NCBI RefSeq assembly: GCF_028641065.1
Contig: NC_073385.1
Coordinates: 41,416,001 to 41,480,000, forward strand
From: Leucoraja erinacea
Lineage: Eukaryota
Direction of reading: 5' to 3'
DNA: 64,000 nucleotides
Below are positions 1-64,000 of this stretch, piece after piece. Positions within the stretch are counted from its first letter, which is position 1. Each line of letters begins with the position of its first letter. Both the position numbers and the translations under genes were made by a program. The notes under the pieces were generated by a model that saw only the letters and a list, made by a program, of their open reading frames with translations, made no database searches and was not told where the DNA came from.

Positions 1-177
1 TTGGTGATCATTTTCTAATGTTCCCTCGACTCTTAATCAGTCCCTGTGGACTGCCGGGTAGCCAATGTAACCCAACTTTTTAAGAAAGGAGGGAGAGAGA
101 AAACTTGGAATGAAAGACCAGTTAGCCTTACATCGGTAGTGGGGAAGATGCTCGAGTCGATTGTTAAAGATGTTATT
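1..177 (+). mobile_element. CR1 LINE ORF2 fragment (5' part, interrupted by an L2 insertion)
   Basis: Translates to RVANVTQLFKKGGREK..RPVSLTSVVGKMLESIVKDV, a classic CR1 RT-proximal motif; the element resumes at about 4039 (VIAAHLESSDRI). Confidence 0.85.
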
Positions 178-1713
178 TATATAAAGTTGTTTATAAAAAT
201 AACTTTAAATGCAAGCAGTGCGCTGTATCATCCTCATTCTCCAGCTTCGAAGTTACTTTATTTGAGGTGGGTTGCTCTGACCCGGTGCTATGCGCTGTCA
301 TCTACCGACCCCCCAAATACAATAAGGACTTTGTGAATGACTTTTCTGATTTTCTGGCTGGGATCATGCCCAACTATGATCGTGTCCTTATGGTTGGGGA
401 TTTTAACATACATGTGTGCTGTCCTGATAAGCCGTTGGTGAAGGACTTTTTAAGCCTTATTGACTGTTTTAATTTTGTGCAGTGTGTGTCTGGTCCCACA
501 CACGAACATGGACATACACTAGACCTTGTTCTCTCTCATGGCTTGTCTGTGTTTAATTTAGAGATCTGTGACTGTGTGGTTTCTGACCATATGCCCGTAT
601 TATTTGATGTTGGTTTCTCCTGTGCTGCAGTTAAATCCGGCGCTCCTGCTCGGCGCTGTCGGACTTTTAACCCTTTTGCTGCCGGTCAGTTCTCTGCTGC
701 TTTCGACCAGCTCTGTGCCCCCTCCGATTCCACTTCTCTTGATACGGAGGAGCTCAGTTCTTGGTTTCACTCCTGCAGAACTATACTGGACTCTGTGGCT
801 CCATTAAAAACCTTGCAGCCTAGAACTAAACCCGAGCCCTAGTTCAGTGACGTAACTCGTACAGCTAGACGGGAGTGCCGCAAAGCTGAACGCAAGTGGA
901 AGAAGGACAAGCTGCAGGTTTCATTTCAAATCCTAAAGGACTGCTGGCGTCATTACCAGAACACTGTTAAAGAGGCCAAAAGAGAATACCTGTCAAACAT
1001 TATTGTGTCTAATCGTCACAACCCATGTGTGTTATTTAAAACCATTGACTCTGTTCTTAATGCCCCACAGCCTGTCTGTTTGGAAGCATCCTCTGAAATG
1101 TGCAATGACTTCCTGCACTTTTTCATTGACAAAGTTGTTACCATAAGGGCTCTCATTTCAGCTCCTGCCTCTGACCCCTCTGATTCTGTCCCATGCTTGG
1201 TGGTATTTGATAAGTTTGTGCCTGTGACATTGTCGCTTTTAGAGGATGTGGTTAGCCATATTAAGCCATCAGGTTCCCCTTGTGATGCTGTCCCTCCTCA
1301 TCTTTTTAAAGAGGTTTTCCCCAGTATAGGGCAGTCGGTTCTTGCCATTATTAACAGCAGTCTGTGTTCTGGAGTTGTCCCCGTAAGTTTTAAACATGCA
1401 GTAGTGCAACCCCTGCTTAAGAAACCTGGCCTGGATCAAACTGTATTGGCCAATTTTAGGCCCATCTCCAAGTTGCCTTTTATCTCTAAAATCTTGGAGA
1501 AAGTTGTTTATGCTCAGTTAAAACTTTTCCTGGACGAGCATAATATTCGGGAGGTTTTCCAGTCTGGGTTTAAAACTATGCATAGCACAGAGTCAGCATT
1601 GCTAAGGGTCTTTAATGACATCCTCCTAGCTAATGATTCTGGTGATTATGTGATTCTTGTCCTGCTGGACCTATCTGCTGCCTTTGATACAGTGGATCAT
1701 GATATTTTAGTAT

Positions 1714-1925
1714 TTAAGAGGGAACTGCAGATGCTGGAGAATCGAAGGTTACACAAAAAAGCTGGAGAAACTCAGCGGGTGCAGCAGCATCTATGGAGCA
1801 GGGGAAGTGTCTCCAGGGGAGCAGGGGAGCGTCTGAAGAAGGGTTTCGGCCCGAAACGTTGCCTATTTCCTTCGCTCCATAGATGCTGCTGCACCCGCTG
1901 AGTTTCTCCAGCTTTTTTGTGTAAC
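1714..1925. mobile_element. Penelope-terminus inverted-repeat insertion with 16-bp TSD
   Basis: TSD CATGATATTTTAGTAT at 1698-1713 and 1926-1941; the insert consists of two PLE terminal segments in opposite orientation. Confidence 0.8.
1833..1863 (+). ncRNA. Putative minimal type I hammerhead ribozyme in a Penelope terminus
   Basis: CTGAAGA-A-GGGT(TTCG)GCCC-GAAAC-GTT: CUGANGA and GAAA core boxes, hairpin stem II, palindromic AACGTT in place of stem III, NUH triplet. Stem I is weak. Confidence 0.6.
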
Positions 1926-2030
1926 CATGATATTTTAGTATCTCGGTTACAGCACCTAGTGGGCATTTGTAGTAGTGCCCTGGAATGGTTCTGTTCTTAT
2001 CTGGCAGACAGAACTATGTGTGTAAGCCTG

Positions 2031-3152
2031 GGGTTACACAGAAAAGCTGGAGAAACTCAGCGGGTGCAGCAGCATCTATGGAGCGAAGGAAATAGGCAAC
2101 GTTTCGGGCCGAAACCCTTCTTCAGACTGATCGGGGGTGGGGGTGGGTGGGGACAAGAAAGGGAAAAGGAGGAGTAGCCAGAAGGCTGGAGGGTGGGAGG
2201 AGACAGCAGGGAAGCTGAGGAAGGGGAGGAGACAGCAAGGACTAACAAAATTGGGAGAATTCGATGTTCATGCCCCTGTGCAGACTCCCCAAACGGAATA
2301 TGAGGTGCTGTTCCTCCTCCGGTGCTGCTCGCTGTGGCCATGGAGGAGACCCAGGACAGAGAGGTCGGACTGAGCCACCGGGAGGTCAGCTTGGTTATTG
2401 TGGACCGAGCGGAGGTGTTCGGCGAAACGATCGCCCAACCTCCGCTTGGTCTCACCGATATAGATCTGCTGGCATCTAGAGCAGCGGACGCAATAGATGA
2501 GGTTGGAAGAGATGCAGGTAAACCTCTGTCGCACCTGGAACGATTGTTGGGACGGAGATGGGGGGGGAGGTAAAGGGACAAGTGTTGCATCTCTTGCGGC
2601 CGCAAGGGAAAGTGCCCGGGGAGGGGGTGGACCGAGAGGGAAGGGAAGAATTGACAAGGGAGTTATGGAGGGAGCGGTCTTTGCGGAAGGCAGATATGGG
2701 GGGAGATGGGAAGATGTGGCGAGTAGTGGGGTCACGTTGGAGGTGGCGAAACTGACGGAGGATTATTTTTTGTATGTGACGGCTGGTGGGGTGAAAGGTG
2801 AGGACTAGGGGGACTCGGCCCTTGTTGCGAGTGCGGGGATGGGCAGAGAGAGCAGTGTTGCGGGGTATGGAAGAGACCCTGGTGCGAGCCTCATTTATGG
2901 TGGAGGAGGGGAACCCCCGTTCCCTGAATAGTGAGGACATTTCAGATGTCCTGGTGTGGAACGCCTCATCCGTGGAGCAGATGCGGCGTAGACGGAGGAA
3001 TTGGGAGTAGGGGATGGAGTCCTTACAGGAAGCAGGGTGGGAAGAAGTGTAGTCCAGATAGCCATGGGAGTCAGTGGGTTTATAGTGTATGTCGGTTAGA
3101 AGTCTATCACCTGCAATGGAGATAGTGAGGTCAAGGAATGGTAGGGAAGTGT
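2031..3152 (-). mobile_element. Penelope-like element (Neptune-type): RT C-terminus, Cys-rich linker, GIY-YIG, HHR-bearing terminus
   Basis: ORFs give MSSLFRERGFP..RVPLVLTFHP..FPCGRKRCNTC and FQVRQRFTCISSNLIYCVRCSRCQQIYIGETKRRLGDRFAEH; HHR-like motif at about 2096-2125 (-). Confidence 0.88.
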
Positions 3153-4038
3153 CTTGATGACATTAAATTCTGGATGGCCCTAAACTTTTTAAATTTTAAT
3201 GAAAAGAAAACAGAAGTGATAGTGTTTGGTCCCAATGGCTCCCGTGAATCTCCCCCTGTTGACTTGGGTCCCTTGGCACTGTATGTGAAGCCAACAGTTT
3301 TAAACCTGGGTTTTAAGATGGACAGTGATTTTACATTAGATCGTCAAATAGGCGCGGTAGTTAAGTCCAGCTTCTTTCATTTAAGGCAGCTGGCAAAGGT
3401 GAAGCCCATTCTTGAATGACAGCATTTTGAAACAGTAATCCATGCCTTCATCACGTCTCGGCTGGATTACTGTAACGCACTTTATTTTGGAGTTAGTCAA
3501 TCTTCCCTTGCACGTCTCCAGTTGGTTCAGAATGCTGCTGCTCGTCTTTTAACTGGCCTCCCTCCACTGGCTGCCTGTGTACTTTAGAGTTCATTTTAAG
3601 ATTATTTTATTTGTTTTTAAATCTTTAAATGGTCTCGCCCCGCCTTACCTCTCAGAGCTGCTTCATCCCTACGCTCCTGCTCGGTGCCTCAGGTCAGCTG
3701 ATCAACTGCTCCTGGAGGTACCGAGGTCTAAGCGGAAGCTCAGAGGGGATAGAGCCTTCTCTGTTGCTGCTCCGACATTATGGAACACTCTACCTTTGCA
3801 CATTAGACAGGCCCCTTCACTGTCCATTTTCAAAACTAGTCTTAAAACCCTTTTCTATTCCTTGGCTTTCGACCCTGCATGAGACTTTGCTCCTGTTTTA
3901 GTGTTTCTATTGTTTTTTTATTGTTTTTACTGTCTTTTAATGTTTTTATTTTGTTTTATGTTTATGATTAGTCATGTACAGCACTTTGTTGCAACAGTGG
4001 TTGTTTTTAAAGTGCTCTATAAATAAAGTTCAGTTCAG

Positions 4039-5170
4039 TTATAGCAGCGCATTTGGAAAGCAGTGACAGGATCAGTCAAAGTCAGCATGGATTTATGATG
4101 GGGAGGAAATCATGCTCGACTAATCTTCTGGAATCTTCAGGCAGTGAACAGTGGGGTGCCACAAGGCTCGGTGCTGGGACCCCAATTATTTACAATATAT
4201 ATTAACCATTTAGACGAGGGAATTAAATGTGAAATCTCCAAGTTTGCGAATTACACAAAGCTGAGTGGCACTATGAGCTGCGATGAGGATGCTATGAGGT
4301 TGCAGGGTGACTTGGATAGGTTGGAGGAGTGGGCAGATGCATGGCAGATGCAGTATAATGTGGATAAATGTGAGGTTATCCACTTTGGTGGCAAGAACAG
4401 GAAGACAGATTATTATCTGAATGGTATCAGATTAGGAAAATGGAGGTGCAACGAGACCTGGTGTGCTTATACATCAGTCACTGAAAGTAAGCATGCAGGT
4501 ACAACAGGCTGTGAAGAAAGCTAATGGCATGTTGGCCTTCATTGCGAGAGGATTTGAGTTTAGGAGCAGGGAGGCCCTACTGCAGTTGTACAGGGCCCGG
4601 TGAGACCGCACCTGGAGTATTATGTGCAATTTTAGTCACCTAATTTAAGGAAGGACATTATTGCTATAGAGGGAGTGCAGCGTAGGTTCACCATGTTAAT
4701 TCCCAGGATGGCAGGACTGACTTATGATGAAAGAATGGGTCAAATGGGCTTGAATTCGCTGGAATTTAGAAGGATGAGAGGATCTCTCGTAGAAACATAA
4801 AATTCTTAAAGAATTGGACTAGCTAGATGGAGGAAATATTTTCCCGATATTAGGGAAGTCCAGAACCAGGGATCACAGTTGAAGAATAAGGGGTTAATTC
4901 CAGACTGAGATGAGGAAAAACTTCTTCACCCAGATCGTTGTGAATCTGTGGAATTTCCTCCCACAGAATGCAGTGGAGGCCAATTCACTGGATGTTTTCA
5001 AGAGAGTTAGATTTAGCTCTTAGGGCTAAAGGTATCAAGGGATATGGGGAAAAAGCAGGAACGGGGTATTGATTTTAGATGATCAGCCATGATCATATTG
5101 AATGGTGGCGCTGGCTCGAGTGGCTGAATGGCCTACTCCTGCACTTATTTTTCTATGTTTCTATTTTAAT
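4039..5170 (+). mobile_element. CR1 LINE 3' portion (RT C-terminus and 3' UTR), internally deleted
   Basis: [48 protein letters not shown]; typical CR1 3' UTR (GAATGGCCTACTCCTGC...TTCTATGTTTCTAT). Confidence 0.88.
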
Positions 5171-5195
5171 ATGTTAAAAAAAAATTGTTTCTCAC

Positions 5196-5286
5196 TTGTC
5201 TCAACAGCTTTTCTATTGCTGACATCACCATGAGGCCACGCCAAACAATTGGTGCCGTTTCCTCTACCAGAAATCCCATCGACATG
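5196..5286 (-). CDS. NUBPL: NUBPL exon 6 (iron-sulfur cluster transfer protein Ind1)
   Basis: cag|C ATG TCG ATG GGA..: [30 protein letters not shown]|gtgag; 91 nt; WRG motif of the Mrp/NBP35 family. Confidence 0.95.
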
Positions 5287-5410
5287 CTGCCAAGAGAAGA
5301 CGAGCATAAATTCAAAATGTATTTAATAGCACTCATAGAAAATGTATTTTACTTGGAAAGAATACACTCCTACAAGGAAGATGGGATAACATTGATTGGA
5401 AAATGCTTAC

Positions 5411-5450
5411 CAATTAATTCCATAATTTACCAAAGGTATCATCAAGTTGC
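5411..5450 (-). CDS. NUBPL: NUBPL exon 5
   Basis: aag|GC AAC TTG ATG ATA CCT..: (S)NLMIPLVNYGIN(C)|gtaagc; 40 nt; phases match the neighbouring exons. Confidence 0.92.
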
Positions 5451-5654
5451 CTTTTAAAGGAAAAGGTACAATGATTATGTTATATGCAGAATATTAATCG
5501 TAAACCACATCTATAACCCTACCCACAAAGTGCAAACGTGTGTTCACAGCAATCTCAATACATTATGCAAGGGAGAAGTGAACACATATTTGCCAAGCAC
5601 AAAGGCCTTGGGGCAGGGTGTCCATGTCAAGGTGCTCCAAATTCAAGTAAACAC

Positions 5655-5850
5655 ACAGCATAAACTTCAAGACAGAAAGTGCTGGAGTAACTCGGAGGAT
5701 CAGGCAGCATCTCCGGAGAACATGGATAGGTGATGTTTTGGGTCGAAACCCTTCTTCAGACCGATTGTGGTGGCAAAGGAGGGTACGTGGGGGGAAGAAA
5801 GCTGAAAGAGAGGAGGGGCAGGATAGCAAGTGAAATGTTGGGGGGGGGGT

Positions 5851-5884
<34 letters not shown>

Positions 5885-5935
5885 GGTCGACAGATGTTTG
5901 GACAAAACCAAAAGATGAAAATGTATGAGACAAAT
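5655..5935 (-). mobile_element. Penelope 3'-terminal fragment with HHR-like motif and poly-G run
   Basis: Reverse strand reads CTGAAGAAGGGTTTCGACCCAAAACATCACC..GATGCTGCCTG..GAGTTACTCCAGCAC. Confidence 0.65.
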
Positions 5936-6376
5936 AAAAGAATTGTGAATTTAGGTGGAGGAGAGAAGAAATGGGTGTGTATCCAGGTGGGGAAAAGGGA
6001 AGATTTTAATTTAGGAGTTACTTTAGGATGTTTGACTTGGAAGAACCCATCATACTCCTGGGATGTGAAGGAAGGGATTTATGACATAATCAAAAGTTAT
6101 TTGCCAGAGACAACACGTAATCTGTCCTATTCTTATGCTGTATATGTCAGGTCCGCTTAAGGTTCTCCTCCATAGGGATGCTGAGTGATACTGACCACTG
6201 GGATGCCACCACTGACATGACACCGTATCTCCAGAATTCAGCTTTCTTGGTCATTTTTAAACAAAGTGATCATAAGGTCTTGAAAATAATGGACCCAGAT
6301 GGACACAAATTAAACTATCAATGAACATCTTATTGTTATGTAACTACCTTTCATGCTAATGACAGCCGGTCATTAA

Positions 6377-6675
6377 GGGCGGCATGGTGGAGCAGCGAAA
6401 GAGTTGCTGACACAGAGCCAGAGACTCGGTTTGATCTTGATTAAGGGTGCTGTGTGTATGGAGTTTGTACGATCTCGCCATGATCTGCGGATTTTCGCTG
6501 GGTGCCCCAGTTTCCTCCCACACTTCAAAGATGTACAGGTATGTAGGTTAATTGGCTTAGTAAAATTGTAAATTGCCCCGAGTGTGTGTTGGATAGTGTT
6601 AGTGTTCGGGGATCGATGGCGGACTTGGTGTGCCGAATGGCCTGTTTCCATGCTGTATCTCTAAACTAAACTAAT
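6377..6675 (+). mobile_element. tRNA-derived SINE (HE1/V-SINE-like)
   Basis: Degenerate A/B boxes (GGTGGAGCAGCG; GGTTTGATCTT), core TGTATGGAGTTTGTACG..CAGTTTCCTCCCACA, tail (CTAAA)n. Confidence 0.75.
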
Positions 6676-7122
6676 TACCTGGTAGCAACTTCATTGCTCA
6701 GATTTTCCAGAGATATTTCTTCTTTATGGGGTACCACTGTGCTGCCATATATTGTGACTGTCACTTATTGGAAAGGATGCAACCAGCTAATGACATCAGC
6801 ATGGTGCATCCTAAAACATATATAAAGTCAGGATTAATGTAGGATTAGAAATAAAAAACACCAGAAAACAATTTGGGTATTATTTGTATAATATTTTGAT
6901 GTTTTGTTACTTCCTTTCTAGAGGGTTCATTATTAAAGTTTTCCTGATATATTTATTTTCCTGATTAATTCCTACTTTCACAGAAATAAAAAGAAAACCA
7001 AAACATTGAGTTTGGTTTTGCTAGGGTTCTTATCCTTTTTAATGACATTGTTTTTTGATGTTCATTCCATCGTATAGTATGTACAGTATGTAGAATGTTT
7101 AAGTTGATGTTAAGAAACTTAC

Positions 7123-7207
7123 TGTCTGTTAAAGCTGGGGTTCCTTTCAAGTTCATCATGCGTGGGATAGAAGGACCATGCACATCTGCATCCAGCAGCC
7201 CCACATG
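7123..7207 (-). CDS. NUBPL: NUBPL exon 4
   Basis: aag|CAT GTG GGG..: HVGLLDADVHGPSIPRMMNLKGTPALTD|gtaagt; DxDxxGPS motif. Confidence 0.9.
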
Positions 7208-7846
7208 CTTAAGAGATCAAAAACATACTGAATTGGTCAACATTCTTGGATATATTCAACTCTAATGCCAATGCAACCAAGGGCAGTTTTGAAAAAAAAT
7301 TGTTAATTCCTCAAAAGGTACAATTAATTATGGAATACAACACTCCTATCAGTAATACCAAGAATGCCCTTTATTCTCATGGAGTCATGCACAAATATAT
7401 GCATCTCCTTATTTTAGATATTTACTTTTTCCTGAATGTTTCTATTTTTAAGGTTTGTAATGGTTTTGTTTAACCTTTTTCTGATGTGGCACATAGGCAT
7501 CGGGCTGTTATATACCCCAACTTCATGGACAATGGTCCTCATTCACTTAGCAATATGCTTCTATGGTCAAACTTGTACAGGTGCAAATCAGGCAAAAAAC
7601 GTTTATTTCTGTCTGGCAATGTGGTCATGAACCCTGGAAGTTGCAATTCGACAGTCCTCAATAACAGCCCATTCTCACGTTCCACATTATGTTTGAAAAT
7701 GACAGGGTTTACCAGTCATGTAAATACATTTTGCTGTAAAAAAATTGTTTTTAAATACAAGTTACAGTCTGGTGGCAATTTCCACACAAATATTTCACCT
7801 TACAATGCTTCAACAAAATTGTATATTTAAAGGAAAATCCACCTAC

Positions 7847-7881
7847 CGCTTCATAGGCTGCTAATCCCAGAGCCAAATTCA
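7847..7881 (-). CDS. NUBPL: NUBPL exon 3
   Basis: cag|TG AAT TTG GCT CTG..: VNLALGLAAYEA|gtaggt; 35 nt. Confidence 0.92.
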
Positions 7882-8385
7882 CTGAAATTCAGATAGACAC
7901 ATATGTTAGATTTTTATAAGATAGTTATATGTCAGAATTTCAAATAAACACAATGAGCATTATCCCCAACTCCACACTCCCTTTCTGCTTCCCACTTCAG
8001 ACAAAAAGAAAAATCTTACGGCCAATAAACCTCAAGTGCCTCTTTACTATTTTATTTTGCCCGTTTTACAAGTGATGACAGAATCAGAGCAGTGTGAATA
8101 TGTAAGAAGAAGAAACCTGACAAAGACTATGCTACAATTCATGTTTCATATCTGGAATAAATAAATCACAGTTCTATTTACCCTCAATTCTGTGAGCTTC
8201 AGAATTGTGGCAGATTTCTGTTAAGTTATTAAAAGTCTGTTCATCAAACCAATAGAAACACCGATTCTATTTATGCCGACTGCTTTATATTGTAATCTAC
8301 AGCAGGAAGAATACTATCCCCTTCAAAATTATGTAATTCATAAACTTTAGACTAAAAAGTAGTTAGCATTCAGTAAACATTATAC

Positions 8386-8533
8386 CTGCAGTGGTTGATT
8401 TTCCAACGCCTCCTTTCCCTGAAGCTACAACAATAACTTGTTTTACTCCAGGAATTGCTTTTTGCTTTGGGACTCCCCGAGCCATCAATCGTTTTTGTCT
8501 CTCTTGTACTGATTCAGGAGTAGAGCCTGAAGA
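8386..8533 (-). CDS. NUBPL: NUBPL exon 2 (deviant Walker A)
   Basis: ttttcag|[49 protein letters not shown]|gtataa; 148 nt; [10 protein letters not shown]-loop. Confidence 0.96.
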
Positions 8534-8989
8534 CTGAAAACAATATAAACACAAATAAGAGCATGCTGAAACAAAAGCTAAATTCAGGAATCCTGGAAAT
8601 CTGACAAAAAGCAGAAAATGCCGGAAATACTCAGCAGGTTATGCAGCATTTGTGGAGGAATAACAATAACTTTTCATCGGAACTGGGTAAGCTCTACTGA
8701 AGTCATGTTTTACCTGGCACGTCAAATTGTTTCAGATATTTTCTGACCTACTCTCGCTGAACGTACATCATACAGAAGCCACAGACAATGCTTAATCTAG
8801 AATGCATTGCATGGCAGTGTGTAATGACCAGTCGTTTGATGTGTGAAAAAACATCAGCTGTGGGAATTCAGCAGGTCAGGCAGCATCTCTGGAGGATATG
8901 GATACATGCCATTTTGTGTCGTAACTCTTCTTCAGCTAATTCTAGTAGGGATAAAAAAGCCTGACGAATGAAGGGTGGATACAGTTCAC

Positions 8990-9660
8990 AGGTTATAAGA
9001 GTAGAATTAGGCCATGCGGCCCATCGGGTCTACTCTGCCATTCAATCATGGCTGATCTCTGCCTCCTAATCCAATTTTCTTGCCTTCTCCCCATAACCCT
9101 TGACACCTGTTTTAATCAAGAATTTATCTATCTCTGTCTTAAAAATATCCACTGACGGCCTCCACAGCCCTCTATGGCAATGATCCACAGATTAACTAGC
9201 CTCTGACTAAAGAAATTCCTCCCTACGTCTTTTCTAAGAGGCTATGACCTCTGGTCCCAGACGATCCCACCAGTAGAAACATCATTTCCACATCCATTCT
9301 ATCTATAGTGCCCTCCATAATGTTTGGAACAAAGACCCATCTAAAAACCCATTTATTTGCCTCTGTACTGAATTTCATCTGCCACTTCTCTGCCCACTCT
9401 CCTAACGTGTCCAAGTCCTTCTGCAGTGGCACTGCCTGCCCCTCCACCTATCTTAGCATCATCTGCAAACTTGGCCACATCCCCTTATCCAAATCATTAA
9501 TATACAACGTGAAGAGAAGCGGTCCCATCACTGACCCTGGCGGAATTCCACTAGTCACTGGGAACCTGAAAAGGCGCCTTTTATTGCAACTCTTTGCCTT
9601 CTGCCATCCATCCATCCAGCCAACCCGCTATCCATGCTAGTATTTTTCCTTAAATACCAT
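8990..9660 (-). mobile_element. CR1 LINE 3' fragments
   Basis: Reverse strand LQKDLDTLGEWAEKWQMKF..TRGHSL plus CR1 3' UTR (CCATGATTGAATGGC). Confidence 0.75.
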
Positions 9661-10114
9661 AAGCAAGTTTGGTATTCCAAAAAACGCAAGGAATCATGGG
9701 ATTTGTCAAAGGTAATTTGTGATAAAGAAAAAGCGAACGGTGTATAAATTGTTAACTATGCCATCAATGAATTAATCTAGAATTTTGTCAACTCTATAGC
9801 TTCCTTTCTTGTTCTGCTGTTCACACACTACTTAGTCGCAGTTCCAGTTCAGTTCATTAATCTGCAATTATGAGATATTCAAATGTCAAAGAATTTATTA
9901 TTTTAATTTAATCCTTAATGTGTTTGTTACTGGAATAAGAAAATATTACTTGTGTTTAAAACATTTTCTTATCATTCATAATTTATGTGTAAAAATATAT
10001 TTAATCTGAGGAACGGGGGTGCCAGATAGCGGGAGAGTGGGATGTAACAGCGAGAGAGAGGGGGCAGATGCGTGTGGGAGACGATGAGAGACTGGACCAG
10101 CAGACATTCTCGGC

Positions 10115-10530
10115 AGCTGAGCTGCTGCATGTGTACAGACCCGCGTTTCATCCATAGTCAGGATCAAACCTGGGTCTCCGGTGCTGCAAGCGCAGTTGAA
10201 TTGCTACTGGACTGTCCCCTCCCGAGTGTCCCATCCCTGTCCGGAGATGTCCAGGGTGACCCTGGACTGACGGGACACCGGCCCGGAGCAGTAGCGGCCC
10301 CAGGCTTACAGCCAAGAAGCGCTGACTCCAGCTCAACTCTACTCCAACTCCCGAGGAACCCGTTCCCCGACGGGTGGGGGACCGTCAGCTGCACCTCTCG
10401 CCTTAGCTAGTGGCTGCCGGTTAACCCCCTCGGTGCCAGCGAAAGCCGAGCACCAGTCATCAACGGGGATACACACAAAATGCTGGAGTAACTCAGTGGG
10501 ACAGGCAGCATCTTTCAGGCATGATATTCA
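10115..10530 (-). repeat. Left arm of a diverged inverted duplication (partner 12012-12433)
   Basis: The reverse complement matches the right arm in colinear blocks, e.g. ATGACTGGTGCTCGGCTTT..GAGGGGGTTAACC, CAGGGATGGGACAC and GATCCTGAC..GGATGAAACGC.GGTCTGTA. Confidence 0.8.
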
Positions 10531-11565
10531 CCTTCAGAAAAAAAAGTAGGGAGCATTGGCCAGGGGGTCCAGGAGGCCGGCTAGACCCCCGGCAAGGTCC
10601 AGTGGGGGTTCAGGGGGCAAGTTTCTGCATTTTCAATAAATTGAAAGTGATCCCAAGGCTTTTTGCTGGTAGTTTACATAACAGAAGCAGATTTTTTCTA
10701 ATACATAACCAGTAAAATAACCCCCAAAAGATAAATATTTCATGAAATAAATGACTTCACACAGCTAAAAAAATCTTTACAAAAAATGTTACCTGAAATG
10801 TCACACAGAAAAGGTGATTGATTTACCTATGACATAAGTAACATTACCTTAACTTTAGTTTGCCTTCCTCTTTGCCTGACACTTTCTTTCTGTATTAAGC
10901 AAAACAAAAAGCGCTGCAGGAACTCAGGAAGCGAGTCAGGAAGCATCTCTGGATGGAATGGACAGGTGGCATTTCAGATTATGATCCTATAGCAGACCAA
11001 TTGTCCATTCCCTCCACAGATGCTGCCTGAAAGTCAATGGAGACACAAAAAACTACAGTTGCTGGAATTTTGAGTTGCTGGAGGAACTCAGCAGGTTGAC
11101 TCAGTTCAGAACTGACAATAAAGCAAACCTGCAGAATTCCTCCAGCACTTTGTGTTTTGCTCAAGATTCCAAAATCGGCAGTTCTTTGTCTCTCCATTGC
11201 ACCACTGTCGTTGATCATAAGTACTTTGGTTTTTGTACCATGATCTAGCTTACTTAGAATAACCAATAATTTACTGCTTCTCCTGCAGCAAGTAAAAAAA
11301 AATAATTGCAATTCTTGGCAGGGTTCCTTGGATTGCATTGCAATAAATCCATAAGCATTAAATTTCAGCCCATAGGCATTCCAACCCAAGATTTATTTAC
11401 ACTGCACACTGCAAGCATGGCACCATCCTCTCATCCCTAACAAAGTCAATATCAATGCGCCGTTCTGTCAGCCTTCCCCACAGCGGGTAGTCCGTTTAGT
11501 CCTTCTATGTGGCTGTAGACATCACTGGGGCCAGGAGCCATCCCTAGCCCGGCGCCATCACCCAC

Positions 11566-11634
11566 CGTGTTCGTCTTCAACACCATCTTATCCATCTTCT
11601 TGGCGATGCGCACGATCTCCTCCAACTTTCCCAT
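11566..11634 (-). pseudogene. Orphan first coding exon of a TFIIS (TCEA-family) gene inside NUBPL intron 1
   Basis: ATG..MGKLEEIVRIAKKMDKMVLKTNT|GTGGGT; closely resembles TCEA1/2/3 N-termini and ends at a phase-0 donor; no downstream TCEA exons were seen. Confidence 0.75.
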
Positions 11635-11739
11635 TAAGTCGTCGTTTTGTATTGTTGTTTTTGAGGGTGAGGGAGAGAGGGGATGTTGCAGAAGGAGAAC
11701 GTAATGGCTGCTCATATCAGCGGAGAGAGCACAGGCTTC

Positions 11740-11930
11740 TCCTCGCCTCTTGTATAGGGCATTGGCAACGACAGTTGGCCGGGCGCCACCACAAGCGCTG
11801 CTGGGAGCTGTAGTCCCAACCCGCGCCCCAGATGCCCCGCCCTGCCCATCGCGCTCACCCTTCCGCACTACAACTCCCAGTGCGCCCTGCGCCGCCCAGC
11901 TCCCCAGCCGCCGTCTCTAGGTGAGAAGCC
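11740..11930. promoter_or_regulatory. CpG-rich bidirectional-type promoter with two divergent ZNF143/THAP11 (ACTACA-TCCCA) motifs
   Basis: CTGGGAGCTGTAGT 11801-11814 (-) and ACTACAACTCCCAG 11867-11880 (+), GC box GCCCCGCCC between them, plus-strand donor AG|GTGAGA at 11921. Confidence 0.7.
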
Positions 11931-12011
11931 TTCACTCGCCTCAGGTCGGAGAATAATAATGATAATAATTTAAAAATCGGGTTCATTGCTAGGAAAATAA
12001 TAAACAATCGG

Positions 12012-12433
12012 AAGAATATCGTGCCTGCATCTTTGGTAAAAAAAAGAGTAGGTAACGTTTCAGGTCGAGACCCTTCTCTAGATATGTTGCCTGACCCGCT
12101 GAGTTACTGCAAAATTTTGTGTGATGACTGGTGCTCGGCTTTTGCCGCCACTGAGGGGGTTAACCAGGGATGGGACACACAGAAGGGGACGATAGGGGTT
12201 ATGCAGGAGAGGGGTGCGTGGTTCGCCACCTTATAGCCCTGTATAACCCGGGAGGGCAGCCCGAGTGAGAATGAAACTCATACACCCAGGCTGAGGGGGA
12301 TTGGACCATGATTCATTGGATTGTCACTGCTGAGATTTATGTATGGACCATTGGAGAAGTAGCAAAATCAGAGACCAGGTTCGATCCTGACCACGGATGA
12401 AACGCAGGTCTGTATTCACGCAGCAGTTCAGCT
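12012..12433 (+). repeat. Right arm of the inverted duplication (partner 10115-10530)
   Basis: Colinear reverse-complement blocks with indels, as described for the left arm. Confidence 0.8.
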
Positions 12434-12469
12434 CATTGTTTCCACTTTGAAGGGAATAACCAGAAATTC

Positions 12470-13345
12470 TGGTTGTCTTCGGAGTGGTGCAGATCTCACA
12501 ATCTCACCCTCAATGTGGAAAAGACAAAGGAAATGGTGATCGATTTCAGGAGGGCTGAAAAACACCATCACACTCCGCTGCATATTGATGGAGTTGCTGT
12601 AGAGGGTCAGCAGTGTGAAGTTCTTGGGACTTCACCTGGCGGATGACCTGACCTCTACGACCAACACCACAGCAGTGATCAAAAGAGCTCAGCAGCGGCT
12701 CCACCCCCTCCGGGGACTAAGAAAAGCAGGTCTCCCTACTGTTCATCTAAGGACCTTCTACAGGGGCACCATCAGAGTATATTGACCTACGGCATCACTA
12801 CCTGGTTTGGGAGCTACAAGGCTTATGAGCAAAACCAATTTAACAGGATAGTGAAGACAGCCAGCAGGATCATTGGTGCCCCACTCCCTTTCCTGTTGGA
12901 GATCTATTAGAAGCGGAGCATCAGCAGAGCCATCTCCATTATTAAGGACCCCTATCATCCATCACACCACATCTTCTCCATTCTGCCATCTGGGAAGAGG
13001 TATAGGAGCATCAGCTTCAAAACCAGCAGAATGCTACACAGCTTCTTTCCACAGGCAATAAGGCTGGTTAACGGACTGTGTCCCCTCCCCATATATCATA
13101 CACCAACACATCTAACCTTGCCCATACTTTGACAGCTAGGCACCTGTCAAAGCAAAGCCACTGTTTGGTCTGAATGTTTTATTTCAGTTTTTAGGCCTAT
13201 TTTAGATATGGTATAATTTTTAAAGCTATATGTATTTATTCTGTTTTTATTAACCGCACTGATGGGAACTGATTGAGAAACAATTTTTTCGTTTCATCTG
13301 TGTATGTAAGTACTCAGTTAAAATGACATTAAAGTAAATACAGTA
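12470..13345 (+). mobile_element. Rex1/Babar-type LINE 3' fragment
   Basis: LTLNVEKTKEMVIDFRR..VKFLGLHL..RAQQRL; nearly identical to 43395-44095. Confidence 0.8.
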
Positions 13346-13844
13346 TATTGAATTTTAGGGAAATGGAATAATTTTGGGAAATTTCCACATCCAGCCCGTG
13401 AAGGGGTGTAAAGGCAATACATACAGTAGGTATGTTACAAAACCTACCTGAATCATCATTGGGAATCTGCCCACAGCCATGTCCGCGATTTTGGCGCTGT
13501 TTGGAGGGGGCGGGTTTAAAACGCGATTTTTACTAGGCTGTTCTAATCGCAGATGTTCAGCCTAGTAAATCATTAACGAAAAATCGCTGCAAGACCCGGT
13601 CGCAAAAGGTATTATTAGTTTTATAGGCCTCGATAATATAGTTATAATAGTTTTAAAATTACTCTCTCATTCCGCAACCTCTCGCAGCCGCAGGGTTTTA
13701 TAAAGCAAACAATTAAAGGTATGTACCTTATTTTTACATTAAATGGGGCATATATATAACCCTGTATATCAAGTTATCTATAGCGAGTAGTTCATTTTTG
13801 GGCAGGAGTTTCGGCCCTTCGATCCCGCAGTATTTTATCTCGCC

Positions 13845-14940
13845 TCTTTTCTCCATACCCTTGATCCCCTTGGCCACAAGGGCCAAATCTAACTCTCTCT
13901 TACATATAGCCAATGAACTGGCCTCAACTACCCTCTGTGGCAGAGAGTTCCAGAGATTTAACACTCTCTGTGTGAAAAAAGTTCTCCTCATCTCGGTTTT
14001 AAAGGATTTCCCCCTTATCCTTAAGCTGTGACCCCTTGTCCTGGACTTCCCCAACATCGGAAACAATCTTCCTGCATCTTCCTGTCCAACCCCATTTTGC
14101 CGTTTCTATAAGATAATGTAAACTCTAGATAGTATAAACCAAATCAGTCTTTCTTCATAAGACAGTCCTGTGAATTACCTTTCTGCAATCCCTCTATGGC
14201 AACAATTAGGCTCAGATTTGAGAAAAATGTTAATCAGGTGTGGTCCTTAAGAAATGAACCTCCCTGGCTTTCTTGACTATCCAAGATCGCTTTCTTTACT
14301 GCAGCTTTTTTGTCAATGATGTACCATGACACCCAGGTCTCGTTGCATCTCCCCTTTTCCTAATCGGCCACCATTCAGATAATAGTCTACTTTCCTGTTT
14401 TTGCCACCAAAGTGGATAACCTCACATTTATCCACATTATACTGCATCTGCCAAAATTTGCCCACTCACCCAGCCTATCCAAGTCACTTTCAGTCTCCTA
14501 GCATCCTCCTCACAGCTAACACTGCCCCCCAGCTTAGTGTCATCCGCAAACTTGGAGATATTGCCTTCAATTCCCTCATCCAGATCATTAATATATATTG
14601 TAAATAGCTGGCGTCCCAGCACTGAGCCTTGCGGTACCCCACTAGACTGCCTGCCATTGTGAAAAGGACCCGTTTATCCTACTCTTATCTGATGGGTTCT
14701 CTATCCACATCAATACTGAACCCCCAGACTTTGATTTTTAAATCTCTTAAAATTGTTGTAACATTGCTACATACAGCACTCCACGTTTAGTTACATCCTC
14801 AAAGTTTATAAGAGGGCAGACTGATTTACCTTTTGGTAAATCCATGCTGACTTTGTCCAATGATTTCACCACTTTCTAAATGTGCTGCTATCCCATCTTT
14901 AATAACTGACTCTAGCAGTTTCCCCACTACCGATGTTAGG
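13845..14940 (-). mobile_element. CR1 LINE 3' fragment, partly scrambled
   Basis: [28 protein letters not shown] and MFPMLGKSRTRGHSLRIRG..FFTQRVLNLWNSLP. Confidence 0.8.
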
Positions 14941-15690
14941 CTTTTTATATCCCGCAGTATTTTTCTCGGCATTTGAGGGCACTAATCCAGCGCGATGTGG
15001 CGTTTAAACCATAGCGTTCTATGGCAACAGCGCTTTAAATGGGTACAGCAATTGACTGTTCGGAAAAAGCTCGTAAATTATAACAATTGTGAGTCTTTGG
15101 AATAATCTTTCCTTCTCAGTGGAAGTCCTTAAGAAAGCCTATTAGTTTTTGTAATGTTTTCAGGCAGTGCTAATTTCCGGTATGAAAATGGCCAGCCTAA
15201 TACTTGAGATATGAAAAGGAATTTTGGTGTCCTTATTGTTATGCTTTATCTGATGGGATAAATTGCAGACTTGATTTTTAAAATCTCAAAATTTTGTAAC
15301 ATTGCTACATACAGCACTGCCGGTTTAGCACTCAAAGGTTTAAACAGGGCGCTGTTAGTTTAACGCGTGGGAATTTAAACAAAGAGTTGTGGGCTGCAGC
15401 ACTATGGGTTCTAAATATAGCGCTACCAGCTGCAGCGCTATGGGCTTTAAACATAGCGCTATGGCAACAGCGCTCTGGGTCACAGACTGTTCGGGAAAAA
15501 GCTCGTATAACAATGAGTCTTTGGAATTCTCCTTCTCAGTGGAAGTCGAGCCTTTAGTTATTTTTCAGGCAGTGGTAGAATTCTGGATAAGCCTAGTGGT
15601 GAAAAGGTACCAGTGGGCTGTCGGATTGCAGTTACATTGGGATTGGGATTTTATAGGGGGGGGCTCAAGGGGGGAGAGGGAGGAGGGGGG

Positions 15691-15721
<31 letters not shown>

Positions 15722-16463
15722 AGGGGAGAGAGAGAGGGAAAGAGGGGAGGAGAGAGAGAGAGAGAGGGGAGGGGGGGAGAGTGGGAGGGAGCAGAGTCTG
15801 AAACACATGACAGCAGGTTGAAAAAACGAAGACAACGAAAGCTGCCTTGTATAACACTGTACAAGTGAGTAACAGAAGCAGGCATATACAGTGTAGTTAT
15901 ATAGATCTGTTTTGCCTTGTTCTTCGTTGTGTTGTTAACGTGGGATTCTATTCAATTTGGGATTCTATTCAAGGGTATTTTTTTGAGGTGTGGAAGCACT
16001 GGTTCAGCTGCCGAGAATGTTTTTCTCGAGTATCCTATGACCTGAGCATGCGTAGTCGGAATATCAAGCTCGCTTATTAAGAACTTCAGAAACTTTGGCG
16101 GCGCCAAAAATGAGGGAACCTGTGTATTGTCCGGGTGAAGTGAACTATATGCAAAAACAAAGAATTTCACTGTGACTAGGTACATAGAATATCATTGAAC
16201 CGTATAACCTGGAGCTCGGAGTCATTTAACACAGGTGAGTGAAGCTCATTTAAACTTGGCAGCTCAGTTGCTGATCTGCGCTCCAGTGAACGGCAGGACA
16301 CAGGTAGAAGATAGACACAAAAAGCTGGAGTAACTCAGCGGGACGGGCAGCAATTCTGGAGAGAAGAAGTTGGTGAAGTTTCGGGTCAAGACCCTTCTTC
16401 AGACACAGGTAGGTAGACCCGGCCGATAGTCAGGCCGGTGGGGCAGTGGACGGGGACACTCAC

Positions 16464-16541
16464 CCAGAAACGCGCTGCCAAAGCCGCCAAAGCCGCGCTT
16501 GTCCCGACGCCACGGCTCCTGGCTCCGCACAGCTGCGCCAT
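16464..16541 (-). CDS. NUBPL: NUBPL exon 1 (putative mitochondrial targeting peptide)
   Basis: AGGATGG start, MAQLCGARSRGVGTSAALAALAARFW|gtgagt; 78 nt; phase 0 matches exon 2; Arg/Ala-rich with no acidic residues; lies in a CpG island. Confidence 0.8.
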
Positions 16542-17143
16542 CCTCCCGCCGCCGTGGACACCCTCTCCCACCGACAGAAGATCTACACGGGCAACGACGC
16601 TTGGACTTTAACCGGGCAAAGGATGAGCGGCGTGCATCACACGTCGACCTCTTGCTTCAGCCTTGGAGCCGGGTGAACGACGCCTGTCTGAGTAAGATGG
16701 CCGCTGTGGAGCTGGGTCGCGCCTGCTCGCGCCCGCGACCTGCGCATGTGCTCGTGCCCGCGACCTGTGACGGTGCTCGTGCCCGCGACCTGCGCATGTG
16801 CTCGTGCCCGCGACCTGTGACGGTGCTCGCAGCCCGTGCCGGTGCTCGTGCCCGTGGCGGCAGGAAACGGAGGTGACGCGCGCATCTACCCATGGATCTC
16901 AGAGGGGGCAAATTTGAAGGGGGCCTTTGGCGTGAAGCGCTGGTTTGGAGCCGCGGGTCGGGTCGGGTCGGGTCGGGCTGGGCGGGTGGTCGGTCTGTCG
17001 GCGGGGGAATGGGATGGGGCAGAGCCGCTTGCGTTGTCTCGCTCCTTGTCTTTGAGTCGGGGCCGGCCCCCGTCCCGCTCTGGGACCGCTGCTGAGGGAA
17101 GCGGGGCCGGGGCCGTGAGGGGTCGCCGGGCGCCAGGCTCCCA
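16542..17143. promoter_or_regulatory. CpG-island bidirectional promoter for NUBPL and the Myb/SANT gene
   Basis: Very high GC and CpG content; YY1-type AAGATGGCCGC at 16694; NRF1-like TGCGCATGTGC at 16741 and 16791; divergent start codons about 600 bp apart. Confidence 0.75.
16725..16855. repeat. 25-bp alternating (AB)n GC-rich tandem repeat
   Basis: Units TGCGCATGTGCTCGTGCCCGCGACC and TGTGACGGTGCTCGTGCCCGCGACC alternate with a 50-bp period. Confidence 0.9.
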
Positions 17144-17672
17144 ATGATGTCCGAGGCGAGGTCAGAGCGCGGCGCCCTGTGGTCGGACGCCGAGACCCTG
17201 GCGCTGATCGCCGTGTGGAGCGAGGACAACGTGCAGACGGCCCTGGACGAGCAGCTGAGGAACAGCCACGTCTTTAAGTTCATCTCGTCGCAGCTGCTGG
17301 ACCAGGGTTACATCCGCACGCCAGAGCAGTGCCGCATCCGCATCAAGGGGCTGAAGAGGAAATACACGCTGGCCAAGGACAGCATCAGGCGCGGTTGCAG
17401 CGCCAGCGGCAGGAAGATCTGCCGCTTCTACGAACAGCTCGACGCGGTGCTCGGCTCCCGGGTCGCCAACGACCGAGCGGTCGCCACGGACGCGATGGCG
17501 ACGCCCGATGACCCGCAGGATATCAAAGAGGAACAGAGCAGCCCCCACTCCGAGTCGAGTCAAAGAGTTGAATGTCGCAATGGTCATTGTTCCTCCGAGG
17601 AGCCCGAGCACCCGAGGGCAGAGAGCAGCAACAGGCAATTTGAGCCTCAGCCCTCGACCAGTGCTTTCTGCA
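17144..17672 (+). CDS. Myb/SANT-like (trihelix, MSANTD-type) DNA-binding protein, exon 1
   Basis: WSDAETLALIAVW..LRNSHVFKFISSQLLDQGYIRTPEQCRIRIKGLKRKY..CRFYEQLDAVLG; phase-1 donor A|GTAAGA at 17673. Confidence 0.88.
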
Positions 17673-20600
17673 GTAAGAAGTTTGATTTACTATATCTTTC
17701 AGCAAAAAGTTAACGTGAGTTCATAACGGACGCTGAAAGTCAATGGGAATTACAGGAATGCCCTGTTCCCAGCTGTTGGATATGTTGTAACTTGGTAACT
17801 AAATGAAACTTTTATACGGGCAAGGGGAAATTATGTTCCCAGTGAAACGCAAGTTTATCTCCCCAGAACATCATGTAATCTCGACCAATTCGTTTAGAAT
17901 TGATAGACATAAACGCTGGAGTAACTCCGTGGGATAGGCAGCATCTCTGGAGAAATGGGATAGGTGACATTTCGGCTCGTGTCCTTTAAATGAATGTTTC
18001 TTAGTGTTTTGAAACATCGAAACGTCACCCATCCATTTTCTCCAGAGATGCTGCCTGACCCTCCGAGTTACTCCAGCGTTTCGTTTTACATTTTGTGAGA
18101 TTTAACAAATGAAAATGTAATGAAGAGTGTTGTAATATAGTCTTGACTTCGGCCTTGTTAATACTGAAAAGATTTTGCCGAGCGAAGTGGTGTATTTGTG
18201 GCTGTATTATTTCAGTGGCGGTCCAACATTCTCATTAATATAACGAATTTCGTGATGTTGGTGATGCTGCTGGACGTCAAGTTTTGTGGTTAGATTCATT
18301 CTTTTGATTGCGATTGCCATTGTGTGGCATCTCAGTATAAATGTTCCCGCTACTGGATGTTTATGATTTGCTGCGGACAGTTTCATTGTTTACATAGTAC
18401 TTTGTGAAACCAATAGATGTAACAATCATCACACATCCCAGCCAATGATTGCCAGTGGAGACATTCAAGCATTTGAGCAATTGTAGAAAAAAAACGGAGG
18501 TGTATTCCCAATGGATCAGTGATTTGAGCTCTGAAAATGGTTGAATCTCGGTCATTTGAGCCCAATAAGAAGACCGCTGAGAGGATAAATATAGAACCAG
18601 GGACACAAGATATTGGAGTTACTCAGCGGGTCAGGCAGCATCTCTGGAGAAAGGGAATTGGTGACGTTTCGAGTCGAGACCCTTCTTCGGACTCGACGTG
18701 CAGGTGCTGGTTTACACAAAATGACACAAAGTGTAGGAGTAACTCAGCGTGTCAGGCAGCATCTCGGACAACGTTGTGTCATTTGAGGTCAGGACCCTTG
18801 AAGTTACTCGAGCAACTTGCTGAGTTGCTCCAATTGTGCCCTTTTAGCTGAAAGGATAATCTGACTGAGGTAAATAAGCTTGAATGTTCCTTTAACTTGC
18901 TGTTTGATTCCGTTTGTTTTAACTTAATAAACATGAATTTTAAATGTGATTATTCCATTATCAATATATGGATTAGGATTCGGGCTGGTATTACCAAAGC
19001 TCATTGCAATCATTGTAAAATTAATGTGTTACAATGTGTCACAATTGGAGCCATGAGATTCATATATTCAGTTTGTTGAATAATCTTCCCTCTATGGACA
19101 TTTTATTTTGGAACAGAAAAAGCTGAAAATACTCAGTAGGTCAGGCAACATATGTAGAAACATTAGAGTTAGCATTTTAGATTTGAGACTCATTGGTCAA
19201 ATGTTTGAGTGTTCCTGGCAATTTCTGTTTTTATATCAGATAGCTACTGTTTGCAATTTTTCAGAATTTCAAATAGAAAGTAAAATAATTATCTTGGCCT
19301 TTATTCTGGGAGTTTGCAATATTAGGCTATTTATAGATTGGGTACACACAGATATGTGCTAGTCTAATGCCATTATGTACCAGTATTGGATAAATACGTG
19401 TTGTTTTCTCAAGCAACCCGTTTTATCTTTCTTATTTATTTATTTATTTATTTATTTGTTTATATTTTATTAGAAGCAATTGTGCAAAGATAAAACGTTT
19501 GGCATCTAGAATTATACAATCATTGAACAGCGTCATTTTTAACCTTATAACCTAAATTGTGAAAATGAAAAAAAGGAAAGAGAAAGCAAGAAAAGAAGAA
19601 AGGAAAAAGTGAAAGGATAGAGTAGAAAAGAACATGAAAAAGTCCCCTAAACCACCAAAGCAGTGAAGTAGAAAGATAGAGGAATAAGATAAAATGGAGA
19701 TATACCTTGACCCCCCCCCCCCCCCCCCGCCTCACCCAACATAGCATCGGATTTAAATTTGTGTTTCACCATACTATTGTTGTAAAAATTCAGTGAAGGG
19801 TGTCCATGTCTTAAGAAATTGATCTGGTTTTTTCCCATTTTATCTTCGTCCGAAACAATTGAAGATCCTGGTTAATTTTTTATTCAGTATTGGCAGTTGG
19901 TATTGGTAGTTTCAGCTGGTACTCTTGTGCGTAACAGTCCACTATATAAAGATACTAACAACACAAATGAGGTGGAAAAAAAACAAAAAGTTAATTTGTT
20001 TAACAAGACTTGCTAGATTACACAATATATTTGCACTATGTCAGAAACATGAAGGCCCATCATCATATTGCCGCTTGTGTGTTTGGGAAAAATTAGTGAC
20101 AATAGTATTTTTAATCTCCAAGACCTTCTTAACCATCTTGATTCTACCCGCAAATTGACATTTGTGATGGGGTTTTGATAATATTTTATTTGAGATATAT
20201 CACTTCTATTTTTTTGGTGTATGTTTGACCAGTGAATATAAAGGTGCTTATGTGTATTGATTTTATGTTTGTCCTGTTAACTGCAACCAGTGTGTTTATA
20301 GAGGAATATGTAGAATTACAATTTCATGATTTTGAATGAGGCCAGTATGCTCACCTGCATTTGTTATTATTGCTAATAAAATCAATCAAGAAAGCAGAAT
20401 TTTACGATGAGCTAAGAAACTGCTCTTGATATCAAATCAGTTATTCTCAAAGAACTTCATAATTCAGAAATTAGTGGGCTCACTGATGATTATACTGTGT
20501 GTCATTGTTAATTCCTCACAAAACTGAATTCTGTGATGAGCCTTTGCATCATCTGCAAGGCGCAAGTCAAGAGTGTTGTGGAATGCTCTCAGAGCTGGTA

Positions 20601-21109
20601 CAACTGAAATGAGCCCGTGGCCCCCTTTTGTGATATTCCATTCTCTGATTTGAGAACGGGCAATGCTTTTCTGAGACGGTCCTTTTGTCTTCCTTGTAAT
20701 GTGCCAGTTCATGCTTGATCAGGCTTCCTCCCCTGCGATGTTTGCATGACCCTACTTGCCTTTTGTGGTTTTCTGGGATGGATTGACCTGCAGGCTTGAA
20801 CTCTGCAACCATGCCGCGAAGCATGGCAGGCTCGGGCAGTGACGAATCCTTGAGTGGCAAATATTGCATCATGCTTTCAGAACGCCCTCATGGCTTTTTG
20901 ACAGCTTGCTCCTTTTGTGGCTTTCAAACTGGTTTTATAAGTCTCTGATAATCAAAGCATGTTGTAGTAAGCCCCCCCTTGGCGAAAGCGTGTAAGAACT
21001 GCTTAAATAGTCTTAAGTAAAGTTGAAAAATACATTTGGTTCCCCTCTGTTAGAACTTGCCTCACTCTCAACAACTATTTCAACTTCTCCCACTTTCTTC
21101 AGGTTAAAG

Positions 21110-21875
21110 GTATAGCAGTGGACACTTGCGTGGGTCCCAGCTGTGCCTGCCTTTTTGTTGGTTACATCGAACGGTCCTTGTTCTCAACGTACATTGGCAC
21201 CATCCCCCTCTCAACTGTTTCTCAGCTGCACTGCCGACTGCATCACAGCTGCCTCCTGCACCCATGCAGAACTCATTAATTTCATCAACTTTACCACTAA
21301 CGTTCACTTGGTCCTTCTCTGATAGTTCCCTCCCCTTTCTCAATCTCTCTGTCTCCATCACTGTGGATAATCTAATGTCTACTATAAACCCACAGGCTTC
21401 CACAGTGATCTGGATCACATCTCCTCCCACCCTACCTCGTGCAAAAATGCCCTCTCCTACCCTCAATGTCTACGTTACCTGGCGGGCCGATGACAAGTGT
21501 GCATGACAACGAACAACTCGCATCCATCCAGGCACTCTAGCAGCCACCTCTCTCCTCCTGTTAACCCCAGGCGACCCCGTCCTCTTCCACCTTTATGTCT
21601 TCCTCTGACCACATTTCATGCCTGGCCTTTCATCTCAAAGCCATCATCTTTTGTCATAATTTTTTCATTGTCCATCCATCTGTAAATCAAACCCCCCTCA
21701 CCTGTATCCACCTATCACTTGCTTAGCTTTGTCCCAACCCACCTTTCTACCAGCTTATTCCCCTCTGCTATAGTCAGTCTGAAGAAAGGTCCCAACCTGC
21801 AATGTTGCCTATCCATGTCCTTCAGTGATACTGCCTGATCTGCTGAGTGACATCAGCACCTTGTGTCTTTTCTAA
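21110..21875 (+). mobile_element. Degenerate Penelope-like fragments (RT piece and terminus)
   Basis: FTWSFSDSSLPFL resembles the PLE RT at 52083-52424; degenerate CTGAAGAAAGG terminus at 21779. Confidence 0.6.
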
Positions 21876-22121
21876 TTCAAATAAACGGACAGACTTAATT
21901 TTGACTTTAGCATCAAAATGTTGATTCAATAGTTAATTCCCACAGCATTATGGATAAAACTAGATAATATTTGATGAATGTGTCCTCCATTCATCCAATT
22001 GCTATTATCATACCCTGGAATATTGTAATTTCCTTTGTTCAAAAATGTTTTTTTCTGTTTACCACAGTGCTTTTTGCTCTGGTGAGGCACATCTCAAACA
22101 TGTGTATTTTTATTTCCTCAG

Positions 22122-22468
22122 CACCCCGTATCCGGCGAATGCATTCATCTCTACCATTCACACCTCAGCCGAAGAAAGCAAAGAAGCACTCACTGGAGGA
22201 CATAATGGACGGCATGATGGAGAAGTTCATCCGCTACAGCGAAGCTGCCGATGAAAAATTTCTCCGTTACATGGAGGCATCAGAGGAACGGTTTGCTCGT
22301 CTTGAGCAGCTCCGTATGGAAATGGAGGAAAGGATGAGACAAAGTGATAGAGAACATGAAGCTCGTGTTCTCTTTATGTTGGGACAAATGATGGGCCATA
22401 ATATGGCTGACTTTCCTTCCACATCTACAGCTACTGAAGGTGAAATAACGGAAAGAAAAGTATTTTAG
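22122..22468 (+). CDS. Myb/SANT-like protein exon 2 (basic NLS-like patch and coiled coil)
   Basis: tttatttcctcag| phase-1 acceptor in frame with exon 1; PKKAKK; EERFARLEQLRMEMEERMRQSDREHEARVLFMLGQMM; the joined CDS is 876 nt (291 aa). Confidence 0.82.
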
Positions 22469-25400
22469 GCCACTGTTCAACTTTCTTTCAAACAAAGTTG
22501 TATCTTTGTAGCACATTTTTATTTTATACAATATGTTTTCCAACATGACTGAATACAGGTTCACAACCAAAATATTTTTTAATTGCTCAGAAATTTGCTT
22601 GTTGAATGTTCCCAACAAGTTTGTTTGGAGAAATAACTCAACTTTAAACTATATTTTTCAGGGGTGTATGTTTAGTGCAAAATTCAACTTTTCAACCATC
22701 ATGATGTCAGAAGAAAATTATTGTAGCAGGCAGTTAGCACAAGAGTTTTATTTTATGTGTTTGAATAGGACTTGAATAGGTACATTATTTTTTTAAATCG
22801 TGTTAGGTGAGGGACAGCACAGTGGATATCAAAATGATCCAGAGTAATCATTCTAAACATTATGAAATTAAACATTTTTGCATCGTCCACTGCTGTCCTG
22901 TCCTCTTTCTCCCTTTTATTTCAAAGCACTAATAGAGTTGAATTGTGTAGCATTTCAGGTCTTTTATTCTGTTAGTTTCTCGTAATAATTATCTTAGCAT
23001 AAATCCACTTGCCAATGCCTCAGTACAAGGAAACCTTACAATTTTTAAATACGGCCTGCGTTCCATGTCGAGACATGGTTCCTTGGCAAAACCTATTCCT
23101 GATACCATGAACTGAGTGATTGGGTGAATCTTTCTTCATGTGTCTACAAACATTGTCTGATTTTTTTTGTTTGTTGTTATTGTCATTCCAGTAAGGCTTA
23201 TGTGGCCTTAAGACGATCCTTCCATTTTTCTGTCTCGACGAGCATGTGCTCCAATGATAATGTTCATTAACTTAATGGAGAAGCCAATCTTCTGTACCAG
23301 GGCATTAAATATTCAATTCTATTTTATAAAAATGTGATTTTTTTAACATTGAAGGCAGTTTTTATTGGGTGATGTTTTATATGATGTAAGAACTTGATTA
23401 ATTAATTCTAACCTTACAGCAGTCACAAAAGATGTGTATGTTATTTGTGTTGCGTGTATTTCTATATTGATCATTCTGAAATTAAATGTAGCTAATGTTG
23501 CTTTAAGCAAAAGTTTAATAACTCCCAGTTATTTTGGGGTAACAATTTAAATAATTTATCCAAATAAAAACAAATACATTTGTTTGGAGTGCACATTGGA
23601 CACACACATGCATTACTTGTCAGTTGTTCCTTAGTTCTGTTTTGAGTATTTGCATCTAAACTGTTTTATCCAAATTAAAATGTTTTGTAAATGGAATTCT
23701 ACGAGCCTTTAAATGTAATTGGCGGATGGTGATTTTGCATTTGGGCATTGTAACTGGCTCAGTTAATCATGAGTTACATCAAATGCTAATTATCTTTTTA
23801 ACTCACCATTAATGTAGTTAGATTAAGGTGTTGAATATGATTAAACTGAAAGATGGTGTGGTAACTGGTTATTGGCATTGGGTGAAATTACAGTGTTTCT
23901 TCTTATACACTGATTCTTGATTATCATTGTGTGCTTTGTCTTGGTAGACACAAATGTTAAAAATGTTTTATACTGGTAGTTCCTGAAAAGTACACATGTT
24001 AAAGATTTGATTTGAAGTTGTATGACACTACTTTTAGTTACTATAATTTCAAGATATTTGGTATATTTAGTTGGCGTTTTTTTAAACCCAGAAGTACTGC
24101 TAAATCACAGAAAATGTAAAATGAAGAAAGATCTGTTCAATATCTTTAACCATGGAAATGGATGATAAACCTTTTGCCATTAAAGAATGTCTATTTTTAG
24201 TGGAAACGCAGCTACCGTTGCATCCACTTAAGATAAAAATTAAATGGATACGATCTGGAGTATGATTCTGACTGTAACCAGTTGCAGTTTGGTGAATTAA
24301 TGTCCCTTTGAATGTGTTGGGTTCATAATGTATTTGTGTTTTAAAACAATTTAATTGGATGATTTATCCATAAATTGTAAATAGATTTCTTTCCAATGGG
24401 AAAAGAATCAATTCTCTTTCATCTTGAAGTATTTTTATAATTTTATATTGTAGAATTGACTGTTACTTAAGTAAAATAAAATATGAATGTGAAAATGTTT
24501 TACAGTGTGATCTCCATCCATTTTCGAAATTTAGAGGTTATGAAAAGGAATAAACAGCAACAAATGAAGGAAGGAATTTTTTTTTGGAACTTTACCTTGG
24601 TTTACCTTAGAAGAAACAAAGAGAATGATTTATGTAGTATTTTTCATGCAGGTATTGTCAGAATGGAGAAGTACAAAGACTATTTCCAAATATTACGACT
24701 TACTGTTATTTGTCAATAGTAAAATGTTCCTTTGTGTGTTATTGGGGTTCCTCCAATTGTATCTTTCTTGGATCTAATTTATTCTGACTTCTTTAGTTTC
24801 GCTCTGGAGCAGAGAAAACATTTGTTTTACTTGGACTGATTCCAATTCCTTGCAATTACTATTTAGAAAGATTTGCAGAGTTTTTTCAAAAAATAACCCG
24901 TCTTTCCCAACTATTTTCTTTATGTCTTTACCTTGACCCTCCCCTCCACCCACCTGGCTGCATCTCCTGCTTCTTCCCTCATCGTTTTCCACCTATCACT
25001 CACTGGCTGTCTCCCAACTCCTCCCATACCCAGCTCCATCTGCCCATCACCCGCACCACCCCTCCTCGCCTGGTGCAACATATCCCCTTCCAAACACTGC
25101 CTCGTCCCTGCCACTCGCCTCCATACCCGCTATCTCACCTTTACACTCTGTCGTGAAAGCATGGTCTCGACCCGAAGTATCAACCATTTCTCTCTACAGA
25201 TGCTGCCTGATTCGCTGGATTCCTTCAGCGTTTTTCCTTAAGCAAAAGGAATTTTAAATGTTGATACCTTACTAACACATCCAAAGTACAAATTCAGGAA
25301 TTGAAGCTGTCCTTATTGTCTTAAGAGAAGACTACTATTATTGTAGACTGCCGAATGGCAATAGCTTCTTCCTGCTTTGACTGGAGGATGTAAGAAATGA

Positions 25401-26729
25401 AATGGAAGTAGATACAGGCCATTTACCCCCTCAGTCATTCAGTAAGATTATTTGATCTTTGAGGTTGGTACCATTTAATCACGCTTTCCCTGGATTCCTT
25501 GAATATACTTAGCAACCAAGCCTCCACATTGCTCATGAGTAAAGAATTGGCAACAGGTGAAAATAGCAAACTCCACACAAGCGGCACACAGGTCTCTGGC
25601 GATATGAGGCAGCAGCCCTTGCAGCTGCACTTATAAGTTATCTTATCTCTTCACTCAAAAGCACATGTTTAAATTGTTAGTTTTTGTCCCTTTTTTTGTG
25701 ACTGAGCTGTGCTGAATTTAGACTTCTGTATGATCAGTTTCGTACTTTTCCATCAACATCCAGTGATTGTTGTTCAGATGTTTCCATCTTTCCAGTGCTC
25801 AATCGTTTGTTCTGCCAATTTTATTTTACCAATAATTTGTTTTGTCAACCGTCCCTTGTTATAATACTCTAGTTTTGAAAATCATATCCTCGTACTGTGC
25901 TTTTGCAGATGTAATTAATGTTTTGCTTCTGGTTATCTACATGTCTATCTGAAAGTCATCAACTGTGGTAGTTGTTTAAACAATGTATTGATGTGTTGCT
26001 CTTTAACAATAATAATCAAATGACTAAGGTTATATAAGAAACATTATTTTTAAAGGACACAAAAGGTCCCGACCTGATGCATCATCTATCCTTGTTCTCC
26101 AGAGATAATGCCTGACCTGCTGAATTACTCCAGCACTTTATGTCTTTATTTTATAAATCAGCATCTGCAATTCCTTGTTTCTACATTTTGACTGCTGCAT
26201 TGTGAAATCTCATCGGGGTATGCTTACTTTGAATAAGTTCTCCGATACCCTCTCTCACTGCTCCCCCTCTCATTCGTGCTACTCTCTTTTTTGTTAACCA
26301 GCATATAGCTCCTTGTTTCAGCATTCCTTTAGGCTTGTCTATGTGCAATATTAACACAGTTTCTTACAAATTATCACTATATTGGCAAGCCTCTCTGTAG
26401 ACACCAACTTGTTTCTAATTGGCTCTACAGTGCTGTAACAATATTAGTGAAAAACATTTAAATTGTTGGACTCCAGTAAGTCTTCAGGAAATAATCATGC
26501 AATTATTTTGTTGTTGCACTTGATTTACAGAATCTTAGGACTTCACTAAGGATGGTGAGACTGAACATTCTTGCTTTGATATGACCAAACATGTGGATAA
26601 AGACCAAAATATAAGATGATATAAGATCTTTTGTCCACGATAGATCAAATTTCAATGCCATTTTGTAAATTTATCTCCAGCATTTATTGAAGCCATAAAT
26701 ATCTTCACCAATAAAAAAAAGCTGCATTT

Positions 26730-27285
26730 CAGATTCAGATTCAATTTAATTGTCATTGTCAGTGTACAGTACAGAGACAACGAAATGCATTTAACATCTC
26801 CCTTGAAGAGCGACATAGCAAACGATTTGAATAAATAAATAATAATAATAAGTGTCCGGGGGGGGGGGGGGGGGGGGGGGGGTGGTGTGATTGGCAGTCA
26901 CCGAGGTACGTTGTTGAGTAGAGTGACAGCCGCCGGAAAGAAGCTGTTCCTCGACCTGCTGGTTCGGCAACGGAGAGACCTGTAGCGCCTCCCGGATGGT
27001 AGGAGGGTAAACAGTCCATGGTTGGGGTGAGAGCAGTCCTTGGCAATACTGAGCGCCCTCCGCAGACAGCGCTTGCTTTGGACAGACTCAATGGAGGGGA
27101 GCGTGGAACCGGTGATGCGTTGGGCAATTTTCACCACCCTCTGCAATGCCTTCCGGTCGGAGACAGAGCAGTTGCCATACCATACCGTGATGCAGTTGGT
27201 AAGGATGCTCTCGATGGTGCAGCGGTAGAAGTTCACCAGGATCTGAGGAGACAGATGGACCTTCTTCAGTCTCCTCAGGAAGATT
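26730..27285 (-). mobile_element. Rex1/Babar-type LINE 3' fragment
   Basis: NFYRCTIESILTNCITVWYGNC..ALQRVVK..LLPSGRRYRS; tail (TCTGAA)n. Confidence 0.8.
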
Positions 27286-29612
27286 CAATACCCCAAACGT
27301 AATAAATAGTGAAAAGCTAAAGTTTACTTGTAGAAAATATATTTTAAATATTACAGTATTTACATGTTGTATTTCATGCACAGTATTGAGGGATTTTATA
27401 ACACAAAGTTATTAGTAATTACGTTGGAGCCCTAAATGGCTTTTGTGTTACTGAAGAACTCCCAACGTCATGGCTGTTGACATATTGCTTGGCCTCCTAC
27501 ACTCTTTCACCATCTGTATTTTAAGCTCTATTTTCTGCTGCATCTCTGACTGGTGCTTTCCCCTTGAAACTTAAACTTCCAAACCAGAATGGCCTCATGT
27601 TTGCAATTAATTTGAGGGGTAGATAGGATAGAAAGTCAGAACCTTTTTTCTCCACGGTGGAAGTGGCCAACTCTGAAGGGCATAACTGTACGGTTAGAGG
27701 GGGAAAGTTTAATGGAGATCTGCAGGGCAAGTTTTTTTTTTTGACACATTGGTTGGGGGGGGGGGGGGGGGGGCAGGAATACACTGCCAAGGGCGGTGGT
27801 AGAGGCAGATACCATTGTGGTGTTTAAGAGGTTTTTAGATAGGCACATAGAAATGTAGGGAATAGAGGGATATGGATCACGTGCAGGCACCTGAGATCAA
27901 TTTAACTTTGCATCATGTTGGGCACACACATTGTGGGCCAAAGGGCTCATTCCTGTGCTGTACAGTTCTAATTAACCTGTCTATCTGCAGTCCATTTTCA
28001 TCAAACCAGATTTGGATGTCAACTATAGGAGACTTTGGGGAAAGCTGGAAACTGGTCACTTTACAGCATCTTTCGGTTGGAAATTGACAAATTGTTAGGT
28101 GATGAGAAGAGTCCAACCTTGTGGACTGTAAAGAGCTTTGACATTGACCTTCCTGATACAAGACTTTCATTTATGCTTTAAGTAGAGATAATAAATATAT
28201 TGGGCAGTGGTCAGCCCAGCAGTGGTGGGTGCCTGTTGTGGAATGTATGATGCAGACATCTTGATCTGTCACTTGAATTATAATAAAATAGAGCAGGTGT
28301 CGCAACTTGAATGAGAGTTGTTGATCTGTTGTGTTGCTCCCTCCGACAAAATTACATCTTGATAATGACAGGGTTGTGTTCCAACTATTTTATCAATGGA
28401 AAAACCTTGCTGGAGTTGGCCTTCCTTGCTCATTTCTTGCCAGAGATTCACATCCCTCCCCTGCCACTCCCTCCTCCTGCTGGTGTTGTGGTAATGTTGG
28501 GGGATCAGTTTCTCTTCCTTTGGATCGTGGATAAGGATATTTGAAGGTTGTGGCTGAAGTAATGAGCTTCAGCTGAAGCTTCAGGGTTTTTAGTTGAGTT
28601 GTGAAAAGGGCTTTTGAAGGTCAAGGCCGCACATCTGCCACAACATTTATGTTTGCTGTCTACCTTTGTGCTTCAGAGATGTGGGGCATTTACAGATGGC
28701 ATCTTGGGGTAAAAATACCCCCAATGTTTCTATCCAAAACCTTCAATTGATTAGTGAATCAATATAATTAGTGTCTGCTGAGTACTATTTAAACATATTG
28801 TTGTGTTGCTGCAAGAAAGAAATTCATTGTTTCGGTTTGGGACTTGCAACAATACCATTCTTGACTCATTGTCCTCTTTCAGGTCAACACCCCATATAGT
28901 GTGGACCAAGTCATTACTAAGTCTGCTTTTCAATAAATTTCAAACATGATTTAACAAGTGCAAAATAAAGGCTTGAAGTACATGAGGTTGATGAAATATT
29001 ACTTTAAAAAACCCATCTTATTTTGTAAGATCCGAGTTAATTATAATGACCACATAAAATTATTAGCCCAAAAGCTATTAAGGAGACCTTTGACCTATCT
29101 TTAATCGGATTTTATCGGACTGCAGTGTTCTATCTTGTACTAAATGTATCTAGTCTTCATCTGCACCGTGAACCGTTCATTCATAGTCTCCTTTAACAGA
29201 ATAGCACGCAAACAAAAGCTTTTCACGGTATCTCGGTACGCATGCCATCAATAAACGAAAACAAATATGGCTTTTATTCAAAATGTCATTTGAATCTGCC
29301 TTATGCATCATAACCGTATTTTCTGGGATTGGGTTGAATTTTACATAGCTTGGCTTCATATTTCCCCTGGATGCTGCTTACCCGCTGATCCAGCGCTTTG
29401 TGTCTTTTTTTTATAAACCGACAGCTGCAGTTCCTTGTTTCTAATTGACTTCTTAGTTCCCTGATTCGTCCACAGTGAACATACGATGGAGGTGAAAAAC
29501 AAGATTTCTTAACTTTGCAGTCTGTGTAGGAGAGCTTTCTAAAGCACGTCATGTAATTGAATATGTCCGATTCCAAGGCAGGCAAGCTTTGAGAACGCGG
29601 AGATCTAGAAAT

Positions 29613-29635
29613 CAAAGATACTAGTAGTATCTTTG
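29613..29635. mobile_element. 23-bp palindromic micro-insertion with 8-bp TSD (hAT-like)
   Basis: CTAGAAAT|CAAAGATACTAGTAGTATCTTTG|CTAGAAAT. Confidence 0.6.
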
Positions 29636-29762
29636 CTAGAAATCCCCAAATCCCGGTGAGATTTGGTTTCGCTCCTCTAGTATCTTTGGTTTTGCTACAT
29701 CTCCTGTTTCCGGAGGAAGTTGCATTTGTAGCCCTATCTTTGGCCCTTACCCTTTGACTTCA

Positions 29763-29852
29763 ATGGCGGCTCGTGTGGTGTTGCAGCAATGTCTTTCGGC
29801 TCGGCTGCAGGTGAAGCCGGCAGAAGAAGGCACAGCGGCTGAATACGTTCAG
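29763..29852 (+). CDS. DTD2: DTD2 (D-aminoacyl-tRNA deacylase 2 / ATD) exon 1
   Basis: MAARVVLQQCLSARLQVKPAEEGTAAEYVQ|gt; upstream ETS-like CCGGAGGAAGT. Confidence 0.9.
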
Positions 29853-30065
29853 GTTCTTGGCGTTGATGGCTGGGATTGCCTTTCCTTACAGCTGGGCGTA
29901 CTGTTGCTCTTGATTTCTCGTGGAGTGGGAAATGAGGCATCGTGTCGGAATATTCTCCCTCCTCTGGGCCGTCGGTTATAACCCGTATTTCATCTTTCAT
30001 TTGAAGTTCATTTGTGAAGGAAGAATTTATATCATATTTTGAATAGTTATTTCCCTATTTTACAG

Positions 30066-30135
30066 ATAGAAAGGGGGACGTTGATCTACGTTTGTTTTTT
30101 TAAAGGTGCAACCGTAGACCTAATCCCCAAAATGT
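30066..30135 (+). CDS. DTD2: DTD2 exon 2
   Basis: tacag|[23 protein letters not shown]|gtgagt; 70 nt. Confidence 0.93.
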
Positions 30136-30654
30136 GTGAGTACACGGTATATTAATGATACATATTTGCAGCTTTGAATAAGTTGGGTACATTTGCAATA
30201 ATAATAGTCCCACCAGCCCAGGTTAGGCCCATGTCTCTCTAAAACTTTCATATCCATGTAGCTGCCCAAATGTCTTTTAAATGTTATCGTACCTCACTCA
30301 ACTATTTCCTCTGGCAGTTTGTAACGTATACCCACGTTGCCCCTCAGGTACTCTGGGGGGAAAAAATGTGTGCTTTCTCCCTATTAATTCCCCTCATGAT
30401 TTTACTTACCTAGAAAAGATCACCTTTAAGCCTCCTGTGCCGAAAATAATATATTTCTAGTTGCCCAAGCTCTCCCAATAGCTCAGGTCCTGAACTCCAG
30501 ACAAATGCTCATGGAATTATCTCTGCACTCTTTCCAGTTGAAAGGCAAATTTCCTAGAGCAGAAATTGAACCAAAATCAAACACACTATTCCAAGTGGAA
30601 TCTCACCAATGTCTGCACAACAGAAACGTAATGTCCTAACTTCTCTACTCTGTT

Positions 30655-30879
30655 TCAGAGGGAACAGCAGATGCTGGAGAATCGAAGGTTACACAAAAAA
30701 GCTGGAGAAACTCAGCAGGTGCAGCAGCATCTATGGAGCGAAGGAAATAGGCAACGTTTCGGGCCGAAACCCTTCTTCAGACCCTTCTGAAGAAGGGTTT
30801 CGGCCCGAAACGTTGCCTATTTCCTTCGCTCCATAGATGCTGCTGCACCCGCTGAGTTTCTCCAGCTTTTTTGTGTAAC
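30655..30879. mobile_element. Penelope-terminus near-perfect hairpin insertion with 15-bp TSD
   Basis: Arms of about 98 bp (30684-30781 and 30786-30883, one mismatch) with an HHR-like motif on each strand; TSD CTTCTCTACTCTGTT at 30640 and 30880. Confidence 0.85.
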
Positions 30880-31179
30880 CTTCTCTACTCTGTTCCCTGA
30901 TTGATGAAGACCAGTGTGCTCATAGTCTTCTTCACCACCCTATCCAGCTGCGATACCACTTTCAGGAAAGTTTATACAGGCACCTCGCTTTTTACTCATG
31001 CTTGATTTACACGTTTTTAGAATAATGGGTCTTAATTGCTACCAAAGTTTTAATTTACCTGCTCATATTTTCGGAATAACCATAAATTTATGTCTGGCAG
31101 TGTCCTGTCATCTACCAGTCCTTGCCATCATACTGCTGACCAACATATTCCACAAACAAGTACAAATGGTCAGTAGTCC

Positions 31180-32689
31180 ATTTTGTTTCGTTACAGCCTT
31201 ATTCTAAAATGAATTAAATTCTTTTTTTTTTATCATCAATCTACACACAATACCTCATAATATAAAAGTGAAAACGGGTGTTTAGACATTCATTTAAAAG
31301 AAATAACTGAAATATCACATTTACATAAGTATTCAGACCCTTTGCTATGACTCTCAAAATTGAGCTTCGGTACATTGATTATCTTTAAGATGCTTCTACA
31401 ACTTGATTGCAGTCCACAAGTGGTAAATTAAATTGATTGTTCATAATTTGGAAAGGCACACACCTGTCTACATAAGGTCCCGCAGTTGACAGTGCACATC
31501 AGAGTAAAAACCAAGCCATGAAGACAAAGGAATTGTCCTTAGACCTCCCAAGACAGGATTTTGTCGAGGCACAAATCTGGGGAAGGGTATAAAACAATTT
31601 CTGCAGCATTGCAGGTCCCGAAGAGCACAGTGGCCTCCGTCATTCTTAAATGGAAGAACTTTGAAACTTCCAGGACTCTTCATCGAGCTGACCGCCCGTC
31701 CAAACTGAGCAATCGGGGGAGTAGGAGGTGACCAAGAACCTGATGGTCAGTCTGACAGAGCTCCAGAGTTCCTCTGTGGAGATGGGAGAAACTTCCAGAA
31801 GGCAACTACATCTGTAGCACTCCACCAATCAGGCCTTTATGTTAGTGGCCAGACGGAAGCCACTCCTCAGTAAAAGGCACATGACAGCCCACTTGGAGTT
31901 TGCCAAAAGGCACCTAAACAAGATTCTCTGGTCTGATGAAACCAAGATTGAACTATTTGGCCTGAATGCCAAGTGTCACGTCTGGAGGAAACCAGGCACA
32001 GTTCATCATCTGGCAAATACCATACCTACGGTGAAGCATGGTTGTGGCAGCATCATGGTGTGAGATGTTTTTCAGCGGCAGGAACTGGGAGACTAGTCAG
32101 GATCGATGAATGGTGCAAAGTACAGAGAGATCCTTGATGAAAACCTGCTCCAGAGCGTTCAGGATCTCAGACTGGGGCAGAAGTTCACCTTTCAACAGGC
32201 CAACGACCCTAAGCAAACAGCCAAGACAACGCAGGAGTGGTTTTGTGACAAGTCTGAATGTCCTTGAGTGGCCCAGCCAGAGCCCAGATGAACCCGATTG
32301 AATATCTCTGAAGGGACCTGAAAACAGCTGTGCATCGACGCTCCCCATCCAACCTGACAGAGCTTGAGAGGATCTGTAGAGACGAATGGGTGAAATTACC
32401 CAAATACAGGTTTGCCAAGCTTGTAGCATCATGCCCAAGAAGACTTGAGGCTATAATTGCTGCCAAAGTTGCCTCAACAAAGTACTGAGTAAAGGGTCTG
32501 AATACTTATGCAAATGTTATATTTCAGTTATTTATTTTTAATTACTTTGAAAAAAATTCTACATCTGTTTTCACTTTTTTATTATTGGGTATTGTATAGA
32601 TTGATGATAAAAATGAATTGAATCCATTTTAGAATAAGGCTGTAACGTAACAAGATGTGGAAAAAGTGAAGGGGTCTGAATGAACTGTA
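31180..32689 (+). mobile_element. Tc1/mariner transposon with a degenerate DDE transposase
   Basis: ATG 31518 MKTKELS; WSDETKIELFG; TVKHGCGSIMV; WPSQSPD; long inverted termini (GTTACAGCCTTATTCTAAAATG / CATTTTAGAATAAGGCTGTAAC; AGTATTCAGACCCTTT), right end CTGTA. Confidence 0.9.
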
Positions 32690-32734
32690 CTTGTATATCA
32701 GTGGCAATGTTAAATCTACAAAATATTATTTATA

Positions 32735-33085
32735 GCAGCACTGTGGCGCAGCAGTAGAGTTGTGCCTTGCAGCGCCAGAGACCCTGGCTACAGATACTAT
32801 CTGTATGGAGTTTGTACCTGCTCCCTGTGACGGTGTGGCTAGTGCTAGCAGTGGCGGACTGGGTCTAAAAATATTGGTTGCCAGGAGACAAAGGGGGCCC
32901 ACTTCATCAGGGGCCCACATGATATAGGGGACCCACTTCATCAGTGGCCCACTTGCCATCGGGCAAGCTGACACCCTGGCCAGTCCGCCACTGAGTGCTA
33001 GTGTACGGGGGTGATCACTGATCGGCGTGGACTCAGTGGGCCGAAGGGCCAGTTTCCACAATGTATCTCTAAAGTCTAAAGCTGA
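32735..33085 (+). mobile_element. tRNA-derived SINE interrupted by an hAT MITE
   Basis: GTGGCGCAGCAGTAGAG..TGTATGGAGTTTGTAC..GGGCCGAAGGGCC..(CTAAAG) tail. Confidence 0.7.
32849..32993. mobile_element. 145-bp hAT-type MITE
   Basis: 14-bp TIRs CAGTGGCGGACTGG / CCAGTCCGCCACTG; perfect 8-bp TSD AGTGCTAG. Confidence 0.88.
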
Positions 33086-33270
33086 CACAGAGTTTAATTG
33101 GAAATAATAAATAATTTTTCCAAGTAAATTTGGTTAATCCCCCAAAAATTAACCCTTGATCTAATTCAAATTGTTTGCATTAAATATTTTACAGTTAAGC
33201 AGTTTATTTGTATGATGAAATCAAACTGAAAAGTGTTTAGATTTTACCTACAATATTTTCCCTTCTGCAG

Positions 33271-33596
33271 TTAAATCGTTGCTGAATGTGAGACTCTGTG
33301 AGGATAATGAAGGTAATCACGTGTCTGTGCTGGATCTACCGGCTAATGTTCTCATCATACCTCAGGCTACTTTGGGTGGTAAACTCAAGGGACGGGCCAT
33401 GCAATACCATGACAATATTGGAAAGGAGGATGGCAAAGAGCTTTTTGCACAGTTTGTAGCTCACTGCGAAAAAGAATTGGCCTCGAACAGTAAATGTGCT
33501 GAAGTTGGAGTTGTGGTCAAACATGGAACATACGGAAGTCGACAAGTGTTGCAAATCGACACCAATGGCCCATATACACACTTGATTGAATTTTAA
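33271..33596 (+). CDS. DTD2: DTD2 exon 3 (terminal)
   Basis: ctgcag|..[49 protein letters not shown]; total CDS 486 nt (161 aa). Confidence 0.95.
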
Positions 33597-35691
33597 ATCT
33601 ATTCTGTCATTTTTTAAATATTATTTAAATGTGGGCACAAGAAACTACAGATGCTGTTTTTTTTTTAGAAAGCACAAAGTGCTGGAGTGATTATTTACAT
33701 ACCTGACCAGTCTGAAGGAGGTCCTGACCCAAAACATTGCCTATCCATGTTCTACAGAAATGCTGCCTGAGCCGCTGAGTTACTCCAACATTTTATGTCA
33801 TTATTTAAATGTGCTTTATTTTATCTCAACAGTTTATTTTCTTTTTAAGAGCAGCTACTGAGAAATTGATTATCCGTAGAATTGTGCACTATCATTCAGG
33901 ATGGAAATGGCATTCTGGTGTGTGGATTTAATACCACCCTGATGAATTTTCCTTTGGCAATTTCTGGAACATGATTGAAATATTTATTTAGAAGTAAGCT
34001 TTGCAAGTAGTATAAGAGTAACTGTAACTGCACACCGCCCAGTCACCTCACACTCATACATAATCTGTTTCCTTTGACAAATGATCATACGTGTGGGAAA
34101 GTTGATGACATTATTTTTTACGGTACTTCAAGTAGGAAATTAAAGTAAGGGTTTTTTTCTGCACTGTTTCAAAGAGATTTCTTTAAAAAAAGATTTTGCT
34201 CTGTTCAAAGACAGTGTTGTGGAAAGATTCAATTGCATGAGTCTATAGTTGGGTAAAATAGTGATATTTCATTGTCACCTTCTGAAAAGAAAGTCCCATT
34301 CACCTAAGGATGCAGTCTATACATGCATTCTGATCAGATCAGCCACTTCTAATGTCACATCCCCTTTGTGATTATAATGTACCTTGGAGATGCCTTGTCA
34401 TTTCTAAGTGGCTTTGGCTTTTGTTATTTGTGTCTCTAGATCGTTTATGTCCTGAAGACCTGTTATTCCTAACCACATTCCATATATTTACCACTTAGTT
34501 CCGCAAACCTGCAGAGATGTTTTGAAAGCAAGCCAGTGTTTCCTTTTATCTTCCCCCATGTACTGTCTTTCAGAGGAGGGGCTGCTCATTTCTATTTATC
34601 TTTGTAGACTATCAGTGTCAATATTTCTTGCTCTGTTACCTTGGCTATTCCATAGCCTACGTAGTCTGCAAATGGCAATTAGCTTTTGACCCATGTATCT
34701 GTCTTTGTTGCTGTACATTTCCCAGTGCTGACACAAATGCCTCATGGCTATGAGCTTTACTACAAACCCTGCATCATCCTGTGAAGTCTTGACTTCAAGA
34801 GAACATTTCAGTGGGCTGATCCTTATTTGTACTGCTGCACTTGTTAGCTTATCTACACTAAGTCTGATGTGCACAGAAATGTACTTCTCATTTATTTTGT
34901 ATTTTTACAGAAGTTGCTGGAGATTGCAAAGATGCAGCAAGTTTCTAGAACTTGCAGCAGCTATGGCGGCAGAAGGCAGGTTATGTTTTAACTGGTCTGC
35001 TCGAAAGGTTAACTGTTTTTTATTCGTGGCAGATGCTGCCTGATCTATTATTTCCAGCTTCTGCAGTTGTCAATTCTTTGCTTATTTGTTTAAATGTTCT
35101 TCCTACAACTGATATTTTAAGTTAATTCATTGCCTGAGATACCTTTTGGAATTGCTGCACAGTTGTACAAACACACATATACACATCTGAAGAAGGGTCC
35201 CGACCTGAAACGTATCCTATCCATGTTGTAGAAGGATCCCAAAACAAAGTGTCACCTGTTGTTGTTCTACAGAGATGCTGCCTGTCCCGCTTTGTGTCAT
35301 TTTTACATGCCTATGCAAGTGTATCTGCGTTTTGAATAATGCTTCTTGATAATGATTTCTTTGAATTGTAAGTTCTTATTAAAGGTTCTGCTGTCTTTTT
35401 TCACTCGTATGAGATTGTTTTGTATGTGGTTTTAAGATACTGGTTACCAGAGTCAGTCAAGTTGAAATCCATTTAGGTTTTGATGTAGAAACAAGGAACT
35501 GTAGATGCTGGTTTACAGAAAAGGACAGAAAGTGCTGGAGTAACTCAGCAGGTCATGCATTATTTCCGGGTCGGGACCCTTTTTCTAACTAGAAGGGCTC
35601 ACATCTGGAGGAGAGTCCCAACCTATTCATGTAAGTTTTGATGTGTCTGTTTTCCTGGTTCAAGATGGGTAAGTGCATGTACAAAATGGTA

Positions 35692-35960
35692 CGAATTCTC
35701 CCAATTTTGTTAGTCCTTGCTGTCTCCTCCCCTTCCTCAGTCCCCCTGCTGTCTCCTCCCATCCCCCAGCCTTCGGGCTCCTCCTCCTTTTTCCTTTCTT
35801 GTCCCCGCCCACCCCCGCCCCTGATCAGTCTGAAGAAGGGTTTCGGCCCGAAACGTTGCCTATTTCCTTCGCTCCATAGATGCTGCTGCACCCGCTGAGT
35901 TTCTCCAGCTTTTTTGTGTAACCTTCGATTCTCCAGCATCTGCAGTTCCTTCTTAAACAC
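35692..35960 (+). mobile_element. Young 5'-truncated Penelope terminus with 14-bp TSD and HHR-like motif (35830-35860)
   Basis: TSD TGTACAAAATGGTA at 35678 and 35961; nearly identical to the terminus at 2031-2262 (-). Confidence 0.85.
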
Positions 35961-38679
35961 TGTACAAAATGGTATTTGGGTTCTTATTTTATACCAGAGG
36001 TTTTTCATATTGACCATGGTTTGTCCACGGGTATACGGAGCTTGCCCAGATTAGGTGTTGGACAACATAGGATTAGGTTTATTACTGTCACTTGTACCAA
36101 AAGTTTTGTTTTGCATGTTATCCAAATATATACCATACAGATACATTGTGTAAAGAAGACTGATGCATATTTGCGGCTACCTTTGCAAAATTAGGTCACA
36201 CGGACATCTGAAGAAGGGTCTCAACCCGAATCGTCGCCAATTCCTTCTCTCCATAGATGCTGCCTCACCCGTTGAGCTTCTCCAGCATTTTGTGTCTACC
36301 TTCGATTTTACCAGCATCTGCAGTTCTTTCTAAATGTTGGTTTCTGTAAGTGCTTGGCATCCAAATCAATAGAAACCAACCTGCAGAGAGACAAGTTCTC
36401 TAATGTTTATTGACCTCATTATGGAGTTTTATTTGGTATTACGTAGAGAAATAACATGGAAACAGACTCTTCCGTCCACCAAGTCCATGCCAACCAACGG
36501 CCACAAATTCATGCAAGTTTTGTTATCCCACTCTCTCAAGTCCATACATGCAAGGGACCATTTACAGTGGCCAACTTGCCTACAAACTCACTCCTCTTTG
36601 GGTTGTGGGAGAGGAAATCCACATAATGATAGGGAGAACATACACATTTCATAGAGACACACCTGAGGGCAGGATGGAACGGAGGTCTCTGCCTCTATGA
36701 GGAAGCCGCTCTACCAGTTGTGCCACTGTGCTGCCCTGAGTTATGAGAAACAGCAATTTGCCAAGTGAACTGCTTAATTGCTTCTATCACATTGTCTTCT
36801 ATTTGACTGTTCTCACATGAAGTACAGAGCCAGCAAGTTACCCCTGGAAATGCAATTGGAACCCAAAGCTCATGGCTAGTAAGAGATGAGGTTGTTAGAC
36901 CGATTTAGCTTTAGACCCATGCAAAGTATGCTGCATGAAGTTTCTGCTGGGTATGATTCCATTATTTTAGTCCCTTATCTTGAAAAAACTGCTGAATTGG
37001 TGTCTTGAGACTGCAGCCACTGATTCGGGGATATTGATTGTTTCTTTGTAAGAAAACCATATACCGGTAGTTATTTATGTTCTCTTACTAATATTTGAGT
37101 ATTTATAATCGTTCCAAAGAAAGGTGACACTTGACATTCCAGCAGATGGGTTGAGATGTGGGAATAGGATTGAAAATAATAAACTAGAATCACTTTTATG
37201 AATATTTATTTGGTGATTCTTAGTTTGCAATTACACTTTATTCAATTTCTAAACTATTAACATAAAGTCACTGCATTAAAAATTAACAGTGACATTATGA
37301 ATTCAAATCAATGAGATTAATCCAAAATGCTTTGCTGGTCTATGTGAATGGAAAAATTAATAAATTGAAAACCAACAATTATAAAGATAAATAGAATTGA
37401 TGTTCACGATTTCAATATGTGTATCAGTTTCATGTCGGTGCAATGAAAACAATTATTGCCATATTTAATGTTTTGGGTAATGGAAGAAATGTGTAAAGCC
37501 AACATTTGAAATAAAAATTATACTTGAAATGTTTCTTTTGTGTGCAATTTGTTTTTATATGCTGGACAAGTGATTTTTGTTTTAAATCCTCATGAATTTT
37601 GAGATTATTCGATTGATATGTTCTGTTTATAGTGGGATGCACAAAGGTATCCGAATAAATGTGCAGATCACTCTTCTCTGCACCCATATCATGATTTATG
37701 AACTGCTTGTACTTTATGGGTCCTTTGTCTGATTTCCACCCCTCACCCATTCCCTGAATTTGGTGAATACAGATGTATGCATCATCTCAACTGTGGGCAT
37801 ATTAAATATTTAATAATGTCAGTTTGAACCAGCAGGGACATTTTTTGAAGGGTACTTAACAATATTTATCACACAATTATTACTGTGATTGTTACTATAT
37901 TATTTTATGGAATCTTATGCACTGCACAAATTGACTGCCATCTTTAACAGTAATCGGAGGTATGGGGTCATTAGTGTTATTAGTTCTAACACCACTTGAG
38001 GTCCTATGTTTGTGAATGGCATTCTATAAATACAAGTATTTTTACTCGTGGACTTTAAGAATCAATTCCAGCTATTTGGTTGCTCAGTCGGCGGAGTGTC
38101 CTCATCTAGGGAAGGAATAGATCAATTGAGTCTCCAGCTTCTATGTGCAGTCTGGTGACATGAGAGAAAGTAAACATGTCTGGGAACACCTTAAATCTCT
38201 GTCCTCTGGTTCTTGATTTTCCCCACTCTGGGTAAAATACTGTGCATTCACCCTATCTATTCCCATTCATGCTCTTATACACCTCTACATGATAAACCCC
38301 TCATCCTTCTGCACTCCAAGGAATAAAATCCCAGTCTGCCCAACCTCTCACTATAGCTCAACCTCTCAAGTCCTGGCAACATCCTCGCTAATCTCTGCAC
38401 TCTTTGCAGCTTCACGACATCTTTCCTAAGCTAGGAACTACATAAAATTGCGGGGCATTTTTTGGTTTTGTCTTTTGCACTATTTTTTGTTTTGTGTGTG
38501 TGTGTGTGTGATATATATATATATATATATATATTGTGTATGGATGTGTGTATATATACACACATATATATATATATAATATGCACTATAACACACATAT
38601 ATATAGATACATATACACACACACATATATATATATATAATTCAGTAGGCATCAGGACTGGGAGTGTAGCGATTCATTT

Positions 38680-39185
38680 TGTCTGAGTCATGCCAGTTAC
38701 AGGGAGCCAATGATTGGGAGATGCTGGTAGATATAGGAGGAAAGTTTCTTGTCCCGCAGGAAATAATTACTACTAGTTTGAGGCCTGATATAGTGTTATG
38801 GTTAGTTATTCAGTGGATAGTGTATTTTACAGAAATAATGGTGTCTTGGGAGAACTTAGTGGATGAAGCTTATGAAAGGTAAAGGCTTAGATATGCAGAG
38901 TTGGCAGCAGATGTTGAGCAGCGAGGATGAAGAGCAAGTGTACGTTCAATAGAGGTGGGTTTTAGAGATTTCATAACGAGATCAACCACATCGCTATTGG
39001 AGAGCTTGGAATTCGTGGACAGGGTTTGGGTCAGGCTGTAAAGCAAATGTCCAAGGCAGCAGAGCAAGACCGTGGGTGGATTTGGTGGAGAAGAAATCGT
39101 GTCAGTTGGGGGAGGAGGGAGGGGTTGTTCTGTTGAGCCTTCACCGAAACCCCAAATGAAGAGAGATGCCCACTTGATAACCCCA
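38680..39185 (+). mobile_element. Non-LTR retrotransposon fragment with restriction-like endonuclease (Hero/NeSL-like)
   Basis: TSLRPDIVLW..EIMVSWE..EAYER*RLRYAELAADVEQRG*..IEVG: PD-(D/E)xK RLE signature with in-frame stops; flanked by (TA/CA)n. Confidence 0.72.
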
Positions 39186-39204
39186 ATGACATACTTGCAT
39201 TGTA

Positions 39205-39238
<34 letters not shown>

Positions 39239-39599
39239 CACACACACATATGTTTTGTACACACTCTTTTTTGTTTATTGTTTACAGAGAACTGTTTACA
39301 TATTATAGTTACTGCAAGTAAAAATGTAAGGTCTGACTCAGTCCGAGGAAGGTTCTTGACCCGAAACGTCACCCATTCCTTCTTTCAGAGATGCTGCCTG
39401 CCCCGCTGAGTTACTCCAGCATTTTGTGGGTAGACATAAATGCTGGAGAAACTCAGCGGGTGAGGCAACATCTATGGAGCGAATCTTCCAGCATTTTGTG
39501 CCTATCTTCGGTTTAAACCAGCATCTGCAGTTCCTTCCTACACATTAAGAATGTAATTGTTCTGCTTTGGACATATGACAATAAAACAGTCTTGACGAG

Positions 39600-40030
39600 C
39601 AGGGGGAAGCTCTCCCTCTCTTGCAGCAGCACAGAGGCTGTTCGGTTGCTCGGAGTTAGCCTGGCTTGGCCTGGTCCGGCCTGGCCCCTCCGCCGACCGC
39701 TCGGAGTTGTGCTCGCAGCCCTGGCCTGGTTGCTCGGCGCCGGCCAGTCTTGGTCGCGGCTCCTGTGGACTGGGAGAGGCGAGGGCCGCGCAGTCTACAA
39801 GCGAGGAGGTCTCGGTCTCGGTGCCGGTGAGTGACTGGGTGTCCTGGCGCTGCGGCCTGTTGTCTAGGGTCGGGCGGGGAGGCGGTGGAGGAGCGATCCC
39901 CGGGGTGGTCACCCGGCCAACGCCTGCAGAGTCCAACTCCTATCGGTGGGAACTCGCCGCATCAACCGTGCGGGGTTGACGGAGTGAAGGGTCGAGGCAA
40001 GGCTTGAAGGCTACACGGCGTGATACCTTT
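39600..40030 (+). promoter_or_regulatory. HEATR5A: HEATR5A CpG island and putative non-coding exon 1 (donor at 39827)
   Basis: GC/CpG-rich island with CCG|GTGAGT donor; the next coding exon has its own acceptor (50164) upstream of the ATG. Confidence 0.65.
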
Positions 40031-40215
40031 GGTGATACTCCCCAACTGAAGTAAATCCAGCGGCGACCCTTGAGACGTGGTGAATCTTCATCAATTAATG
40101 CAGTAACGTTGCAGGCTGCTGCCATTTAATCTGTGACACATTGCGATTTGAATATTTTGCAGCAATGCAGCAAAAAAGTACTAACTCCACTGCATTTTTC
40201 ACAATGAGCGTATAG

Positions 40216-40492
40216 GAAGTGTTGCATGTTTAAATCTTGATTGATGTTTGTGGATGGATTTAGGGTATTCGGGAATCTTGTACATGGGATGATTTTTTTA
40301 ATTTGATTGAGTACATAGAGAGTTATGAAGTGTTGCATGTTTAAATCGTGATTGGTATTTGTGGATGAAGTTAGGATTTTATTCGAGAATGATTTTCTAT
40401 TTATTTCCTTGAGGGCATATAGTTATGAAGTGTTGCATGTTTAAAACGCGATGGGTATTTGTGGATGAAGTTAAGATTTTATTCAAGAATCT
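40216..40492. repeat. Minisatellite of about 100-110 bp, roughly 2.6 copies
   Basis: GAAGTGTTGCATGTTTAAA..TTTGTGGATG recurs at about 40216, 40327 and 40427. Confidence 0.8.
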
Positions 40493-43394
40493 AACATTCC
40501 GCGTACTGTACTTGATTAAAAGAAAAATAGCTTGTGGACATAGAGTTCAATGTTGTCTCCGGGTGTGGTAGTTTAAGCTGGTGATTACATCAACAAGCGG
40601 TTGAATGGAAACAAAAGGATTAAAACAAGGTGGTGGTATTTTCAGGGCTACAATTTTTGTTGTACTTTTATGTTAACATATATAGCGATTCACAATAAAG
40701 AACACAGCACAAGTGTGAATTAAAACGTGCTTTGTCATAAAACAATATTGGAGCCGGCCTTTGTGAATATATTACTGCTAGTAAAAAAACTGTGTATCTC
40801 GGTAATATTTACTATTGGACAGACTGTTGCAGGCAGATTTAACAACTGATTAATTGCTTAGTTTAATTTCTTTAAAGGAAGGCAATGGTGCCTTCTCCCA
40901 ATATTAATATGGTAGTTTAGCAAAAAATAGCCAAAACTTCAATACAAGTATGTCCCTTAAGAGAAGGCATGAACCATAAAACGGTCCAATCCGTGTAAAC
41001 AGCCTTAAAAATAATTCCATTAGAATTTATTTTTAACTGCTTTACTCTGTATTTTTCTTTTTTTTCAGAAAATACAATATTTACATTAGTTGAGATGAAA
41101 GCAATATCATTGCTCTTATTTTTTTTTATCCCAAGTTAAATGACAATTCCTCTTCCAGTTAGCATTTATTATGTTTATTTTTGAATTTAAAAAAAATTTG
41201 CAGCAAACTGAACCACAGCCTCCAGTACACTGTTTTGAGATTTTTCTAAGATATCTCACAAATAATTAGTTGACTGTGTGTTGGGTTCTTGTTTTCTGAA
41301 TGCTTTACATACTGTAATTGCATTATGTCATTTATGTACTGGTTCTACAGTTTTAGGCAGGACTTTTAAAATAAAACTTAGGAATTTTAAAGCAATATTA
41401 GAAAACATTGCAAGAAATAAATAAGCTTATGTGAGGTTTGTCATTAGTTTATGCCGAGAAGGTAGATTTTTGTGCATTATTTTTCCTAAGATTCGTTCAG
41501 TAAGATCATATCTGACTCCTCTCACACTGGCCACAAACTCTTTGAATCACTTCCCTCTGGAAGGCAACTCCGGACTGTCACAGCTGCCACAGACAGACAT
41601 AAAAAGCTTTTTTCCACGAGTAGTAGCTCTACTCAATAACCAAAAATCTGTAGCCTCCTTTTGCCCTGGTATTTTATTTAATTCACATGTTTAATCGATA
41701 ATGTTTTATTATTAATGTTTAATGTGTCATTCTTAATTGTCACAGTATATCACAATTGTCACTTGCGAGTGGAGCACCAAGGCAAATTCCTTGTATGTGA
41801 ACATACTTGGCCAATAAACTTATTCATTAATTCATAGAAAGTGCATTGATAAAGAAAGGCTAGATTATTCTATAAGGTTGATGGGCAGCTGGTTTTGTAC
41901 TGGCAACTGATTCTATAATCTATATTTGATTTATTTACATTTGTGTGCGGCATTAATTGTTCACATTGTTGGTCAACTGCAAATATTCTTTTTAAGTCCG
42001 GTGAATTTGCAAACATTCTTATATTATTCTTTTCACCGGATGTCAGTAATGTATTTGTGGAATAAAACACACAGTACTGAAATAACTCCGTGGGTTAGAC
42101 AGCATCTGTGGAGGGCATGGATAGGTGAAGTTTTTGGTTGGAACCCTTCAGCTTTGAGTCAGAAGAAAAGTCCCAACCTGAAACATTGCCTATCCTTTCC
42201 CTCCACAGATGCTGCCTTGCCAGAGGTACTCCAGTACTTTGTGTTTTACTCAAGATTCCAGCATCTGCAGTTTCTCGTGTATGTGTGGAAGCTGTTTGTG
42301 GCAGAAATCTAATTTTGAAGAGACCTGTTCAGTTTCTCCATTACCAAGACAGTTGGCTAATCCTGGACACTGACAGTTTCTGATACCACTTAGTACATCT
42401 CAGTTTATCATAAATAATTTATAATTCCAGTTACTTAGTGCTGGAGCTGCGAAATTTAAAGCTGTAAATGAGCCATTTAAAAAATAAAAAAGTATGACTT
42501 GTAATTTAGAGGAGAGCTGTTGGAAAGCGTAATTGACAGTTCAATGAAATTCTGTTATTAATCAAGCCACTTAATTATTTCATCCACTGCTTACTGTCCA
42601 GTCTTTATCTGAAAGATCTCCAATCCAATCGATTCAGGATGAGGAAGGGTACCAACCCGAAACATTGCCTATCCATTATATCCCGAGATACTGCCTGAGT
42701 TACTCCAGCATTTTGTGTATTTAAAAGATCTCCGATGTTCAGTTGAAAATGGACCCAAAGTGCTGGAGTAACTCAGCAGGCCAGGCAGCATCCCTGGAGA
42801 GAAGGAATGGGTGACGTTTCAGGTCGAGACCCTTCAGACATTTGTTTGGTCCAATGTTCAGTTGAATGATTTTCTATAAAAAATATCAAATGCACGGCGG
42901 CATAATGTTTTAGTTTACTGTTTCTTCGTAGTTTGTTTGATTGTATATTGCCAGTGAATCCTGTGATTATTGGCGTTGATTATTGACTGACGTGTACAGT
43001 TAAGGAATATTTTTGTGAGTCCAGTCAGAAAGACTGATTAGTCTAGGGAAGGTGTTCTTTTCATGTGTGAAACAAAAACGCTGATTTCCATTCTATTCCA
43101 GTTGTCCTTGATACCATTGAAATGAGCACCTTTACATGTATACATCAACATGACAGCTGAAGTCGTTTTCGGTTAAAGTCCTATTTTTATGGAATTTATT
43201 AAGCAATATTTCTGTACTCTATGCAACCTTAATTGAGAAACAAAAGAACATTACATAGCAGTATCTTCAAGCATTTTTCAGCAGATTTTCATCAGTGATA
43301 TAAATGAAAATTACTTCAAAATCTTACTGGGAATAATAAAGCATGCCTTTTTAGTTCTTCGAGCAGAGTCAATTTTCCCATTTGTGGAACAACT

Positions 43395-44110
43395 CACCAC
43401 AGCAGTGATCAAAAGAGCTCAGCAGCGGCTCCACCCTCTCCGGAGACTAAGGAAAGCAGGTCTCCCTACTGTTCATCTAAGGACCTGCTACAGGGGCACC
43501 ATCGAGAGTATATTGACCTATGGCATCACTTCCTGGTTTGGGAGTTGCAAGGCTAATGAGCACCAACTTAACAAGATAGTGAAGACAGCCAGCAGGATCA
43601 TTGGTGCCCCACTCCCTTTCCTGTTGGAGATCTATAAGAAGCGGAGCATCAGCAGAGCCATCTCCATTATCAAGGACCCCTATCATCCATCACACCACAT
43701 CTTCTCCATTCTGCCATCTGGGAAGAGGTACAGGAGCATCAGCTGCAAAACCAGCAGGATGCTACACAGCTTCTTTCCACAGGCAATAAGACTGGTTAAC
43801 GGACTGTGTCCCCTCCCCATATATCATACACCAACACATCTAACCTCGCCCATACTTTGACAGCTAGGCACCTGTCAAAGCAAAGCCGCTGTTCGGTCTG
43901 AATGTCTGCTTTTATTTCAATTTTCTATTTTTTATTTAAATTCCTATTTTTAGATATGGTAATTAAAATTTTTAAAGCTATATGTATTTATTCTGTTTTT
44001 ATTAACCACACTGATGGGAACTGATTGAGAAACAATTTTTTCATTTCATCTGTGTATGTGAGTACTCAGTTAAAATGACATTAAAGTAAATACTGATTAC
44101 TGAATACTGA
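43395..44110 (+). mobile_element. Rex1/Babar-type LINE 3' fragment
   Basis: RAQQRLHPLRRLRKAGL..GTIESILTYGITSWFG..LPSGKRYRSI; same family as 12470-13345. Confidence 0.82.
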
Positions 44111-44920
44111 AAATCAGAAAGACTGGATCATTCTGAAGTTATGGGAGCAAATTAGGGCTAGAATGAATTTTTCAGGCAGTTGTGTCAAAATAAATGAACT
44201 GTCCATTATGTTGTAGAAGATCATTTGCAGTATTTCTTGCTCTGCATCTTCATTTTGAAGGGACACTGTTGAGTGAATAATATGCAGATATGCAAAAATT
44301 GGAGGAGCAGCACCTCATATTTCGCTTGGGCAGTTCACACGCCAGTTCTCCTTCCTTCCCTTCCCAGCTATCCCACAGCCTACTGTCTCCACCTCTTCCT
44401 TTCTTCTTCCCGTCCCCCCCACCCCCACATCAGTCTGAAGAAGGGTCTTGACCTGAAAAGTCACCTATTCCTTCGCTCCGTAGATGCTGCCTCACCTGCT
44501 GATTTTCTCCAGCATTTTTGAGGGGGGGGGGGGGGGGGGGGTAGAGGTAGAGGTGGAGTGGAGTGGAGTAGGCGGGCGGGTGTGGGAGTCCAGGCTGTGG
44601 GAGGCGTGGTGCGAGCGTACTTGGCTGGGCGCGGGGCTTTAATCCACAGCGGCTGGGAGGCGCCGCCTGGAGGCAGGTGTGCCTGGATTGGTCGGCATGT
44701 GGGCATTGTGATGTCAGCAGCTTCTGAGTGCCGTTTAGATTTTAAAAATTGATTTTTGTCATCAATGTTATTCAAAATCTGGGGAAATAATTGACCAAGG
44801 AGTGGATTTCTGAACTTATAAGTAAAATCCCTTCCGAAATGGTAAATATCTCTGCATTTTTGCGTCTGGTTTTCAAGGAGATGCGTTTCACATGCAAAAC
44901 CACACACGCACACGCACACG

Positions 44921-44951
<31 letters not shown>

Positions 44952-44968
44952 ACACTTTTAAAAGTATA

Positions 44969-45030
44969 CTAGACCAAGTTCAGACCTGTCGGGTCTGTTC
45001 CCGCAACGCGCGGTTGCAAGGGTGGGTGGC
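44969..45030 (-). mobile_element. Helitron-like 3' terminus (hairpin followed by CTAG)
   Basis: Reverse strand CAGACC-CGACA-GGTCTG-AACTTGGT-CTAG|T; similar to 60833-60868. Confidence 0.6.
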
Positions 45031-45218
45031 CTGACGTCATCGCGTAACGCCATGCGCTAGGTGTGCGCCGTCAAGACGCTGCGTACGACGTCGAGACGTG
45101 TGTACGCCAGTAGAGACGCTGCGCACGCCCTCAATGCGCCTGCGGGCCGACAGGCCGTTGACTCGCGGGATTTTAGGAGAGTGCAAGCCCGTGGGAATGG
45201 CGAAAAGCAGCGGGGGAC

Positions 45219-46923
45219 GTGGACTTTTTCAAACGAAAAGAAGCTGCACTCAAGGGTTCCCGCATCTATTTGACGGGTCACTGCGCTCATCAAAATGAAG
45301 CAGCTTTGAAAGCTTTATACCGGATTGCTTATCGAATCGCACAGACTAAGAAACCTCACAATATCGGTGAAGAGCTTATCAAGCCATGCCTTCTCGAAGC
45401 AGCAAAGTTGGTGCTGGGGGAACAGCAGTCAAGCAAGTTCAGGCAGATTTCCCTTTCGAATGACACAGTCAAAAGTCAAATCTCGGATATGAGTAATGAT
45501 ATTCTGCTGCAAGTAGTGAGCGCTGTGAAGAGCGATCCAGTGTATTCACTGCAACTGGACGAGTCAACAGATGTTCCCTCATGTCCCCAACTGCTAGTCT
45601 ACGTTCGTTACCTCAATGGAGAAGCCATGAAGGAGGAGTACCTGCTCTCGGAGCCATTGTCCACTACCACTCGGGGAGAAATGTGTTCAGAATGCTGGAA
45701 GCCTTCCTCATCAAACATGAGCTTGGCTGGGAATGCCTTGTCGGGGTGTGTACAGATGGGGCACCTTCCATGGTTAGTTTCAGATCCGGCTTCAAAGCCT
45801 TCGTGAAGGATGTTGTTCCCCATGTTTCCTTCATCCACTGCATGGTACATCGCCATGCTTTTTGTGATGAAGACTCTCCCTCCTGGTTTTCGAGAAGTGC
45901 TTTCAGAAGCAGTGAAGGTTGTGAACCACATCCGAGGGAGCGCAACAAACACAAGAATCTTCAAAGCGATGTGTGAAGAAATGGGCGCCGATTTCACTGT
46001 TCTGATATTCCACACAGAGGTGCGCTGGCTTTTGCGTGTTTAAGTTCTCAATCGTGTGATTCAACTTCAAGATAAATAGCGCTGTTCTTGGAGAGAGGGT
46101 GTACTGAGAAGGAGAATCAGCTTCATGAAATTATGCAGGATGAACAATTCGTGATGAAGGTTGCTTACTTGGCTGACTTCTTCGCCGGGGTGAATTCCTT
46201 GAACCTGTCACTTTAAGGAAACTTCCCAATGCTACACACGGCTCATGACAAAGTGGCAGCGTTCAGGAGGAACCTTTACCAGAGAAGTGTCCAGGACGGT
46301 GACACAACTATCTTCCCTGAGATGTCGACTCTCCTGGATGCTACGCTAGATGCTGAATGCCACTTCCACAAGGAGATCTCAACCCACCTTTTGGCAATTA
46401 GTGAAGCCATCGAACGTTACTTCCCGGACTGGACGACCGCTCTCGTGATGAGTGGATCATCTGACCCTTTTCTGTTGAAGACGGTGCCATCAGCGATACT
46501 GACGTGACTGCGGAGGTTGAATTTTATCTGTGAAGATGCGGAGCTCAAGAGTAACTTCATGGAACAAGAGCTTGCCACGTTTTGGCTGAAAGTGAAGGAC
46601 TGCTCTGTTCTTTCGAAGAGGGCCCATTCCCCTTTAACCTATCGCTGTGAGGCTGGATTCTCAATCATGGTAACTCTGAAAACGAAGGTACGCAATAGGC
46701 TTGTGATCGAAGCTGACATGAGGTGTGCTACCTGTCGAACAGTTGTGCCTTTTTTGATCGCATGATGGCTGCGAAGCAATTTCAGCCATCCCATTGACTG
46801 AGCATTGGCGGACATGTTTTAATAAATCGGGCTGGTTTTTTTCCAATTTTTGTTTTGGGGGTCACGGAACTGACCAAGAATATCTGATGGGGTCGTGGGG
46901 CCAAAAAGGTTATAGAACCACTG
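45219..46923 (+). mobile_element. hAT (Buster/Charlie-type) transposase, frameshifted, with right TIR
   Basis: KKPHNIGEELIKPC..ISLSNDTV..LQLDESTD..CTDGAPSM..IHC..FHTEVRWL..CEAGFS; right end AAGGTTATAGAACCACTG (reverse complement CAGTGGTTCT). Confidence 0.88.
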
Positions 46924-47249
46924 GGCTAAATGAATGGTGCCAATACGTTTGCGATTGCATTCATGTTGTAAACACACTTGTGCTTGATCAGAATCATTTA
47001 AAATGTGTTCCTTTCAAGAAAATAAACCTTTTCTTCTGTGACTTGTTGATCTTGAACCCCATTCTTTAGATGTTTTTCACATAAATAGGAACACAGTAAC
47101 CCCTCGTTATTACAAACTTTTTTGTGATGGATTTTGATTACAGCAGACTGTCTCTTTAAGAACACGGGCTGCTTGTTACACTGCGGAGGCTGTTGAAATT
47201 GACAAGGCATTGAAATTGACAAGCAATCGCTCAGATCGACACTTTCTTA

Positions 47250-48067
47250 AACAATGTAACATACTCTGGTGCCAGGAGAACAGCCTCCTCTTGAACATCA
47301 AAAAAACAAAGGAGCTGATCATGGACTTTAGGAGGGCACATCATCCGAGGACGTACACTCCATTGAGTATAAATGGGGATCCTGTGGATAGGGTGAACTG
47401 TTTTAAATATCTGGGAGTCCACATCTCTGAGGATATGACATGGTCATCACACGCCTCAGCACTGGTGAGTAAGGCAAGGCAGCGCCTTTACCACCTCAGG
47501 CAATTGAGGAAATTCAGAGTGTCTCCGAGGATCCTCCAGTGCTTCTACGCAGCGGCGGTGGAAAGCATCTTGTCCGGGAACATTACCATCTGGTTTGGGA
47601 ATTGCTCTGCCAAGGACAAGAAGGCTCTGCAGAGAGTAGTGCGTTCGGCCGAACGCACTATGGGAACTTCACTCACCCCCCTGCAGGAACTATACATCAG
47701 GAGGTGCAACTCCAGAGCAAACAAAATCATGAGAGACCTCTTCCACCCCTGCAACGGACTGTTCCAGCTGCTACGGTCAGGCAAACGCCTCCGTTGCCAT
47801 GCAGTGAGAACGGAGAGGTTGAGAAGGAGTTTCTTCCCAGAGGCAATTCGGACTGTAAACGCCTATCTCACCAGGGACTAACTCTACAGAACGTTTTTCC
47901 TTCTATTATTTATTATGTAAAAGAATATGTGTGTTATGATTGTGTTTATAATTTGTTTGGTTGTTTTGTTGTTTGTCTTTTGCACAAAAGTCCACGAGCA
48001 TTGCCACTTTCATTTCACTGCACATCTCGTATGTGTATGTGACAAACAAACTTGACTTGACTTGACT
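47250..48067 (+). mobile_element. Rex1/Babar-type LINE 3' fragment
   Basis: LNIKKTKELIMDFRR..FKYLGVHISEDMTW..KARQRLYHLRQL; tail (CTTGA)n. Confidence 0.82.
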
Positions 48068-48282
48068 ACAGCCTTTAGTATTTTCAGCAGTTTAAAAAAA
48101 AAAAAAATTTTTAGCTGTTAAAAAGAACTTTTGCAAACAACTCGTTTCACGGAATGACCGTTAGGTGGTTCAAACGAATCCCTTACTCGGTTATAGCGGA
48201 TAATCGGCAACAATGGATACCATTCCCGTGTGGTCCATTGGAACAAGGGTTTACTGTAGTTGGAGAACTATGAAGAGAACTT

Positions 48283-48524
48283 AAGGTACACAAAAAAGCT
48301 GGAGAAACTCAGCGGGTGCAGCAGCATCTATGGAGCGAAGGAAATAGGCAACGTTTCAGGCCGAAACCCTTCTTCAGACTGAAGACAGACTTCCATCTGA
48401 AGAAGGGTTTCGGCCCGAAACGTTGCCTATTTCCTTCGCTCCATAGATGCTGCTGCACCCGCTGAGTTTCTCCAGCTTTTTTGTGTACCTTCGATTCTCC
48501 AGCATCTGCAGTTCCTTCTTAAAC
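48283..48524. mobile_element. Penelope-terminus hairpin insertion with 16-bp TSD
   Basis: Inverted arms about 48283-48377 and 48396-48491; TSD ACTATGAAGAGAACTT at 48267 and 48525. Confidence 0.85.
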
Positions 48525-49313
48525 ACTATGAAGAGAACTTGTTGACCAACTTTTTAATCCTCAAATATCGTAATTGTTGCCCATTGTTTATGTTGTATAA
48601 TATTTTTCCATGACTGCAATCTTAGATCTGTGCTAATATTTCCATGTGCAACAGCTTGTGGGTCAAACACAAACTGCATATATTATTTTTTTTAATATCA
48701 TTTTGATCTTCCTAAGAACATTTCTTGCAGCTTAATTGTTCAAAAGTACATTTACTCCAATCTTTTGGCTCATTTGGACGTACAGAAACCTTTCCAAGGA
48801 GAAAATTAATTAATAAATATAAATGTACAGCAATATTTTAAACATGGGCAATGACTTTTCAGATGGGGATCAAAGAAAACAATCAATAATTTAATCTAAG
48901 ATTGTATTGTAATCCACAAAGCAATTGAATTTGAGACTCAAATGAACAAAGAACCCCTGAGCTGAAATGGTTGCATTAACAATTATGCTTTGTGCCCTTA
49001 AATATAACTAGTTAATCATATAATGCAGTGAATTTCAGTGCAGCACTGGAAGTAGATTAAGAGGACGCACAGGATGCCTGATTTCATTAGTTACAGGGCA
49101 TAAGAGCAAAGAGGTTGTGATTCAATCATACAAAACTTTATTTAGGCCACTGTTAGGGAGCTGTATTCAGTTTTCCTCGCTGCACAACAGGAAGGATGTG
49201 GTTGTACAGGAAAGAGCACAAAGAAGATTCACCGGGTTGTTGCTAAGGTGGAATGTTTCAATTTTGTGTGAGACTGGATAGGCTAGGTTTGTTTTCATTC
49301 GATATGGGAAGGT

Positions 49314-49345
<32 letters not shown>

Positions 49346-50250
49346 GAACTGAATAATATTCCAAAAGGGGGCATGGGAAAACTTGCATAGTGAGAAACTT
49401 TCATTTATATTTATTGAGCGTGCCAAACAGCATAGGTTTAAGGTAAGGAATGGGAGATCTAGGAGGGAATTTGATAAGGATATGCTGTTTCTCAGTTAGA
49501 GAGCTATATAGCACGGAAACTGCTTCAGATCAATGTGTCCATGACAACGGTTCTGTGTAAATACAATTTGTCTGCATTTGGCCCATATCTTTCTCAAACC
49601 TTCCTATCCATACATCTGTCCAAATGTCTTTTTTAAAATCTGGAACACAATGTCCAATGGATTGGTGGGAGCAGGTACTGTGACAACATTTCAGTATTTA
49701 GATTGTGCAAGTGAAATGCCATGGCATAGAAGGCTGCAGGCAGAGTGTAGGAAAATAATGTTAACGCTGATCGGTAATTGATAGCCAGCATGTATCTAGT
49801 GGGCTGAAGTGCCTGTTTCTGTGCAGTATTATTGACTGAATATTTGTTTTTAAAATAGCATACTGTTCAATTTTGATACTGAGAGAAGCTATTATGTTGA
49901 TAAAATTTGTACAAAGATGTTCCTCATTTTAAAATGGTGGAAATAACTACAAATTTGATTCTAGAGCACAATAAATTAATACAAGCTAAGTTTTCAGTTA
50001 GATGTATTTCACATGCAACTTTTTATTGGATGCTTCTTGTATTTTCCATTTCAAGAATAATCAAACAGTTTTAGCTGTGTGTAGTGTTTGCTCATTGATA
50101 TATTGTTGAACCAGTTGATAGTCGGAGACTGTTAATGAATAGTTGTCTTATGTTTGTGTTGCAGTAATTGAAAGAATGCCAAGACTTTTAATTCTCCTTC
50201 TGCCTTTTGTGAAGTTTCCGTGAGCTTTTGAAGAGAAGTCTGGCAGAGCT

Positions 50251-50377
50251 ATGGAGCAAGCACATGGCCTGCTATTAAATGAAGAGTTCTACAGTAAACT
50301 GAGTGACGCCAAGAAACCAGCATTCTTTTTTTGAATGGCTGCAATTCTTGCAAAAACTTTTGGTGGCTGCGAGTAAG
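50251..50377 (+). CDS. HEATR5A: HEATR5A first coding exon (apparent +1 T frameshift at 50326-50332)
   Basis: MEQAHGLLLNEEFYSKLSDAKKPAF..[T7]..EWLQFLQKLLVAASK|gtaaag; acceptor gcag at 50161-50164. Confidence 0.88.
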
Positions 50378-51099
50378 GTAAAGCATGAACTGTTCTTAAA
50401 GTTGTGAAAATGTCTTTGCTTTTGTAATTTTCCAAAGATACAGGTCATGCCAATAGACATGCTAACCTTTGATGCCAATCCAGCTAATCTCACTAGCCCA
50501 CATTATGCCTGGATCCCTCCAATCCTTACTGAAATACCTGTCAAAGTGCCTTTTGAACATTATAATGCTCTCTGATTCCATTACCTTCTCTGATATCTTG
50601 TTTCAAATATTCAGCACTCTCTTAAAATGTACTCCTTTTAAATTTCTCCTCCATCACAAATTTGTGCTGAGTTCCAGACTAATTTGCCATGAGAAAAGGA
50701 CACTGTCTATCTCCTCTAACTGTACCCCTCATAATTTTGTAAACTACAAAGTCATCCCTTGTCCTATGTCCTTACAGCCTTTCTTAAATAAAGGTACAAT
50801 GTTAGCCATCCTCAAGTCTTCCGCTACCTCACCTGTGGCTAATAGAAACAATGATGGTTAACAAGAAAGATTAAATAGACTGGAATTATTCTCACTGGAA
50901 CATAGGACAAGGGATGACTTTGTAGTTTACAAAATTATGAGGGGTACAGTTAGAGGAGATAGACAGTGTCTTTTTCTCATGGCAAATTAGTCTAGAGAGA
51001 AATTAACCACATGTGATGTTTTTCTATTACAAATCTCAAATTGTGGAGTACAGAGGCAAATAAATAAATGATGGGTCATTGTCCCAAACATTATGGTGT

Positions 51100-52410
51100 G
51101 CACTGTAGACGGTGATGTGGAGATATAAAAAACAATGAATGAAAGATATGCAAAAAAGTAACAATGATAAAGGAAACAGGCCGTTGTTAGCTGTTTGTAA
51201 GGTGAAAATGAGAATCTAGTGCGACTTGGGTGGGGGAGGGATAGAGAGAGGGAATTGCGGGGCTACCCGAAGTGAGTGAAATCAATATTCATACTACTGG
51301 GCTGTAAGTTCCCCAAGCGAAAAATGAGATGCTGTTCCTTCAATTTGCATTTAACCTCACTCTGACAATGGAGGAGACCGAGAACAGAAAGGTCTGCGTA
51401 GGAACGGGAAGAGGAATTAAAGTGTCCAGCAACCGGAAGATCACGTAGGTTCAGGCAGGCTGAACGAAGGTGTTTCGCGAAACGATCACCCAGTCTGCTT
51501 TTGGTCTGCTTGTATAAGAGTCCGCATGTTGAACAACGAATACAGTAGCTGAGGTTGGAGGAGGTGCAAGTGAACCTCTGCCTAACCTGAAGGGACTGTT
51601 GGGGTCCCTGGACCCTCGAGGGAGGAGGTATAGTGACAGGTGTTGCATCTTCAGCGGTTGCAGGGGAAGGTACCTGGGGAGGGAGTGGTTTGGGTGGGAA
51701 GAGATGAGTTACCAGGGAGTTGTGGAGAGAAAGGTCTCTGCAGAAGGTGGAAAGTGGGGAAGATGGGAAAATGTGGCTAGTGGGGAATCCCGTTGGAGGA
51801 TTATGTGTTGTATGCAACGTCTGATGAGGTGGGAGGGTATGGACTAGGGAGACTCTGTCTCTGTTGCGACTAGGGGGATGGGGAGCAAGGGTGGAGCTGC
51901 GGGGTACCGAGGAGACATGAGTGATGGGAGAGGGGGACCCCCGTTCCCTAAAGACTGAGGACATTTCAGATGTTCTAGTATTGAACACCTGATGACGGAG
52001 GAACGGAGTAGGGCATAGAGTCTTTGCAGGAAGCAGGGTGGGAAGAAGTGTAGTCAAAATAGTTATGGGAGTCACTGGGTTTCTAATAGACGTCAGTCAA
52101 TAGTCTATTTCCTGTGATGGAGACTATGAGATCAAGAAAGGGGAAGGAGGTGTTGGAGATGGTCCAAGTAAATTTGAGTGCAGGATGAAAATTGGTGGTG
52201 AGGTTGATGAAGTCCATGAGTTCTGAATGGATGCAGGAGGTAGCATGGATGTAGTCATCAATGTAATGGAGATAAAGTTTGGGGATAGGGTCAGTGTACA
52301 CTTGGAACAGGGATTGTTCAACATACCTTACAATGAGGCAGGCATAGCTGGGGCCCATGCGGATGCACATAGCTACGCCTTGGAGGAAGTGGGAGGAGTC
52401 AAGTGGGTGC
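51100..52410 (-). mobile_element. Penelope-like element (RT and GIY-YIG), degenerate
   Basis: GVAM..MGPSYACL..YIDD..LKFTWTIS..FLDL; FTCTSSNLSYCIRCSTC..RLGDRFAKH..EQHLIFRLG..NIDF. Confidence 0.88.
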
Positions 52411-53029
52411 TGGTTTGACTGCACAGGTTAGCATTTCTTCATCATCCCAGATGGAATCTTCAGGCACTTGGGAGCAATTAAGTCTTAACTACATTGTTGT
52501 GGGTCTGGAAAGTTAAAGGCAGAGTGGTTTAGGTCAGAATGTTTCCTTCCAACCCAGATGGGTTTTTATGCCAATCCACGGTTGACACGATGAGGACTCC
52601 AGTTAAAGTCTCTACTAACTGAATTCAAACTTCCTCGTGCCAGGTTTCAAGATCATCTTGTAAACTCCTGGATTACTAAATAACGTGCTGTAAGGCAGCA
52701 ACTCTACCGTTGTGCCATTGTGCGGCATACTCCCCCTGAATTCTCAATTCTGATGCAGGGTTTTGACCAGAAACATCAAACATTCCTTTGCATTCACAAT
52801 GCTACTCAACCCACCGAGTTCCTCCAGCAAATTGTTTGTTGCTCCAGACTCCAGCATCTACGGTCTCTTTTCTCTTCCTCCCTCATTGACTGGTCATTGC
52901 TATTTGTAAATTCCTTTGCACATATAGAATCACAGCTTGGTTTGATTGCATAACAATGCAGCATTCAAAAAAATAAAATTGATGTAATGCACAAAAGATT
53001 GAGAGTACACGAAGGAGCAAGACAAATAA

Positions 53030-53293
<264 letters not shown>

Positions 53294-54008
53294 TAAGCGA
53301 TCTTATTTATTTATTATTTGTAGAAAAATATGAGGATTGTGGTAATTCCCCCATTGTGACTAACTTTAGAGCAACAGACGTTAAACAACAACATTAATGA
53401 TTGTAGACACAAAGTGCTGGAGTAACTCAGCAGGACAGGCTGCATCTCTTTCGGGTCGTCACCCATTCCTTCTCTCCAGAGATGCTGCATGTCACACTGA
53501 GTTACTCCAGCATTTTGCGTCTACCTTCGATTTAAACCAGCATCTGCAGTTCTTTCTTAAACATTAATGATTGGATGTGCAAAGCCATTTAAGTGAGGTG
53601 ATGATTTAGTTAAGGGGTAAAATGCACTGTAATATTGTCACAGGATTCTGAATCTGAAACTGGTTTCTCTAAATTCTCCCCTAATATTTGACATCCCTAT
53701 GCCGATGTTATAATGTATACACCATAGATGGAATCCAATGGAAGAAGATGGTTTGCTTAGAAATTCTCTCTGATATCAAAATGTGCTTCAGTGATGGTTG
53801 GAATTCTTGGTTAAAACGAAACTCTACTTTGAGGTTGCAAAGAAGATGTGGGTGACTTTATGTGTATTTGTGCGTTCATGGTAGTTAGTTGATTTTGGGT
53901 AGGAATGTGAATTGGCACACAATCTACTTTGATAAACACACTTGAGTTTCCTTTCTCAGAAGGTATTTTACCGATTCATATTATCCAAGTAATTTTGCTA
54001 TTTTGTAG

Positions 54009-54293
<285 letters not shown>

Positions 54294-54534
54294 TAACAAA
54301 TGTTTGCATTTGGGATTTATTTATTTATTTTTGATAAATGGCATTCCTTTCTTTATGAAACCTTACGAGTATCCAAAGGTTTTATAAGTATGTTAAGGGG
54401 AAAGGGATAACAGGAAAGAAACCAAAGTGGTCATATGTGTGGAGCCGTGGGAGATTGGCAAGATCATCAGTGAATATTTCTTCTCTGTTTTTACCGCAGA
54501 GAATGATCTGAGGACTAGAGAACTTGTGAAAGTT

Positions 54535-55620
54535 AATAATAATAATAATAATAAATACTTTATTGATCCCCTCGGGGAAATTCAGATGTCCAGAAGCCCC
54601 CAACCAACAAACCCACTGATTCAAAACGAACGCAGACAGAAAATACATAGAATACACTGTGGACACTACCTGAGAGCAATAAATACTTAAAAAGACCAAT
54701 AATTAACAATTAAAAATTAAAAATTGCAAAAATGCATCCCCCCACAGCCTAGCGGTCCGAATTATAAAATCTAATGGGTGCAGGGGTGAAGGATCTCCTG
54801 AACTGCTCCGTTCTACAGTGCAGGGAGAGGAGCCGGTTGTTGTTCCGAGTGCTCTTTTGATTCTCCAGAATTACATGGAGGGGATGCCCGGGGTTTTTCA
54901 GGATGACCTGCACCTTGTGCCTCATACGCCTCTCAAGCACATCCATCCCAGAGTCCACTCTCCCCTCCAGCACTGAGCTAGCTCGTTTAACCAGTTTGAC
55001 CAGCTTCTTGTTGTTTTTTTCACTAATGCTGTTGCCCCAGCAGACAACAGCGTAGAAAATAACACTTGCAACCACAGTGTTGTAAAACATGTGCAGCATA
55101 TCACTACACACATTGAAGGATTTGAGCCTTCTGAAGAAAAGGAGTCTGCTCTGGCCTTTTTTGTAGAGGGAGTCAGAGTTGACAGACTGAAGGGGGAGCT
55201 TGGACCTGCCAAAGTTAACCACCATCTCTTTAGTCTTAGTTGTGTTCAGGATGAGACAGTTCTCTTCACAACAGCTGCACAAAAGGAACTGGTCAAGTTC
55301 CTGTATTCCTCCTCCTGCCCGTTCCTTACACATGCCACAATCGCTGTATCATCTGAATATTTCTGTACGTGGCATGTGTCAGACATAGTTAAAGTCTGCT
55401 GTATACAGGGTGAAGAGGAACGGGGCCAGAACCGTTCCCTGTGGGGCACCAACATTGCACACCACTGTGCCAGAGACACTGTTCCCCAGCTTGACAAACT
55501 GTGGTCGACCCGTCAGGTAGTCGTATATCCAGGAGATAAATGGAGATGTTTTGAGTACAGTCCGTATTATGGTCAAGGAGGTACTGGATGTTCCAAGGCC
55601 GTGGGGATTGTGGTGGACAG
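54535..55620 (-). mobile_element. Rex1/Babar-type LINE RT fragment, inserted in a CR1 remnant
   Basis: WIYDYLTGRPQFV..GAPQGTVLAPFLFTLYT; KYSDDTAIV; LNTTKTKEMVVNF; tail (TAT)n. Confidence 0.82.
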
Positions 55621-56493
55621 GGGAATCCAGGAGTACATGTGTGGTTCCCTGAAAATAGTGTTGCAGGTAGATGCGATAATGAAGAAGGCTTTTAGCCTGC
55701 TGGCAGTCAGAGAACTGAGTATAGACGTTGGGACATTATGTTACAGTTGTGCCAGATGTTGGTGAGGCCACGTGAAGTACTGTGTTCAGTTTTAGTCACC
55801 CTGCCATAGGAAAGATGCCATTAAACTGGAAGAAGGGACCCAACCCGAAATGTGACCCATCCTTTTTATTCAGAGATGCTGCCTGACCAGCTGAGTTACT
55901 CCAGCACTTTGTGTATCTTAAGAATACAGAGAGGATTTACAAGGATGTTGCCAAGGCTTGAGTGTCTTTATTCATTGGAGCACAAGAGGCTGAGGGATGA
56001 ACTTACTGAGGTGTATAAAATCATGAGTGGAAGAGATAGGGTGAATGCACAGAGTATTTTACCCAGAATAGGGGAATCAAGAACTAGAGGGCATAGGTTT
56101 AAGGGAAAGATTTAATACGAACCCAAGGGGCAACTTTTTAACATGGAGAGTGGTGGGTTTTGGAATGAGCTGCCAGGAGAAGAAGATGAAGCCGGTATAA
56201 TAACAACATTTAAAAAACATTATGACTGGTGCATAGATAGGAAAGATTTAGAGGGATTTTGGGCCAAAGATGGGTAAATGGGTCTAACTTAAATGGGAGA
56301 TCTTGCTCGGCATTGACGAGTTGGAATGAATAGCCTGTTTCCGTGCTTTATGACTATGTATAATTATTAATTTCTAATGTTGATTATTGTGCTAAAAGTT
56401 CCAAGAGAGTGCTCAGTCTTCATGCAAGCTGAGAAGCCTACTGTTTGGTTAAATTTGACTATCTAATCTTAAACATCTTTCTCCGCCATCTAG

Positions 56494-56661
<168 letters not shown>

Positions 56662-56852
56662 TAACATTTATTCACTTTCAGCCACATTTGAATGAGGAAA
56701 AAGACTGCAGGGTTTGTTAAAACAGAAAAATAATTGGTACCTAGACTTTCTGACAATGTATTTTTAAAAGGTTGGTTGTTTATTTCTAGATTTGATTTCA
56801 ACACAAAAAATATTGAGGAAGTGTTTCTGAGCTGTGGAAAGCGTTGGGAAAT

Positions 56853-57141
56853 GTTTAGTTTAGAGATCCAGTGGGGAAACAGGCCTTCGGCCCACCGAGT
56901 CCACGCCGACCTGCGATCACCAGTACACCAGTTCCATCCTACACATTGGGGACAATTTACAGAAGCCAATTAACCTATAAACTTGCACGTCTTTGAGAAA
57001 ACCGGAGAACCCGGAAAAAACCAACGTGGTCACAGGGAGAATAGACAAGCTCTGTATGGACAGCACCCGTGGTCAGGATCGAACCTGGGTCTCTGGCGCT
57101 GTAAGGCAGCAACTCTACCTCTGCGCCACTGTGCTGCCCCA
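56853..57141 (-). mobile_element. tRNA-derived SINE (HE1/V-SINE-like)
   Basis: Reverse strand GGGCAGCACAGTGGCGCAG..GGTTCGATCCTGAC (A/B boxes)..GGGCCGAAGGCCTGTTTCC..CTAAAC tail. Confidence 0.78.
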
Positions 57142-57833
57142 TTATATGAGAAAAACCTGCACTTGACAAAAGATCTAAAGCAGATTTTGTAAGGTTGAAA
57201 AAATGGAAATATGAATAATTGTATGAAAATTAGATTTGATATGATAACACAATCGGATACATATGAAAATATTGTACAGAGTTAATCTGAGAAATTGTTG
57301 TCTATAGGGATAAGAATAAGGGAAGACAGTTTAATGTTTAACTGGCAGTGATGTAGAGATATCAGTTTTGAAGCAATATAATCAACCTTGAAAAACTGTG
57401 TTTGAAATTTTTTTTTTTGCATTTCGTGTTCGATGGTATGGATGGACAAATTAAAAGGCATTGCAAAGATCTGGAAGCAAGAGCATTTTAGTGCGCGTTT
57501 CTCCTGTTTGCCTGTGCGTCTTTTGTGCTTTTCACTATGCGGTCTCCTTATTGGTTTATTCCCCACATGTACCTTTTTACTTGAAGTGCTGTTTTTTCTC
57601 TCAGTGCTGCATTTTAATGATCATGTGTGACATTTGCTTCATTAAAAAAATAAATCTTGAACAGCAGTCCAAAAGATTACGTTTCAGAATGCCAAATACC
57701 TAATTTGCAGCTATTAACCTTAGTTCTTGACCAAAAATATTTGTCGACAGGATTAGTGTGTTAATTCCAGATGTGTTCTTTTTTTCCAATGTTCCAATTA
57801 ACTTTTTACCATGATTGCTCCAGCAGATACTGA

Positions 57834-58073
<240 letters not shown>

Positions 58074-58613
58074 TAAATCAATTCGGATTCTGAGTTACCA
58101 TTTAAGTACTAATCTAGCAAACAAATGATGAGCTTTATTTCTATAATGGTATATCTGCTAAAATTAATTGATCTTGAACTTGCGCTGCCATTGATTTTGG
58201 AGCAGGTAGAGAAATTAATTTCTAAACTAGTGTAGCTAAAAAGCCTTATGGCGTTGTTTAATATAATTGTTTAGCTTGCCAAATATTGTGCATCCAATTT
58301 AAAGAATATAACACTTTAAATCAGACCTTTAACACAGTACGGTTCCACCACTCCTGTAATCAGGACAAAACTGCCCCTGCCCCCCACCCCTGGAAAATGT
58401 GATGCCTAGGCCGGGTGAGGCGGGCAATCTCTACCTCATCGGGACTTCCATGACAATCGGCGGGTAGAATTTGACCCCTGCGGCCAGGGCTCTGGAACTC
58501 CAGCAGAGCCGGATTTACCACTAGGCTTCATCGGCTAAAGTCTTGGGCCTCAAAATCTTGGGAGCCTCCGGCCAAGACAGGACACCTGCCGTTCAACACT
58601 GAGCAGGCCCCCC

Positions 58614-58659
<46 letters not shown>

Positions 58660-59434
58660 ACTCTATGTCTCTGCCCGCCATCCGGGCCGCCGGGTTTCCT
58701 GGTCCTCCAAAAATATTCTAAATGGAATTTAAACTGGAGGTGGTGGAGGGTCCATCATCAAACTCTGAACAATAACAGCTTGCATTTTATCTGTTTATTT
58801 ATTGTGTATATATATGGTCTATGGTATATAAACACACTGAACTTTTATCTCCTGTTCTGTATTATGTTTACATATTCTGTTGCGCTGCAGCAAGCAAGAA
58901 TTTCATTATCCTATCTGGGACACGTGACAATAAAACTCTCTTGACTCTTGACTTGGAGTTAAGCAAAAAAGGGTTCTTGGGGGAAAAAGAGTTACCTTAA
59001 ATTTAGTTGCGTCTGGTTGGGTAACAATAGTAGGGTGAAGACTATTCCATGCCTTGATTGTGCGGGGGAGCTCCATGGAGCAGCCAGCAACTCTGGATAG
59101 AAGAAATTAGGTGACGTTTCGGGTAGAGATCCTTCTTTAGACTCCCTCTGGTTTTCGTGTTTTTAGCTTAATTTAAAGATACAGCGTGGAAACAGGCCCT
59201 TCGGCCCACCGAGTCCATGCCGACCACCGATCACCCGTACACTAGTTCTATCCCACACATCAGCGACGTAAGTAAAGAGTCAAGAGTGTTTTATTCTCTC
59301 ACGTCCCAATGAAATCCTTACTTGCAGCAGCACAACAGAATATGTAAACATAGTACTCTGTAAACAATGTTATAAATGAGAAAAAAAAGGTGTATATTTA
59401 TATATGAATATATAACTATATAAATATGTGTATA

Positions 59435-60868
59435 TCTATCTATCTATCTTTATTACTAAAAGTATGTTCTTGACCGGTTTTGGCCATCTGTGCTGCGATT
59501 TCCGAGAGAACGCCGCCACCTACGGCCGTCATTTTTGGCCACCTCGCTCAGAGCCCCCCTCCGCCATATGTGTGCCGAGGATTTTTCCTGTCGATGAAAA
59601 ATGACAGAGATATTAATGTTTTTACAAAATTCCCCATTCTCTCTGCTGCCCCCGCTGGAGGCAGGGGAAGGGACTATAAAACCAGGAAGTGGTGTGCCTC
59701 AATTAGTCTCTGCAAGCTGGAGCTCTGTCAATTAGTCTCTGTCACTCTGAGCTCTGAATGACACTGAACAAATGTCTACAGCACTGTGAGTACCCTTAAT
59801 TTGGTTTGAAAATGAAAATATAGTTAGTTTGAAGTAAAAAAGCACTGCCTGCAAATGTTTGTTTGGGTTGAATTAAAAAGGCACTCTCTCTCTCTCTCTC
59901 TTTCTCTCTCTCCTCCTCTCTCTCATCTCTCCCTCCCTCTTTCTCCCCCCCCCCCCCCCCCCCTCTCCCCCCCCCCCTCCTCCTTTCACCCCCACTCTTC
60001 TCCTCTCCCCCTCTCTCCTCCCCCCACTCTCCTCTACCCCCTCTTCCACTACCCCCTATCTACTCTTCCCCCCTCTCCTATCCCCCCCCCCTCCCCCCCC
60101 TCTCTCTCTCTCTTTTTCCTCCCCTCCATCCCCTCCCCACCATCCCTCCCCTAAACCCCCTCCCTCCCCTCCACACACCCCTACCCCCTTCCCTCCACCC
60201 TCCCCATCCCTGCTCCCCACCTCTCCCCCTCCCCTCATCTCACCCCCCCTCTCAGCACACCCTCTCTCCCCCTCCCCCCCTCCCTCCACTCCCCCCCCCC
60301 CTCTCTCCCCCCTCTTCCCCCTCTCTCTCCCTCACCCTCCATCCCCTCCATCCCCTAAACCCCTCCCCTCCACACCCCCTACCCTCTTCCCTCCCCTCTC
60401 CCCACCTCTCCCCCCTCTCTCTCTCGCTCTCCCCTCTTTACCTCCCCCTCCCCCCCGCCCTCCCTCCCTCCCCTAAACCCCCTCCCCTCCACACCCCCTA
60501 CCCTCTTCCCTCCACCCTCCCCCCTCCTTGCTCCCCACCTCTCCCCCTCACCCCCCCTCTCAGCACCCCTTCTCTCTCTCCCCCTCACTCTCACCTTCTC
60601 TCTCTGTGTCTCTGTCTCTCTCTGTGTCTCTGCCCCTTTCTCTCTCTGCCCTCACCCTCTAACCCCCCCCCTTCTCTAGATGTGATGTGCAAGTTGGGGG
60701 CTATGCGTCAGTAGATAGTGTGGTTATGGGGTAAAAGGAGCAAATTAATAATATTAATATAATATCAAGGGGGTAATTAGTGTGAGTGCGGGGGATAGTT
60801 TGTGTGTGACGCTGCATGCCGCCTCCCCCCCCCCCACAACCGCACGTTGGGGGAACAGACCCAACGGG
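59435..60868 (+). mobile_element. Putative non-autonomous Helitron containing a polypyrimidine tract
   Basis: 5' TCTATC..TATTACTAAAA; 3' CAGACCCAACGGG (start of the terminal hairpin, similar to 44969-45030) running into the gap. Confidence 0.55.
59885..60680. repeat. C/T-rich low-complexity tract with internal duplications
   Basis: About 800 bp almost entirely C/T; CCCTAAACCCC..CCACAC..CCCTACCC recurs. Confidence 0.9.
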
Positions 60869-61032
60869 NNNNNNNNNNNNNNNNNNNNNNNNNNNNNNNN
60901 NNNNNNNNNNNNNNNNNNNNNNNNNNNNNNNNNNNNNNNNNNNNNNNNNNNNNNNNNNNNNNNNNNNNNNNNNNNNNNNNNNNNNNNNNNNNNNNNNNNN
61001 NNNNNNNNNNNNNNNNNNNNNNNNNNNNNNNN
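60869..61032. other. Assembly gap (164 N)
   Basis: Run of N. Confidence 1.
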
Positions 61033-61616
61033 AAGTTCTATTGTTTAGTATCGTGTGTGTAGGAAGGAACAGCAGATGCTGGTTTAAACTGAAGATAGAC
61101 ACAAAAAGCTGGAGTAACTCAGCAGGTCAGACAGAATCTCTGGATAAAAGGAAAATATTACGTTTTGGGTTAGGTCTGAAATAGGTTCCTGCACATCTTT
61201 GGAATGTGGAAGGAAACAAGAGCACCCAGAGAAAACCCATGCGATCAAAGGGAAAAGGAGCAAACGCCATAGAGACAGCACCCATATTCAGGATCAATTC
61301 CGGGTCTCTGGCACTTTTAGGCAGCAACTTTATGGCCAATTTACTGCCCCATAGTCTTGAACTTAATTAAAACATACAGTAGCTGTATAGGGAGATATAG
61401 CATCACTTGGAGATTTAAGACTGAAAATTGATATTTTCATATTTTTAGTAACCAAAGTTATGAACGTATAATTTTTATTCTCCCTGCAAGTGTGTGGGTT
61501 TCCTCCCACATCCCGAAGGCGCATTGGCTTTGTAGGTTAACTTGTCTCCTTAAAATTGCCCCAAATGTGTAGGGAGTGGGTGAGGAAAGTGGGATAACAA
61601 AACTTGTGTGAATGGG

Positions 61617-62790
61617 TAGACAAAAATGCTGGAGAAACTCAGCGGGTGAGGCAGCATCAATGGAGCGAAGGAAATAGGTGACGTTTCAGGTCGAGACCCT
61701 TCTTCAGACTGATGTGCGGGTGGGGGGGACGGGAAGAAAAAAAGGAAGAGGCGGAGACAGTGGGCTGAGGGAGAGCTGGGAAGGGGAGGAGAAAGCAGGG
61801 ACTACCTGAAATTGGAGAAGTCAATGTTCATACCGTTGGGGTGTAAACAACCCAAGCGAAATATGAGGTGCTCCTCCTCCAATTTACGGTGGGCCTCACT
61901 CTGGCCATGGAAGAGGCACAGGACAGAAAGGTCGGATTCAGAATGGGAGGGGGAGTTGAAGTGCTGAGCCACCGGGAGATCAGGTTGGTTATTGCGAACC
62001 GCGCGGAGGTGTTGGGCGAAGCGATCGCCAAGCCTACGCTTAGTCTCACCAATGTAGAGCAACTGACACCTAGAGCAGCGGATGCAATAGATGAGGTTGG
62101 AGGAGGTGCAGGCGAACCTCTGTCGCACCTGGAAAGACTGCTTGGGTCCTTGAATGGAGTCAAGGGGGGAGGTAAAGCGACAAGTGTAGTATTCCCTGCA
62201 GTTGCAAGGGAAAGTGCCAGGAGAGGGGGTGGTTTGGGTGGGAAGGGGCGAATCGACCAGGGAGTTACGGAGGGAACGGTCTCTGTGGATAGCCAACAGG
62301 GGAGGAGATGGGAAGATGTGGCCAGTGGTGGGATCCCATTGGTAGACAAAAAAGCTGGAGAAAATCAGCGGGTAAGGCAACATCTCTGGAGCGAAGGAAT
62401 AGGCGATGTTTCGGGTCGAGACCCTTCTTCAGATTGATGCCGGGCGGGATGGGGGAAGACACAAAAAAGAAAGGAAGAGGCGGAGACAGTAGGCTGTGGG
62501 AGAGCTTGGAATGAGAGGAGAAGGAGGGAGAAAGCAAGGACTACCTGAAATTAGAGAAGCCAATGTTCATACCCCTGGGGTGTAAACTACCCAAGCAAAA
62601 TATGAGGTGCTGCTCCTCCAAAATGAGGTGGGGCTCATTCTGGCCATGGAAGAGGACCGGGACAAAGGTCAAATTCGGAATGGGAGGGGGAGTTGAAGTG
62701 TTGAGCCACCAGGAGATCAGGTTGGTTATTGCGAGCTGAGTGGAGGTGTTGTGCGAAGCGATCGCCAAGCCTGGGCTTGGTCTCACTGAG
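61617..62790 (-). mobile_element. Tandem head-to-tail Penelope 3' units (GIY-YIG plus HHR terminus, twice)
   Basis: Two copies of the GIY-YIG C-terminus (..HLIFxLGxLHPxGMNIxFSNFR*), each followed by CTGAAGAAGGGTCTCGACC(C/T)GAAAC at 62432 and 61707. Confidence 0.88.
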
Positions 62791-64000
62791 GTTGATCGTA
62801 CGCTGAATAATTCAACCACATTCTTGTTTGGAAATGGAAAGAAATAATAGAAATTGCATTCATTGCAACGTGTAAAAAGAGTTGAGATACTGTATTGTAG
62901 TTTTGCTGCATGTCATTGTGGTATATATCATGTCTTGATTGGTGAATATGGTTAGTTTGTGACTTTATTTGAAGCAGAAATAATATGTGAATGCTTTATT
63001 GAGCATAGTTCCGACTGGTAACTAAGCACTTTGTCCGAGCTCATTATCGCACGCATCATGCAAGCTGTCTTAAATGACCACCTAAACTGTCATTTGGCAA
63101 CCTAAAAAGCTGCCAAGGTTGCCAGGCTGACAACTGAGAAAAAAAGCTATGTGAGAGCTCTGCAAGGTGTATAATATTTTTGACATTGTCATAGGCCTTT
63201 CTTACATATGCTGTCATAACGCACTGTAGTCTCTAAACAACCCTTCAGTAATTTTCCTTGCCCTCCATTTCAGAATAATAGTATTTTAAGCCGATAACTC
63301 GACACTAGCACTGGCAATAAATAAATAAGCGCAGCTTTCCAGCCCCTTATCTTATTGGCTACGCTCGGCTGCAAATCGGTGTCAATTTGGTGGACCATTT
63401 TCCTCTAGTCGTGGGGGTGGGGGATTGGGAGGGGCCTCATGTGGAACAGCCTAGGGCCTCTCTTCATCTAAATCCTGCCCTGAACTCCAGCCAGGCTGGA
63501 GCCAGCAGATCCGTTCCCATAGCCAACTTCCTGATTCCTGATACCTGCTGATTTTACAGGCCGGTATCTCAGCCCCCAAGGCTGTGACCTCTGGTCCGGC
63601 AAAACAAATAATCCAGAAAGGCTCTGGAACCAAGGACGCCAGAAAATCAGTGGTGGACCTGTAACATGCAACGGATTTTGCACTTGGTAGACATGTTAAC
63701 CTTCATCAAACTTATGTTAACCTTTTAATCTGAGCTAATATTTTACATGAGCAGTCTGGACTCTAAAGTATTGAGTGCCACTGTGGTCACTTGAGTGACC
63801 CAGGCTCATTCCAGACTTCTAGTGCTGTCTGCCTTGTGTCTGCACGTTCTCCTGGAAATTGTGGTACTCCTATTCCCTCCCACATCCCAAGCACATAAAT
63901 GTTGATGGGTTAATTGGCCACATTTAAATTATCCCTGGCCTATATGTGGGGAGCAGAATTGATGAGAACATGGTATGAATAGATTATAGGGAAAAGTAGT

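Follow-up and report, generated by a model that had tools for sequence, protein, structure and literature searches.

The window, meaning the whole 64-kb stretch of skate DNA analysed here, carries the coding exons or gene spans of NUBPL, DTD2 and HEATR5A, a fourth, Myb/SANT-like gene, and a dense family of short repeats that bear a minimal hammerhead-ribozyme motif. The three named genes lie as follows.

NUBPL, minus strand: coding exons 16541-16458, 8539-8387, 7885-7847, 7207-7112, 5448-5413 and 5273-5193; the gene runs past the left window edge
DTD2, plus strand, 29735..35450: opening exon identified by eye; the last coding exon (Pfam Tyr_Deacylase) ends at 33596, and RNA coverage continues to about 35.4 kb
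HEATR5A, plus strand: coding exons 50251-50377, 53078-53293, 54141-54260, 56494-56643 and 57852-58028

A profile built from 18 window copies recovered the 48 copies analysed (E<=0.05), and at E<=0.5 it gave 49 matches, against 0-1 per shuffle in five shuffles. At least 20 of the 30 motif columns are covered in 34 of the 48 copies; all core letters are kept in 12 (12/48, or 12/34 of the motif-covering ones), and the complete minimal fold, comprising core, stem II, palindrome and a 2-bp helix I, survives in 6/48, four of which keep G10.1-C11.1. Seven young copies differ by only 0-2 nt over 93. A preliminary description of this DNA had counted over 20 intact or decayed copies, which is right, though decayed ones form the majority; the 14 copies it listed are all present, with C3 as reported or 1 nt off (5759-, 44435+, 48377-). 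It had also placed the copies in introns of NUBPL, DTD2 and HEATR5A, which holds in part: by our own gene spans 8/48 lie outside genes, three are in the DTD2 3' UTR (plus a short arm at 33636-33656), and six are in the Myb/SANT-like gene. The main loci, assigned by sequence to a Penelope-like element (PLE) with reverse transcriptase (RT) and GIY-YIG domains, are these.

1713..1926, unstranded: two arms inserted head to head, the minus one (1712-1806) with a long tail and lacking a core, the plus one (1831-1926) with the complete motif (C3 1833) and a short tail; a target duplication of 16 bp lies at 1698 and 1926
2032..3231, minus strand: 5'-truncated PLE of the young subfamily with RT thumb, CX4CX2C linker, GIY-YIG, pyrimidine-rich UTR, complete hammerhead (C3 2125) and short tail; sense in a NUBPL intron
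5667..5764, minus strand: older-subfamily copy (C3 5759), G12 lost, pyrimidine-rich sequence upstream
16311..16406, minus strand: short copy (C3 16402), core intact, palindrome broken; an 11-bp duplication abuts C3
30650..30880, unstranded: two arms inserted head to head within a DTD2 intron; 30780- has the complete motif plus the long tail, 30787+ an intact core, a 1-bp helix I and the short tail; a target duplication of 15 bp lies at 30640 and 30880, and the pair is predicted to form a hairpin of about -197 kcal/mol
33634..33800, unstranded: within the DTD2 3' UTR, a short minus arm that consists of the long tail alone, inserted head to head with a decayed plus-strand copy (C3 33712); a duplication of 14 bp lies at 33620 and 33800
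35185..35291, plus strand: a pair of incomplete copies within the DTD2 3' UTR, of which 35187+ keeps its core and has no helix I
35692..35960, plus strand: young PLE end with ORF tip, UTR, complete motif (C3 35830) and long tail; predicted cut at 35857/35858; 14-bp target duplication at 35678 and 35961
36206..36336, plus strand: short decayed copy (C3 36208), core broken, long tail
42065..42282, unstranded: head-to-head pair in decay, one arm with the short and one with the long tail, for which a target duplication was not recovered
44296..44521, plus strand: PLE end (C3 44435), core intact, palindrome broken, accompanied by UTR upstream and by a short piece of ORF in inverted orientation
48285..48525, unstranded: two arms inserted head to head; 48377- is complete, with a G-U closing pair and the short tail, and 48397+ has an intact core, a 1-bp helix I and the long tail; a target duplication of 16 bp lies at 48267 and 48525
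51259..52415, minus strand: PLE body from RT to the endonuclease region, no detectable hammerhead end
53402..53562, unstranded: two coreless arms inserted head to head, one with the short and one with the long tail; a duplication of 14 bp lies at 53390 and 53560
61614..62912, minus strand: partial tandem of two PLE ends 725 nt apart, a GIY-YIG-region remnant upstream of each, antisense to HEATR5A; 62432- has a broken palindrome and 1-bp helix I, 61707- is complete with a G-U closing pair

Judged by sequence, the repeats are end pieces (pseudo-LTR plus tail) of a PLE, as had been proposed: remnants of PLE proteins immediately precede the long copies, and the motif matches the published consensus and sits after the PLE ORF, in the terminal repeat. 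Pfam finds GIY-YIG at 61805-62428 (E 2.7e-5, above cutoff) and at 2271-2762 (E 0.0017, below cutoff), while broken but collinear remnants at 3231-2248 and 52415-51269 preserve the order of RT followed by C-terminal GIY-YIG. Among 148 longer relatives, the best of them from sharks and rays, many have RT domains and some GIY-YIG, and in tblastn they align right up to the UTR that precedes the motif. No full-length element is present in the 64-kb window. Between RT and endonuclease, the translation of 2476-3162 contains a cysteine linker, CX4CX2C, which fits the CX2-5CxxC pattern found in Neptune and Nematis and missing from Penelope/Poseidon (PMC8557442). The element thus likely belongs to the Neptune clade, an assignment by one linker motif that is also common to Nematis; Poseidon, the initial guess, was dropped because of the linker. 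The best explanation, of which we are highly confident, is that the repeats are end pieces of a PLE, likely Neptune, carrying its minimal hammerhead and now likely persisting as inert relics in host genes.

An independent SINE or retrozyme family with its own replication cycle would account for the uniform 100-140 nt size and the high density, and a recent preprint (Li et al. 2026, 10.64898/2026.07.22.740005) reports tandem retrozymes from one chondrichthyan. Non-LTR retrozymes (PMC7229834 and the same preprint) are likewise short hammerhead repeats related to PLE ends and in some vertebrates very numerous, with as many as 120,000 copies in axolotl; they are, however, tandem, mostly canonical type I and give circular RNA, whereas the skate copies are dispersed, solo or inverted, with the minimal motif. 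Such an origin is very improbable here: the sequence of the short copies runs on identically into PLE ORF ends in the long ones, their ends coincide with the PLE tail points, and no tRNA-like or other head is matched by any Rfam family, the 5' end of a copy being the hammerhead itself. Nor do head-to-tail tandem hammerhead units occur among the 49 tandem-repeat rows of the window, where the sole real tandem (61707/62432) contains ORF.

By its sequence, the motif fits the known minimal type I hammerhead (min-HHR) consensus described from pLTRs of metazoan PLEs (Cervera & de la Pena 2014, PMC4209133) and also treated by Lunse et al. (RNA Biol 14:1499, as cited in PMC6765202). The 12 of 34 motif-covering copies with every core letter carry CUGANGA, GAAA and UH, and the base added after the CUGANGA box, a trait listed for the family (PMC4209133), is A in 26/26 aligned copies. 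Across 25 rows, stem II is 93% paired, the G10.1-C11.1 position being G-C in 15, G-U in 6, A-U in 2 and unpaired in 2; the palindromic 15.2-16.2 pair, with no stem III, is C-G in 13, and the remaining rows reflect largely CpG decay. Helix I, 74% paired in those rows, has 2 bp (G-C plus U-G in the young subfamily), below the usual 3-5 bp. Both the extra A and the short helix I had been entered as caveats, yet both occur in PMC4209133, the latter in supplementary Fig. S3. The skate motif therefore shares with min-HHR the CUGANGA box plus one base, the G-C-closed stem II, the GAAA-C-G-U-H palindrome without stem III, the position after the PLE ORF, and mostly solo truncated copies with some opposite-strand pairs. 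It differs in a helix I at the short extreme (2 bp), a 4-bp stem II and its host, no cartilaginous fish being among the species read from Table S1 and Fig. S3. The 4,000-9,000 motifs per genome called remarkable there contrast with one copy per 1.3 kb and one intact core per 5.3 kb in this one window.

The pairing of stem II persists across subfamilies, as the preliminary description held, but its changes are one-sided (U-A to U-G, G-C to G-U), and there is no real compensatory covariation. Over eight pairs in 25 distinct rows 84.5% of cells pair, two-sided change occurs in only 3/8 pairs (5 cells), and the covariation score was matched or beaten in 29/500 shuffles. The Rfam check suggested earlier did not pick up the window copies: all families gave 0 matches in the whole window at the gathering threshold, and the hammerhead families gave none in 61500-62600 at E<=10. 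A search of the long copies for a longer helix I found none adjoining the cut site. In RNAfold, whose model has no dimer or tertiary contacts, the hammerhead fold lies 2-15 kcal/mol above the minimum-energy fold in 15/15 constructs, with a helix I probability of at most 0.014. In most of eight folded copies GAAGG is predicted to form an alternative helix with the pyrimidine run downstream, and paired copies are predicted to be buried in long hairpins of -128 to -219 kcal/mol.

The 2-bp helix I, the missing covariation and the alternative helix are also what would be expected if the motif were a dead vestige, inherited by descent or kept for overlapping promoter or protein-binding elements, that never cuts even in the active element; hammerheads merely parasitising PLEs were raised as a possibility by Craig et al. 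(PMC8557442), and none of 39 short copies starts at the cut site. We regard this as rather unlikely. Among 18 copies chosen for covering the motif, subfamily-shared variants fall in 0/10 non-CpG core columns and 0/7 stem II columns, against 8/17 in the spacer and 7/35 in the tail. A pattern scan found 0 loci in viral contigs and two in metagenome contigs from other lineages, both of which keep core, stem II pairing and palindrome despite different loops. The related motif of the Anolis Poseidon element PAc, moreover, cuts once the element protein is added, and only then (Frangieh et al. 2024, PMC11167929). After insertion the picture is weaker: the excess of core conservation over flanks expected earlier is not significant for rare changes (core 11/173 vs tail 61/626, p=0.23), a test of little power that trends in the expected direction, and the lower core rate among all pooled mismatches (6.4% vs 14.9%, p=0.003) is ascribed to subfamily differences. 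In our preferred account, the ribozyme would be kept by selection on the active element and decay after insertion; in the active element it would cut only as a dimer, probably helped by element protein. The published min-HHR is inactive as a monomer and weak as a dimer (PMC4209133).

Copies terminate at either of two fixed points in the tail, some 40 nt from each other, the longer tail extension occurring in 15/48. A script recovered target duplications of 14-16 bp at 5/22 boundary pairs; there are two more, one of 11 bp at 16402 and one of 14 bp at 33620/33800, the latter read directly. The 35692-35960 insertion is missing in a related organism (B), where one contig joins 35677 to 35961. Of ten head-to-head pairs (nine plus 33656/33712), six are long/short by tail, three short/short and one long/long; all 5/5 pairs with a recovered target duplication are long/short, and a 6/6 asymmetry test that rested on selected pairs was given no weight. 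Such asymmetry is already described. Tail extension, inverted 5' copy, partial tandem and target duplication, all four Neptune-type marks, are thus present. Neptune PLEs (PMC8557442; structures also in Arkhipova et al. 2013, PMC3846280) resemble the skate element in RT, CX2-5CxxC linker and C-terminal GIY-YIG, and in 5' truncation, partial tandems, inverted 5' copies, a 30-40 bp tail at one end and target duplications. Unlike theirs, many skate insertions are just two tiny inverted end pieces, the duplications measure 14-16 bp rather than the 8-10 bp of the Adineta cases described there, and the 5' ends cluster at the ribozyme edge. The element endonuclease would nick the target and the reverse transcriptase would start inside the RNA at one of the two tail sites, priming on both target strands giving rise to head-to-head mini-insertions.

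The 5' clustering was counted in 39 short copies, leaving out eight with upstream UTR (five clear, three by pyrimidine content) and the divergent copy 52750. Fourteen of the 39 start 1-5 nt before the core. The short copies were likely copied from uncut RNA with a 5' end, possibly a start site, at the ribozyme edge; that this RNA starts about 3 nt before the core, and that the short copies represent run-off to its 5' end, is nearly an even proposition. PAc offers a parallel, in that two RT start sites bound its tail, both target strands are nicked and extended, the hammerhead lies upstream of the RT start, and unprocessed RNA is the main template, with no RNA-seq ends at the cut site (PMC11167929). 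It belongs to another clade, however, and its ORF begins inside the ribozyme, whereas the first downstream ATG of young skate copies meets a stop within 14 codons and the window contains no ORF start.

The hot spot could instead mark a 3' splice site (pyrimidine tract, CAG right before the core), or microhomology or RT-stall bias, rather than a transcription start, a reading that we find plausible though somewhat short of even. The upstream tract is 82-88% pyrimidine in the five clearly long copies, a D. virilis intron ends at helix I (PMC4209133), the last matching letters at 16402 are part of the target duplication, and starts are scattered from -1 to -5, with three at -10 to -13. The loose ends of RNA at 35827 might be host exons joined by splicing to the AG of the copy, but the same loose-end peak appears in DNA contigs at 35828 with mixed flanks. 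The short copies share no upstream exon, and a target duplication or partner arm abuts their 5' ends. An extra G precedes AGT in 3/4 copies whose exact match stops at -3 (18690 may extend further), too few to be counted as cap support.

A bolder extension of the run-off account, speculative and on balance improbable, would put the hammerhead at the very 5' end of the element RNA, whose transcription would begin 3 nt ahead of the core, at an initiator-like TCAGT. Cutting would then remove the cap, acting as a protein-gated off-switch held shut by the alternative helix until element protein binds, and the copies of 100-140 nt would have arisen as cDNAs run off from the cap-proximal tail and inserted by priming on both target strands. 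If true, it would bear on what PLE hammerheads do, and the genome would be a very large fossil record of RT start sites, the RNA start site and the in vivo cleavage state. The ribozyme finding itself is ordinary, since motif, host element and dispersal were described in 2014; the family is of value as a clean vertebrate case, very young and high in copy number, of a Neptune-type element, whose insertion anatomy can be counted genome-wide and so tests how PLEs prime and whether the ribozyme cuts in vivo. Literature searches turned up no account of these motifs from skates and none of 5' ends clustering at the edge of the ribozyme, though subscription papers, Repbase or the supplements of the 2026 preprint may hold one. 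In DNA data, 159,984 and 93,664 contigs align to 3.2 kb, which indicates great abundance and is not a copy number. Depth rises from 1.3 million in the upstream UTR to 11 million over motif plus tail, a step unusable as a ratio and inflated because the UTRs diverge between subfamilies at the 90% cut-off.

Cutting of host pre-mRNA by intact sense copies, as dimers in cis or trans, with altered splicing or RNA levels, had been put forward. If true, the large number of intronic cutters would weigh heavily on gene expression in the skate, but nothing in the window supports the idea, and we consider it very unlikely. In its favour stand the six complete folds and the seven near-identical young copies, whose palindrome is predicted to form an intermolecular duplex of -5.7 kcal/mol; the family is also abundant in RNA (24,119 and 20,617 reads mapped), so partners in trans could be common, and since NUBPL and HEATR5A extend beyond the window, further sense partners may exist. 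Against it, the only complete, sense and intronic copy, 2125-, is predicted to pair with the 1833 copy in a 96-bp hairpin of -219 kcal/mol, 23 copies lie sense and 17 antisense to host genes, which is no strand bias (p=0.43), and activity in the literature is low or protein-dependent (PMC4209133, PMC11167929). Raw RNA runs of the same species label have no end pile-up at 35857/35858 (threshold one fifth of local depth), a weak test on fragmented libraries, 1-5% of each run, mostly decayed copies and both orientations. According to the preprint (10.64898/2026.07.22.740005), tandem retrozymes are depleted in introns of Xenopus; selection can therefore act against hammerhead repeats that are active. 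Separately, the RNA data contained one unexplained go-back joint from which the core is absent.

The minimal hammerhead motifs are real, and the repeats carrying them had been correctly identified as ends of Penelope-like elements (PLEs), with copies present where the preliminary description placed them. A profile built from 18 window copies gave 49 matches in the window, against 0-1 per shuffle in five shuffles, and 48 copies, each named by its core position C3 and strand, were taken into analysis. The repeat unit consists of the motif and ~60-100 nt of conserved sequence downstream. The motif is covered by 34 of the 48 copies, the whole core is kept in 12, and six (1833+, 2125-, 30780-, 35830+, 48377-, 61707-) combine the whole core with stem II, the palindrome and a 2-bp helix I. 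Seven young copies differ from one another by 0-2 nt over 93, and the hammerhead motif was undetected by an Rfam search of the window. Stem II was held to be preserved across subfamilies; although its pairing is indeed high, the substitutions are wobbles on one side and give no convincing covariation.

Minimal hammerheads in PLE repeats were defined by Cervera & de la Pena, and passages of their paper list an additional nucleotide following position 9, closure by a G-C pair and a palindrome at 15.2-16.2; helix I measures 2 bp in the Culex, D. virilis and Oikopleura sequences of the published alignment (PMC4209133). The extra A and the stem I of about 2 bp, entered as caveats in the preliminary description, are both present and are therefore known features. 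According to the same passages, no monomer activity was seen and dimer activity was low. The kind of element and its ribozyme are thus already known, and the skate repeats add a further member.

Upstream of the long copies 2125-, 35830+, 44435+, 61707- and 62432- lies a pyrimidine-rich UTR and then the end of an ORF, which has GIY-YIG matches and aligns collinearly with PLE proteins bearing reverse transcriptase (RT); the closest relatives come from sharks, rays and skates. The linker bears CX4CX2C, a type given as a mark of Neptune and Nematis (PMC8557442), and the vertebrate clades named in part of a recent preprint are Neptune and Poseidon (10.64898/2026.07.22.740005). Because of these two points, rather than a tree, the skate PLE likely belongs to the Neptune clade. 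At a metagenome locus, L002, the start of a PLE ORF follows a similar motif at a distance of ~250 nt, which places the motif in the 5' leader of the following unit. Two metagenome motifs, L001:548-575 and L002:10-37, share the layout with different loops; in L001 the core is preceded by the same five letters as in the skate copies, and helix I has 3 bp.

Copies begin preferentially at the edge of the ribozyme. Among the 39 copies without upstream UTR, 14 start at most 5 nt before C3 (p=5e-8 relative to a uniform distribution across 80 positions), another three start up to 13 nt before it, and no start falls 2 nt or less from the cut site (p=0.08 on its own). In these counts the alignment start is uncertain for decayed copies. 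Among the upstream loose ends listed near the motif across the genome, the best supported in DNA contigs lie at 35828 (182 contigs, mixed flanks), in oligo-dT RNA at 35827 (809 reads), and in the other two runs at 35824, with the pyrimidine-rich flanks of long copies of other subfamilies. It follows most safely that hot-spot copies were made from RNA uncut at the hammerhead site. The initiator pattern, YYANWYY, is matched at the hot spot in six of seven long or probably long copies, and C-rich boxes lie upstream in five. The terminal repeat (pLTR) of D. virilis Penelope contains an internal initiator/DPE promoter, as described in portions of PMC2377424. In that element, however, transcription starts ~120 nt upstream of the ribozyme, and helix I marks the end of an intron, so a hot spot produced by a splice site or junction bias is a live rival to a transcription start there. 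For the Anolis PLE, excerpts of Frangieh et al. (PMC11167929) report that the main template is uncut RNA, that cleavage by the ribozyme requires the element's protein, that reverse transcription begins at two internal positions delimiting the tail, and that no RNA-seq ends fell at the cut site.

The skate copies have two end points ~40 nt apart, the longer tail occurring in 15 of 48. Ten head-to-head pairs were found; target duplications of 14-16 bp flank five, and in each of these five one arm carries the long tail and the other the short. A 14-bp duplication accompanies the insertion at 35692-35960, which one contig of a related organism lacks. PLE traits described in parts of PMC8557442 and PMC3846280 include inverted copies, a tail confined to one end, and target duplications. 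The filler between two arms at 1807-1830 repeats an 11-nt piece of the neighbouring arm, as if produced by template switching while joining, and the filler at 48383-48395 contains a small fold-back.

The host genes around these copies are as follows.

From 16541 leftwards, minus strand: NUBPL
~17.1-22.5 kb (17096-22468), plus strand: Myb/SANT-like DNA-binding gene (PF13837, E 4e-19)
From 29.7 kb, plus strand: DTD2, with RNA coverage up to ~35.4 kb
Coding exons from 50251, plus strand: HEATR5A

A NUBPL exon is 94% identical to its counterpart in the skate Rhinoraja; together with the sharks, rays and skates among the closest relatives of the PLE protein, this makes a skate the most probable source of the window. 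The Myb/SANT-like gene, left unnamed in the preliminary description, stands head-to-head with NUBPL, with a CpG island common to both. The first coding exon of HEATR5A aligns in two frames; the break, in a T run at 50327-50331, reflects either a slip in the assembly or a genuine frameshift.

The proposal that intronic copies could cut pre-mRNA is unsupported. In-gene copies show no strand bias (23 sense, 17 antisense; p=0.43), with 39.6-50.2 kb counted as a putative first intron of HEATR5A. Only one of the six complete copies is sense and intronic (2125-, in NUBPL); of the other five, four are antisense and the last lies beyond the apparent DTD2 end. Copy 2125- is predicted to pair with the 1833 copy over 96 bp (-219 kcal/mol), similar long hairpins are predicted for head-to-head pairs, and folding prediction gave the hammerhead as minimum-energy fold in 0 of 15 constructs. 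At 35857/35858, the predicted cut site of 35830+, no pile-up of read begins or ends was among those listed in two RNA runs of ~600-3,000-fold depth per direction, a weak test because the libraries are poorly suited and pile-ups were listed only from a fifth of depth.

Subfamily-shared changes affect 0 of 10 core columns, 8 of 17 in the spacer and 7 of 35 in the tail; such a core fits selection on the active element. Excess conservation of the core over the tail holds when all mismatches are counted (core lower, p=0.003). For rare changes, used as a proxy for decay after insertion, core (11/173) and tail (61/626) show no significant difference (p=0.23).

A go-back joint from 33787 to 33740, found in 460 reads of set X24 and 64 of set X22 and in none of the DNA-contig joints listed, suggests an expressed tandem of a ~66-nt tail unit. 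This unit begins 1 nt beyond the first base that follows the hammerhead cut site and is without core; the tandem would more probably be a genomic minisatellite than a small circle.

A plus-strand LINE in a NUBPL intron (168-3882) has AP endonuclease and RT Pfam matches and long open frames; the two young PLE insertions at 1713-1926 and 2032-3231 interrupt it. The minus frame at 11452-11916, without a Pfam match, contains a short stretch resembling exon 1 of a TFIIS/TCEA gene, and CpG-rich frames at 45177-46507 resemble a broken DNA-transposon transposase, 45177-45803 having no Pfam match. A 300-nt repeat pair 97% alike (12834-13133 and 43562-43861) and a separate 97-nt inverted repeat at 50673-50996, 98% alike with 130 nt between its arms, are other young mobile families.

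Follow-up and report, generated by a model that had tools for sequence, protein, structure and literature searches.

A TIR-bounded element carrying the 5′ end of a TCEA2-type gene in the first intron of NUBPL in the skate Leucoraja erinacea

Introduction

The capture of gene fragments by DNA transposons with terminal inverted repeats (TIRs) is well known in plants and has been documented for few animals. In the accessible part of an animal survey such elements, termed Pack-TIRs, number 370 in 100 genomes, with four multicopy cases and none in the elephant shark (PMC8277862). The same excerpt gives a median cargo of 224 bp, exons in 13.4% and chimeric transcripts in at least 30% where this was tested (PMC8277862). 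Related cases named there are Ssk-FB4 of Drosophila and the plant Pack-MULEs, in which a non-autonomous TIR element likewise holds the captured 5′ part of a gene together with its own regulatory sequence (PMC8277862).

Here we describe an element of this kind in the skate Leucoraja erinacea. All positions refer to the window, the whole stretch of 64,000 nucleotides that was analyzed. The element, located in intron 1 of NUBPL, fits a Pack-TIR, a type of DNA transposon with captured gene fragments that has been described in other animals, and with cases such as Pack-hAT-N8_XT of Xenopus tropicalis, which carries the 5′ UTR of CAPSL, it shares the host fragment between TIR ends and the target-site duplication (TSD), as far as the accessible text describes them (PMC8277862). 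The 5′-end cargo, the possible presence of several copies and the intronic position on the strand of the host gene are also common to both. Unlike the survey cases contained in that excerpt, the present one comes from a cartilaginous fish, and its cargo comprises a complete promoter, an ATG exon and a splice donor, matching the reading frame of the host gene. Ssk-FB4 and the Pack-MULEs are described there with long TIRs and TSDs of 9-10 bp, and Ssk-FB4 as strongly expressed, whereas the TIR here is 14 bp and the TSD 7 bp long (PMC8277862). A TCEA2 parent is represented by skate proteins and perhaps by one of the contig versions of the cargo.

With non-autonomous hAT elements it has in common short TIRs starting with CAG, a length of 1.5 kb and the lack of a transposase. 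TIRs starting with CAG are common in hAT elements. The signature TSD of hAT elements is 8 bp in the part of the literature at hand (PMC4818426), whereas the exact duplication found here is 7 bp, and an eighth bp is gained only by assigning the terminal G of the element to the flank. In the mostly open-access literature we found no published account of the TCEA2-NUBPL case or of hAT-type gene capture in skates.

Results

The NUBPL locus and its surroundings

NUBPL is encoded on the minus strand of the window. The coding part of exon 1 (16541..16464, 78 nt) ends in phase 0 at a GTGAGT donor and specifies 26 amino acids with three arginines and no acidic residue; judged from its sequence, it is likely the presequence. 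NUBPL needs an N-terminal leader for mitochondrial import. Exon 2 (8533..8386) has a phase-0 acceptor and contains the start of the P-loop; its best named match is from Rhinoraja longicauda (93% over 40 residues). Exons 3 to 6 follow at 7881-7847, 7207-7123, 5450-5411 and 5286-5196 on the same strand, spanning 5196..7881 overall, and exon 4 is 85 nt long. A second AG lies at 8527 (minus strand), 7 nt into exon 2, and its use as acceptor would shift the frame. In intron 2, organism C carries about 198 additional letters at 8293-8294 (run X6, record 10).

Head-to-head with NUBPL and sharing its CpG island lies a Myb/SANT-like DNA-binding gene (17147-17710, plus strand; PF13837, E 2.9e-19), and an open reading frame at 21968-22465 (plus strand), which has no Pfam match, may be a coiled-coil exon of this gene. 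A 25/50-bp tandem repeat is located at 16724-16860 within the NUBPL promoter CpG island. Exons of a D-aminoacyl-tRNA deacylase follow at 29640-29978 and 33219-33593 (plus strand), the second with a match to PF02580; a position of DTD2 next to NUBPL presumably agrees with the human gene order. The window further contains a CpG island at 39600-40000 (GC 0.68) to which no gene was assigned, a garbled-looking, partly duplicated stretch at 14700-15550 that may be poor consensus, and a gap of 164 N at 60869-61032. Penelope-like retroelement remnants occur at 2271-3162 (minus strand) and also near 52000 and 62000, with a weak GIY-YIG match (E 0.0017) below the cut-off. Broken reading frames at 45177-46800 (plus strand), which have neither a Pfam match nor a TIR match to the element at 10516-12027, are by the look of their motifs presumably the remnant of a hAT-type transposase.

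An orphan TCEA2 exon in NUBPL intron 1

The coding part of the captured exon occupies 11566..11634 on the minus strand. Read from 11634 to 11566, its 69 nt translate into MGKLEEIVRIAKKMDKMVLKTNT, i.e. 23 codons ending in phase 0, and are directly followed by the donor GTGGGT (11560..11565). The exon thus lies in NUBPL intron 1 on the NUBPL strand and in the phase of exon 2 (phase 0); translation and exon mapping agree in this with an initial annotation, which had described an ATG-started exon in phase with the acceptor at 8533. The same annotation had recognized the N-terminus of a TCEA (TFIIS) protein, and this holds. In a PDB sequence search with the peptide, N-terminal structures of human TCEA1 and TCEA3 made up the top six of eight matches (best E 0.0014), and a tblastn search of five shark proteins against the window recovered the exon with 21/23 identical residues (E about 1.5e-7 with BLOSUM62 or 1e-14 with PAM30); therefore, the resemblance is not due to chance. 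A Pfam search with the 23-residue peptide alone gave no match at E 0.1, as expected at such a length.

The identity can be narrowed down to TCEA2. A search with the 60-residue reading frame returned ten proteins, all shark TCEA2-type and 21/23 identical, although in the databases some are called 'protein 2' and others 'protein 1-like'. The cartilaginous-fish TCEA1 records P0069, P0071 and P0102 (shark and ray) share only 14-15 of the 23 residues, which assigns the captured exon to the TCEA2 type. Its boundary is fixed by the shark isoform P0011, which skips the next exon and breaks directly after KNT, exactly as in the captured exon. Sequence and boundary therefore agree with TCEA2 exon 1, and the phase is common as well, but only 23 of about 298 residues are present. 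No further TCEA exon was found among the tblastn matches listed for the five shark proteins, where the next best hit (E 0.03) falls into repeats, and the complete five-helix N-terminal domain, the central domain and the zinc ribbon of TCEA2 are absent within the window. The exon is therefore an orphan here, as had been proposed.

Two residues, L19 and T21, set the captured peptide apart from the sharks. Neither occurs in any of 109 homologue N-termini, 106 of which have K at position 21; these were taken from 120 proteins after 11 with fewer than 11 matches had been dropped, 10 of which do not have the region. Both changes suggest relaxed selection, as read from the alignment; however, they could also be the regular skate TCEA2 states instead of decay, since none of the 120 listed proteins is a TCEA2 of full length from a ray or skate. 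Skates do possess a TCEA2 gene, represented by the proteins P0028 of Leucoraja and P0029 of Amblyraja, both 261-aa isoforms without the first exon. A loss of TCEA2 exon 1 to the NUBPL locus in skates was considered and set aside: a shark, too, has a 261-aa isoform (P0030), and a further version of the exon region is seen among the DNA contigs.

Upstream region and intron start accompany the exon

Upstream of the exon lies a CpG-rich stretch at 11635..11940 (minus strand; GC 0.61, CpG o/e 0.74; window, 0.47), which likely represents the captured 5′ UTR and promoter; CpG o/e is 0.81 across 11566-11940. It contains two motifs of the M4 (ZNF143/THAP11) type, one at 11802..11814 on the minus strand and a second one, inverted relative to the first, at 11867..11879 on the plus strand. 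The motif was taken from the accessible part of a published source (PMC5006282). These are the only two matches in the whole window, a count that is weak on its own (0.58 expected; 12 of 100 shuffles reach two). What matters is their position, as both sit in the CpG-rich stretch, 170-245 bp before the TCEA2 ATG. A further in-frame ATG occurs at 11715 (minus strand), 27 codons upstream of this ATG, and out-of-frame ATGs are found at 11762 and 11849.

On the other side of the exon, 11248..11565 (minus strand) is low-copy and likely corresponds to the start of TCEA2 intron 1. The outer limits of both parts are drawn from contig ends, since in X1 as well as in X6, the two DNA runs, the low-copy contigs begin at 11248 and stop at 11940, and a cargo of about 0.6-0.7 kb would follow from them. 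The donor, the intron start and the upstream promoter motifs are kept and no exon 2 is joined; therefore, the TCEA2 copy arose at the DNA level and is not a retrocopy, as had been supposed from the exon alone.

The cargo lies in an element with TIRs and a target-site duplication

What had been missed is the context of the exon: the copy is inside a TIR- and TSD-bounded element, which provides a mechanism. The element extends over 10516..12027 (1,512 bp) and is without a long open reading frame. Its left TIR CAGGCATGATATTC (10516..10529, plus strand) is matched at 13 of 14 positions by the right TIR (12014..12027, minus strand), and this is the single inverse match to the first 14 bases from 10516 in 64 kb, even with up to two mismatches. 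Outside the TIRs, the heptamer CATCTTT is present on the left (10509..10515) as well as on the right (12028..12034). A scan of the window for 14-bp inverted pairs spaced by 300-5,000 bp, with at most one mismatch and identical 7-bp repeats on their outer sides, returned this pair alone and nothing in each of 20 simulated windows, with the reservation that the thresholds were picked after the case was known and that allowing two mismatches yields seven pairs.

Further evidence for an insertion comes from the flanking sequence. The element interrupts an older high-copy repeat, which we assume may derive from the ends of Penelope-like elements, with its left half at 10467..10515 and its right half at 12028..12123 (both plus strand). 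The right flank resumes the repeat in register with the left half, and 710 reads of the bulk RNA run X24 that stem from other copies of the repeat bridge the joint from 10513 to 12051. In 15 of 15 other copies the heptamer is single and never CATCTTT, whereas both flanks carry CATCTTT here. This arrangement is what an insertion that duplicates its target site would leave.

Around the element, inverted repeat arms (10115-10513 and 12084-12433, 85-91% complementary) reach past the interrupted repeat; they may represent a fold-back structure of older date or a pair of repeat copies in opposite orientation. They were rejected as the mobile unit once the TIRs and the TSD had been found inside them. 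An Rfam search over 9800-12700 gave five matches, all far under the gathering scores, which were likewise rejected.

Taken against the Pack-TIR definition, the element has TIRs at both ends, a TSD, host sequence in the range of 100-5,000 bp and a cargo that is not a retrocopy.

Further copies in public DNA contigs

The left part of the element is high-copy and may belong to a dispersed TIR family. Its depth in the bin 10630-10808 is 5,920 in X1 and 19,417 in X6, compared with single-copy values of 32.6 and 47.5, and it was seen once with another flank. This second flank is found in an 864-bp contig (X1, record 4), whose last 172 letters equal 10516-10687 without a difference and whose first 692 letters are other sequence that was not placed on the window. 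The match begins exactly at the left TIR, and its edge at 10516 was the starting point from which the inverse match at 12014-12027 was sought. Since the contig is unbroken at the TIR, it suggests that the X1 animal carries the left end elsewhere and perhaps not in NUBPL. Furthermore, the capture likely preceded the jump into NUBPL, because an identical left end exists at another site.

The cargo is also present in more than one version. At position 11495, three X1 contigs add up to 65.6 (19.9 for the window type and 45.7 for the two others), and in X6, which comes from a different organism (C), two contigs reach 90.4 against a single-copy value of 47.5; because adding up contig depths does not yield a copy number, we restrict the claim to two or three cargo versions. 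A multicopy Pack-TIR would have several cargo-bearing copies with distinct TSDs. One X1 contig (record 7), aligned to 11447-11701, shows 24 differences and five gap letters in 260 and probably stems either from the parent gene or from a sister copy; at about 89% likeness it lies just below the value of at least 90% used for a Pack-TIR parental copy, where the parent itself is outside a transposable element. The cargo contigs of X6 are 99.5% (11248-11447) and 95.6% (11581-11940) alike to the window and NUBPL intron contigs about 98%, which makes it likely that a version of the cargo is older than the split of the two organisms.

A contig joining the element to the NUBPL intron was not found among those listed for X1 or X6. 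A young, still segregating insertion and a misplacement both fit the X1 contig, and the private heptamer on both flanks favors the former.

RNA evidence

The bulk RNA run X24 comprises one sample, of which 12.9 million reads (5% of the run) were used; reads were placed at 88% identity, and repeats flooded the tables of joints, loose ends and differences. Depth on NUBPL exons 2, 3 and 4 is about 19, about 16 and 17-18, whereas the bin of the captured exon received 143 bases, corresponding to about one read and to an at most approximately twofold depth if all of it fell on the exon. The promoter bin (11704-11882) received no bases. Both X24 reads at 11405 carry an insertion that is absent from the window and thus come from another copy. 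No junction from 11566 to 8533 appeared among the best 15 joints listed for this run (2,030 further). The single-cell run X22 gave about 82 bases over 11525-11882 and zero depth on NUBPL exons 2-4, and it is uninformative for 5′ exons. The search across public runs listed no RNA run with the sequence, which speaks neither for nor against its use; entries with small shares (organisms D and E) were left out of the analysis.

Reads from exon 1 of the parent TCEA2 are also almost absent in X24, so this type of promoter may be off in the tissue. The low RNA cover is therefore a weak negative, as it stems from one tissue and from an animal that may lack the insertion. P0012, a record of 307 aa from a 1,293-bp transcript-type contig, joins exon 1 of the window to exon 2 and is identical to the NUBPL of the window over residues 27-66, and none of the ten NUBPL proteins fetched (of 13 matches) has the TCEA2 peptide as its N-terminus. 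The suggestion that the exon serves as an alternative promoter and first exon is not supported, with about one read against a depth of 16-19 and a transcript-type record that starts with the normal exon 1. The chimeric TCEA2-NUBPL isoform derived from it is possible yet unsupported by this run.

Discussion

The two ends, the TSD, the interrupted host repeat, the identity of the cargo and the low RNA cover in one sample were observed directly. On this basis we consider it probable that a non-autonomous DNA transposon captured a 5′ piece of TCEA2 and that the copy in NUBPL intron 1 is a near-silent, decaying passenger. A piece of about 0.6-0.7 kb from the 5′ end of TCEA2 would have entered a short TIR element as a copy made during repair or through template switching, and a transposase made elsewhere would then have moved the element into the older repeat in NUBPL intron 1. 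NUBPL would splice exon 1 to exon 2 across the element, and the in-frame arrangement would be fortuitous, with a fusion as a latent option. From intron-phase frequencies, the same strand and phase 0 are expected by chance in about one of four cases and hence need no selection. The preserved ATG and donor, both M4 motifs and the CpG content of the cargo count against a decaying passenger.

In a fusion, the captured peptide of 23 residues, three of them acidic, would replace the Arg-rich, acid-free leader of 26 residues, and therefore mitochondrial import would likely fail. The N-terminal domain of TFIIS is a five-helix bundle with the main binding pocket formed by helices 3-5, according to the accessible part of the source (PMC9987994), so that the 23-residue piece would add no TFIIS function.

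A rival explanation is that the cassette works as an alternative promoter and first exon in a particular tissue, for which testis would be the first candidate, and yields a TCEA2-NUBPL fusion without presequence. We regard this as unlikely. It can draw on the intact ATG, the phase-0 donor, the two M4 motifs and the CpG island, on three acidic residues against none in the NUBPL presequence, by which import would likely be lost, and on the occurrence of a cargo version in organism C as well. Human TCEA2 is called testis-specific in the portion available of one report (10.1101/2021.03.10.434830), and the survey excerpt places Pack-TIRs often in chimeric RNAs (PMC8277862). However, about one read faces a depth of 16-19 in X24, where the promoter bin is empty, the N-terminus occurs in none of the ten NUBPL proteins, and two changes in the peptide are non-conservative. 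Moreover, 23 residues are a minor part of the five-helix domain, whose pocket is assigned to helices 3-5 in the source as accessible (PMC9987994). In its boldest form, this explanation would have a recently mobile, multicopy vertebrate transposon donate the TCEA2 promoter, ATG and phase-0 donor, with NUBPL gaining an in-frame, non-mitochondrial Fe-S scaffold isoform in some tissue, e.g. testis, from an insertion that is still segregating; we see this combination as unlikely.

It is quite improbable that the assembly misplaced the element in NUBPL and that it sits elsewhere. None of the listed X1 and X6 contigs bridges the element and the NUBPL intron. The one long contig that shares the left end without a difference comes from another flank and runs through the TIR without a break, an indication that X1 lacks the NUBPL junction, and garbled-looking stretches are present near 14700-15550. 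A misjoin, however, would not duplicate a private heptamer on both sides or keep the halves of the repeat in register. A polymorphic insertion fits the contig equally well, contigs break in repeats, and the absent bridge proves nothing.

Very improbable, in our view, is a cassette that makes no protein and acts on NUBPL RNA as a weak internal promoter, an enhancer or an occasional cassette exon: promoter motifs do lie 4.6 kb into NUBPL and candidate acceptors exist upstream of the ATG at 11708, 11711, 11940 and 11989, but no X24 read covers 11704-11882. An ordinary short segmental duplication via the flanking inverted repeat copies (10115-10513 and 12084-12433, 85-91% complementary), with TIR and TSD as coincidence, is highly improbable, as the inner arms are halves of a single interrupted repeat, the TSD and TIR lie exactly at the break and a contig edge at 10516 is independent of them.

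If the captured cassette is silent, it adds one modest entry to the known cases and cautions against taking an orphan exon in frame as evidence of a fusion protein. A skate case with a cargo of promoter, exon and donor, which may be multicopy and polymorphic, would allow a clean test in nature of whether such cassettes create fusion genes.
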